Assembly: GCF_032444005.1 (NCBI RefSeq) | Contig: NC_091285.1 | Coordinates: 268,956,001-269,020,000, forward strand | DNA from: Ranitomeya imitator | Lineage: Eukaryota | DNA length: 64,000 nt | Reading direction: 5' to 3' | Shown: piece by piece, positions 1 to 64,000 of the stretch | Layout of the letters: each line of letters starts with the position of its first letter | How positions within the stretch are numbered: the first letter of the stretch is position 1 | Position numbers and translations under genes: made by a program | Notes under the pieces: generated by a model | Told to the model about the DNA's origin: nothing | Database searches by the model: none | The model's input: the letters and a program-made list of their open reading frames with translations, nothing else

Positions 1-444
1 CATGAAAGTTATAATGGATTGTCTTTTCTTTTTTTTTCTAGGTTAAGTGGTGTTTGCCATATTCTGGCTTAGAACATTTGTGGAATAGGATTTAGCACTA
101 TACTGAAATGTGAACCAACACTGCCTCTGCAAAACCACCTAATGGTTACAAACACTTTCTGAAAGATAGCGATTACATAAATGTACTCTTGGCAATACAT
201 ACCTGTTCACTGGTATACTCCTGGTGACTACTGCATTAAGCTTCAGGAGGGCTTGCCAAGGGCAAATTATGTTATTATAGCTAAAGGGAGAGTATTTTGA
301 GGAATCTACAATTTATCACACACTCTGCTTTGTTTCACACTTATTTCTTTACTTCTTGTCTCCTAATGTGTTCTTGATTTTTTGGCCTTCAGTCTGAATT
401 TGTAATGTACATGTTCCAATAATAACATAAAAACCATTGCATGA

Positions 445-475
445 ACTGGTGTCTCCAAACTTTTGACCGGCACTG
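445..475. mobile_element. Terminal inverted repeat of a Tc1-like element
   Basis: Reverse complement reads TA|CAGTGCCGGTCAAAAGTTTGGAGACACC, a typical Tc1 end with flanking TA. Confidence 0.6.
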
Positions 476-491
476 TATAAATGTATAAATA

Positions 492-1265
492 CACTCATCA
501 ACATTGAAATTAAAACATCAAAAAGGAAAATGGTGGGGAGTATTATTAAGTCCCACTGTTGGACCTTGTACTCGGTTATCCCTTTCCCCGAACATTTAGG
601 ATGTCATTTGTTGTGTATCAAAAAGGAAAAGTATTGAATCTATAAAAATAGCAGGATTGAAAGACATGTCAGCGATCTACAAATCATAAAAAAATGGAAA
701 CAAAATTTTCAATGCATCTTGATTTATTGAGTATTGAGTATTGACAATGAGCTCCATGTGCAGATATACTGTACATGCACTTACATGCCTTGGCATGTCA
801 TTAATGAGGTTATTCATGGTTCCCTGAGGAGTGTTCTGCCATGCTGAATTCATTTGGGAACGCATATCATCAAGATCCCCTGCTGGCAGTTACATTTGCA
901 ATTTTCAAACAATGAAGTTCCAGAAGTTGTTGATGGGAGACGAGTCTGGAGACTCTGCATGCCATGGTACCACATCCAGGCCATAGACTGCTCACAGTAG
1001 CATAAGCAATATGGCGCTATTGGGTTGAAAAACAGCTCCTGGGGCACTTTGGAGAAATGACTTTACCATTAATTCTACAACCAAATCAATGGAACACAGA
1101 GCCGTTAGCATACCTGGGATGAAGACTACAGAGGTCTCGCTACCTCACATTATGCCAGCACACATCAAAATCCCTCTGTTCCCTCTGAAAGTCTCTTCAA
1201 GGCGCTGCCAACATGGTCTTCTCAAATTCAAATAATGGCACCTTCTGATCTATTGTGTAAGTGAA
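492..1265 (-). mobile_element. Degraded, internally deleted Tc1-like element
   Basis: Minus strand gives PWHAESPDSSPI and AWQNTPQGTMNNLINDMPRHV (Tc1 C-terminus). TIR-like TA|CACTCATCAACATTGAAA at 490. Confidence 0.65.
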
Positions 1266-1290
1266 ATTAGCTGTTGCATACTAAGCCTAA

Positions 1291-1991
1291 AGGTACCTTC
1301 ACACTGAGTGACGCTGCAGCGATACCGACAATGATGTCGATCGCTGCAGCGTCGCTGTTTGGTCGCTGGAGAGCTGTCACACAGACAGCTCTCCAGCGAC
1401 CAACGATGCCGGTAACCAGGGTAAACATCGGGTTACTAAGCGCAGGGCGTTTACCAGCGTAAATGTTAAAAAAACAAACATTACATACTTACATTCCGCT
1501 GTCTGTCCTCCGGCGCTCTGCTTTCCTCTGCACTGTCAGCGCCGGTCAGCCGGAAAGCAGAGTGGTGACGTCACCGCTCTGCTTTCTGGCTGGCTGGCGC
1601 TGACACAGGATGCAGGAGGAGTGCAGAGAAGCACAGTGCCGGAGACAGACAGCTGAAGGTAAGTATGTAGTGTTTGTTTTTTTAACGTTTATGCTGGTAA
1701 CCAGGGTAAACATCGGGTTACTAAGCGCGGCCCTGCGCTTAGTAACCCGATGTTTACCCTGGTTACCAGTGAAGACATCGCTGGATCGGCGTCACACACG
1801 CCGATCCAGCGATGTCAGCGGGAGATCCAGCGACGAAATAAAGTTCTGGACTTTCCTCAGCGACCAACGATCTCCCAGCAGGGGCCTGATCGTTGGTCGC
1901 TGTCACACATAACGATTTCCTTAACGATATCGTTGCTACGTCACAAAAAGCAACGATATCGTTAACGATATAGTTATGTGTGACGGTACCT
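1291..1991. mobile_element. MITE with TAA target duplication (PIF/Harbinger-like)
   Basis: TAA|AGGTACCTTCACAC ... GTGTGACGGTACCT|TAA, with internal inverted repeats including a 35-bp perfect hairpin at 1694-1769. Confidence 0.75.
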
Positions 1992-1994
1992 TAA

Positions 1995-2651
1995 GGAGCC
2001 AAACAGTGTCTACGCAATCTATAAGAAAGTGTTTACATGACATTGTGCTTAGAGCCAGACTTTGACCTATACATGTTCCACTGAAGGCTAGAAAGGAGGA
2101 CTATCCACCTCAGTGATGAACTATGCTTTTGTCTTGGAGCTAATGATAGCCCAAGATTAGTCTGGAGTCTATGTGGATAAAGCCATGAAGAGGCATTTAC
2201 AAAGGAATGTAATAGCGTCTCATGAGCTGTTTTGCAACATGACAATTCCAGGATGCATGTTTCTCATGCTACGGTAAGCAGCATGGCTTAATCGTAATAA
2301 ATGTCTCGGGAGATGTCTCCCATCGAGCACATCTGAGACGTTTTTGGTTGGTAATTCTAAAGGTAGCTGCCAGCAGAGGATATTTATGATTTGCATGTGC
2401 ATGTGCATTCAGCGTGGCAAAACATTCCTCAGACACCCATTAATAGCCTCATTGATAGCATGCAAAGGCATGTAATTGTGTGTATTTCTTCGCCTGGTGC
2501 TCATAATTGATGCTGACAAAGTGAGATGTTTTGAAAATGTTGCTTCCGTTTTTTTAATAATTGTATATAATTAACATGTCTATAAAATATGTGATTTTCA
2601 TAATTCCTCTGCTTCCCCTTCTTGGTGTTACACTTTCATTGTTGACAAGTG
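1995..2651 (+). mobile_element. Degraded Tc1-like 3' half, same family as 492-1265
   Basis: LQHDNSRMH, SPIEHI and AWQNIPQTPINSLIDSMQRHV remnants. Ends GTTGACAAGTG|TA, homologous to the TIR at 492. Confidence 0.65.
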
Positions 2652-2768
2652 TATATACTGTGTAACAATTGGGCAATAATATGGAAGAACTATAAAACTA
2701 ATTTTTAGCATGAGTATATAAATGTACATTCAAATCCAAGATGTAAGGAAAATGTGACAGGAACTTAC

Positions 2769-2836
2769 TATTTATAACTCATGGCCACATCCACAAAGTA
2801 TTTCCTTCTTTGTCGATATACGTTGTCTTTAAATCC
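2769..2836 (-). CDS. tph2: tph2 exon 5 equivalent, 68 bp
   Basis: ctttaaag|GGATTTAAAGAC...TATAAATA|gtaagt. Translates [22 protein letters not shown](Y). Too short for the ORF track; found by reading. Confidence 0.96.
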
Positions 2837-3187
2837 CTTTAAAGAAAAACAGTCAAGCTGAGTACAGTAATATACACAAAAGAAATCATTAGAGGAATAA
2901 AACATATAAAGAAATCTATCTATACACTATATGCATGGATGGCCATGTAATTATCACAGATCACTGGAGCAATGTGGTTGAATGGTCTTAACTAACACAG
3001 GATTGTAATTAAACTCCAAGGTAATCTATAATATCTATGGTTGTAACGGTGTTTTGATAATAAATATTCATGGTGCTATCAATCATTATGATCTTAGCTA
3101 CATTTTTCGTGTAACCTAGGCTTGTGTATACTGTATATAAACTTTATAGACAAATATAGCAAATCCATAGTATACGTGTAACCAATG

Positions 3188-3519
3188 CAGGGCCGGACTG
3201 GCCATTTGGCAATTCTGACAAATGCCAGAAGGGCCTGTCTAGTCATGGGCTGCCTTGTGTGCTACGTTGTTACCAGAATCAATGTTCTCATGACACCCAT
3301 ACTGTTAACCGTTGTGACGGAGCACAAAGCCATTCACTCCATCACTTACTTCAGCATGCCGTGGGTATCATTAGAAATATTGGTCTTGTAGTAAATCTTC
3401 CTTTCCCTCATCCAGGGTAATATTAGTAATGTATCCCATTTGGTTATTGGGGACGGTGACACCGTGGGCCTGTGTGATTTCAAATGCCAGGGCTGAATTT
3501 CATCCCCAGTCCGTACCTG
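3188..3519. mobile_element. hAT-type MITE
   Basis: TIR CAGGGCCGGACTGG ... CCAGTCCGTACCTG with a perfect 8-bp TSD AACCAATG. Confidence 0.85.
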
Positions 3520-3726
3520 AACCAATGACTGTGGTTGCCTTTCATTTCTAGACTCCCAAGTAGAAATGTGACCAATGAAAACATTTGTATGTAGTTTGCA
3601 CGTTCTCAACATGTTTGCACAGATTGTCTGCTTCCCTTTCACACGCCAAAAACATATGTTGTTAGAAATCGTATGCCCGAGAAGTAGAAAAATTAGATTG
3701 TAAAGACCCCATATAGATTAGCTTAA

Positions 3727-4139
3727 AGGGCACCTGTCACCAGGTTTGAACGATATGCGACAAGGCCATCACCTTTCAGGCCTGAAATAAAGCATTCTAT
3801 AATGCTGCATACATGCACACAACCCAACCTGCAACTTCCGGTTAGGTGGTCCAGTCCGATGGGTGTCGCTGGTCTTGGTCCGGCACCTCCACCTCCCTTC
3901 TTCTTGCCATGCCGTCCTCCTTCTTGCATCATATGGGTGACGCATCCCTACATCATCCACACAGTCTCTCCAACATCACGCTCCTGCTAGGCGTACTTCT
4001 CTGTCCTGACGAGGGCAGAGCAAAGTACTGCAGTGCACAGGTGCCAGGAAAGGTCAAATACCATTATACAATGCTATATATCAGGCGTAAAAGGTGATGG
4101 TGTTATCTCTCATCGGTCAAACCTGGTAACATGTTTCAT
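3727..4139. mobile_element. T2/Kolobok-like TTAA MITE
   Basis: TTAA|AGGGCACCTGTCACCAGGTTTG ... CAAACCTGGTAACATGTTTCAT|TTAA. Confidence 0.7.
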
Positions 4140-7100
4140 TTAAGGTTGGATGCACACAATAATCTTGATGGGATGGACTGACAATGTAATACATACAAAG
4201 ATTTTCTGGCTCTCGATGTCTAGGAAGAAAAGACATGTTTAATTACAATGTCCATACTTTAATTTCCCCATGAGATAAGCCACCACTTGAGTTGTTTGGC
4301 ATCAGCATACTCAGCTCCCAATTGAAAACACATGTGCTCTCAAGAGTCGGCTGAGATAACTATTGGACAAACAAGGGTTAGGCCAACTAATATTTAACAT
4401 GTATGGAGACTTTAAACCCTACTGGGAACAGAGACTCATGTGTCTGGTGTCTCTGTGAGACCTGGAAATTATGTTTACCCTATATATAAAGGTGACACAC
4501 AGGCTACATATTAGCCACCCAAACTTGACTGATTGATATATAAGAGTGTTAAATTAGGAAATTAGGTTCCGGAGAGCTGCAGCCTGTGCTTGCAGTGTGG
4601 TCTTTACACAGACCAGGAGACACGGATGTCTGAATGAGGCCTAACCACACTCAGAATAATATGTTCACAAGGAGGAACAATATCATAATGCAGAAGAGTT
4701 GTTTAAAATATTGAAACATTAGAAAATCACAGCCATAAACAGCAGTCTGCATTCTGCTGAAAGATTCATAAGTCCTGGACAATTCACAAGACCCTTCAAT
4801 GGGTGTGTTTTCTTACATCATAGTGATTTTTCTATCCACTATGTACAAAATATAGATGCTAAATGATGGTTCAATTTGCCTCAATTCCTTAGCACAACAT
4901 TCCTTGTGTGTCAGTGATATTTTTCTATTTAGTCAGTCAGCGTTGGTTAAAATACACTTATGCCTAAGCGGACTTAGAAAGTCCTTTAGATGTACTTGAG
5001 GAAAGGGTTGATAATCTCTGTTAAATCACACTAAAGTAAACTTACCCGCGTGGAGTAGTGTGAGAAATTGTTGTAAATGGGTTATAAAACATCAACGGTA
5101 TTATAATAATACAAGCTTTATTTCTACACGGCATGGAAATTTCTCTGTAAGCAGAACTTTAAGTAAAAACAGTTCCAGTGAAACCTTTCCATTTTTATGT
5201 CTCCTCAGATTAGGATGTCAAGTGATTTAACTGCATTATAAACTATGAAATATCACAGCAAATTTGAGAAAAGTCTGTTTTTGTTATTTAAGGGTATTGC
5301 TCATATACGGTGCCGTTTTTCAGAGCTGTAAAAGAAACACATACAGGGGTTTAAAATGTGCTATAAAACACACGCACAATAAGTAGAGATGTTGTAAATG
5401 TCAGCGCTCTGCATGCATTTCTTGTTATTTGCCGAATACAAATGAGCTTTTCATTATTCGACAAAAGATGGAAGATATCAATCTTAATTTGCACCCCTTT
5501 TATTTTCCAGATGTTGCAGGCAGCAAAAAATATCCGCTGAAAAGGAAATTGCCACTCTGCGGATGAAATTAAATTCCGATAAGCCAGTCCACTTCAAAGT
5601 GCTGACATGTTTGAAGCTGAACATCGGGAACGCATCTCTCCGTTTTGTATATTCTTGAAGAAAACCATTCTGCTCTTTTAAGTACCGCTGTAAACCGGCC
5701 TAATGGAATTGGACAGTAAATATATAGTTTCCCAGTATCTTCCACACAGCGCAGGGTAGGGAATAAATGTTGGTTTAAATGATTGGTGGTATTATCCCGA
5801 GGGGTCTAACCAGTCCGAAGTAATTCTTGATTAAACAGAATCTGCGCCGACAGGCTGAACTGTTTATTTGGACTTTCATTAATCCACCATGATCTACAAA
5901 GATGGCAGACAGCTAAATAGTGGAGCTTATCATAGCAATCCCAATACTAATTACGGCCAGCTATAAAGTAATATTTATATGGCTCTTTGATTAATCTCCA
6001 CTTTGGACGATAATTCATCAGAAAGCCAATCTTAATAGTTGTGAAAGAAATTTCTAGACTTTTGTTGTCAGCTGAGGTAGAATTATTCCGTCGTGTTTAT
6101 GGTGGTTTATGAGGTAAAGAGCCCAGCTGCACTGTTTAAAAGCTGAGCATTTACAGCTATAACTTATAAAGCACCTTTCCTTTTCGTTTTTTTCCTCCTG
6201 CTCCAATATTCTACGGGTGAATTACAAACTTTCGCCGTTTATTGTCTGTACACCTTTGTCATGCCCTAACTCATACTAATCCTGTCAGAGGAGAGCTCGA
6301 TGAAATCACAGCTGGCATTTCCTTCAAAGCTCATTGTTTGCGGTGTTTCACAGCCATGGGTTATAATAAGCCATGCTTAGAGACCGAAGGATCAGGTGAA
6401 AATGTGATGACGGTAAAGCTGGTATATGTGATATTTATGGAAAAGGCAAGTATAACCATGAATTAGAAATGGTCCGTGCTTTTTGCCTTTAGATGTTTAG
6501 ATCTACAGAACAGTCAAATGGCTGACAGACATCAACATTCTGTGCTTCATGGTTTCTTCTATCAAATGCTCTGCATATCTGACATAGTATTGTTACTAAT
6601 TTACATAAGGATTATATCTAACAGCAAAGTATTCTAGACATGTATACATGATATAAAAAAGGAAGCCTCCTGGTATGACAATATGGAATCCACACTATTA
6701 TTCTATAGTTCAATGACCACAAGGTTTGTCATTTGGCTTATTTTGCATGATCAAACTGTCTAGAGATTAATAAAGACAGGGGATCACTTGCCACACAGCC
6801 CATGATGCCATTTTATGAAGAACATTTTATGTGGTATGCAATGTCATTTTACACTGAATCTCAATGATTCAAAGGACAAGCACATACTTCTAATGCAGAA
6901 AACAGAGTGCTGTATTTCCTGTATTGGACGTAGATACCAGTCCAAGTCTTTAGTGACTTCTCTCATGGATATTCCATACCTGAGAGAAGCAGGAGCTGTG
7001 TGCCACATAGGAACAGAGTTAGCCATTTACTAATAGAACTGTGTGTGGTTGACATTGTTACAAGGGGCAATGTGTGACTGGCACTGTTTACTTGACTTCC

Positions 7101-7255
7101 TTGAAGGGAATTCATCATTAAGATCACACCTCTGGAACAATCTATATGGTACATAGGTCATAGAAAGATACATTAATTTATACGTCATATCCAAAACATG
7201 TTGAATTATTAAGAGAAATCCATGCTTTATTAATATGCATAATAGTAGGCTTTAA

Positions 7256-8081
7256 CCCCTTAACCCACTGAGCTTTTTTCGGTTTTGGGTTTTCGTATTT
7301 CGCTCCCCATTATCCCAGAGCCATAACTTTTTTATTTTTCTATCAATATGGCCATGTGTCGGCTTGTTTTTTTGTGGGTTGAGTTGTTCTTTTGAACAAC
7401 ACCATTGGTTTTACCATGTCATGTACTAGAAAACGGTAAAAAAAAATCCAAGTGCGGTGAAATTGCAAAAAAAGTGCAATCACACACTTGTTTCTTGTTT
7501 GGCTTTTTTACTAGGTTCACTAACTGACCTGCCATTATGATTCTCCAGGTCATTACAAGTTTATTGACACCAAACATGTCTAGGTTCTTTTTTATCTAAG
7601 TGGTGAAAAAAAAATTCCAAACTTTGTTAAAAAAAAGTGCCATTTTCCGGTACTCATAGCGTCTCCACTTTTCGTGATCTCGGTTTGGGTGAGGACTTAT
7701 TTTTTGCGTGCTGAGCTGATGTTTTCAACGATACCATATTGGTGCAGATTTTGATCTTTTGATCGCCCATATAGGGGACTCCAGGAGACCTCAGGATGTC
7801 ATGCCAACACACCAATAACCCATGATCACGTGACGGGGTCACCGGTGTGCGTATTTACGGCCCGATGGCCGGAAGTGCGATTTAAATGCCTCTGTCAGAG
7901 ATTGACAGTGGCATTTAGCTGGTTAATAGCAGCAGGTGGATCGCGATTCCACCCACGGATATTGTGGGCTTTTCAAAACAGCTGACATGTCCCCAGAAAG
8001 ATGTGGGCTCACCGCCGGAGCCCACATCAAAGGGAGGAAGTCCATTATAGGCGTAAATGTATGCCCGATGTCAGAAAGGGG
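7256..8081. mobile_element. piggyBac-like non-autonomous element
   Basis: TTAA|CCCCTT ... AAGGGG|TTAA. Body is similar to 40133-41177 and 63650-64000. Confidence 0.7.
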
Positions 8082-8279
8082 TTAAGTAGTCTCAGGGAGA
8101 GAGTGCTTCCAGAGAGACTGTCTCCTTAGTTTGTTTCCATGGTTAGCAATGCCTCTATATGCAAATTTATCCCTCACTATATGTGTGTAATCCATTCATC
8201 AAATATTAGAAGTGTGCAGATTGCCATTCTCTTTGCTTCTCCATAGTGTTCTGCCCTTTGGTGGGTACTGGCTCTCAGC

Positions 8280-8955
8280 GGTCATGACTCTCTTGTCATT
8301 TATCCCGGGACCAGGGGCTCCTTCCCTGTCCCTAATGCTATGGTTGGCCTAGCTTGCCCTGCTTCCCTGATTACTTCTGATAGTGAAGATGCCGGTGACA
8401 CGTACCTTGCCTTAGCTCCCGAATCCGCCCTCAGTCTGTACAGTTGCCCCACCCAGGGGAGACGTAATGTACAATAATACCCCAACCAGACTAACAAGGT
8501 AATACAAACAGGGACAAAGGAAAATACCAATCATACAAATATACTCAACATAAATAAAAGAGGTAAACACTGGGAGTGGAGGATGGGGAAAAAAACAAAG
8601 TAGGAGAAGAAGGGGATTAGCACACATCCAAAGCCTTCTCAAATGCCTTCTCAAACATCTACAGCAAACCACCATCTCCTAACAATGCAGGATGAAGTTT
8701 TCTGGCAATGAGTGCTTGCCAGGACCCAAATTATATAGGAAATGGGAGTGGCTAACAGTGAACAGCTGAGAGCCTTAATGCAGGAAAGCTTCCAAGAGCT
8801 CTCAATTAAGCACTGCTAAAAGAAACCTGCACCATTTAATATGAAGGTGAAGTGCTTCTAATCAGTACAAGAGTAGGAGAAATCAGACACTGCGGTCTTC
8901 TGGCTCCTCTGTATCCTGATGACAAAGTTCTCTGTCACGCCTAGAGCACGTAACA
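8280..8955 (-). mobile_element. Probable old solo LTR
   Basis: Minus strand starts TGTTACG and has a TATATAA; the other end is gtcatgac-like. No clean TSD. Confidence 0.4.
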
Positions 8956-9063
8956 ACTCATTGGCATACTGATTAAAAAAAACATGAATTTCTCTGGAAT
9001 AAGAAAACGGATCATGGATATCAATATATAGGAGAAATTATATTAATGATAGATACCCTTTAA

Positions 9064-9380
9064 AGGAACTCTGTCACCTGAATTTGGAGGGAACAATCTT
9101 CAACCATAGAGGCGGGGTTTTCAGGTGTTTGATTCACCCTTTCCTTACCTGCTGGCTGCAATATTGGATTGAAGTTCATTCTATGTCCTCCGTAGTAAAC
9201 GCCTGCGCAAGGCAATCTTGCCTTGCGCAGGCGTGTACTATGGAGGACAGAGAATGAACTTCAATCCAATATTGCAGCCAGCATGCAGCCAGCGGGTAAG
9301 GAAAGGGTGAATCAAACACCCGAAAACTCCACCTCTATGGCTGAAGATTGCTCCCTCCAAATTCAGGTGACAGAATCCCT
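9064..9380. mobile_element. Fully palindromic T2/Kolobok-like MITE
   Basis: TTAA|AGGAACTCTGTCACCTG ... CAGGTGACAGAATCCCT|TTAA. Near-perfect fold-back centred on gcgcaaggcaatcttgccttgcgc. Confidence 0.85.
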
Positions 9381-10034
9381 TTAAGGCTACATTCTTACAA
9401 AGAGCTTTTGATGAGTTTTTGATATTCTAGGTTTTCTACAGCTTTTCAGCCCCTATTATGTAAATTCAGTTACTTGCATTTCTTCTTTGAAATTTGCAGT
9501 GCTTTTTTCCCATGCATTTTTATATCGTTTTTGATGCTGTTTTCTTTTTAATCTTTATTTGGCATGTCATTTTTTAAGCAACGCTGTTGTGCTTTCAATA
9601 CTTTCTAGTATTTGACTTTGACAATACTTTATTGATATAAGTCATGTGTCAATTATGTGCACTTTTAGTGCATTTACACAGAGAAAATGTACACAACAAA
9701 TGCATATGAGTTTTTAACCTGCAGATTTTCTGCATCTAGTGCATTTCTATGGTTAAAATCCGTGCATAAAACTCAGCATACCAACAAGAAAGAATGACAT
9801 GTTGTGGATTTGAAACAGGCACAGTAGGTGAGTTTACGATGTGTAAAAGAAAAGCACAGTGAGCTTGAGACTTATGTAAATCTCATTCACTATGCTGGAA
9901 CGCAAAATTGTTACAAACATTTCACAAACTTAAAATTCCAGAATCAATGGAGAATTAGGCCGGGATCACACATGCGAGAAAGATGGCCGACTCTCGCATG
10001 TTAATACCCGACACTGCTGCCTGCACTCCGGAGC

Positions 10035-13000
10035 TGTTGTGAATTCTGTGGCAGAGCTCCCTCCTGTGGTCACAAGTGGTACTTCGGCTGATTCTCTCTG
10101 TGAGCTTCCGTTGGTGGAGGAGAGTGGTACTGCGGCTTCTGAGTTTCCTTCCCCAGGTGATGTGGTGAAGTCGTTAGGTGCTGCTCTATTTAACTCCACC
10201 TAGTGCTTTGATCCTGGCCTCCAGTCAATGTTCTAGTATTGGACCTGTTTCCTCCTGGATCGTTCCTGTGGCCTGCTGCTCTGCATAGCTAAGTTCCGCT
10301 TTTGCTATTTGTTTGCTGTTTTTTTCTGTCCAGCTTGCTATTTGTTTTTTCTTGCTTGCTGGAAGCTCTGGGACGCAGAGGGTGTACCTCCGTGCCGTTA
10401 GTTCGGTACGGAGGGTCTTTTTGCCCCCTTTGCGTGGTTGTTTGTAGGGTTTTGTGTTGACCGCAAAGTTACCTTTCCTATCCTCGCTCTGTTCAGAAAG
10501 TCGGGCCTCACTTTGCTAAATCTATTTCATCTCTACGTTTGTCTTTTCATCTTAACTCACAGTCATTATATGTGGGGGCTGCCTTTTCCTTTGGGGTATT
10601 TCTCTGTGGCAAGGTAGGCTTATTTTCTATCTTCAGGCTAGCTAGTTTCTCAGGCTGTGCCGAGTTGCATAGGGAGTTGCGTTAGACGCAATCCACGGCT
10701 GCCTCTAGTGTGGTTGGAGAGGATTAGGGATTGCGGTCAACAGAGTTCCCACGTCTCAGAGCTCGTTCTATGTTTTTGGGTTATTGTCAGGTCACTGTAT
10801 GTGCTCTGACTTCTATGTCCATTGTGGTACTGAACTACCAGATCATAACAGTACTGGAGGCCCAAAGTACTAATGATTCTCAATAGAGGGAAAAAAGAAG
10901 TTCTGAGACCATTTTTTTTTCTCTGCACTGTGTTTTGCCTTTTTTTTCCCCTAGACATTTGGGTGGTTCAGGACACAGGTGTAGCGATGGACATTAAAGG
11001 TCTGTCTTCATGTGTGGATCAGCTCACGGCAAGAGTACAAAATATTCAAGACTTTGTGGTTCAGAATTCTATGTTAGAACCGAGAATTCCTATTCCTGAT
11101 TTGTTTTTTGGAGATATAACTAAATTTCTGAGTTTCAAAAATAATTGTAAACTATTTCTGGCTTTGAAACCTCGCTCCTCTGGTGACCCAGTTCAACAAG
11201 TTAGGATCATTATTTCTTTTTTACGTGGCGACCCTCAGGACTGGGCATTTTCTCTTGCGTCAGGAGATCCTGCATTAAGTAATATCGATGCGTTTTTCCT
11301 GGCGCTCGGATTGCTGTACGATGAACCTAATTCAGTGGATCAGGCAGAGAAAAATTTGCTGGCTCTGTGTCAGGGTCAGGATGAGATAGAGGTATATTGT
11401 CAGAAATTTAGAAAGTGGTCCATACTCACTCAATGGAATGAAGGTGCGCTCGCAGCTATTTTCAGAAAGGGTCTCTCTGAAGCCCTTAAAGATGTCATGG
11501 TGGGATTTCCTATGCCTGCTGGTCTGAATGAGTCTATGTCTTTGGCCATTCAGATCGGTCGACGCTTGCGTGAGCGTAAATCTGTGCACCATTTGGCGGT
11601 ATTATCTGAGCATAAACCTCAGCCTATGCAGTGCGATAGGACTTTGACCAGAGTTGAACGGCAAGAACACAGACGTCTTAATGGGCTGTGTTTCTACTGT
11701 GGTGATTCCACTCATGCTATCTCTGATTGTCCTAAGCGCACTAAGCGGTTCGCTAGGTCTGCCACCATTGGTACGGTACAGTCAAAATTTCTTTTGTCCG
11801 TTACCTTGATCTGCTCTTTGTCATCTTATTCTGTCATGGCATTTGTGGATTCAGGCGCTGCCCTGAATTTGATGGACTTGGAGTATGCTAGGCGTTGTGG
11901 GTTTTTCTTGGAGCCCCTGCAGTGTCCTATTCCATTGAGAGGAATTGATGCTACGCCTTTGGCCAAGAATAAACCTCAGTATTGGACCCAGCTGACCATG
12001 TGCATGGCTCCTGCACATCAGGAGGTTATTCGCTTTCTGGTGTTGCATAATCTGCATGATGTGGTCGTGTTGGGGTTGCCATGGCTACAAGTCCATAATC
12101 CAGTATTAGATTGGAAATCCATGTCTGTGTCCAGCTGGGGTTGTCAGGGGGTACATGGTGATGTCCCATTTCTGTCTATTTCGTCATCCACCCCTTCTGA
12201 GGTTCCAGAGTTCTTGTCTGATTACCGGGATGTATTTGATGAGCCCAAGTCCGATACCCTACCTCCGCATAGGGATTGTGATTGTGCTATCGATTTGATT
12301 CCTGGTAGTAAATTCCCAAAGGGTAGACTGTTTAATTTATCTGTGCCTGAGCACGCCGCTATGCGGAGTTACGTGAAGGAGTCCTTGGAGAAGGGGCATA
12401 TTCGCCCGTCATCATCGCCATTAGGAGCAGGGTTCTTTTTTGTGGCCAAGAAGGATGGTTCGCTGAGACCTTGTATAGATTACCACCTTCTAAATAAGAT
12501 CACGGTTAAATTTCAGTACCCCTTGCCGTTGTTATCTGATTTGTTTGCTCGGATTAAGGGGGCTAGTTGGTTCACCAAGATAGATCTTCGTGGTGCGTAT
12601 AATCTTGTGCGTATTAAGCGAGGCGATGAATGGAAAACTGCATTTAATACGCCCGAGGGCCATTTTGAGTATCTAGTAATGCCATTCGGACTTGCCAATG
12701 CTCCATCAGTGTTTCAGTCCTTAATGCATGACATCTTCCGAGAGTACCTGGATAAATTCCTGATTGTGTACTTGGATGACATTTTGAACTTCTCGGATGA
12801 TTGGGAGTCTCATGTGAAGCAGGTCAGAACGGTGTTTCAGGTCCTGCGTGCTAATTCTTTGTTTGTGAAGGGATCAAAGTGTCTCTTTGGTGTTCAGAAG
12901 GTTTCATTTTTGGGGTTCATCTTTTCCCCTTCTACTATCGAGATGGACCCTGTTAAGGTTCAAGCCATCCATGATTGGACTCAGCCGACATCTCTGAAAA

Positions 13001-15846
13001 GTCTGCAAAAGTTCCTTTGCTTTGCTAATTTTTATCGTCGCTTCATCTGCAATTTTTCTAGTATTGCTAAACCATTGACCGATTTGACCAAGAAGGGTGC
13101 TGATGTGGTCAATTGGTCTTCTGCTGCTGTGGAAGCTTTTCAAGAGTTGAAGCGTCGTTTTTCTTCTGCCCCTGTGTTATGTCAACCAGATGTTTCGCTT
13201 CCATTCCAGGTCAAGGTTGATGCTTCTGAGATTGGAGCAGGGGCTGTTTTGTCGCAGAGAAGTTCTGATTGCTCGGTGATGAAACCATGCGCCTTCTTTT
13301 CCAGGAAGTTTTCGCCTGCCGAGCGAAATTATGATGTTGGCAATCGAGAGTTGCTGGCCATGAAGTGGGCATTCGAGGAGTGGCGTCATTGGCTTGAAGG
13401 AGCTAAGCATCGTGTGGTGGTCTTGACTGATCATAAGAACTTGACTTATCTCGAGTCTGCCAAGCGGTTGAATCCTAGACAGGCTCGTTGGTCGCTGTTT
13501 TTTGCCCGTTTTGACTTTGTGATTTCGTACCTTCCGGGCTCTAAAAATGTGAAGGCGGATGCTCTGTCTAGGAGTTTTGTGCCCGACTCTCCGGGTTTAT
13601 CTGAGCCGGCGGGTATTCTCAAAGAGGGAGTAATTGTGTCTGCCATCTCCCCTGATTTGCGGCGGGTGCTGCAAAAATTTCAGGCGAATAAACCTGATCG
13701 TTGCCCAGCGGAGAAACTGTTTGTCCCTGATAGGTGGACAAATAAGTGATCTCTGAGGTTCATTGTTCGGTGTTGGCTGGTCATCCTGGAATCTTTGGTA
13801 CCAGAGAGTTAGTGGCTAGATCCTTTTGGTGGCCATCTCTGTCGCGGGATGTGCGTTCTTTTGTGCAGTCCTGTGGGATTTGTGCTCGGGCTAAGCCCTG
13901 CTGTTCTCGTGCCAGTGGGTTGCTTTTGCCCTTGCCGGTCCCGAAGAGGCCTTGGACACATATCTCTATGGATTTTATTTCAGATCTTCCCGTCTCTCAA
14001 AAAATGTCAGTCATTTGGGTGGTTTGTGATCGCTTCTCTAAGATGGTCCATTTGGTACCCTTGTCTAAATTACCTTCCTCCTCTGATTTGGTGCCATTGT
14101 TCTTCCAGCATGTGGTTCGTTTACATGGCATTCCAGAGAATATCGTTTCTGACAGAGGTTCCCAGTTTGTTTCGAGGTTTTGTGCTAGGATGGGCATTGA
14201 CTTGTCTTTTTCCTCGGCTTTCCATCCTCAGACTAATGGCCAGACCGAACGAACCAATCAGACCCTGGAAACATATCTGAGATGCTTTGTTTCTGCTGAT
14301 CAGGATGACTGGGTGTCCTTTTTGCCTTTGGCTGAGTTCGCCCTTAATAATCGGGCCAGCTCGGCTACCTTGGTTTCGCCGTTTTTCTGCAACTCTGGGT
14401 TCCATCCTCGTTTCTCTTCAGGGCAGGTTGAGTCTTCGGACTGCCCTGGTGTGGATACTGTGGTGGACAGGTTGCAGCAGATTTGGACTCATGTAGTGGA
14501 CAATTTGACCTTGTCCCAGGAGAAGGCTCAACGTTTCGCTAATCGCAGACGCTGTGTGGGTCCCCGACTTCGTGTTGGGGATTTGGTTTGGTTATCTTCT
14601 CGTCATATTCCTATGAAGGTTTCCTCTCCTAAGTTTAAACCTCGTTTCATTGGTCCGTATAGGATTTCTGAGGTTCTTAATCCTGTGTCTTTTCGTCTGA
14701 CCCTTCCAGATTCTTTTTCCATTCATAACGTATTCCATAGGTCATTGTTGCTGAGATACGTGGCACCTATGGTTCCATCTGTTGATCCTCCTGCCCCAGT
14801 TTTGGTGGAGGGGGAGTTGGAGTATATTGTGGAGAAGATTTTGGATTCTCGTGTTTCAAGACGGAAACTCCAGTATCTGGTTAAGTGGAAGGGTTATGCT
14901 CAGGAAGATAATTCCTGGGTCTTTGCCTCTGATGTCCATGCTCCCGATCTTGTTCGTGCCTTTCATACGGCTCATCCTGGTCGTCCTGGGGGCTCTGGTG
15001 AGGGTTCGGTGACCCCTTCTCAAGGGGGGGTACTGTTGTGAATTCTGTGGCAGAGCTCCCTCCTGTGGTCACAAGTGGTACTTCGGCTGGTTCTCTCTGT
15101 GAGCTTCCGTTGGTGGAGGAGAGTGGTACTGCGGCTTCTGAGTTTCCTTCCTCAGGTGATGTGGTGAAGTCGTTAGGTGCAGCTCTATTTAACTCCACCT
15201 AGTGCTTTGATCCTGGCCTCCAGTCAATGTTCTAGTATTGGACCTGTTTCCTCCTGGATCGTTCCTGTGGCCTGCTGCTCTGCATAGCTAAGTTCCGCTT
15301 TTGCTATTTGTTTGCTGTTTTTTTCTGTCCAGCTTACTATTTGTTTTTTCTTGCTTGCTGGAAGCTCTGGGACGCAGAGGGTGTACCTCCGTGCCGTTAG
15401 TTCGGTACGGAGGGTCTTTTTGCCCCCTTTGCGTGGTTGTTTGTAGCGTTTTGTGTTGACCGCAAAGTTACCTTTCCTATCCTCGCTCTGTTCAGAAAGT
15501 CGGGCCTCACTTTGCTAAATCTATTTCATCTCTACGTTTGTCTTTTCATCTTAACTCACAGTCATTATATGTGGGGGCTGCCTTTTCCTTTGGGGTATTT
15601 CTCTGAGGCAAGGTAGGCTTATTTTCTATCTTCAGGCTAGCTAGTTTCGCAGGCTGTGCCGAGTTGCATAGGGAGCATTAGGCGCAATCCACGGCTGCCT
15701 CTAGTGTGGTTGGAGAGGATTAGGGATTGTGGTCAACAGAGTTCCCACGTCTCAGAGCTCGTTCTATGTTTTTGGGTTATTGTCAGGTCACTGTATGTGC
15801 TCTGACTTCTATGTCCATTGTGGTACTGAATTACCAGATCATAACA
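10035..15846 (+). mobile_element. Full-length Ty3/gypsy chromovirus (Tf1/sushi group) LTR retrotransposon
   Basis: LTRs 10035-10850 and 15034-15846 (TG...CA, about a dozen differences), 5-bp TSD GGAGC, polypurine tract CAAGGGGGGG before the 3' LTR. Confidence 0.97.
10987..15041 (+). pseudogene. gag-pol polyprotein with one frameshift near 13745
   Basis: Gag, CFYCGDSTHAISDC knuckle, protease FVDSGA, RT YLDD, RNase H, integrase (H..H..C..C; MDF, SDRG, QTER) and chromodomain EYIVEKILDS..YLVKWKGY. aataag|tgatc shifts the frame. Confidence 0.93.
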
Positions 15847-17817
15847 GGAGCGGAGCGTGCGGCTCCATGTATTTCTATGCGGCTGCATGCTCCGCTCCGG
15901 AGTGCAGCCGGCAGGGGCGGGTATGAACATGTGAGACTCGGCCATGTTTCTCACATGTGTGATCCCCGCCTTACTGTAACATGCACATGGATTTCTACAT
16001 GTTCCACTCCATTTTGAGATTTTCTGGAGCAAATCTATCTGCCACATATGACGATACATTAAATATTTCTGGAGACTGTCAAAGTCACACTGCAAAATAG
16101 TAGTTATGGTCGGGGTGGTTACGCCAGGGTTACAGTGCTATTGAATGGCAGGGGTTTTTGCATATGCAATACTCACTATGGCTCCAAATACAGAAGCAGT
16201 ATAACAGCAAGTAGTGGTAATCCACGAGGTGTTGCTAAGTATTGGAGGTGCTTTAGAGGCCGTATGTAGCACTCATGGTTCACCGCTAATTGCCACGCTG
16301 CAGGCGGACTTGCCATTGTTTCAAGTTACAAGTTCAGGTCCATTCAGCAATTTTAGATAAATGGTGAACATTACCCACTGCCTGGTAATCAAATCATAAA
16401 GTCATGGTCCTACGTAATATAAATGCATGCTGCATTTTTTTTACGCTGCATTTTTTTTGTGCGGAAAATCTTCTGCATTTATTAGTTCAAGCAAAGCAGA
16501 TGTGCTGTCTGGAAAACTTATGCCAACTGTGTGTTTAAAGAAATTGGTGAACTGTCCTTTCCTTGGAGTATTTTTTCCTATAGGTACATTTGGAGAGCTC
16601 GTGTAAGGTCCATGGGGCGGTAGTCATGGGCAAGGGGCTGCTGTTTTCCAACAATCTGGCACCCCAGAAATGTCTGCTGAAGTTTGTGGCTGACGTTCTC
16701 ATGCTTCTAAACATCCCATGCTCTTCGTGCCCTCCAGCCTTCTGGCCTCAAACTGCTGCTCAATCCAATCTTTCCTCACTAATTAGGAAGTGCTCCCCTT
16801 ATTCGCTAACCCTGCTCCTCCCATGTTGGGCTGTTCCCTAACGGTCAACTGTTTCTATCTTATGCATCTTACTTGCTACTATACATTAACCTTTGTGCCT
16901 ATATGGTTCTATGCACAATAAACCCACATTGTCATACAACACAATTCACAAATGTTATGTGCAAGGGGAGAGGCTTATCACCATCCCTGTAACACCTTTA
17001 CACTTGAAAAAAAGTTTTTTTTTTGTTTTGTTTTGTTTTTAAAGAAAAAGTGTAGCAACCCTGCATTTCTTTGGCAAAAACACATTTAAAAAAGCATCAA
17101 ATCTGCACCAAAAGCACATAAATAAAGAGAGAAAACATGAAAAAAAATCAATAAAATTCAATAATCAGAGCAGCTTTTCATTATGTATTTTGGTGCTGAC
17201 AGCCGCAGAAAAATAATGCAACACAAAAACATCAGCAATTTTACATTTGGGAACATTGTTTAAACCTACGTTTACAAGGCCACATTTGCAATCAGAATGA
17301 GTTGTTTGGCTCTACTCTTGTTATGGTTCTACTGTGAGTGCAGACAAAAAAATTCACAAAAGTGCACTGCAGTGTGTGAATTCAGTCTAACAAGTATGCC
17401 ATAATCATCAGAAACAGCTTGAATACCATGCAAGTGATTTCTACTTGACTAATTATAATTATGTGATTTCTAGGGGTGTATTTGAATGAGACAATAGTGT
17501 CATCAAAAACTATGTGGCACAACTACAAGCATTTTTGAACAAATTAACAGGACTTAGCGGTGTATTTTTTTTTGTCAAGAATATGTTTCACCTGAAAAAA
17601 CTGCACTACCAAAAGCTGAACCAGAAATGTAGAAATTTAGTTTGCAATTTAATGACAGAATATTGCTTACTAAGAATATGCAGAACTTCCCTAAATAAAA
17701 AGCTGTTACCTTATGTGAATCATTTAGCCCTGAGTGAGTTTCTCCTGCCAGTCACACTTCCAACAATAAAAACTTACTTGCAGACTTGCTTGTTCATTAT
17801 CAGTATTTATGATATCA

Positions 17818-18075
<258 letters not shown>

Positions 18076-18234
18076 TTACCCAAACTCCAGTGCTGGGAAT
18101 AAAAGATCCTCCTCTTCAAAATGCAGGAGGCAATTACTGTGCATCAGCCTAGGATCACACGGGCATATAAAAAAAATCATCCAATCTCCATTCAGGTAAA
18201 AAGGATTCATTTTAATCTGTATTGTTATCCATAT

Positions 18235-18965
18235 GCCGTCCATATGTCATCTATACAGCTTTGGGACTCCAAGGAACCACAGTGAGAGTCATAATCCAGA
18301 AATGGCGAAAACATGGAACAGTGGTTAACTTTCCCAGGAGTAACCAGCAGACCAAAATTACCCCAAGAGCGCAGCGACAACTAATCCACGAGGTCACAAA
18401 AGACCCCACAACATCTAAAGAACTGCAGGCCTCACTAGCCTCAGTTAAAGTCAGTGTTCATGACTCTACCATAAGAAAGAGACTGGGCAAAAATAGCCTG
18501 CATTGTGGATCCAAGATGGAAACCAATACTGCGCAATAAGAACATAAAGGCTTGTCTCAGTTTTGCCAGAAAGCATCTTGATGATACCCAAGACTTTTGG
18601 GAGAATACTTTGCGGACTGAAGAATCAAAGACTGAATTTTTTGGAAGGTGTATGTCCCATTACAACTGGCGTAAAAGTAACACAGTATTTCAGAAAAAGA
18701 ACATCATGCTAACAGTAAAATATGGTGGTGGTAGTGTTGTGGTCTGGAGCTGTTTTCCTGCTTCAGGACCTGGAAGACTTGCTGTGATAAATGGAACCAT
18801 GAATTTTGCTATCAAAAAATCATGAAGGAGAATGTCCGGCCATCTGTTCATGACCTCAAGCTGAAGCATACTTGAGTTATACAGCTGGACAATGATCCAA
18901 AATACACCAGCAAGTCCACCTCTGAATGGATTAAGAAAAAATTAAGACTTTGGAGTGGCCTAGTC
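18235..18965 (+). mobile_element. Degraded Frog Prince-like Tc1 transposase fragment
   Basis: TTVRVIIQKWRKHGTVVNFPRS..KITPRAQRQLIHEVTKDPTTSKELQASLASVKVSVHDSTIRKRLGKN and VKYGGGSVVVW, with frameshifts. Confidence 0.8.
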
Positions 18966-19256
18966 AGACCTCTATATATTTTTCACTCTTTCTTTCATTG
19001 CAACCATTTGCTAAATTCAAAAAAGTTCATTTTTCACATTAATGTACATTTTGCAAATTTAATAAAAAAAGAAAAACTGAAATATCACATGGTCATAAGT
19101 ATTCAGATCCTTGGCTCAGACACTCATATTTAAGTCACATGCTGTCCATTTCTTTGTGATCCTCCTTGAGATGGTTCTACTCCTTCATTGGAGTCCAGCT
19201 GTGTTTAATTAAACTGATAGGGCTTGATTTGTAAAGGCACACACCTGTCTATATAA

Positions 19257-19546
19257 CTTGGCACACTATAATAGTTGTGGTGAAGAGATTTAATGTGATC
19301 CAAAATACATACAGTAGTCACAAACGTTTCAGTCATCAAGACCTTCATCAATGTACTATGAGGTATAAGAGATAATTGTGAGGTTCTCACAGCATATTTT
19401 GAAATGCTCAGTCTGAATGTTATATCTGGTATGATAGATGCCAGACTTTAGAAGCTGGTGTACCCAGAGCCAGTGTGGGGTATTATGGAGGTAGGAGGCA
19501 CCTACTTGTGCACCTTTTTTCACCAGCTGTGCTAAAGATTTTCCCT
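19257..19546 (-). mobile_element. Penelope-like fragment inside Tc1
   Basis: Flanked by a 15-bp duplication CACCTGTCT(A/G)TATAA. Carries a degenerate hammerhead motif at 19315-19358. Confidence 0.5.
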
Positions 19547-19989
19547 CACCTGTCTGTATAAGACCTCACAGCTCACAGTGCATGTCAGACCAAATGAGAA
19601 TCATGAGGTCAAAGGAGCTGGCCAAGGAGCTCAGAGACAGAATTGTGGCCAGGCACAGATCTGGTGAAGGTTAAAACAGAATTTCTGCAGTACCCAAGGT
19701 TCCTAAGAGCACAGTAGCCTCCATAATCCTTAAATGGAAGAAGTTTGGGACCACCAGAAGTCTTCCTAGAACTGGCCGTCCAGCTAAACTGAGCAATCGT
19801 GGGAGAAGAGCCTTGGTGAGAGAAGTAAAGAAGAACCCTGAGATCACTGTGGCTAAGCTCCATTGATGCAGTAGGGAGATAGGAGAAAGTTTCACAAAGT
19901 CAACTATCATTGCAGCCCTCCACCAGTCAGGCCTTTATGACAGAGTGGCCCGACAGAAGATTCTCCTCAGTGCAAGACATATGAAAGCC

Positions 19990-20699
19990 CAATACAGCAA
20001 AACCCAGACTCATATTAAGATAGTGTGCCAAAAGTGATGCAATTGATTACATATTACTCCAAAAATATTGTATCTCAAAAAGGACAAATGGAGTTTTCAA
20101 AACAAAATTATGTACAAAAATCTTTATTGACACAATAATAAACATACAAAAAGACAGATAAACCATGTGCTATAAAGGACACCACAAAAAGTGGTTGCGT
20201 TTAGTACAAAGTATAGCTCCGCCTTGAGGAAGCAGAGTTAACGGACAGTGAAACGCACATCGGGGTTTGGGTGCTGGCGTTTTAGTACCGAGTAAGATGA
20301 TTTTCTGACTGTGTATCATACAAATGAATTTGGGAAACCTTTGATGATTGTAATGTCAGATTGGTTTTAGACCTTGGGCTCTTGACCACAGACCATGCAA
20401 CCCTGGGCATTAGTATAGACATAGGAATAGTATAATGACTGATGGCACTTTTTGCTTACAGCAGGGGGCATTGTAAAGTGACTCTTTGAGCTCAACCAGC
20501 AAGTCCTCTTCTTACCATTACTAAGTTTGCTGCTGTGAATTGAGCTATATTTTGTACTAAATGCCACCACTTTTTGTGGTGTCCTTTATAGCACATGGTT
20601 TTATCTGTCTTTTTGTATGTTCATTATTGTGTCAATAAAGATTTTTGCATATAGTTTTTTTTTTTTTTTAAAACTCCATTTGTCCTCCTTTTTGAGATT
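19990..20699. mobile_element. Penelope-like fragment with inverted pseudo-LTR arms
   Basis: About 150-bp inverted repeat (20070-20219 vs 20532-20698), flanking duplication CATATGAA(A)GCC, hammerhead-like relic at 20219-20265. Confidence 0.55.
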
Positions 20700-22015
20700 C
20701 ATATGAAGCCTGCATAGAGTTTGCTAAAAAAAAACACATGACGGACTCCCAGATTATGAGAAATAAGGTTCTCTGGTCTCATGAGATGAAGATAGATGTT
20801 TTTGGTGATAATTCTAAGCAGTATGTGTGGAGAAACCCAGGCACTGCTCATCACCTGCCCATTACAATTCCAACAGTGAAACATGGTGGTGGCAGCATCA
20901 TACTATGGGGGTGTTTTTCAGCTGCAGGAACAGGATAACTGGTTGTCATTGAAGGAAACATGAATGCAGCCAAGTACAGAGATATCCTGGATGGAAACCT
21001 CTTCCAGAGCGCTCTGGACCTCAGAATTGGCCGAAGGTTCACCTTTTCACCTTCCAGCAAGACAATGACCCTAAGCACACAGATAAAATAAAAAAAAGGA
21101 GTGGCTTCAGAACAACTCTGTGACCATTCTTGACTGGCCCAGCCAGAGCCCTGACCTAAACCCAACTGAGCATCTCTCTAGAGACCTAAAAATGGCTGTC
21201 CACCAACGTTCACCATCCAACCTGACGGTACTGGAGAGGATCTGCAGGGAAGAATGGCAGAGGATCCCCAAATCCAGATGTGAAAAACTTGTTGTATCAT
21301 TCTGAAATAGACTCATGCCTGTACCAGCTCAAAAGGGTGCTTCTATTCAATACTGAGCAAAGGGTCTGAATACTTATGACCATGTGATATTGCAGTTTTT
21401 CTTTTTTAATAAATTTGCAAAAATTACTACATTTCTGTTTTTTCAGTCAAGATGGGGTGCAGAGTGTACATTAATGGGAAAAAATGAACTTTTTTTAATT
21501 TACAAAATGGCTGCAATGAAGCAAAGAGTGAAAAATTTAAAGGGGTCTGAATACGTTCCGTACCCACTGTATGTACAAGAAGAAACATGGACATAGACTG
21601 TAGTATGACGGAGTTATATAGCAGAGCATTTTTAGGCATTCTCCAATCCAGGCAAAGATTATAGTCAGCCAACTTCATACATCTTGTTGATACCGGTACT
21701 GGAAAAACCAGCACCAGTGTTATCAGAGTTGCATATCCGTGTGACATACTTGTGCACATGTGATATATGATACATATTTTTAAAATAAACTGAAGAAGAC
21801 TCCGGAATGTTAGTTCCCTCCCCCTTTTTTATAGAACCAGCAAAGGTAAACCAGAAAGCTGAGAACTGATGTTATGAGGCTGTGAAGGCACACGGATATT
21901 GGGATATTCACAGCCAAATAATATCAACCTGCAGCCACCCAAGGAGCGGCGCATCACATTAGATGCAGCAATTCTGGCTCTTTGCCTAGTGCATTGGCAA
22001 TTGAAGTAATGATAG

Positions 22016-22591
22016 TTGGGGTTCATATCAGCTGTGAATTGTCCAAAAACACAGCTGACATCAAGCCCTGGTGCTAGTAATAGAGAGGTGTCTATCAAGC
22101 AATGTTCCTACTCTTCACAGACACCTGATCTTGCTGAGCGTACCTTGAGCCGTGAGTGGCTGCCGCTAAAGCCTATGGAGCCTAAGAAGGAGGCTCCATA
22201 AGCTTTGGATGACGGATTCGGGAAAATTCGTGGGAAGCCCTGGACTACAATGGACCTGTGTGGTAACTTTTTCATAAAATAAATTAGTGAATGAGGGACA
22301 GTATCTCTTTTTATTTATTTATTTTTATGTGTTTCAGATTTCTATTTGTGGACTACATTGGATTCCCTGGACTACGTTGGACCTGCACGAGACCTCTTTT
22401 TTATATATAAATTGGTTAACCAGAGAAAGAGTTGGGAAGTGTTTTTTTAACTAAAGTATTTTTACTTGCGTGTTCTTTCTTCTTTGTCCTGGGTTAGTAA
22501 TGGGGTGACTGATAGACACCTCTCCATTACTAAAACTAGGGCTTGATTCCAGCTGTGTTTTTGGACAATTCACAGCTGACATCAACCCCAA
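22016..22591. repeat. 82-bp inverted repeat within a non-autonomous DNA element remnant
   Basis: 22016-22097 (ttggggttcatatcagctgtgaattgtcc...) is the reverse complement of 22510-22591 with few mismatches. Confidence 0.65.
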
Positions 22592-22877
22592 TTACCATAA
22601 TCCAAATTGAAACCTGATTGAAATGATAGGTCACTTTCTGATGCCAGATTCCCTTTAAAATCAGCAGGTCAATTTGCAAAAAAAAAACTGAGGGGAAAAA
22701 ACGGATAGAAAAGTATTGTGTCTGTTGACCCTAAATGTCAGTTTGTCCTTCTACTAATGGTTAAAGTAGCATAACACCTAAATATGTCTAAAAAACAATT
22801 ACTAATGACCCCGCTATAAATGAATTCTTAAAACCTTATCATACTGAAACATGTGATTACATAAGCAGAGGCCTTGC

Positions 22878-23061
22878 CTTCATCTTCTCGCCATTTTATT
22901 TCTGCAGGGTTCAAGGAGATAACATTTGGCTGAAGCTTTAACAGATGAATTAATTCCTGGGCTTTTTTCTTCGTACATTCAAATTCTGCGTAGACCTCTG
23001 CCTCAGAGCTGCCATTTTTGGACTTTCTTGATTCTATGTGAATAATGTTCACATATTTTTC
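22878..23061 (-). CDS. tph2: tph2 exon 3 equivalent (ACT domain), 184 bp, GC donor
   Basis: ttcctcag|GAAAAATAT...GATGAAG|gcaagg. Translates EKYVNIIHIESRKSKNGSSEAEVYAEFECTKKKAQELIHLLKLQPNVISLNPAEIKWREDE. The HIESRKS motif and 184-bp size match TPH2 exon 3. Confidence 0.92.
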
Positions 23062-24043
23062 CTGAGGAAACAAATATAAAAGGCAGAGCATTTGAGAACA
23101 AATAACCACCCCTGTTGTTTTATTAGAAATGCCATTTCCCGCAGAATATAAATAATTGCCATGATGAACACTGCAAGCATAAAGCTGGAACTTTGTTCTT
23201 TCATGGACCTTGTGTTGTATGAACTGGTTTGCATATGTCCTGGCACAAATCTACTAAATGCTAATTTTGTCCCGTTTCACCTATCCAGCTGTTTTGCAAA
23301 ACTTGGCATAAATCCAATAGCGCTCTACCAGCTGCTGATTCTTCCTGCTCTACCCCTTCTTTCTTTTATTATTTGTGATAGCAGAGAGGGAAGGGATTCA
23401 GGGTGTACAAAGAAGATCAACATTAGAAAAAAAGGAAAGCATTTAAGTTATTATGGAGGACAGATCATTCCAGCTACAGATAGGATATGATCTTTCGTAA
23501 ACTGTAAAACATGAAAATCACTCGAGAAGTGAAGTCCTATTGACACATGGGAACTAGGAAGATGGCACCACATGCAAAAAAGTTTAAAATTAGGATTAGG
23601 TTACAAATTACATATGAGGGGACCAAAACCAAATGAAGAAAAGAATGCTGATTGAAGCCTGGTCCCTAGAGTTCAGTGACACTGCTATTTTGCATTTACA
23701 TGTCCTATTTCTTTAACCTCTTGCCTTCACAGTCGATTTCCATTTTTGTTTGTATTTTTTGCTTCCCTTCTTCCAAAAGTCACACCTACGATATTTTTGT
23801 CAACATGAGTGGTATGAGGGCTTGTGTTTTTTGCAAGATGAGTTATAGTTTTGAATAATGCCATCCATTCGACCATACAATCTACTGAAAGAAAGGAAAA
23901 AATCCAAATGGAGTGAAATGGTGCAAATATGTATGGTAAAATTGCCAATAATTCTCCAGGTCAGTATGATTCGGTCCAACTGTGATCCAGCAAAAGATCG
24001 GATTGCACTCAGACTTATGTTATTTTATGGAGCCGTGTACATA

Positions 24044-25649
24044 CAGTGGGGCAAAAAAGTATTTAGTCAGTCAGCAATAGTGCAAGTTCCACCACTTAAA
24101 AAGATGAGAGGCGTCTATAATTTACATCATAGGTAGACCTCAACTATGGGAGACAAACTGAGAAAAAAAAATCCAGAAAATCACATTGTCTGTTTTTTTA
24201 ACATTTTATTTGCATATTATGGTGGAAAATAAGTATTTGGTCAGAAACAAACAATCAAGATTTCTGGCTCTCACAGACCTGTAACTTCTTCTTTAAGAGT
24301 CTCCTCTTTCCTCCACTCATTACCTGTAGTAATGGCACCTGTTTAAACTTGTTATCAGTATAAAAAGACACCTGTGCACACCCTCAAACAGTCTGACTCC
24401 AAACTCCACTATGGTGAAGACCAAAGAGCTGTCAAAGGACACCAGAAACAAAATTGTAGCCCTGCACCAGGCTGGGAAGACTGAATCTGCAATAGCCAAC
24501 CAGCTTGGAGTGAAGAAATCAACAGTGGGAGCAATAATTGGAAAATGGAAGACATACAAGACCACTGATAATCTCCCTCGATCTGGGGCTCCACGCAAAA
24601 TCCCACCCCGTGGGGTCAGAATGATCACAAGAACGGTGAGCAAAAATCCCAGAACCACGCGGGGGGACCTAGTGAATGAACTGCAGAGAGCTGGGACCAA
24701 TGTAACAAGGCCTACCATAAGTAACACACTACGCCACCATGGACTCAGATCCTGCAGTGCCAGATGTGTCGCACTGCTTAAGCCAGTACATGTCCGGGCC
24801 CGTCTGAAGTTTGCTAGAGAGCATTTGGATGATCCAGAGGAGTTTTGGGAGAATGTCCTATGGTCTGATGAAACCAAACTGGAACTGTTTGGTAGAAACA
24901 CAACTTGTCGTGTTTGGAGGAAAAAGAATACTGAGTTGCATCCATCAAACACCATACCTACTGTAAAGAATGGTGGTGGAAACATCATGCTTTGGGGCTG
25001 TTTCTCTGCAAAGGGGCCAGGACGACTGATCCGGGTACATGAAAGAATGAATGGGGCCATGTATCGTGAGATTTTGAGTGCAAACCTCCTTCCATCAGCA
25101 AGGGCATTGAAGATGAAACGTGGCTGGGTCTTTCAACATGACAATGATCCAAAGCACACCGCCAGGGCAATGAAGGAGTGGCTTCGTAAGAAGCATTTCA
25201 AGGTCCTAGAGTGGCCTAGCCAGTCTCCAGATCTCAACCCTATAGAAAACCTTTGGAGGGAGTTGAAAGTCCGTGTTGCCAAGCGAAAAGCCAAAAACAT
25301 CACTGCTCTAGAGGAGATCTGCATGGAGGAATGGGCCAACATACCAACAACAGTGTGTGGCAACCTTGTGAAGACTTACAGAAAACGTTTGACCTCTGTC
25401 ATTGCCAACAAAGGATATATCACAAAGTATTGAGATGACATTTTGTTTCTGACCAAATACTTATTTTCCACCATAATATGCAAATAAAATGTTAAAAAAA
25501 ACAGACAATGTGATTTTCAGGATTTTTTTTCTCAGTTTGTCTCCCATAGTTGAGGTCTACCTATGATGTAAATTACAGACGCCTCTCATCTTTTTAAGTG
25601 GTGGAACTTGCACTATTGCTGACTGACTAAATACTTTTTTGCCCCACTG
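24044..25649 (+). mobile_element. Full-length Tc1 element, family A
   Basis: TA|CAGTGGGGCAAAAAAGTATT ... CCCCACTG|TA with inverted repeats of about 200 bp. Confidence 0.97.
24411..25433 (+). CDS. Intact DD34E Tc1 transposase, 340 aa
   Basis: Paired-like [22 protein letters not shown]; 34 residues counted between the second D and E. Confidence 0.95.
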
Positions 25650-26203
25650 TATCTGATTTTTTCTTCAGACAAAGCCGATTGAAGGAAAAATCACATCATG
25701 CCTGCGTTTGAGTTGATATTCAGATCGCTCTCAGACATGTACAGTAAGTCAATGAGTCCGTGGATAACATCAGACAGCACCCAAATGACATCTGTGTGCA
25801 GTCAGTTTTTCACAGACTGACAGAATGGAGAAGATGGAAACAAAATTCTCCATTTTCTCCTCATCCAAGAGAATAGAATCTCTAGGAGCACACTATGATG
25901 AGACTCTGATCAAACTCTAATCAGAGTGTGATTAGCATAAAGAGACGGATTCTCTTTTTTTCTTTTTTTTAAATAGTGAAAAAAAATTCTGAAGTTTGTA
26001 AAAAAAAAAATTTGTGTTTTTGTCGCTATTTTTTGAGATCCATGATCTTTTTATTTATTTATTCATGTCGCTGTTTGAGAGCTTCTTTTTATGTATGGTG
26101 AGATGACAGTTTTGATACCATGTTAAGGTACAATTACTAGTGTGGATCTTCTGATGCACTAGATGAGACTAGCAGTTAAAACTGTCCTCGCATTCAGAAC
26201 ATA

Positions 26204-26450
26204 CACTGCTCAGAAAAATAAAGGGAACACTTAAACAACAGAATATAACTCCAAGTAAATCAAACTTCTGTGAAATCAAACTGTCCACTTAGGAAGCAAC
26301 ACTGTTTGACAATCAATTTCACATGCTGTTGTGCAATTGGAATAGACAACAGATGGAAATTATTGGCAATTATCAAGACATACTCAATAAAGGAGTGGTT
26401 CTGCAGGTGGGGACCACAGACCACATCTAAGTACCAATACTTTCTGGCTC
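26204..26450 (+). mobile_element. Left end fragment of another Tc1 family
   Basis: TA|CACTGCTCAGAAAAATAAAGGGAACAC. Confidence 0.55.
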
Positions 26451-26790
26451 ATGGATAAGAAAAAGATAGAGACCGCGCATAAGGGGAAAACACTAGGAAA
26501 AAAGGAGGGAATGTGTAAAACCACAGTATATAGAGTCACACAGTGGACCCAAAAAATCACCTGAATCGCTGTGAGTCCCCCTAGTCAGGAAAACAGCAAC
26601 CCAAAAAGAGCCCAGTTAAAGTACTGACGCCACGGTGGAAACACATAGACAGCAGTGCGCCGGACTCAAATGAAACCAGCAAGGCCCCCAACCATATACT
26701 AAAACAGTACCTGTAACTCCTGCAAGTTATTAGATGTGCCGAGCAGTGTGGCTGTATGATGGATCAGGGTGAGGCGCCGCTGTGGCACCC

Positions 26791-29498
26791 CTGTGTCATC
26801 TACAGCCCCCCAGAACTAGCCATCTCCACCTTTCTTGACCACTTCACCACCTGGCTACTTCATTTCCTCTCAGCCGACATCCCCACTATCATCATGGGTG
26901 ACTTCAATATCCCCATTGACACCTCCATCTCAGCCTCCTCCAAGCTTTTATTGCTCACTGTCTCCTTTGGTCTCACTCAATGGTCATCTGCAGCCACCCA
27001 TAAAGATAGCCACACATTGGACCTCATTTTCACCCACCTCTGTTCCCTTACTAATCTCACTAACTCACCCCTCCCCCTGTCTGACCACAACCTACTGACA
27101 TTTTCTTCCCTCTCCCCTCTTAGTGCGCAACCTCCACTCCACAAACTCACTCACCCTTGCAGAAACCTCAAACACCTCAATTTACACTCACTGTCTGAGT
27201 CCCTTCTCCCTCTTACAGACATAGCTTCCTTCCATGACAGATGCTGCTGTCACTTTTTATAACGCAACAATAACAGCAACACTCGATTTGACCTCCCGGC
27301 TCATGCACAGCAAAACTCGTAGAATCAACAGGCAGCCCTGGCTAACCAGCCTGAACAAAGAACTGAGACAGACTTCCAGGGTCGCTGAATGGAGATGGAA
27401 GAGATCACGTTCTGCTGAGCGCTTCACTGCATACAAGGAGTCCCTCGCCAGCTTCAAGTCCATGCTCAGTGCCACAAAACAAAGTTACTTCTCATCTCTC
27501 ATATCCTCCCTGACTCACAACCCTAAACAACTCTTCAACACTTTCAATTATCTACTCCGTCCCCCATCATCTCCTCCCTCCCCTCTTATTTCTGCTGAAG
27601 AATTTGCCTCTTTCTTTAAGCAGAAGATCGACAACATCAGACAAAGCTTTGACCCGCAGCCCCCACTGCCCCTCCTCTTGACTTCTGAGCCCTGTTCAAA
27701 AACCAGCTTCTCCAACATAACAGATGATCAGCTCAACATCCTTCTGTCAAGATCACATCTCACCACTTGCACGCTTGACCCGCTCCCATCCCACCTCATC
27801 CCTAGCCTCGCAAAAGTCTTCATCCCAACCCTAACACAACTCTTCAACCTCTCACAAACGGTGTCTTCCCCTCATCCTTCAAACACGCATCAATCACACC
27901 TATCCTCAAAAAACCCTCCATCGACCCATCCTCTGTGTCCAACTATCGCCCGATATCCCTTATCCCTTATGCCTCAAAACTACTGGAACAGCATGTCCAT
28001 CTTGAACTGTCCTCCCATCTCTCCTCCTGCTCCCTCTTTGACCGGTTACAATCTGGCTTCCAACCACATCACTCAACTGAAACTGCCCTAACTAAAGTGA
28101 CCAATGACCTACTAACCGCCAAGAGCATGCGACACTACTCTGTATTCCTCGTCCTGAACCTGTCTTCTGCCTTCGGTACTGTGGACCACTCCCTCCTGTT
28201 ACAGATTCTCTCATCTCTTGGCATCACAGACTTGGCCCTATCCTGGATCTCATCATATCTAACAGACCGGACATTGAGTGTTTCCCTCTCCCACACCACC
28301 TCCTCATCTCGCCCCCTGGCTGTCGGTGTTTCCCAAGGCTCAGTTCTAGGACCCCTACTCTTCTCCATCTACACCTTCGGCCTGGGACAGCTCATAGAAT
28401 CCCACGGTTTACAATATACAATATCATCTCTACGCTGATAACACGCAGATCTACCTATCTGGACCCGACCTCACTTCCTTACTGACCAAAATCCCATAAT
28501 GTCTGTCTGCTATTTCAGCCTTCTTTTCTGCTTGTTTTCTAAACTGAACATGGACAAAACAGAATTCATCATCTTTCCCCTACCTCACTCTACCCCTCCA
28601 CCTGACCTATTTATCAATGTCAATGGCTGCTCACTTTCCCCGGTCCCACACGCTCGGTGCCTCAGGGTGATCCTTGACTCTACCCTCTCTTTCAAGCCAC
28701 ATATCTAAGCCCTTGCCTCCTCTTTCCGATTCCAACTCAAATACATTTCCTGGATCCGTGCATTCCTTGACCATGAAACCACAAAAACACTAGTACATGC
28801 CCTTATCATCTCCCGCCTTGACTACTGCAACCTCCTACTCTCTGGCCTCCCCTCTAGCACTCTGGCACCACTCCAATCCATCTTAAACTCTGCTGCCCAA
28901 CTAATCCACCTGTCTCCCCGTTACTCCCCAGCCTCTCCTCTCTGCCAGGCCCTTCACTGGCTTCCTATTGCCCAGAGGCTACAGTTCAAAATACTAACAA
29001 TGACATGCAAAGCCATTCACAACCTGACTCCTCCATACATCTGTGACATGGTCTCCCGGTACCTACCTACACGCAACCTTTGATCGTCTCATGATCTCCT
29101 TCTCTTCTCCTCTCTCATCTCTTCCTTCCACAACCGCATCAAAGACTTCTCCCGTGCTTCCCTTATACCCTGGAACTCTCTACCCCAACACATCAGTCTC
29201 TCGCCTACCACGGAAACCTTCAAAAAGAACCTGAAGACCCACCTCTTCCGACAAGCCTACAACCAGAAGTGATTCCCAGTCTACTGAACCGCTGCATGAC
29301 CAGCTCTACCCTCTCCTAGTGTATCTTCACCCATCCCCTGTAGACTGTGAGCCCTCGCGGGCAGGGTCCTCTCTCCTCCTGTACTTGTGTGTGCCTTGTT
29401 TTTCTCATATTTATTGTACTTGTCTATATTTGCCCCATTCACATGTAAAGCGCCATGGAATAAATGGCGCTATAAAAATGTATAATAATAATAATAAT
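26791..29498 (+). mobile_element. 5'-truncated L2-clade LINE, frameshifted
   Basis: APE motif IMGDFNI; RT motifs NYRPISL, QSGFQPHHSTETAL, GVSQGSVLGPLLF, YADN; 3' stem-loop gcgccat-ggaataa-atggcgc and (AAT)n tail. Confidence 0.9.
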
Positions 29499-29646
29499 CC
29501 AGACCTCCATGGGATATTCATTTCGATTTACATTGATTATTTTTATGTTTTATTCTTCTCAACACATTCCACTATGTGATGAATAAAGATTTGCAACTGA
29601 AATATTTCATTCAGTGATATCAAGGATATGGTATTTTAGAGTTCCT

Positions 29647-29908
29647 TTATTTTTTTGAGCAGTGTATATATACCTGATCCCCAACGTGAGATGTAGAGTG
29701 TGTGATCATGTAAGGAGGACTGGGAAAATATTCTCCATGTTTAGAGGGTGAAAATAGCCCAATGGAATTCTGGAATGCCGAATCGACATTCGGATTGGAA
29801 AGGTGATCATCTTGCATGTTGTCTTCGTTTTCAGAATCCGGGCTGATAGCTGTAGGAATTTCTTCCTCTTTACAATGCTGATCTGCCTTCAAGTACAGAT
29901 CTTCCTTG
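29647..29908 (-). pseudogene. 3' part of an anuran zinc-finger-gene retrocopy
   Basis: KEDLYLKADQHCKEEEIPTAISPD...ITHSTSHVGDQVYIHCS resembles the spacer of frog oocyte/gastrula zinc-finger proteins (DQQCKEEEIPTDIS ... THST.H). Confidence 0.65.
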
Positions 29909-30036
29909 NNNNNNNNNNNNNNNNNNNNNNNNNNNNNNNNNNNNNNNNNNNNNNNNNNNNNNNNNNNNNNNNNNNNNNNNNNNNNNNNNNNNNNNNNNNN
30001 NNNNNNNNNNNNNNNNNNNNNNNNNNNNNNNNNNNN
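29909..30036. other. Assembly gap (128 N)
   Basis: Run of n; probably hides the Helitron 5' end. Confidence 0.99.
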
Positions 30037-31657
30037 GCTACAGCCACAAAATTTTGCACAGTCACACGTCTGGACCCCGAGAGCGTCATAGGCTATGTTG
30101 TATATACCGTACAGTTGCTAAGGTGGGGCCCATCATGGGATATTCACCACACACGGGGATATGAGCACACACACAAAATGCGACACAAACTACCACGTAC
30201 GTGCTTGAACACATATACCACCCTCAGCACACATTTCACCACACATACACCAACCTCGCCACATAAAAGTCAAAACTCAAAAGTCGCCACTCAAAACTCG
30301 TCACGCGTAATATTCGCCACATGCAAAACTAGGCTCACGCAAAACTAGACTAACAGGGCATCTTTATGGCTTTCCACTGTCTTGAGAGTTTATGAGGCAT
30401 GGGATCCTTCTTGAGTTCGCTGTATCTGCGGTATGAATGGTAATGTATTTTTGTTGGTGCATGACTGGCTTCATGGTAACCTTAGGAGGAATTTTTTTCA
30501 GGGGTTGTGTAACGGATTTTTTTTTTTTATTCTTCCAAATCGGCATTTAACCCATTATTGGTATGCTGTATATGATATATTTTCCCTGTTTAATAATTAA
30601 TAATTTACGGTTATAAATCCCTCTCCAATATTTGGTGCCAATCATCAACTATACTGCAATTGCTGCTGGAAAAATATATTTGAATTTTTCTATTACTCTG
30701 TACTCAACCTTTGGTACCCCATGGTCCTTTATATATATATTTTTCAGAATATTTGGTATTATGTAGCTAAATGATGTACAGATTTGGTTATAATCACACT
30801 GAGCGGCGTTAATGTTTTTTAATTGTTTTTATACGTCCATGTTGTAGGTTTTGGTGTGCAATTAAAATATTTTGTTACTTTGTTATAAGGTGATCCCTGC
30901 TTTTGTGTTAGTCTTCTTGTTCTTGGATTAGTGCAAAACTAGGCTCACGCAAATCTCGCCACACGTGCAAAACTCACTTCATGGATAACTCGCCACATGC
31001 AAAACTTGAACACGCAGAAAAATTGCCACATGCCCAAAAGTTGCAACACATGCAAAAGTTGCTTCACACAACACTTACACATACTCAAAACACACCACAC
31101 ATAAAACTCACCACACGCAAAACTTGCTGCACACAACTTGCTACACTAACCTGTCACATGCAACTCGACACATAAAAAGTTGCTACACGCATGTTGCCAC
31201 ACAAAACTCATCTCACAAAAGTCGCTACATGCATGTCACCACACGCAACTCAACACACACAACTTGACACTTGAAACTCACCCTAAAACACACACAAGTC
31301 TGGTATTATCCTTCAAAAATAAAAATCTGAATAATAAGCAGACAAACTACAAGAGCATCAAATGTACCATATAGGAAATACGGCAGCTGTCAGTCACATG
31401 ATCTGTATGATATGTATGTTTGAGCTAATATATACTGCCAGGGGGGAGGGCTTCCTGTTGGCTGGGGATTTATCAGGCTGCCAATAGCAACCAAACACAG
31501 CTCAGCTTCTATTTTGCTGCAGTTAATTAATCTGAGCTCTGATTGGTTAATATAGGCAACAAAGGAAATTCTCAGTATAACAAAGCTTGTGTGAGGTAAT
31601 AGCATGTCAGTTAGGGTGTGTTGGTGGAAAGGCTGATGTCAGTCACATTACCTCTAT

Positions 31658-34626
31658 GTGAGAGGATATGAAAAATGTGAAGACCGAGAAACAAGGCTGA
31701 CACACATGAGAACAGCAGCTGCTTCCTCAAGAGCCAATGAACTTTCTGAGCAGTGGGAAGCGAGGCTTGCAGACAAGAGAACAAGAGCTGGTTCCTCAAG
31801 GGCCAATGAACTTTCTGAGGAGAGGGAAGCGAGGCTTGCAGACATGAAAACGAGAGCTGCTTCCTCAAGAGCCAATGAACTTTCTAAGGAGAGGGAAGCA
31901 AGGCTTCAAGACATGAAAACAAGAGCTGCTTCCTCAAGGGCCAATGAACTTTCAGAGGAGAGGGAAGCGAGGCTTGCAGACATGAAAACAGGAGTTGCTT
32001 CCTCAAGGGCCAATGAACTTTCTGAGTTGAGAGAAGCGAGGCATGCAGATAAGAGAAAAGCTGCTTACTCAAGGGCCAATGAGTCATCTCAGCAGAGAGA
32101 AGGCCGGTTTGCCACTAATAGAATTGCTATTTCTTCCACCAGGGCATAGGAACTGGTTGGAGATTTGAAACGTGCTGCTTTTTGTTACCAGTCAGACATA
32201 AACTATCAGCATAATCCTAAAGTTCAGATAGGAAAATTGGATGTGGTCTGCATGTACTGCAGTGCCCTGAAATGGAAAGAGGAACTGCCAGGTTTATGCT
32301 GTGCAAATGGCAAGATAAAACTTCCACCTCTCCTGTCACCACCAGATCCCCTAAAGTCTCTGATGACAGGTACCAGTACAATATCAAAGCATTTCTTGGA
32401 CAACATCAGGAAGTGCAACTCCTGCTTCCAAATTACATCATTTGGTGCAACAAAAGAAATGTTTATAACAGGATTTATGCCGACATTTAAAGTTCAAGGA
32501 CAGGTTTACCACTCAATTGGCTCAACCACTGGACAGATTACCTTCCCAAGCAACTTTTATTGCATCGTGACTTCCATTGAGGAGTTGAAAACAAAGGTTC
32601 TTCCAAATATTCAACTCCACTTCAAAAATTCTGGCTGCCTGTGTGAAAGGGCTATTCTAGCTCCCAAAAATGACAGTGTCAACAAGATCAATCTTCAAAT
32701 TCCAAATCTCCTTCCAGGTGTGTGCACAACCTACAAGTCAGTGGATACTGCTCAAACATTATTTTATCCATCTGAGATCCTCAATTCATTGGAGCCACAA
32801 GGACTTCATCCTCACAACCTCTTTCTAAAACCTGGAGCACCTATTCTGCTATTGAGAAATTTGGATCCACCAAAGCTGTGTAATGGAACAAGACTCTTGA
32901 TTAAGAACCTGTTTCCACATGTAATTGAGGCAACCATTTTGACAGGATGTGCCACAGGAGAAGATGTTTTCATTCCAACAATTCCTCTCATTCAATCTGA
33001 TTTGCCTTTTGATTTTAAACGCCTCCAGTTTCCTGTTCGACTGGCATTTGCTATGTCCATGAACAAGGCTCAGGGACAGTCCTTGAAAGTAGTTGGAATT
33101 GATTTACAATCTCCCTGCTTTTCTCATGGTCAACTTTACAGTGGGGCAAAAAAGTATTTAGTCAGTCAGCAATAGTGCAAGTTCCACCACTTAAAAAGTA
33201 CCTGTAGTAATGGCACCTGTTTGAACTTGTTATCAGTATAAAAAGACACCTGTGCACACCCTCAAACAGTCTGACTCCAAACTCCACTATGGTGAAGACC
33301 AAAGAGCTGTCAAAGGACACCAGAAACAAAATTGTAGCCCTGCACCAGGCTGGGAAGACTTAATCTGCAATAGCCAACCAGCTTGGAGTGAAGAAATCAA
33401 CAGTGGGAGCAATAATTAGAAAATGGAAGACATACAAGACCACTGATAATCTCCCTCGATCTGGGGCTCCAAGCAAAATCCCACCCCGTGGGGTCAGAAT
33501 GATCACAAGAACGGTGAGCAAAAATCCCAGAACCACGCGGGGGGACCTAGTCAATGAACTGCAGAGAGCTGGGACCAATGTAACAAGGCCTACCATAAGT
33601 AACACACTACGCCACCATGGACTCAGATCCTGCAGTGCCAGACGTGTCCCACTGCTTAAGCCAGTACATGTCCGGGCCCGTCTGAAGTTTGCTAGAGAGC
33701 ATTTGGATGATCCAGAGGAGTTTTGGGAGAATGTCCTATGGTCTGATGAAACCAAACTGGAACTGTTTGGTAGAAACACAACTTGTCGTGTTTGGAGGAA
33801 AAAGAATACTGAGTTGCATCCATCAAACACCATACCTACTGTAAAGCATGGTGGTGGAAACATCATGCTTTGGGGCTGTTTCTCTGCAAAGGGTCCAGGA
33901 CGACTGATCCGGGTACATGAAAAAATGAATGGGGCCATGTATCGTGAGATTTTGAGTGCAAACCTCCTTCCATCAGCAAGGGCATTGAAGATGAAACGTG
34001 GCTGGGTCTTTCAACATGACAATGATCCAAAGCACACCGCCAGGGCAACGAAGGAGTGGCTTCGTAAGAAGCATTTCAAGGTCCTGGAGTGGCCTAGCCA
34101 GTCTCCAGATCTCTACCCTATAGAAAACCTTTGGATGGAGTTGAAAGACTGTGTTGCCAAGCGAAAAGCCAAAAACATCACTGCTCTAGAGGAGATCTGC
34201 ATGGAGGAATGGGCCAACATACCAACAACAGTGTGTGGCAACCTTGTGAAGACTTACAGAAAACGTTTGACCTCTGTCATTGCCAACAAAGGATATATTA
34301 CAAAGTATTGAGATGAAATTTTGTTTCTGACCAAATACTTATTTTCCACCATAATATGCAAATAAAATGTTAAAAAAACAGACAATGTGATTTTCTGGAT
34401 TTTTTTTTCTCAGTTTGTCTCCCATAGTTGAGGTCTACCTGTGATGTAAATTACAGACGCCTCTCATCTTCTTAAGTGGTGGAACTTGCACTATTGCTGA
34501 CTGACTAAATACTTTTTTGCCCCACTGTATGTGGCCTGTTCAAGAGTTGGAACAGCCAAAAATCTGTTGGTCTTTGCACCTGAAGGAAAAACTAAGAATG
34601 TCGTTTATCAAAAGGCTCTCGAATAA
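31658..34626 (+). pseudogene. Helitron RepHel remnant (N-terminal repeats, Cys cluster, PIF1-helicase C-terminus), split by Tc1 at 33139-34527
   Basis: In-frame TAG at 32147; CMYCSALKW..LCCANG; RAILAPKN, LRNLDPPKLCNGTRL, QFPVRLAFAMSMNKAQGQS, FSHGQLY|VACSRV...YQKALE*. No HUH Rep domain present. Confidence 0.88.
33139..34527 (+). mobile_element. Tc1 family A second copy, damaged
   Basis: TA-flanked, same TIRs, deletion of about 220 bp in the left IR, nonsense TAA at 33361. Confidence 0.95.
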
Positions 34627-34864
34627 GTAGTAGAAGATTACTTCACATTACTTGGCCAATTTAGTTAAATCTGTGTGGAATATCTCTGGTGTTGAAATAT
34701 ATGTTGTGAAATGCTTCTATTAGCTTAGTTTTTGCCTTTTAATAATTACATTTCTATCTATTTGTTTTGTGGTTTTTGTGTGCAGAATAAATTTTTGTTA
34801 ACACATTCTATTTTGCTAAGAGCAGTTATTAGCCCGGGCGAAGCCGCGTAGTACAGCTAGTATA

Positions 34865-35330
34865 CTATGCAACTGCAACTTTTACGTCGGCCAGATCAGA
34901 AGTCTGGGATTCTTCTGTAACCACTTTGGTATCTTCAGTACAACCATTTGGATAAAGAGAACTGTGACATTTCAATGGTAAGTTTCTGCAGCCATCTACA
35001 GACTTCAGCGTATAACACTTTTCCACCTTTTTCTCCTTATAGAAATCTATTTGGTTTTCTGAACAATCTTCTCCTGTCAGCAGCTCAAGGATCTTGTTGG
35101 TGAGGTCCAGGATCTTCTGCACATTGTTTTTCTCACGTATCAGTGACTGATGAGATGTGGTAATATCTTTTTTCTTAGGCACATAGTTCTCTCCCCTTCC
35201 ATACTGAAGCCTCAGAAAAAGGACCGTGTTTGTGATGCACGGAGTGAGTATGATGACAGCTTCCTGACTTCCCCAGCTCAGGGTCCAGGCCTGCACAGCT
35301 CCAGCTCTCCATTCTCACAGATGTGACAAA
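34865..35330 (-). pseudogene. 5' part of an anuran zinc-finger-gene retrocopy (KRAB/FAX-like N-terminus)
   Basis: GENYVPKKK...HQSLIREKNNVQKILDLTNKILELLTGE...DFYKE...VDG..LPLKCHSSLYPNGCTED...SQTSDLADVKV. Contiguous across positions where this family usually has introns. Confidence 0.7.
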
Positions 35331-35581
35331 GCCTCAGCACCCTTGTGAAGGTACATACAACATTTGAACATATTTTATTGCATTTTTTTTAGCAAGATGT
35401 GATGAAGGAAAAACTACAATTCTGGCATTTTAAAAAAAAATTTCACTTTACCGAATTTACCACATAGTTTAATACATTTTATATTTTGATAAAATTGACT
35501 TTTGAGACTGTAATAATATTAAATGGATTCAGTTTTAAATGTATTTATTTTTCATGGGGGAAATAGAGGCAATTTGAACTT

Positions 35582-35585
<4 letters not shown>

Positions 35586-35633
<48 letters not shown>
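35586..35633. repeat. (TA)n microsatellite
   Basis: About 23 TA units. Confidence 0.95.
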
Positions 35634-35636
<3 letters not shown>

Positions 35637-35770
35637 CAAAAAAGTGAGAGCAACACAGAAAAGAAAAACAAAAATCAGGGTGCAAGGCCTCTCAGGCATG
35701 TACCAAACCTTGTCATAGAAGTCCAAAAATCTGCTTTGCTGCCTCTGATTTTTGGACTTATATATATATA

Positions 35771-37505
35771 CTAGATGGTGGCCCGATTCTAACGCATTGG
35801 GTATTCTAGAATATGCATGTCCACGTAGTATATTGCACAGGCCACGTAGTATATTGCCCAGCCACGTAGTATATTGCCCAGTCACGTAGTATATTGCACA
35901 GCCCACGTAGTATATTGCCCAGCCACGTAGTATATTGCCCAGCCACGTAGTATATTGCCCAGTCACGCAGTATATTGCCCAGCCACGTAGTATATTGCAC
36001 AGCCCACGAAGTATATTGCCCAGCCACAAAATATATTGCCCAACTACATAATATATATTGCACAGTCACGTAGTATATTGCCCAGCCACGTAGTATATTG
36101 CCCAGCCACATAGTATATTGCACAGCCCACGTAGTATATTGCCCAGCCACGTAGTATATTGCCCAACCACATAGTATATTGCCCAGTGACGTAGTATATT
36201 GCAGTCACGTAGTATATTGCCCAGCCACGTAGTATATTGCCCAGCCATGTAGTATATTGCCCAGCGACGTAGTATATTGCCCAGTGACGTAGTATATTGC
36301 CCAGTCATGTAGTATATTGCCCAGCCACGAAGTATATTGCCCAGTGATGTAGTATATTGCTCAGGCACGTATATTGCCCAGGCACGTAGTATATTGGCCA
36401 GTGACGCAGTATATTGCCCAGTGACGTAGTATATTGCCCAGTCACGTAGTATATTGCACAGTCACGTAGTATATTGCCCAGTGACGTAGTATACAGCACA
36501 GAGCCACGTAGTATATTGCACAGCGACCTAGTATACAGCACAGAGCCACGTAGTATATTGCCCAGCCATGTAGTATATTGCCCAGCTACGTAGTATATTG
36601 CCCAGCCACGTAGTATATTGCCCAGTCATGTAGTATATTGCTCAGCCACATAGTATATTGCCCAGCTACGTAGTATATTGTCCAGCCACGTACTGTATGT
36701 CACAGGTTAAAAAATAAAAAATAAACATATACTCACCTTCCGAGGGCCCCTTGTAGTTCGGTCACATGACCATGACGTCATGGAAGGTCCTTCTCGCACA
36801 GGCGTGCAGGACCTGTGATGACGTTGCGGTCACATGACTGCGACATCATCACAGGCCCTGCGCGCCTGCGTGAGAAGGAGCTGCCATGATGTCACGGTCA
36901 TGTGACCGCGATGTCATCACAGGCCCTGCGCGCCTGCGTCATGGCAGGTCCTTCTCGCGCAGGCGCGCAGGGCCTGTGATGATGTCGCGGTCACATGACT
37001 GTGACGTCATGGCAGGTCCTTCTCCCATGCTATCCTTGGCACCGAAACCTGCCGCTTGCATGGAGCGGTCACCGGAGCATCGCAAAAGGTGAGTATATAA
37101 TGATTTTTTTTTTTTTTTAAATCATTTTTAACATTAGATGTTTTTACTATTGACGCTGCATAGACAGCATCAATAGTAAAAACTTGGTCACACAGGGTTA
37201 ATAGCGGCGGTAATGGAGTGAGTTACCCGTGGCATAACGCGGTCCGTTACCGCTGGCATTAACCCTGTGTGAGCGGTGACTGCGGGGAGTATGGAGCGGG
37301 CACCGGGCGCTGACTGCAGGGGAGGGACTAGTCGGACTGGGGCAATCGCTGATTGGTCGCGACAGCCATGACAGGCAGCTGGCGAGACCAATCAGCGACT
37401 TGGATTCCATGACAGACAGAGGCCGTGACCAATGAATATCCGTGACAGACAGACAGACAGAAGGACAGAAAGACGGAAGTGACCCTTAGACAATTATATA
37501 GTAGA
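35771..37505 (-). mobile_element. Non-autonomous Helitron
   Basis: Minus strand A|TCTACTATATAATTGTC ... CCCAATGCGTTAGAATCGGG-ccaccat-CTAG|T. Confidence 0.88.
35821..36690. repeat. 20-bp minisatellite (CCACGTAGTATATTGCCCAG), about 40 copies
   Basis: Period of 20 read directly, with 21-22 bp variants. Confidence 0.95.
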
Positions 37506-38309
37506 TATATTTGTATATATATACATATATATATATATATTTTTTTTTTTTTTTGTAAAAACTTGTTTTACTTTAATTTTTATCCCGCCTAGCAAACTGA
37601 ACCTTGGACATTTGATCACTTGGATTTCGAACATAGATATCTTTGGCAATCCAATACATTCTTATAAAAAAAGAGTTAAAATTAAGTGACATGTACAATT
37701 TGTACATTTTCTACAACTGAGATTTTATCTTTTTGCTAAGAAGTAAAATCTGTTCAAAATGTTCACAAAATTCTGCAATAGATTTAATTTAAAAAAAAAC
37801 TAAACGTTAGTTAAAACCATAAAGTCGACATTAAGATGTAATTGGGCTTCGTGAATCGAAGACACTGAAGAGAAGGGTCATATTGAGGTGATTTGTTTAA
37901 TTAGACAGGTAAAAATGTAGCTCATTTAACATTTTGGGCCATATTCATCTATACACCTGCTCTACTGGAAAAGTGCAGAGCTATCAATCTACTAAATGAC
38001 AAGCCACAGGCAACAGGACTATTGGAACCTATCAGAAATTCAGGCTTCACATGCATAGAAATAGAGACATGGAGGATTATTCAATACTTCCCAAAACTAT
38101 ATTTAACTGTCAAATTAATAACTGTACTGCCTGAATCACTAAGAGAAGATCCCTTCACATCGGGGCATTAGAGTCATAAATTTATGACCATAGATAATCA
38201 TTGAAACGGATAACCAAACACTAATTGTATCCTGAAAAGTGTCAACCAGGATAGTGAGAAGTAATGAGTGCCCCAAACATAGGTCATACAACCTCCACAA
38301 ACACATATA

Positions 38310-39961
38310 CAGTTAGGGCCAGAAATATTTGGACAGTGACACAATTTTCGCGAGTTGGGCTCTGCATGCCACCACATTGGATTTGAAATGAAACCTCTAC
38401 AACAGAATTCAAGTGCAGATTGTAACGTTTAATTTGAAGGGTTGAACAAAAATATCTGATAGAAAATGTAGGAATTGTACACATTTCTTTACAAACACTC
38501 CACATTTTAGGAGGTCAAAAGTAATTGGACAAATAAACATAACCCAAACAAAATATTTTTATTTTCAATATTTTGTTGCAAATCCTTTGGAGGCAATCAC
38601 TGCCTTAAGTCTGGAACCCATGGACATCACCAAACGCTGGGTTTCCTCCTTCTTAATGCTTTGCCAGGCCTTTACAGCCGCAGCCTTCAGGTCTTGCTTG
38701 TTTGTGGGTCTTTCCGTCTTAAGTCTGGATTTGAGCAAGTGAAATGCATGCTCAATTGGGTTTAGATCTGGAGATTGACTTGGCCATTGCAGAATGTTCC
38801 ACTTTTTGGCACTCATGAACTCCTGGGTAGCTTTGGATGTATGCTTGGGGTCATTGTCCATCTGTACTATGAAGCGCCGTCCAATCAACTTTGCAGCATT
38901 TGGCTGAATCTGGGCTGAAAGTATATCCCGGTACACTTCAGAATTCATCCGGCTACTCTTGTCTGCTCTTATGTCATCAATAAACACAAGTGACCCAGTG
39001 CCATTGAAAGCCATGCATGCCCATGCCATCACGTTGCCTCCACCATGTTTTACAGAGGATGTGGTGTGCCTTGGATCATGTGCCGTTCCCTTTCTTCTCC
39101 AAACTTTTTTCTTCCCATCATTCTGGTACAGGTTGATCTTTGTCTCATCTGTCCATAGAATACTTTTCCAGAACTGAGCTGGCTTCTTGAGGTGTTTTTC
39201 TGCAAATTTAACTCTGGCCTGTCTATTTTTGGTATTGATGAATGGTTTGCATCTAGATGTGAACCCTTTGTATTTACTGTCATGGAGTCTTCTCTTTACT
39301 GTTGACTTAGAGACAGATACACCTACTTCACTGAGAGTGTTCTGGACTTCAGTTGATGTTGTGAACGGGTTCTTCTTCACCAAATTATGTATGCGGTGAT
39401 CATCCACCACTGTTGTCATCCGTGGACGCCCAGGCCTTTTTGAGTTCCCAAGCTCACCAGTCAATTCCTTTTTTCTCAGAATATACCCAACTGTTGATTT
39501 TGCTACTCCAAGCATGTCTGCTATCTCTCTGATGGATTTTTTCTTTTTTTTCAGCCTCAGGATGTTCTGCTTCACCTCAATTGAGAGTTCCTTTGACCGC
39601 ATGTTGTCTGCTCACAGCAACAGTTTCCAAATGCAAAACCACACACCTGGAATCCACCCCTGACCTTTTAACTACTTCATTGATTACAGGTTAACGAGGG
39701 AGACGCCTTCAGAGTTAATTGCAGCCCTTAGAGTCCATTGTCCAATTACTTTTGGTCCCTTGAAAAAGAGGATGCTATGCATTACAGAGCTATGATTCCT
39801 AAACCCTTTCTCCGATTTGGATGTGGAAACTATCATATTGCAGCTGGGAGTGTGCACTTTCAGCCCATATTATATATATAATTGTATTTCTGAACATGTT
39901 TTTGTAAACAGCTAAAATAACAAAACTTGTGTCACTGTCCAAATATTTCTGGCCCTAACTG
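38310..39961 (-). mobile_element. Full-length Tc1 element, family B
   Basis: TA|CAGTTAGGGCCAGAAATATTTGGACAGTGACAC at both ends. Confidence 0.97.
38565..39602 (-). CDS. Intact DD34E Tc1 transposase, 345 aa
   Basis: [19 protein letters not shown]; 34-residue spacing counted. Confidence 0.95.
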   Translation of the reverse strand: MRSKELSIEVKQNILRLKKKKKSIREIADMLGVAKSTVGYILRKKELTGELGNSKRPGRPRMTTVVDDHRIHNLVKKNPFTTSTEVQNTLSEVGVSVSKSTVKRRLHDSKYKGFTSRCKPFINTKNRQARVKFAEKHLKKPAQFWKSILWTDETKINLYQNDGKKKVWRRKGTAHDPRHTTSSVKHGGGNVMAWACMAFNGTGSLVFIDDIRADKSSRMNSEVYRDILSAQIQPNAAKLIGRRFIVQMDNDPKHTSKATQEFMSAKKWNILQWPSQSPDLNPIEHAFHLLKSRLKTERPTNKQDLKAAAVKAWQSIKKEETQRLVMSMGSRLKAVIASKGFATKY

Positions 39962-40132
39962 TATCTTTGTTTCTATGTTTTTTGTCTTACAACAAGCAAT
40001 TGTCATATGACTCAGCATCCTTACATTTAATATTGAATGCCAGGTATCATTTTGGCCAACTGCTGCCCCAGTCCACTGTTAATAAGATCTCTTTAAATTC
40101 AAAATGTGCTGTTCCAGGAATAGATTCCTTAA

Positions 40133-41177
40133 CCTCTTAACGACCAGAGGTATTTTTGGTTTAGTATTTACATTTTTTGCTCCCCTTCTTCCCAGAGCCA
40201 TAACTTTTTTTTATTTTTGGGTCAAAATGGCCATGTGAGGGCTTGTTTTTTGCTGGACAAGTTGTAATTTTGAAAGACACCATTGATTTTACCATATCGT
40301 GCACTTGAAAATGGGAAAAAAAATTCCAAGTGCGTTGAAACGACAAAAAAAAGTGCAATTCCACAATTGTTTTTTGCTTGGCTTTTTTACTACGTTCACT
40401 AAATGCTAAAACTGACCTGCCATTATGATTCTCCAGATCATTATGAGTTCATAGACACCAAACATGTCTAGGTTCTGTTTTATCTAAGTGGTGAAAAAAA
40501 ATTCATATGTTTGTTAAAAAAAAATTGTGCCACTTTCCAATACCCATAGCGTCTCAATTTTCCATGATCTCGGGTTGGGTGAAGGCTTATGTTTTGCATG
40601 CTGAGTTGGTATTTTTAAAGATACCATTTTGGTGCAGATATGTTCTTTTGATCGCCTGTTATTGCATTTTAATGCAATGATGTGGCGACCAAAAAACGTA
40701 ATTCTGGCATTTTGACTTTTTTCTTGTTACGCCGTTTAGCGATCAGGTTAATCCTTCTTTTTCTATTGATAGATTGGGCGATTCTGAACACAGCAATACC
40801 AAATATGTGTATGTTTGATTTTTTTAATTGTTTTATTTTGAATGGGGTGATTTTAGCTTTTATATATTTTTTTAAAAACTTTGTTTTTACCTATGGAATG
40901 CATCAATAATCTTCATGGGAGACTAGAAGCTGCCATGACTCGATCGGCTCTGCTACATACAGGCAATGATCCGATCGCCTGTATGCAGCAGAGTTGCATA
41001 CTTGCTATGAGCGCCGACCACTGGGTGGCGCTCATAGCAATCCAGCAGTGACAACCATAGAGGTCATGCCAACCCATCGGCGACCCGTGGTCATGTGACA
41101 CTTGTGCCAATGGGCGTGATTTCGGATGCGCTTGCCGGAAGCACTTGGTAAATGCCGTTGTAAGAGTTTGACAGCGA
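40133..41177. mobile_element. piggyBac-like non-autonomous element, right end truncated
   Basis: TTAA|CCTCTTAACGACC; body similar to 7256-8081. Confidence 0.6.
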
Positions 41178-41331
41178 ATATATTGTTACCTTAGCAATTT
41201 TGCTTTATTGCACTAATTAATCTAAAATCAAAAATGAAGAAGCACTTTTGCAAGTAAAGTTGATTAAAACTATCTATTTTATGTCTACAGGTGCTATGCA
41301 TAACTATGCATCTCCATGGTAACAGACTTAA

Positions 41332-41923
41332 AGGGAACCTGTCACCACTTTCCTGTCCTACCAGCTAAAAATATCATTTTATTCAGTGTCAGCTATGCAT
41401 TCCCTAAATACTTATGTAACCCCCATGTATCACCCATAAAAACCTTTTATATTTCTCCTGCGATATATGCTAATAAGGTCTGTCCAGTCCCATGGGCGTG
41501 GCTTCGGTTCACTCACTCCACCCCTCTCCTCGGCTGCTGCACACAGTCCTTGACATGGATGATGCAGATCGCTGTGAGATATCGCGCCTGTGCAGTCAAA
41601 TGGTTTCTCGAGTGTGGGCAGTATGCTTTGCCCAACTGTGGGCAAAGCCGAAAAGCAGAAGTGCGCACACGCAAGAAACCATTTGACTGCGCAGGCGCGA
41701 TATCCTGCAGCGATCTGCCTCATACACGTCAAGGACTGCGTGCAGCAGCTGAGGAGAGGGGTGGAGTGAGTGAACTGAAGCCAAACCCATTGGACAGGAA
41801 GGACCCTATTAGCATATACATGGGCAGTCAGGGGGTTACACAAGTATTTAGGGAATGCATAGCTGACACTGAATAAAATGATATTTTTAGCTGGTAGGAC
41901 AGAAAAGTGGTGACAGGTTCCCT
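41332..41923. mobile_element. Palindromic T2/Kolobok-like MITE
   Basis: TTAA|AGGGAACCTGTCACC ... GGTGACAGGTTCCCT|TTAA, fold-back over almost the whole length. Confidence 0.9.
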
Positions 41924-42727
41924 TTAAAACACACGCTGAGTTCTATGAACCTGTAGGCACACTCCGTCCCTTCCGCCCTTAAATTCACTGCAACATACTA
42001 TAAATTGCCTGCATAATAAGTTAGCATGGAAAGATATTTTTTAATTAGGGAAATGTTCACACATTCAGTATTTGGTTATTTGGTCAGTCTTTGATATCAG
42101 GAGTGGCTGAAAAATGCAGAAGTGGTGCACATGTTTCTGAGAAACACCTGAAAGATTAACAAACTCCCTGGTGGTTTTTGAGTACTATGAGGGGTGTTTT
42201 TTTAATGAAATTACAGTAGGAATCAATCAAAAAGTAAAAAAATCCCAAAAGGTATAAACTGGGCTATAAACAGGGGTACATGCAGCGTGTAAGCGCACGT
42301 TCACACTTGCCACTGAGCAGAAAAAAACAAAGATAGAAACATAATGATTAAATACCCTGCAGTAAATAAATAAACAGCACAGTGCATAAAAATAATATAC
42401 AGTACTTACTTAACATGTTTTCTGAGAAACAAAAATGCGAAAGCCATCCTGCCAGTTCACGGTGACCATAATTGGGACGTCCTAACGCTAATATTAAAAA
42501 CCTTACAGTTTGTCAAGTGACATGCATGTGGATAAGGGCTGAGAAGGACTGGGCCCAACTAGTGGACACACAGCCATTTCTGTCTTTCTTTTTTTAACTA
42601 AATTGGCCCTTAAAAAAACTTTTGTAATTTTTTTAATCACGGGAGAAATATAAAAGGTTTTTTATGGGTGATACATGGGGAGTCAGGGAGTTACATAAGT
42701 ATTTAGGGAATGCATAGCTGACACTGA

Positions 42728-43240
42728 AAAAGCGATAGAGCGAAACGCGCGTCAGGGGTGTTGGGAAGGCCACACACGTACCTTGATTCACCATGGGTAA
42801 GTTCAGCGTGTCTCTTGGATATATGTAACATTGGGACATTATGGCAAATTACAGGCTTTCTGAGATGTCTCCTCATTGTAGGAGCATGGACCATTAGTTA
42901 TATGCTTGAGACTTACCCAGATCATACTATGGTTGTGTGCCCTATCTCCTAGTGTACTGGTTGGTTTCTCCTTCTCTCCACATGTTGGAATTTTTTTATG
43001 TATTTTTCTATTATATTATGATGAGTTGTGTATGGTATTGTCTGTATTTATATATCAATAAAATGTCTATATTCTTTTTTACAAGTTTTTAGTGTCTATG
43101 CTCCCTTTTTCGCTAGTGTAGTATATATCCCATTGGGAGTGATGCTCTTATACAATTAGATTCATATTGGGAGAGCTGTTCCTAATACCTATTATGCTCT
43201 CGGCCATTTATAACACATGCTTATTGATTTTCGTATGTAT
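42728..43240 (+). mobile_element. Penelope-like fragment
   Basis: 14-bp flanking duplication ATAGCTGACACTGA; begins with a GCGAAACGCGCGTC hammerhead-like relic. Confidence 0.55.
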
Positions 43241-43603
43241 ATAGCTGACACTGAGTAAAATGATATTTTTAACTGGTAGGACAGAAAAGTGGTGACAGGT
43301 TCCCTTTAAGTCTGTTACCATGGAGATGCATAGTTATGCATAGCACCTGAAGACATAAAATAGATAGTTTTAATCAACTTTACTTGCAAAAGTGCTTCTT
43401 CAGTTTTAATTTTAGATTAATTAGTGCAATAAAGCAAAATTGCTAAGGTAACAATATATTCGACTATGAAATAAAACTAAGACAACAATAGAAAATTAAA
43501 CCCTTTTTTTAGCTATGTACCAAACTAAAATAGTTTAGCAGTAATCTCAATTTAATAATAATTGCTAATTGTGAGCAGTGAGAGGAAAAAAATGGAAACC
43601 CAC

Positions 43604-43744
43604 CTTAAAGATTTTTAAACTTTGTAGTAATCCTCCAACTTCATTTTTCAACGTGAGGACAACCGCTGTTTTTTCTATTTCAGCAGTTGGTTCGGTTTCG
43701 CTACATTTGTTCTCATCAATTTTCACAGCATTCAATTTGTCACG
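43604..43744 (-). CDS. tph2: tph2 coding exon (equivalent of TPH2 exon 2), 141 bp, phase 0-0
   Basis: ttttttccag|CGTGAC...TTTAAG|gtgggt. Translates RDKLNAVKIDENKCSETEPTAEIEKTAVVLTLKNEVGGLLQSLKIFK. KTAVV.LKNEVGGL is the start of the TPH2-type ACT domain. Confidence 0.9.
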
Positions 43745-44194
43745 CTGGAAAAAAGAACAATAATAACAATTATAATAAGCTGATTGAACAGTGACAAGCA
43801 CATATTAAATAACAAGAAGACAGGTTCCATAATCTTCATAGCACTAAAGTTTTCACATTATTTTGTGGTGGTCAGTCAGTAGTATATTACATTTAAATGG
43901 ATGGAAGGCAATATTAGGGTTTGTTCACACAAATGTTTTTAACTTGGGTTATTCAGGCTGAATAACGCACATAAAAAATGTGTGAACAATTTTTAAACAG
44001 TTTTTGTACATGTAGCATTTTTTTAAATGAATGGGACACTTATTATATGTGGATTTAAAGCATCCTTTGACTGTGATTTTGGTGGAAATTCTGCATCAAA
44101 ATCCACATGAATAAGATATGTGAACATACCTCCGAAAGGGATCTTTTCAAATCATTAAAGGTCTTCATGATTCAAGGATTTGACATTTCCTTAC

Positions 44195-44275
44195 AGTGTA
44201 CCTACCTATAGGTGACTTTACAGAGACAGTTTTTCTCATTCTGGGTGCAGGCTTATTTTGCATACTTTTATCCAT
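44195..44275 (-). CDS. Candidate divergent tph2 first coding exon (27 codons)
   Basis: gcattATGG (A at -3, G at +4) ... ACT|gtaagg is a phase-0 donor compatible with exon 2. Translates MDKSMQNKPAPRMRKTVSVKSPIGRYT; RKTVSVKS loosely resembles TPH2 RRGFSLDS. Confidence 0.35.
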
Positions 44276-44444
44276 AATGCCTTGCTTCTCATGAAGGGCT
44301 CCACAAGGAGACACAATAGTCCCCAATATATAGCTAACACAAGTGATACTAGCAATTGCCATCACTTACTACATTGTAAAAATACCTTTAAAGATGATTG
44401 CAGCTTGCAGTTTTATTACAAATGTCTTTAGTGAAGAGGACCCC

Positions 44445-45171
44445 TGTTATGATCCGGTGACCTAGGAACTGCATGAGAACTTTCACAGGAGAAAGTGGCT
44501 ACTGTACTGACCGCAATCCTGAACTTAACACCGCAACTAGAAGTAGCCGTGAAGTGTACCTAACACACCTAGACACCTCATCACAGAAGGAGACCTAAAT
44601 ACCCCTAAAGATGGAAATAGGAATACTATCTTGCCTCAGAGAAAATCCCCAAAGGATAGACAGCCCCCCACAAATATTGGCGGTGAGTCAGAGAGGAAAA
44701 AACATACACAGGCAGAAAAACAGGATTAGCACAGGAGGCCACTCTAGCTAGATAGGACAGGATAGGACAGAGTTCTGTGCGGTCAGTAAAAAACCCTTCA
44801 AAACATCCACAGCAGAATATGCAAAAACTTCCTACATCTACTAAAGATGCAGGAGCGTATATCTGCAACTCCAGTGAATCCTACAATCAGAGCAGGAATA
44901 AAACTGAAACAAGCACACCGGCAGTGTGCCACAGAAACAAAAACCAAACACTTATCTTTGCTGAAATTGGCAGGGAGCAGGAGAAGCCAGAAAGTGATCC
45001 GACACTTCACAAGGAACATTGACAACTGGCAGGGATTAAAGAGTCCAGCAAAGCTAAATACCCCAGTCAGCCTTGCAATTAGCAGATACACCTGTCCAAT
45101 CCTGCAGTCCAGACACAACTGCATTACCATCTACAACCACAGGAGGGAGCCCAAAAGCAGAATTCACAACA
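44445..45171 (-). mobile_element. Solo gypsy LTR related to the 10035 element
   Basis: Minus strand TGTTGTGAATTCTGC..GGCTCCCTCCTGTGG ... GATCATAACA; flanked by GACCCC on both sides. Confidence 0.9.
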
Positions 45172-45446
45172 GACCCCCAAGAATGGCTGTTGGTGTGTAA
45201 ACAGGTAAGAGCGTGCTACAGCACAGAATATGCAGACTAAGTGGTACAGTGAACAAGTTTTTTATTTATTAACTATTTACTATTCGAGTAGCCAAAAATG
45301 CAATCTCTGGCAAATGACAATTCGCAAATCGTTAAATTGTTATGTGATACAAACCAAATCAGAAAGTTAACTAAATAATACACCAAACGATATTTAGAAA
45401 GGATACACTTATCTGTAATCCATCAAAGCCTGTGACATAACTTTAA

Positions 45447-45645
45447 GGGCAGAGACAGACTACCGTATTTCTCGTGCGAGTATCACATTGCACTGCACGG
45501 ACTGGCTTGACACCTCTCCTGACTTGAGCAAGACAGTGTGATGGATTACTATGCAGCTGTCAAGCTCAGATCAGGAGAGCCGACAGCCAGTACGAGGTTT
45601 ACAATGCAATTCTTGCACGAGAAATATGGCAGTCTGTCTCAGCCC
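45447..45645. mobile_element. Harbinger-like MITE
   Basis: TAA|GGGCAGAGACAGAC ... GTCTGTCTCAGCCC|TAA. Confidence 0.75.
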
Positions 45646-47547
45646 TAAGAGTCATTATCTAGCCTCTCAGACTGTCTGTAGCGATCACCACAACAGGCTG
45701 TAACAGAAGTTAGCTATTTTCCCATTAGGCTACAAGCATTGCACAGTAGTTTGCTGGAAACTCTTGGCACTGATGACCTATTCCTGCAGCCTCTGTCACA
45801 TAGAGTGCAGCTCAAGTCCCTTCCGTGTTGTTATCTAGGCATCATGGCTTTCAGTTCACTTAATCGATCAACCATTTATCTAGGCCTTCAGCGCACTCGA
45901 TCTACCATCCCTTCTACTAGGCCTCCAGGCTTTCAGACACCACTTTAACTAGGCCTCCTGACCTTGGCTAGGGACCTCTTCCTGCTGCTCTCCAGAGCAA
46001 TACTCCATTCTGTTCATTAGGCCTCCTGGCCTGGGCTAAGAAACCCATCCTCCTGCTCTCCTAAGCAATACTCCATTCCATCAATTATGCCTCCTGACCT
46101 GATTTAAGGACCTCGTCGTGTTGCTCTCCCTCTTCTGAGATGTGGCAGTAAGCCAATTCAGTTGACACTGTACATCCAACTTGATACAAATCTCGACCCA
46201 GGATTTCTCCTCTGGTCCGTATCCTCTCCAGTGGATGAGGTATTAGAAGGAATTTTGGACACTCCGAGGATCCACAACCCTCTGCTCCAAGTCATCATTG
46301 GCTGAAACCAGAGGAGGAGGGGATAAGGGAGACAATGTCGAAGGGATAACACTCCTTTAATAGGGATTTATGGAACATGTTAGGGATGCGTAGGGAAGGA
46401 GGAAGCTTTAATCTAAATACCACAGAATTAACCACCTCTAGGATCCTGACGTGTGCACATACCCTAAATCTTTCACACATATGAAGGTTAAATTGAAGTA
46501 GTATAAGTAGCCATAAATGCAAGTGCAAAATAGCTCTAATGAGCATCTCTACTAATCCAGAATGTAATCACATGTAAACACAGTACTGAAGGATGACATG
46601 GGGAGTGTGGTGGTAGGAAGTGTCATTACCAAATAGTAAGCATATCAGTTGGTGGTGTACACAAGGGGTTACTCGTCATGTTGGTAAATGACAGCAATTG
46701 TAATGAATGTACTTACAGTGGTAAAGAGGGCTCCCTCTCCTGGATAGCACCCACCCCAACGCGCATTTCGACAATCCGCCTTCGTCAGACACCCTTTTCT
46801 ACTTTATTATTCTTTCCACTGTGATTTACCAGTTACTAAATTCTCTTCCTTACTCCCTCTTGACTACAGTCTTTTGTATATATGGGTGTATGGCCCTGTT
46901 TTTAATATAGTTTTTTATCATTTTTCTACATTGCCTTGTGTTCAATTGTTGTCACGTGATGTAGCTCAATAAAATTAATACTTATTCACTATATATTTGG
47001 TATATGGACTTTATGGTCAGGTTTTCTTTCCTTCCTTTTCTTCAGGGTTTTTTCCGACTGTCCATATGTCACACCTTTGTCCAGGCTCTTGGGTGCAGGA
47101 TTATTATTACTGCTATGTTCATTATCTTTACTTATGAATACCATAATATTACCCTGCATCAAGAACGTTCCCTTGTTCTTCCTTTTAAATTTTCTCTCTA
47201 GAATTGGCAATGGAGCCAATTCCCCAGCCAGCCGGCTATGACTGTCTTTAGTGCGTGTGCAGACTTCACAGACAAATACAAAATCTTTAATTTCATTATG
47301 CATGGATGGCCACCAAAAAAATTTAGCAATGGCTTTCCATGTAGCAGTAACCCCAGAATGACCACTCAAGACGGAATCATGAAATTCATGTAACACCTGC
47401 AATCTTAGGTACACAGGCACAAATAATTGGATCCTAAAGTAGTGGAAGGAGCCAACGACTGGTCTTTATGAATCTCTTCTTCCAATTCCAAGGTTAATAT
47501 AGAAACCACAATACCCTGAAGAATAATGGAGGATGAAGGTTCTGGAG

Positions 47548-47776
47548 CAGTGATGAGCAAGAATGCTTGTTACTCAAATTTCTCCAAGCATGCTTGGGTG
47601 GTCTCCGAGTATTTCTGTTGCCTAAGCAACCCCCACAAGTATTCAAGCTGTCTAGCAGCTGCAAATCATGCAGCTGCGTCAACATAAACTAAATCTCCAA
47701 GCACGCAGAAATACTCAGAGACCATCCAAGCATGCTCGGAGAAACTCGAAGTAGGGAGCATACTCGCTCATCGCTA
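47548..47776. mobile_element. hAT MITE
   Basis: CAGTGATGAGCAAG ... CTCGCTCATCGCTA with an 8-bp TSD TTCTGGAG. Confidence 0.85.
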
Positions 47777-48000
47777 TTCTGGAGGAGAAACTGAATCAAG
47801 ACTACAAGATAATGCATGAGCTTTCGCATTCTTAGACCCCTGCCTAAATGTAATAGAAAAATTAAACCTAGAGAAAAACAAGGATCATCTGGCCTGTCTA
47901 GGAGTTAACCTCATAAATATCGACCGCCATATCAAAAACACGCCTCAATGCGTGGATAGCTATCCACAATCTGATGTGACACAAGATATCAGTCTATCTG

Positions 48001-48039
48001 GCCTCCTGATGAGCCTGCAGAGGCGAAACGCGTTGAGGC
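48001..48039 (+). ncRNA. Minimal type I hammerhead ribozyme motif (Penelope/retrozyme type)
   Basis: GCCTC CTGATGA GCCT-GCAG-AGGC GAAA CGCG TT GAGGC: full core, 5-bp stem I, 4-bp stem II, palindromic ACGCGT stem III. Confidence 0.7.
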
Positions 48040-48113
48040 GTGTTTTTGATATGGCGGTTGGTGATACACAGCGGCTCAGATGAGTATTCATGGCCTTATC
48101 CTGTGGCTATATA

Positions 48114-49753
48114 CAGTTAGGGCCAGAAATATTTGGACAGTGACACAAGTTTTGTTATTTTAGCTGTTTACAAAAACATGTTCAGAAATACAATTATATA
48201 TATAATATGGGCTGAAAGTGCACACTCCCAGCTGCAATATGATAGTTTCCACATCCAAATCGGAGAAAGGGTTTAGGAATCATAGCTCTGTAATGCATAG
48301 CGTCCTCTTTTTCAAGGGACCAAAAGTAATTGGACAATGGACTCTAAGGGCTGCAATTAACTCTGAAGGCGTCTCCCTCGTTAACCTGTAATCAATGAAG
48401 TAGTTAAAAGGTCAGGGGTGGATTCCAGGTGTGTGGTTTTGCATTTGGAAGCTGTTGCTGTGAGCAGACAACATGCGGTCAAAGGAACTCTCGATTGAGG
48501 TGAAGCAGAACATCCTGAGGCTGAAAAAATAGAAAAAATCCATCAGAGAGATAGCAGACATGCTTGGAGTAGCAAAATCAACAGTTGGGTACATTCTGAG
48601 AAAAAAGGAATTGACTGGTGAGCTTGGGAACTCAAAAAGGCCTGGGCATCCACGGATGACAACAGTGGTGGATGATCGCCGCATACTTAATTTGGTGAAG
48701 AAGAACCCGTTCACAACATCAACTGAAGTCCAGAACACTCTCAGTGAAGTAGGTGTATCTGTCTCTAAGTCAACAGTAAAGAGAAGACTCCATGACAGTA
48801 AATACAAAGGGTTCACATCTAGATGCAAACCATTCATCAATACCAAAAATAGACAGGCCAGAGTTAAATTTGCAGAAAAACACCTCAAGAAGCCAGCTCA
48901 GTTCTGGAAAAGTATTCTATGGACAGATGAGACAAAGATCAACCTGTACCAGAATGATGGGAAGAAAAAAGTTTGGAGAAGAAAGGGAACGGCACATGAT
49001 CCAAGGCACACCACATCCTCTGTAAAACATGGTGGAGGCAACGTGATGGCATGGGCATGCATGGCTTTCAATGGCACTGGGTCACTTGTGTTTATTGATG
49101 ACATAAGAGCAGACAAGAGTAGCCGGATGAATTCTGAAGTGTACCGGGATATACTTTCAGCCCAGATTCAGCCAAATGCTGCAAAGTTGATTGGACGGCG
49201 CTTCATAGTACAGATGGACAATGACCCCAAGCATACAGCCAAAGCTACCCAGGAGTTCATGAGTGCCAAAAAGTGGAACATTCTGCAATGGCCAAGTCAA
49301 TCTCCAGATCTAAACCCAATTGAGCATGCATTTCACTTGCTCAAATCCAGACTTAAGACGGAAAGACCCACAAACAAGCAAGACCTGAAGGCTGCGGCTG
49401 TAAAGGCCTGGCAAAGCATTAAGAAGGAGGAAACCTAGCGTTTGGTGATGTCCATGGGTTCCAGACTTAAGGCAGTGATTGCCTCCAAAGGATTTGCAAC
49501 AAAATATTGAAAATAAAAATATTTTGTTTGGGTTATGTTTACTTTTGACCTCCTAAAATGTGGAGTGTTTGTAAAGAAATGTGTACAATTCCTACATTTT
49601 CTATCAGATATTTTTGATCAACCCTTCAAATTAAACATTACAATCTGCACTTGAATTCTGTTGTAGAGGTTTCATTTCAAATCCAATGTGGTGGCATGCA
49701 GAGCCCAACTCGCGAAAATTGTGTCACTGTCCAAATATTTCTGGCCCTAACTG
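48114..49753 (+). mobile_element. Tc1 family B second copy, two nonsense mutations
   Basis: Same TIRs and TA flanks; TAG near 48530 and at 49436. Confidence 0.95.
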
Positions 49754-51929
49754 TATGAGCTATTGCTAGCATTGCTTAAATAGTGTGGGGATTTTGGAGT
49801 GAGGTAGCAGAGATACTACCCATGCATGATATTGAGCTAATTTGGCTTAAATTATCTGGATCTTTACCCACACTAATATAAATGTTAGCCCAAGAGAGAA
49901 AAAATATATATGCTTAGATGATCAGGTTGGATCTGTCTATAAGTGTATTTACACTGTGCATAGTATCTTGGGGCCGCTGTGAATAATTATACCATTGTGA
50001 CATCTATATCGCCATATGTGTGTGTGTATATAGCGTTTTACTGGTGGGAACTAGGTCATCCCTAGAAGAGTATCTTTCTGTCTAGCGCTAGAGGACCCTT
50101 TAGTGTGTGGGTAGTGGCTTACATTAGTGGCCGTAGGGTCTTGTAGGGCCCCTAGGGACAGTCATCGAGGAGCGGAGGCGCCATAACGCTCCCCCTAGGG
50201 TGCCTACCTCCGCAGCTAGGCAGGGGCAAACTAGTGGCCTGAGTAGGGCGATCTAGGTCTCCCCATTAGTTTTTTAGTCGTTTGGTGCACATTTTTTTCA
50301 CGTTTTTGGTTGTTTTTGATTAGTGTTTGGTTTTGTAGGTGGGTCTGTCTGCCTTGCTTTTAATAATAAAATTATACCATTTTAGACTGAGGTTTTTCAT
50401 ATGATTTTGAGGATTTATACCTCGTGCTTACTGGATCTTTTTTTGAGATTAATACTGTCTAGGAGTTAACCTTTCGCTGATTCAATGTAAACTAGATTCT
50501 TGTGATCAGTGACCATCGTAAAAAAATGGCTCCTTTCCTCAAAGACCAATTTGACAGCAAGTAACTCCTGATTCCCAACATCATAATTTCTTTCCACCTT
50601 CACAATGAACATTTCTTGGAGATCAAGTTGTATAAAAATGGAAGCAGACATAAAACTTTAAATTTTTCGAATGCTCTGATGGCACCCAGCGACCAAACCT
50701 TGAGATTAACCTCCTTACTAGAGTTGAGCGACCTTGACCTTTTTAGAGTCGAGCCGGGTTTCGCGAAACTCGACTATCTCAAAAGTCGGGTCGAGTGAAA
50801 TCGCCCGATTATGACGTAAAGTCGGGATCGACCGAAACACGAAACCCAATGCAAGTCAATGGGGCAGCATAGTCGGCAGTGAGTGGGGGCCAGGAAAACA
50901 CCTAGAGTGCCCATTTTAATGTCAAAACCATCCATTCTTCTTAATGAAGCTTGTCAAGCGTAATTTACCTTATAATAATTGGAAGGCATTTGAAATTGGG
51001 GGTCATTTGGCTAAAGTTGTGGTGGGTAGGGCTGGTTCAAGTAATTAGTGGGCCCAGGAAATCTGGACCACGTCACGGCAGTGGAGCAGGGAGAGGTAAG
51101 TATTTCAACTTTGCAAGTGCTGTGAACCTGAGCAAGCAGGGGGGGCCCACTCGTTGGCATTGGCACTGGCACAGGGCCCCTCAAAGTACAGCGGTGTGTT
51201 TGCACGGCGGGGGCGCCTCCCACCGGCAGCAACACTTTTGCGTACCATGAGAGGCCCTGTGCCAGTGACGTCGCCAACTAGTATTCCTCCCCCCACCTGA
51301 TGAAGGAACCTGCACTTTCATCTGCACCTTCCTGTTTGTCCCCGTGTAAGGTGGTATGGTATGCGGGAAGGGGGACCTGACTTTCAGCAGGGTCACAATC
51401 TTGCAGTGTAGCGTGCACGGGAAATGTTGCGTTATGGGTCAATGTACCAGCAGACTCATCTATCACTGGCTGGGCAATGGGCAGGATGAGGAGGAAACAC
51501 AGATATAGGCCCAAAGAATAAAGTGGGCTAAATGCAGTTCAAAATTGGTAACACAGGACTAATCAGGGGGCATTGCAGTGGAGGACAACTGGAATGAGAG
51601 GCTGACACAGAGAGTAGGCCCAAATCAGTAAGTAGTCGAAATGCAGTTCAAAATTGGCAACAGTAGTAAACAGGCGGCACAGCTTTGTTCAGTGGAGGAG
51701 AACAGCAAGGAGTGGCAGACACCGATAGTAGGCCCCAACCCAACTAGTAGGCCAAATGCAGTCTAACATTAACAACTACTTAACGAGCGCCTGAAAACGG
51801 AATTTCAGGACAGGAAACCAGGAGAACAGCAAGGAGCGGCAGACACCGATAGTAGGCCCCAAACCAACTAGTACGCCAAATGCAGTTGTTTCGTTTAACC
51901 ACAATTTAATGAGAGCCTGAAGATAGAAG

Positions 51930-52925
51930 TTCAGGAAAGGCAACCTGGAGAACACCTTGGAGTGGAACACACCATCTCTCTACACCCCATACCCAATTTG
52001 TAGGCCTAATGCAGCGTAGTTTCCAACAACTACTAAACGAGAGCATGATGATCGAAGCATTGGCGAGGAAACCTGGGGAACACCTTGGAGTGGAACACAC
52101 CATCTCTCTACAGTGGAACACACCATCTCTCTACACCCCATACCCAATTTGTAGGCCTAATGCAGCGTAGTTTCCAACAACTACTAAACGAGAGCCAGAA
52201 GATCGAAGCTCAGGAAAGGCAACCTGGAGAACACCTTGGAGTGGAACACACCATCTCTCTACACCCCATACCCAATTTGTAGGCCCAATGCAGCGTAGTT
52301 TCCAACAACTACTAAACGAGAGCCGGAAGATCGAAGCAATGGAGAGGAAACCTGGGGAACACCTTGGAGTGTAACACACCATCTCTCTACACCCCATACC
52401 CAATTTGTAGGCCTAATGCAGCGTAGTTTCCAACAACTACTAAACGAGAGCCGGAAGATCGAAGCAATGGAGAGGAAACCTGGGGAACACCTTGGAGTGT
52501 AACACACCATCTCTCTACACCCCATACCCAATTTGTAGGCCTAATGCAGCGTAGTTTCCAACAACTACTAAACGAGAGCCGGAAGATCGAAGCAATGGAG
52601 AGGAAACCTGGGGAACACCTTGGAGTGGAACACACCATCTCTCTACAGTGGAACACACCATCTCTCTACATCCCATACCCAATTTGTAGGCCTAATGCAG
52701 CGTAGTTTCCAACAACTACTAAACGAGAGCCGGAAGATCGAAGCTCAGGAAAGGCAACCTGGGGAACACCTTGGAGTGGAACACACCATCTCTCTACACC
52801 CCATACCCAATTTGTAGGCCCAATGCAGCGTAGTTTCCAACAACTACTAAACGAGAGCCGGAAGATCGAAGCTCAGGAAAGGCAACCTGGGGAACACCTT
52901 GGAGTGTAACAAACCCTCTCTCTAC
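51930..52925. repeat. 128-bp tandem array inside hAT (about 7.5 copies)
   Basis: aacaccttgg at 51951 and 52079; some units carry an extra duplication of about 20 bp. Confidence 0.92.
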
Positions 52926-53379
52926 ACCACGGAAGGGCTGATTCTTAGGAAGGAAGGCTGTCGGAAAGAAGCAGGGCGCGTCCGAGGGTGATTATATTCT
53001 TATTAGGTATATACTCACCCTCGGACGCGCCCTGCTTCTTTATTTGTAATGAATGTTTATTTGCAATGTGGTTTTGACTTACTCTATTTTTTTGGTAAAT
53101 AATGATTTTATTATTTTCATTGTTTTGCATCTTCTTGGCAATAATATAAAGAAGACGCGACAGGACAACACTTGGTGGATGCCATATCTGTGTTTAAAAT
53201 GGAAAAAGCCTTTCAGTTAACTACTTGCAGGAGAAAGTTATTGTAGCTGGTGGCCATTTTTAGTACTGTACCAGATTTTTGTTGTATGTGTTTGTTTTTA
53301 ATGTTAAAATGTCTGCATTTGATATCTCTCCAGTATTTTCTTTTTTATAAGCAAAATACTTATTTTTATATTTTCTGAT

Positions 53380-55252
53380 GTTGGTTCCAGGGGTACACGG
53401 GCAGCAGTGGTGTGGTCAGTGGAGGCCTAGTGGAAGGAGTGACCACAGACAGGCATCGAAGGCCTAAAATAATAACACATGGCTGTAGGCAATTTTAAAT
53501 TGGTTACAGGGGTACACGGGCAGCAGTGGTGTGGTCAGTGGAGGCCTAGTGGAAGGAGTGACCGCAGACAGGCATCGAAGGCCTAAAATAATAACACATG
53601 GCTGTAGGCAATTTTAAATTGGTTCCAGGGGTACACGGGCAGCAGTGGTGTGGTCAGTGGAGGCCTAGTGGAAGGAGTAACCGCAGACAGGCATCGAAGG
53701 CCTAAAATAATAACACATGGCTGTAGGCAATTTTAAATTGGTTCCAGGGGTACACGGGCAGCAGTGGTGTGGTCAGTGGAGGCCTAGTGGAAGGAGTCAC
53801 CGCAGACAGGCATCGAAGGCCTAAAATAATAACACATGGCTGTAGGCAATTTTAAATTGGTTACAGGGGTACACGGGCAGCAGTGGTGTGGTCAGTGGAG
53901 GCCTAGTGGAAGGAGTAACCGCAGACAGGCATCGAAGGCCTAAAATAATAACACATGGCTGTAGGCAATTTTAAATTGGTTCCAGGGGTACACGGGCAGC
54001 AGTGGTGTGGTCAGTGGAGGCCTAGTGGAAGGAGTGACCGCAGACAGGCATCGAAGGCCTAAAATAATAACACATGGCTGTAGGCAATTTTAAATTGGTT
54101 CCAGGGGTACACGGGCAGCAGTGGTGTGGTCAGTGGAGGCCTAGTGGAAGGAGTCACCGCAGACAGGCATCGAAGGCCTAAAATAATAACACATGGCTGT
54201 AGGCAATTTTAAATTGGTTACAGGGGTACACGGGCAGCAGTGGTGTGGTCAGTGGAGGCCTAGTGGAAGGAGTGACCGCAGACAGGCATCGAAGGCCTAA
54301 AATAATAACACATGGCTGTAGGCAATTTTAAATTGGTTCCAGGGGTACACGGGCAGCAGTGGTGTGGTCAGTGGAGGCCTAGTGGAAGGAGTGACCACAG
54401 ACAGGCATCGAAGGCCTAAAATAATAACACATGGCTGTAGGCAATTTTAAATTGGTTCCAGGGGTACACGGGCAGCAGTGGTGTGGTCAGTGGAGGCCTA
54501 GTGGAAGGAGTGACCGCAAACAGGCATCGAAGGCCTAAAATAATAACACATGGCTGTAGGCAATTTTAAATTGGTTCCAGGGGTACACGGGCAGCAGTGG
54601 TGTGGTCAGTGGAGGCCTAGTGGAAGGAGTCACCGCAGACAGGCATCGAAGGCCTAAAATAATAACACATGGCTGTAGGCAATTTTAAATTGGTTCCAGG
54701 GATACACGGGCAGCAGTGGTGTGGTCAGTGGAGGCCTAGTGGAAGGAGTAACCGCAGACAGGCATCGAAGGCCTAAAATAATAACACATGGCTGTAGGCA
54801 ATTTTAAATTAGTTCCAGGGGTACACGGGCAGCAGTGGTGTGGTCAGTGGAGGCCTAGTGGAAGGAGTGACCGCAGACAGGCATCGAAGGCCTAAAATAA
54901 TAACACATGGCTGTAGGCAATTTTAAATTGGTTCCAGGGGTACACGGGCAGCAGTGGTGTGGTCAGTGGAGGCCTAGTGGAAGGAGTCACCGCAGACAGG
55001 CATCGAAGGCCTAAAATAATAACACATGGCTGTAGGCAATTTTAAATTGGTTCCAGGGGTACACGGGCAGCAGTGGTGTGGTCAGTGGAGGCCTAGCGGT
55101 AGGAGTCACCGCAGACAGGCATCGAAGGCCTAAAATAATAACACATGGCTGTAGGCAATTTTAAATTGGTTACAGGGGTACACGGGCAGCAGTGGTGTGG
55201 TCAGTGGAGGCCTAGTGGAAGGAGTGACCGCAGACAGGCATCGAAGGCCTAA
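53380..55252. repeat. 119-bp tandem array inside hAT (about 15.7 copies)
   Basis: ggggtacacggg recurs from 53390 to 55175 at exact 119-bp steps. Confidence 0.97.
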
Positions 55253-55722
55253 CATAACAAAAATGTCAATACAATGGTATTGTCAGTGGTAGGCATTGAA
55301 GGATGTCAGCGCATAGACTAAACATTGGTGGAGCTGTGAGATAATTTTGCAAGTGGTAGAGCACTGTTTGAGCTGGGGTGGGGGGAAACTGTCTTGTGGC
55401 CGGCGGTACAGGCCCAGGGCCCCTCATATTACAACGGTGTGTCTGACGTTGGGTGCGCACCACCACCGCCAGAGACACTTTATTGTACTAGGAGGGACCC
55501 AGTGGCAGTGCCGTCGACCAAAAGCGGGCTCACCCACCTCTTCAGATAAACTGCACTCTCACGGGTGCTGTCGCCAAGTGTCGATACCACGGCCCCGTGT
55601 GGGGAGTTTGGCCATTTAGTGAGGTGTAAACATGTCGTATGCTGGACAATCAGGTGCAGAAAATTACGAGATTGGAAAAGGCATTCAGAATAGTCCACAG
55701 GCAAGACCTTTTCATAGGAAAG

Positions 55723-58700
55723 CTAGGTGTCAGCCGGGCAAGGTGGGGCAAAAGATTTCGAAATCCAGTTGTGGTTCATTTTAATGAAGGTTAGATCATC
55801 TACATTTTGGGTAGCCAGACGAGTCCTTTTTTCTGTTAGTATTGAACCTGCAGCACTGAATACTCTTTCTGATAGGACACTAGCTGCCGGGTAAGCAAGC
55901 TCCTGCAATGCATATTCTGCCAATTCTGGCCAGGTGTCTAATTTTGATGCCCAGTAATCAAATGGGAATGACGGTTGAGGGAGAACATCGATAAGGGATG
56001 AAAAATAGTTTGTAACCATACTGGACAAATGTTGTCTCCTGTCACTTTGAATTGATGCTGCAGTACCTGTCCTGTCTGCGGTCATAGCAAAATCACTCCA
56101 CAACCTGGTCAGAAAACCCCTCTGGCCAACGCCACTTCTGATTTCTGCCCCTCTAACTCCTCTGGTCTGCTGGCCCCTGCAGCTCGTGTGAGAACGATCA
56201 CGGGCGCTGTGTGCAGGGAATGCCAGAAGCAAACGGTCAACAAGAGTTGATTGTTTGGTTGCTAATATTAGTTCCAAGTTCTCATGTGGCATTATATTTA
56301 GCAATTTGCCTTTATAGCGAGGATCAAGGAGGCAGGCCAACCAGTAATCGTCATCATTCATCATTTTAGTTATGCGTGTGTCCCTTTTGAGGATACGTAA
56401 GGCATAATCCGCCATGTGGGCCAAAGTTCCAGTTCTCAAATCTGCGGTTGTGCTTGGTTGAGGGGCAGTTTCAGGCAAATCCACGTCACTTGTGTCCCTC
56501 AAAAAACCAGAACCCGGCCTTGCCGCGCCACCAATTTCCAGTGGCCCCGGAAAAGCTTCCTCATTAAAAATATAATCATCCCCATGATTCTCCTCATCCT
56601 CCTCTTCCTCATCGCCCGCTACCTCGTCCTGTACACTGCCCTGGCCAGACAATGGCTGACTGTCATCAAGGCTTTCCTCTTCCTCAGCTGCAGACGCCTG
56701 ATCCTTTATGTGCGTCAAACTTTGCATCAGCAGACGCATTAGGGGGATGCTCATGCTTATTATGGCGTTGTCTGCACTAACCAGCCGTGTGCATTCCTCA
56801 AAACACTGAAGGACTTGACACATGTCTTGAATCTTCGACCACTGCACACCTGACAACTCCATGTCTGCCATCCTACTGCCTGACCGTGTATGTGTATCCT
56901 CTCACAAAAACATAACAGCTCGCCTCTGTTCACACAGTCTCTGAAGCATGTGCAGTGTTGAGTTCCACCTTGTTGCAACGTCTATGATTAAGCGATGCTG
57001 GGGAAGGTTCAAAGAACGCTGATAGGTCTGCATATGGCTGGAGTGTACGGGCGAACGGCGGATATGTGAGCAAAGTCCACGCACTTTGAGGAGCAGGTCG
57101 GATAACCCCGGATAACTTTTCAGGAAGCACTGCACCACCAGGTTTAAGGTGTGAGCCAGGCAAGGAATGTGTTTCAGTTGGGAAAGGGAGATGGCAGCCA
57201 TGAAATTCCTTCCGTTATCACTCACTACCTTGCCTGCCTCAAGATCTACAGTGCCCAGCCACGACTGCGTTTCTTTCTGCAAGAACTCGGACAGAACTTC
57301 CGCCGTGTGTCTGTTGTCGCCCAAACACTTCATAGCCAATACAGCCTGCTGACGTTTGCCAGTAGCTGCCCCATAATGGGAGACCTGGTGTGCAACAGTG
57401 GCAGCTGCGGATGGAGTGGTTGTGCGACTGCGGTCTGTGGACGAGCTCTCGCTTCTGCAGGAGGACGAAGAGGAGGAGGAGGGGGTGCGAACGGCTACAG
57501 CCAATTGTTTCCTAGACCGTGGGCTAGGCAGAACTGTCCCAAACTTGCTGTCCCCTGTGGACCCTGCATCCACCACATTTACCCAGTGTGCCGTGATGGA
57601 CACGTAACGTCCCTGGCCATGCCTACTGGTCCATGCATCTGTTGTCAGGTGCACCTTTGTGCTCACAGATTGCCTGAGTGCATGGATGATGCGCTCTTTA
57701 ACATGCTGGTGGAGGGCTGGGATGGCTTTTCTGGAAAAAAAGTGTCGACTGGGTAGCTCGTAGCGTGGTACAGCGTAGTCCATCAGGGCTTTGAAAGCTT
57801 CGCTTTCAACTAACCGGTACGGCATCATCTCTAACGAGATTAGTCTAGCTATGTGTGCGTTCAAACCCTGTGTACGCGGATGCGAGGCTAAGTACTTCCT
57901 TTTTCTAACCATAGTCTCATGTAGGGTGAGCTGGACTGGAGAGCTGGAGATCGTGGAACTAGCGGGGGTGCCGGTGGACATGGCAGACTGAGAGACGGTG
58001 GGAGATGGTATTGTTGCCACCGGTGCCCTAGATGCAGTGTTTCCTACTACGAAACTGGTGATTCCCTGACCCTGACGGCTTTGGCCTGCCAAAGAAACCT
58101 GCACAGATACTGCAGGTGGTGCGGAAAATGGTGGCCCTACACTGCCGGAAGGGATGTTGCGTTGCTGACTAGCTTCATTGGCCGAGGGTGCTACAACCTT
58201 AAGGGACGTTTGGTAGTTAGTCCAGGCTTGCAAATGCATGGTGGTTAAATGTCTATGCATGCAACTTGTATTGAGACTTTTCAGATTCTGTCCTCTGCTT
58301 AAGGTAGTTGAACATTTTTGACAGATGACTTTGCGCTGATCAATTGGATGTTGTTTAAAAAAATGCCAGACTGCACTCTTTCTAGCATCGGATACCTTTT
58401 CAGGCATTGCAGACTGAGCTTTAACCGGATGGCCATGCTGTCCTCCAACAGGTTTTAGCTTTGCCACGCGTTTTGGGCAAGATACGGGCCCGGCAGATGG
58501 AACCTGTTGCGATGTTGATGCCTGCTGCGGCCCCTCCTCCTCCGCTTCAGAACTGCTGCCGCCTGCACCCTGTTCCCCCAATGGCTGCCAATCGGGGTCA
58601 AGAACTGGGTCATCTATTACCTCTTCTTGTAGCTCGTGTGCAACTTCGTCTGTGTCACCGTGTCGGTCGGTGGTATAGCGTTCGTGATGGGGCAACATAG

Positions 58701-59292
58701 TCTCATCAGGGTCTGATTCTTGATCAGCACCCTGCGAGGGCAATGTTGTGGTCTGAGTCAAAGGACCAGCATAGTAGTCTGGCTGTGGCTGTGCATCAGT
58801 GCACTCCATCTCAGATTCAACTTGTAATGGGCATGGACTGTTAACTGCTTCACTTTCTAAGCCAGGGACGGTATGTGTAAAGAGCTCCATGGAGTAACCC
58901 GTTGTGTCGCCTGCTGCATTCTTCTCTGTTGTTGTTTTTGCTGAAGAGGACAAGGAAGCGACTTGTCCCTGACCGTGAACATCCACTAACGACGCGCTGC
59001 TTTGACATTTACCAGTTTCACGAGAGGAGGCAAAAGAGCTAGAGGCTGAGTCAGCAAGATAAGCCAAAACTTGCTCTTGCTGCTCCGGCTTTAAAAGCGG
59101 TTTTCCTACTCCCAGAAAAGGGAGCGTTCGAGGCCTTGTGTAGCCAGACGACGAACCTGGCTCCACAGCTCCAGACTTAGGTGCAATATTTTTTTTCCCA
59201 CGACCAGCTGATGCTCCACCACTACCACTACCCTCATTACCAGCTGACAATGAACGCCCCCGGCCACGACCTCTTCCACCATACTTCCTCAT
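55723..59292 (-). pseudogene. BED-finger hAT transposase, 1189 codons with one in-frame TGA at 56902-56904
   Basis: VWHFF..VICQKC..MHRHLTTMH (BED); LTTDAWTS, VVSDNG, CLAHTLNL, RWNST, SVLSERVFSAAG. The two listed ORFs are in the same frame, 10 codons apart. Confidence 0.93.
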
Positions 59293-59489
59293 TGTTTTAA
59301 AAACGTAAACAAACTAACGGTATTTGTTGCTGTCACACAAATTACACGGTGAGCTATAACTTCAGTATGATTTAGCTACCCCTTTACAGGTGAGTGAGAC
59401 CACAACGAAAATCAGGCACAATGTTACACACTCTGTTGTTGGTGGCAACAAATGAGAGAGATGCCACACACGCAGGACTGTCACTGAAG

Positions 59490-62200
59490 CACAAATGTAA
59501 ATATTAATCTCCCACTGATTTGATTTTTTTTTTTTTTCAGGGAGACTTTAGGAAAAAAAAAAATAGAATAAAATGATTTTTTCAGGAAGAATTTAGAAAC
59601 CAAAGAAAATAAAATGATTTTTTCAGGGAGAATTTAGAAAACAAATAAAACAAAAAAAGGCTTTCTATGGCCCACTGAGTGAGAGATGACGCACACAGGA
59701 GTCAGGAGTGGCACACAAGCCCAGAGGCCAATATTTATCTCCCACTGATTGATGTAGTGATTTTTTCAGGTAGATTTTGGAACCCAGATCAAGCTAAAAA
59801 AAAATAATAGGCTTTCTATGGCCCACAATTGGAGAGAGAGAGAGAGATGGCACACCCAGGAGTCAAGACTGGCACACAAGCAGAAAGGGCAATATTAATC
59901 TCCCACTGATTTGTTTTTTTTTGTTTTTTTTTCAGGGAGACTTTAGGAAAAAAAAAATAGAATAAAATGATTTTTTCAGGAAGAATTTAGAAACCAAATA
60001 AAATAAAATGATTTTTTCAGGGAGAATTTAGAAAACAAATAAAACAAAAAAAGGCTTTCTATGGCCCACTGAGTGAGAGATGACGCACACAGGAGTCAGG
60101 AGTGGCACACAAGCCCAGAGGCCAATATTTATCTCCCACTGATTGATGTAGTGATTTTTTCAGGTAGATTTTGGAACCCAAATCAAGCTAAAAAAATAAT
60201 AGGCTTTCTATGGCCCACAATTGGAGAGAGAGAAAGAGAGATGGCACACCCAGGAGTCAAGACTGGCACACAAGCAGAAAGGGCAATATTAATCTCCCAC
60301 TGATTTGTTGTTGTTTTTTTTTTTCAGGGAGACTTTAGGAAAAAAAAAATAGAATAAAATGATTTTTTCAGGAAGAATTTAGAAACCAAATAAAATAAAA
60401 TGATTTTTTCAGGGAGAATTTAGAAAACAAATAAAACAAAAAAAGGCTTTCTATGGCCCACTGAGTGAGAGATGACGCACACAGGAGTCAGGAGTGGCAC
60501 ACAAGCCCAGAGGCCAATATTTATCTCCCACTGATTGATGTAGTGATTTTTTCAGGTAGATTTTGGAACCCAAATCAAGCTAAAAAAAATAATAGGCTTT
60601 CTATGGCCCACAATTGGAGAGAGAGAGAGAGAGATGGCACACCCAGGAGTCAAGACTGGCACACAAGCAGAAAGGGCAATATTAATCTCCCACTGATTTG
60701 TTTTTGTTTTTTTGTTTTTTCAGGGAGACTTTAGGAAAAAAAAAATAGAATAAAATGATTTTTTCAGGAAGAATTTAGAAACCAAATAAAATAAAATGAT
60801 TTTTTCAGGGAGAATTTAGAAAACAAATAAAACAAAAAAAGGCTTTCTATGGCCCACTGAGTGAGAGATGACGCACACAGGAGTCAGGAATGGCACACAA
60901 GCCCAGAGGCCAATATTTATCTCCCACTGATTGATGTAGTGATTTTTTCAGGTAGATTTTGGAACCCAAATCAAGCTAAAAAAATAATAGGCTTTCTATG
61001 GCCCACAATTGGAGAGAGAGAGAGAGAGATGGCACACCCAGGAGTCAAGACTGGCACACAAGCAGAAAGGGCAATATTAATCTCCCACTGATTTGTTTTT
61101 TTTTGTTTTTTTTCAGGGAGACTTTAGGAAAAAAAAAAAATAGAATAAAATGATTTTTTCAGGAAGAATTTAGAAACCAAATAAAATAAAATGATTTTTT
61201 CAGGGAGAATTTAGAAAACAAATAAAACAAAAAAAGGCTTTCTATGGCCCACTGAGTGAGAGATGAGAGATGACGCACACAGGAGTCAGGAATGGCACAC
61301 AAGCCCAGAGGCCAATATTTATCTCCCACTTTTTTTTTTTTGTTCCAGGGAAAATTTATAAACCCAATAAAAAAAAATAATAAATAGGCTTTCTATGGCC
61401 CACTATCTGAGAGACAGAGAGAGATGGCACGCTTAGGACTGGCACACAAGCCCAAAGGCCAATATTAATCTCCCTTTTTTTTTAAGGGAGAATTTATAAA
61501 ACCAAAAAAAAATAAATAAATAGGCTTTCTATGGCCCACTATTTGTGAGAGACATGGCACGCTCAGGACTGGCACACAAGCCCAGAGGCCAATATTAATC
61601 TCCCACTTTTTTTTTTTGCCAGGGAAAATTTATAAACCCAATAAAAAAATAAATAAATAAATAGGCTTTCTATGGCCCACTATCTGAGAGAGAGAGATGG
61701 CACGCTTAGGACTGGCACACAAGCCCAAAGGCCAATATTAATCTCCCACTGATTGATTTATTGATTTTTTCAGGTAGAATTTAGAACCCAAATAAAGCAA
61801 AAAAAAAAAAAAAATGGCCTTTCTATGGCCCACTGAGTGAGTGATGATGCACACAGGAGTCAGGAGTGGCACACAAGCCCTGAGGCCAATATTTTTCTCC
61901 CACTGATTGATGTAGTGATTTTTTCAGGTAGATTTTAGAACCAAAATCAAGCAAAAAAATAAATAGGCTTTCTATGGCCCACTGAGTGAGTGATGATGCA
62001 CACAGGAGTCAAGAGTGGCACACAAGCCCTGAGGCCAATATTTTTCTCCCACTGATTGATGTAGTGATTTTTTCAGGTAGATTTTATAACCCAAATCAAG
62101 CAAAAAAATAAATAGGCTTTCTATGGCCCACTGAGTGAGAGATGACACAGACAGGGATGGCACTCTAGCAGAAATGTCAATCTTAATCTCCCACAAAAAA
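59490..62200. repeat. About 394-bp higher-order tandem array plus subrepeats inside hAT
   Basis: Near-identical small ORFs start at 60073, 60465 and 60861; ggctttctatggccca recurs throughout. Confidence 0.9.
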
Positions 62201-62656
62201 AAAAAAAAAAACAGGGAGTGTCCTTCAATTACTATCTCCCTGCAGTAATCTCAGCCAGGTATGGCAGGCAGCAATAAGGAGTGGACTGATGCACAAATTA
62301 AATAAAAAGTGTGTACAAACCAAAAAGATAGCTGTGCAGAAAGGAAGGAACAAGAGGATTTGTGCTTTGAAAAAAGCAGTTGGTTTGCACAGCGGCGTAC
62401 ACACAGCAATGCAGCTATTAGGGAGCCTTCTAGGGCAGCCCAATGAGCTACAGCGCTGAGGGGGAAAAAAAAAAATGTAGCTTCCACTGTCCCTGCACAC
62501 CGAAGGTGGTGTTGGGCAGTGGAAATCGCTACAGCACAAGCGGTTTGGTGGTTAATGGACCCTGCCTAACGCTATCCCTGCTTCTGACGAAGCGGCAGCA
62601 ACCTCTCCCTAAGCTCAGATCAGCAGCAGTAACATGGCGGTCGGCGGGAACTCCCC

Positions 62657-62776
62657 TTTATAGCCCCTGTGACGCCGCAGACAGCAAGCCAATCACTGCA
62701 ATGCCCTTCTCTAAGATGGTGGGGACCAGGACCTATGTCATCACGCTGCCCACACTCTGCGTTTACCTTCATTGGC
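62657..62776 (-). promoter_or_regulatory. Putative hAT transposase promoter
   Basis: GGGCTATAAAGGGG on the minus strand, with CCAAT boxes at about 62689 and 62772, near the end upstream of the ORF. Confidence 0.45.
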
Positions 62777-63649
62777 TGAGAAATGGCGCTTTTCGCGTCA
62801 TTGAAACGCGACTTTGGCGCGAAAGTCGCGTACCGCATGGCCGACCCCGCACAGGGGTCGGATCGGGTTTCATGAAACCCGACTTTGCCAAAAGTCGGCG
62901 ACTTTTGAAAATGAACGACCCGTTTCGCTCAACCCTACTCCTTACGTGTAAGGTCAGTAATTAGTTTAGCAATCTGAGAAAAATACTTGATAAATTTCCT
63001 ATAACAGTTGGCGAATCCCAGAGAACGCTGCAAAGCCTGAAGATCACGAGGTTGAACCAAATCAATTATGGCCTGCACCTTCTCAGTGTATATCTTAAAC
63101 CCTTCTGCTGACAAGATAAATCCCAAGAAAGAAACTTCCTAAACAGGAAAAACACACTTCTCTAATTTACCAAACAAGGGGTTCTCCCACAATCTCTGTA
63201 ACACAACACGGACATGTTCATGGTGAGAGTCCAAACTGGAGAGAAAACTAGAATATCATCCAGGTAAATCACAACATAAAATGCAACAATGCAATCTGAT
63301 AAAATATAATTCATTAAATTTTGAAACACAGCAGGTGCATTGGATAATCCAAAGGGCATAACTCAGACTTTAAAAACATTGTTTTCCACTCATCACCTTT
63401 TCAGATGCATATTAAACTGTAAGCCCCTTTAAGATCAAGTTTAGAAAACACCCTGGCCCCTAGAAGATAATTACTGTATGTAGGTTGGAAATGAGTGCAA
63501 GTGGGTAATTATTTTTAACCGTGATTTTGTTTCGTTCTCGGAAATCAAGGCAAAGATGGAGACTCCATCTTTCTTATTAACAAACAAAAATACAGCAGCT
63601 ACAGGGAAGGAAGAAGGTTGGATATGGCCCTTCCATAAACGTTTGCTAT

Positions 63650-64000
63650 CCCCTTAACCCTCGGAGGTATTTTCGTTTTTGCGTTTTCATTTTTCGCTCC
63701 CATTCTTCCCAGAGTCATAACTTTTTTTCTGTCAATATAGGCATGTGAGGGCTTGTTTTTTGTGGGACTAGTTGTACTTTTTATTGACACCATTGGTTTT
63801 ACCATGTTGTGTACTAGAAAAAGGGGGAAAAATCCAAGCACGGTGAAATTGCAAAAAAGTGCAATCCCACACATTTTTTTGTTTGTTTTTTTTACCAGGT
63901 TCACTTAATACTAAAACTGACCTGACATTATGATTCTCCATGTCATTATGAGTTCATAGACACCAAAAATGTCTAGGTTCTTTTTTTATCTAAGTCAGTG
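63650..64000. mobile_element. piggyBac-like non-autonomous element running off the window
   Basis: CCCCTTAACCC start; body similar to 7256-8081 and 40133-41177. Confidence 0.6.

What the first reader, a model, noticed from the sequence alone, without database searches (positions are those of the whole stretch)
22878..43744. TPH2 with a remodelled regulatory (ACT) domain but a near-invariant start of the catalytic domain
Against human TPH2 as I recall it, exon 3 matches 32/61 residues and the ACT part of exon 2 matches 15/23. Exon 4 from VPW matches 30/30 and exon 5 matches 21/22. The RKSRRRSS stretch, which holds the PKA site Ser104 in human TPH2, reads RKSKNGSS here, so the R-R-x-S motif is gone. 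Splice sites, exon sizes and frame are intact, so the gene looks functional. Inference: this is either a lineage-accelerated tph2 or a neofunctionalised paralog with altered phospho/allosteric control. That would matter in frogs, whose skin makes serotonin-derived indolealkylamines.
Basis: partly seen in the sequence, partly recalled or inferred. Interest (0 to 1): 0.72.

Follow-up and report, generated by a model that had tools for sequence, protein, structure and literature searches.

The report
Frog TPH2 with clade-wide ACT divergence
These are exons 2-5 of the normal, already annotated brain serotonin-synthesis gene TPH2 of a poison frog; its regulatory domain really is very unlike ours, but all frogs share that change, so it dates from their common ancestor and is not special to this genome.

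Summary
Minus-strand exons 2-5 of TPH2 lie at 43744-43604, 23061-22878, 17951/17948-17851 and 2836-2769. The R-R-x-S motif before Ser104 is absent.

The N gap (29909-30036) lies in intron 2 and can hide no canonical coding residue.

The four exon peptides are 100% identical to RefSeq TPH2 of Ranitomeya imitator (484 aa, intact, one locus, about 743 kb).

The "remodelled" ACT sequence is not particular to this genome.

There was nevertheless a real acceleration on the anuran stem:
- 18 of 85 ACT positions are fixed-shifted, against 3 of 295 catalytic positions.
- The ACT stem branch is 0.38 substitutions/site, 9.8 times the catalytic one.
- The Ranitomeya terminal branch is only 0.02.

Frog TPH1 and the Ser19 site are unchanged. 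The domain is now constrained (exon 3 dN/dS 0.10) and is predicted to keep the ACT fold.

Verdict: an ordinary, known orthologue, not a paralogue. The clade-wide ACT remodelling is of modest interest, and I found no description of it in the searchable literature.

The parts
43604..43744 (-). TPH2 exon 2 (141 nt, phase 0/0). It encodes 47 aa: a variable linker plus ACT strand beta1 and helix alpha1.
   Evidence: Splice sites read. tblastn of frog TPH2 residues 34-80. 47/47 identical to R. imitator RefSeq TPH2. 15/23 to human in the ACT part.
23062..43603 (-). Intron 2 (20.5 kb). It is filled with transposons and holds the assembly gap at 29909-30036.
   Evidence: The exon 2 and exon 3 residues are contiguous in all frog TPH2 proteins, so no canonical coding sequence can lie in the gap.
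22878..23061 (-). TPH2 exon 3 (184 nt, phase 0 to 1). It encodes 61 aa: ACT beta2, the loop with Ser103/Ser104, beta3, alpha2, beta4 and the start of the linker.
   Evidence: 32/61 to human TPH2 86-146. 61/61 to R. imitator TPH2. dN/dS 0.10 against a ranoid-like frog. A 506-nt contig of run X10 lies on 22878-23063 only.
22876..22877 (-). GC (not GT) donor of intron 3.
   Evidence: The same G|GCAAG is present in frog contig L001. Genomic ORFs P0004, P0007, P0009 and P0002, which carry amniote-type TPH2 exon 3 sequence, read ..E-G-K-A.. through the same junction, which implies a GC donor there too.
17851..17951 (-). TPH2 exon 4 (101 nt from the proximal CAG acceptor, 98 nt from the distal TAG at 17948, which RefSeq uses). 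It encodes the linker and the start of the catalytic domain.
   Evidence: 30/30 to human from VPW. P0179 reads ..E-D-E-E-L-G-V-P-W, which fits the distal acceptor.
2769..2836 (-). TPH2 exon 5 (68 nt, phase 0 to 2).
   Evidence: 21/22 to human. 22/22 to R. imitator TPH2.

Best explanation
The window holds exons 2-5 of the single, intact, already annotated TPH2 orthologue of Ranitomeya imitator or a very near relative. TPH2 is the neuronal tryptophan 5-hydroxylase that limits serotonin synthesis. Its N-terminal regulatory ACT domain differs strongly from the human one because of an episodic burst of substitutions on the stem lineage of frogs (Anura). That burst replaced about a fifth of the ACT positions and removed the R-R-x-S context of Ser104. 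The catalytic domain, the Ser19 phospho-site peptide and the paralogue TPH1 stayed untouched. After the burst the new ACT sequence came under ordinary purifying selection, and it is predicted to keep the beta-alpha-beta-beta-alpha-beta ACT fold. Five of the eight human L-Phe pocket residues are identical here and three are conservatively changed. Shown: orthology, the clade-wide distribution, the rate pattern, present constraint and predicted fold. Inferred: frog TPH2 is still regulated through Ser19 and 14-3-3 and through ACT dimerisation and ligand binding; Ser104 is probably no longer a PKA target; and the M91I, V106A and I108V changes may alter ligand affinity. Whether the burst was adaptive or compensatory core repacking is not decided.
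For: Per-exon identity to XP_069620694.1 (P0179, R. imitator) is 47/47, 61/61, 33/33 and 22/22. That protein is encoded at one place, with a gene range of about 743 kb on a 726-Mb chromosome of GCA_032444005.1. It has Biopterin_H at 582.9 bits. Window exon 3 is 54-58/61 identical to hyloids, 49-52 to ranoids and pelobatoids, 40-48 to pipoids (Rhinophrynus and pipids) and to Bombina and Discoglossus, but 26-34/61 to every non-anuran TPH2 from shark to human. Across 19 anurans and 16 non-anurans, 18/85 ACT positions are fixed-shifted (11 with disjoint residue sets) against 3/295 catalytic positions, Fisher p = 3e-10, and none in exon 1. Fixed-topology LG+G4 branch lengths give stem Anura ACT 0.382 against CAT 0.039 (ratio 9.8; whole tree 2.4; crown Anura 2.2) and a Ranitomeya terminal ACT branch of 0.023. 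Tajima relative-rate tests for frog against caecilian, axolotl or bird give p from 0.02 to 2e-5 in ACT and are not significant in CAT for Ranitomeya and Xenopus. Frog TPH1 ACT is 79-85% identical to bird TPH1 and keeps K-R-R-N-S. Exon 3 between the window and frog contig L001 gives dN 0.086, dS 0.85 and omega 0.10. The AF2 model of P0179:52-146 has pLDDT 82, and its best PDB match is the human TPH2 regulatory domain 7QRI, TM 0.70. Pocket residues are taken from bioRxiv 10.1101/2022.09.20.508773: L70, N72, L77, I94 and S96 are identical here, and M91I, V106A and I108V are changed.
Against: Exon 1 and exons 6-11 are not in the window, so intactness rests on the identical public protein, not on this DNA. 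Transcription evidence is thin. One low-depth contig of a sister species (X10) behaves as spliced at both exon 3 borders. Runs X3-X5, which hold about 0.8 of the exon 3 words, laid nothing on the exons, possibly because of the tool's filter. No leiopelmatid frog was in the set, so 'all Anura' means Costata and everything above it. The stem-branch dN/dS was not computed. The functional consequences for phosphorylation and L-Phe binding are inference only. Discoglossus also shows an excess of catalytic-domain changes, so rate heterogeneity among frogs is not confined to ACT in every lineage.
Confidence: 0.9

Rival explanations
1. A lineage-specific (dendrobatid or species-level) acceleration of tph2.
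For: Only the large distance to human. There is also one lineage-specific detail: a one-residue shorter linker (484 against 485 aa).
Against: The Ranitomeya terminal ACT branch is 0.023 substitutions/site against 0.382 on the anuran stem. Exon 3 is 58/61 identical to Engystomops, 57 to Rhinoderma and 56 to Bufo. All 18 shifted positions are shared with Bombina, Discoglossus and pipids.
Confidence: 0.02
2. A neofunctionalised TPH2 paralogue beside a canonical copy.
For: None found. The copy number of the whole genome was not scanned directly.
Against: The exact protein is encoded at one place in the public assembly. Every anuran species examined has this type and none has an amniote-like TPH2 ACT. 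A 2019 survey found one tph2 per tetrapod except the tetraploid X. laevis (PMC6470480). The divergence runs away from TPH1 as well: 44% ACT identity to the frog's own TPH1, against 68% between bird TPH2 and TPH1. So no exon was borrowed from a paralogue.
Confidence: 0.03
3. The frog ACT domain is a decaying regulatory domain under relaxed constraint, with loss of allosteric and phospho-control.
For: Pfam's ACT model no longer detects it, while bird TPH2 scores 25.8 bits and frog TPH1 28.2 bits. The R-R-x-S motif is lost. Three pocket residues are changed.
Against: Exon 3 omega is 0.10 between neobatrachian frogs. The crown-Anura ACT/CAT rate ratio of 2.2 equals the vertebrate-wide 2.4. 18 shifted positions stay fixed across 19 species that include the deepest anuran splits sampled. 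The AF2 model is confident and matches 7QRI. Ser104 itself is invariant in frogs.
Confidence: 0.05

Closest known systems
RefSeq XP_069620694.1, tryptophan 5-hydroxylase 2 [Ranitomeya imitator] (P0179)
   Same: Identical over all 163 residues encoded by exons 2-5 of the window. Same exon junctions when exon 4 starts at the distal TAG acceptor.
   Different: Nothing in sequence. My first reading, with the proximal CAG acceptor, would add one Val.
Human TPH2 (PDB 7WIY full length; 7QRI regulatory domain with L-Phe; 4V06 catalytic domain)
   Same: Same exon boundaries, including the GC donor of intron 3. Same predicted ACT fold (TM 0.70). The catalytic start is identical (30/30, 21/22). Ser103/Ser104 are kept, and so are L70, N72, L77, I94 and S96 of the L-Phe pocket. 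The Ser19 peptide is kept in the frog full-length protein.
   Different: About 45% of ACT residues differ. Arg100-102 is replaced by Lys-Asn-Gly. Pocket changes are M91I, V106A and I108V. Lys79 is Gln, as already noted for amphibians in PMC6470480.
Other anuran TPH2 (Xenopus, Bombina, Discoglossus, Pelobates, Rana, Bufo, Leptodactylus and others)
   Same: They share the 18 clade-specific ACT substitutions and lack Arg102.
   Different: Ordinary within-clade variation (40-58/61 in exon 3). Bombina keeps an Arg at position 101.
Frog TPH1 (for example P0115, R. imitator)
   Same: Same domain layout, and a catalytic domain 81% identical.
   Different: TPH1 keeps the canonical vertebrate ACT sequence and the K-R-R-N-S site. 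ACT identity to the frog's own TPH2 is only 44%.
Phenylalanine hydroxylase regulatory domain (PDB 5FII)
   Same: An ACT dimer with an L-Phe site at the interface. The frog model matches it at TM about 0.6-0.7.
   Different: A distant paralogue: exon 3 phmmer E = 0.6.

Membership tests
TPH2 (vertebrate tryptophan 5-hydroxylase 2) | Orthology to TPH2 rather than TPH1, PAH or TH. | tested here: met
   Each exon scores higher to TPH2 than to TPH1. 100% identical to annotated R. imitator TPH2. Closest to 18 other anuran TPH2 proteins.
TPH2 (vertebrate tryptophan 5-hydroxylase 2) | Biopterin-dependent hydroxylase catalytic domain. | tested here: inconclusive
   The window holds only its first 55 or so residues (exons 4-5), which are 51/52 identical to human. 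The identical public protein P0179 has PF00351 at 582.9 bits over 146-475. Exons 6-11 are not in the window.
TPH2 (vertebrate tryptophan 5-hydroxylase 2) | N-terminal extension with the Ser19 phospho-site (14-3-3 binding). | tested here: inconclusive
   Exon 1 is not in the window. In P0179 and all 19 frogs the peptide around Ser19 is unchanged.
TPH2 (vertebrate tryptophan 5-hydroxylase 2) | R-R-x-S PKA consensus at Ser104 (Ser58 in TPH1). | tested here: not met
   The window reads K-N-G-S-S. Ser104 is present but there is no Arg at -2 or -3. All 19 frogs lack Arg102. Most of the non-anuran TPH2 sampled (13 of 16) and all TPH1 sampled keep R-R-x-S. This is a regulatory detail, not a criterion of family membership.
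ACT domain (regulatory domain of aromatic amino acid hydroxylases) | beta-alpha-beta-beta-alpha-beta fold. | tested here: met
   The AF2 model of P0179:52-146 has pLDDT 82, with elements E-H-E-E-H-E. By Foldseek the best hit is 7QRI (TM 0.70), followed by many ACT domains.
ACT domain (regulatory domain of aromatic amino acid hydroxylases) | Sequence match to Pfam ACT (PF01842) or TH_ACT (PF21417). | tested here: not met
   P0179 has no PF01842 hit at E <= 1, and TH_ACT scores 12.8 bits (cut-off 27). Bird TPH2 scores 25.8 and frog TPH1 28.2 for PF01842.
ACT domain (regulatory domain of aromatic amino acid hydroxylases) | L-Phe pocket at the dimer interface (human L70, N72, L77, M91, I94, S96, V106, I108). 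| tested here: inconclusive
   Five of eight residues are identical and three are conservatively changed (M91I, V106A, I108V). Binding cannot be tested with these tools.

The most novel reading that the evidence does not exclude
The ancestor of frogs re-engineered the control of brain serotonin synthesis. A burst of about 18 fixed changes in the TPH2 ACT domain abolished the PKA site context at Ser104 and altered three residues lining the L-Phe pocket, while Ser19 and the catalytic domain were left alone. Under this reading anuran TPH2 responds differently to kinases and to amino-acid ligands than TPH2 of every other vertebrate group. This would be a clade-wide regulatory variant that, as far as the searchable literature shows, has not been described beyond a note on Lys79Gln.
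Probability: 0.3. Interest if true: 0.5.

Novelty: already known. Interest (0 to 1): 0.27.

Why it matters
For the scan, this locus is an ordinary, annotated orthologue and needs no further attention as a candidate paralogue. For people who study aromatic amino acid hydroxylases, frogs, including the laboratory species Xenopus, offer a natural TPH2 variant. Its regulatory domain was rebuilt once and then frozen: the secondary PKA site context is gone and three L-Phe pocket residues are changed, while Ser19 and the catalytic core are unchanged. That makes the frog enzyme, or a frog/human ACT swap, a convenient way to separate the roles of Ser104, of the ACT ligand site and of Ser19 in TPH2 regulation. 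It also warns against carrying mammalian TPH2 regulation over to Xenopus serotonin work.

Tried and rejected
1. The word-based protein search with the genomic ORF around exon 3 found only one fragment, P0001. Full-length frog proteins were reached only through a bird TPH2 query and then Mixophyes TPH2.
2. Exon 1 was sought by tblastn with three frog TPH2 proteins. It is not in the window, so Ser19 could be read only in the identical public protein.
3. Read laying on 17700-23200 was swamped by transposon-derived contigs. Only one contig (X10) lay on exon 3 and none on exon 4, so usage of the cagTAG acceptor and expression in organism A stay unshown. The tool warns that conserved-gene contigs may be filtered out silently.
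4. Pfam on single exon peptides gave nothing useful.
5. Literature searches for an accelerated frog TPH2 regulatory domain and for Ser104 found no paper on either topic. PMC6470480 only notes variation near the first helix and K79Q in amphibians.
6. DNA of the full R. imitator gene could not be fetched because its range is about 743 kb. So there was no codon-level analysis beyond exon 3 and no synteny check (TBC1D15/TRHDE).
7. Considered and rejected: exon conversion from TPH1, PAH or TH (the frog ACT is further from all of them), and a hidden exon in the N gap (residues are contiguous).
8. All searches used single exons by reference, and full-length work used the stored public protein P0179.
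Full report
WHAT IS IN THE WINDOW. The gene lies on the minus strand. Read directly from the sequence, the exons are:
- Exon 2: 43744-43604, 141 nt, AG acceptor and GT donor, phase 0 at both ends.
- Exon 3: 23061-22878, 184 nt, AG acceptor. The donor is GC, not GT (G|GCAAGG).
- Exon 4: ends at 17851 (GTAAGT donor) and starts behind a tandem cagTAG acceptor, at 17951 or 17948.
- Exon 5: 2836-2769, 68 nt, AG acceptor and GTAAGT donor.

The finding's coordinates (22878-43744) run from the last base of exon 3 to the first base of exon 2. tblastn with three full-length frog TPH2 proteins finds residues 34-198 only.

THE ASSEMBLY GAP. The N run at 29909-30036 sits inside intron 2 (23062-43603), among transposon sequence and low-complexity repeats. 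In every frog TPH2 protein the last residue of exon 2 (80) is followed directly by the first residue of exon 3 (81). No canonical coding residue can therefore be hidden in the gap, and reading frame across it is not an issue.

- Exon 3 against human TPH2 residues 86-146 (7wiy_B): 32/61.
- ACT part of exon 2: 15/23.
- Exon 4 from VPW: 30/30.
- Exon 5: 21/22.

Human residues 97-104, R-K-S-R-R-R-S-S, read R-K-S-K-N-G-S-S here. Ser103 and Ser104 remain and the arginines at -2 and -3 are gone. All four exons score higher to TPH2 than to TPH1.

WHOSE GENE IT IS. A library-wide phmmer with exon 3 gave one 84%-identical frog fragment (P0001), with everything else at about 52%. Through a bird TPH2 and then Mixophyes TPH2 I reached the anuran proteins and their cluster members. 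The window's four exon peptides are 47/47, 61/61, 33/33 and 22/22 identical to RefSeq XP_069620694.1, "tryptophan 5-hydroxylase 2 [Ranitomeya imitator]" (P0179). That protein is 484 aa and full length, with Biopterin_H at 582.9 bits. It is encoded at a single place, with a gene range of about 743 kb on a 726-Mb chromosome of GCA_032444005.1. The window is therefore R. imitator or a very near relative, and the gene is already annotated and intact. The RefSeq model uses the distal TAG of the tandem acceptor (exon 4 from 17948). The proximal CAG would add one Val, as some other frog models have.

IS THE ACT SEQUENCE PECULIAR TO THIS GENOME? No. Identity of window exon 3 to other TPH2 proteins:

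| Compared with | Identity (of 61) |
|---|---|
| Engystomops | 58 |
| Rhinoderma | 57 |
| Bufo | 56 |
| Leptodactylus | 55 |
| Mixophyes, E. coqui | 54 |
| Ranoids, Pelobates, Pelodytes | 49-52 |
| Xenopus, Rhinophrynus, Bombina, Discoglossus | 44-48 |
| Hymenochirus | 40 |
| Every non-anuran TPH2 (caecilians, axolotl, lungfish, coelacanth, birds, crocodilians, turtles, mammals, Polypterus, teleosts, shark) | 26-34 |

In an alignment of 19 anuran and 16 non-anuran TPH2 proteins:
- 18 of 85 ACT positions are shifted between the two groups, 11 of them with disjoint residue sets.
- In human numbering they include F68L, S69T, V78L, K79Q, M/L91I, R102G/S/N, F109Y, D111E, C112F, E118K, F119 variable, N120Q and Q124H.
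- In the catalytic domain only 3 of 295 positions are shifted (Fisher p = 3e-10).
- In exon 1 none is shifted.

All 19 frogs lack Arg102 and all keep Ser104.

THERE WAS NEVERTHELESS A REAL ACCELERATION, ON THE ANURAN STEM. Branch lengths were fitted with LG+G4 on a fixed species topology (a smaller taxon set gave the same picture):

| Branch or tree part | ACT (subs/site) | Catalytic (subs/site) | Ratio |
|---|---|---|---|
| Stem Anura | 0.382 | 0.039 | 9.8 |
| Whole tree | - | - | 2.4 |
| Crown Anura | - | - | 2.2 |
| Stem Gymnophiona | 0.088 | 0.019 | 4.7 |
| Stem Amniota | 0.035 | 0.016 | 2.2 |
| Ranitomeya terminal branch | 0.023 | 0.017 | - |

Tajima relative-rate tests in ACT give 22 against 3 unique changes for Ranitomeya against a caecilian (p = 1e-4), 28 against 4 against a bird (p = 2e-5) and 20 against 8 against the axolotl (p = 0.02). 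The same tests on the catalytic domain are not significant for Ranitomeya or Xenopus.

The paralogue serves as a control. Frog TPH1 ACT is 79-85% identical to bird TPH1, the same as bird against ray (78%), and it keeps K-R-R-N-S. Frog TPH2 ACT is 55-58% identical to bird TPH2, whereas caecilian and axolotl are 76% and 73%. The frog TPH2 ACT is also further from its own TPH1 (44%) than bird TPH2 is from bird TPH1 (68%). The change is therefore divergence away from all paralogues, not an exon borrowed from one.

PRESENT STATE OF THE DOMAIN.
- Between the window and a ranoid-like frog contig (L001), exon 3 has dN 0.086, dS 0.85 and omega 0.10. Together with the ordinary crown ACT/catalytic ratio, this shows purifying selection on the new sequence.
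- An AlphaFold2 model of P0179:52-146, which is identical to the window's exon 2-3 product over the part those exons encode, has mean pLDDT 82 and the beta-alpha-beta-beta-alpha-beta order. Its best solved-structure match is the human TPH2 regulatory domain dimer with L-Phe, 7QRI (TM 0.70, 54% identity), followed by many ACT domains.
- Pfam's ACT model no longer detects the frog TPH2 domain. Bird TPH2 scores 25.8 bits and frog TPH1 28.2 bits.
- The structural paper on 7QRI (bioRxiv 10.1101/2022.09.20.508773) names eight L-Phe pocket residues. L70, N72, L77, I94 and S96 are unchanged here. M91 is Ile in all frogs. V106 is Ala in neobatrachians. I108 is Val here.
- The Ser19 peptide is unchanged in all frogs. 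A paper I read calls Ser19 one of the most important TPH phospho-sites and links phosphorylation to 14-3-3 binding (PMC6470480).

MECHANISM, WITH THE STATUS OF EACH STEP.
- Shown: this is the TPH2 orthologue; the ACT fold and most pocket residues are retained; the domain is constrained; the R-R-x-S context of Ser104 is lost clade-wide; Ser19 is kept.
- Inferred: frog TPH2 still works as a tetrameric biopterin- and iron-dependent hydroxylase. It is regulated through its N-terminal tail (Ser19 and 14-3-3) and an ACT dimer. Ser104 is probably no longer a PKA target. The two smaller side chains, V106A and I108V, may change ligand affinity or preference.
- Not decided: whether the stem burst was adaptive or compensatory core repacking. 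The pairing of F68L with C112F and a variable F119 would suit repacking.

TRANSCRIPTION.
- The run search with exon 3 plus 37 flanking bases found runs of "organism A" holding 0.71-0.81 of the words, where the exon makes up 0.83 of the stretch. Related organisms B, C and D held 0.33-0.71.
- Laying four runs on 17700-23200 was dominated by transposon contigs.
- One contig of run X10 (organism B; 506 nt, depth 2) lies on 22878-23063 with two differences. It starts exactly at the exon 3 donor, and its remaining 320 letters leave the genome at the acceptor, as a spliced transcript would.
- Nothing was laid on exon 4. Runs X3-X5 laid nothing on the exons, and the tool warns that conserved-gene contigs may be filtered out. 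Expression is therefore supported only weakly here.

STEPS LEFT OUT. Every search used single exons by reference, and full-length analyses used stored public proteins, above all the identical P0179. The N gap was neither filled nor looked up.

VERDICT. This is an ordinary, single-copy, already annotated TPH2. The explanation is clade divergence that arose in one burst in the frog ancestor, not a feature of this lineage and not a paralogue. In the searchable literature I found this anuran-wide remodelling of the regulatory domain mentioned only in passing (K79Q and variation near the first helix, PMC6470480; negative searches). It is of modest interest for work on TPH2 regulation and for Xenopus serotonin biology.

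Noticed in passing
window 22876-22877 (- strand); L001:736-737: Intron 3 of TPH2 has a GC-AG donor (G|GCAAG). The same donor is in a distant frog contig. It is also implied in genomic ORFs P0004, P0007, P0009 and P0002, which carry amniote-type TPH2 exon 3 sequence and read through the junction as ..E-G-K-A.. So it appears to be an old conserved non-canonical donor.
   Followed up: partly
window 17948-17954 (- strand): Exon 4 has a tandem cagTAG (NAGNAG) acceptor. RefSeq for R. imitator uses the distal AG (no Val). Models for Leptodactylus, Rhinophrynus, Gastrophryne, Hyperolius and Hymenochirus carry one extra residue there. Actual usage could not be read from the runs.
   Followed up: partly
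window 17936-17948 (- strand): The Ranitomeya linker is one residue shorter than in all other frogs: E-L-G-V-P-W against E-L-D-G-V-P-W, 484 against 485 aa. This is the only lineage-specific oddity seen in this stretch.
   Followed up: no
window about 10034-15332 (+ strand), inside TPH2 intron 4: A young Ty3/Gypsy LTR retrotransposon. The direct repeats are 99% identical (10034-10333 and 15033-15332, and probably extend further). It has an open 958-aa gag-RT-RNaseH ORF (10873-13749) and a 431-aa integrase-chromodomain ORF (13746-15041).
   Followed up: partly
window 24411-25433 (+), 38565-39602 (-), 33388-34311 (+), 48560-49438 (+): Four Tc1/mariner (Sleeping Beauty-like) copies. Two have full-length open transposase ORFs (340 and 345 aa; HTH_SB, HTH_Tnp_Tc3_2 and DDE_3).
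   Followed up: partly
window 55723-59292 (- strand): A hAT-type element. The 796-aa ORF has a BED zinc finger and the adjacent 382-aa ORF has the hAT dimerisation domain. It lies in the G+C-richer stretch at 54-58 kb, upstream of exon 2.
   Followed up: partly
window 32165-33175 (+) and 31704-32082: A Pif1-helicase 2B-domain ORF, possibly a Helitron remnant, sits next to a 69-bp tandem repeat of 5.5 copies (87% matches).
   Followed up: no
public annotation of P0179: The annotated R. imitator TPH2 gene spans about 743 kb for a 484-aa protein. In the window alone, introns 2, 3 and 4 are 20.5, 4.9 and 15.0 kb, and intron 1 exceeds 20 kb.
   Followed up: no
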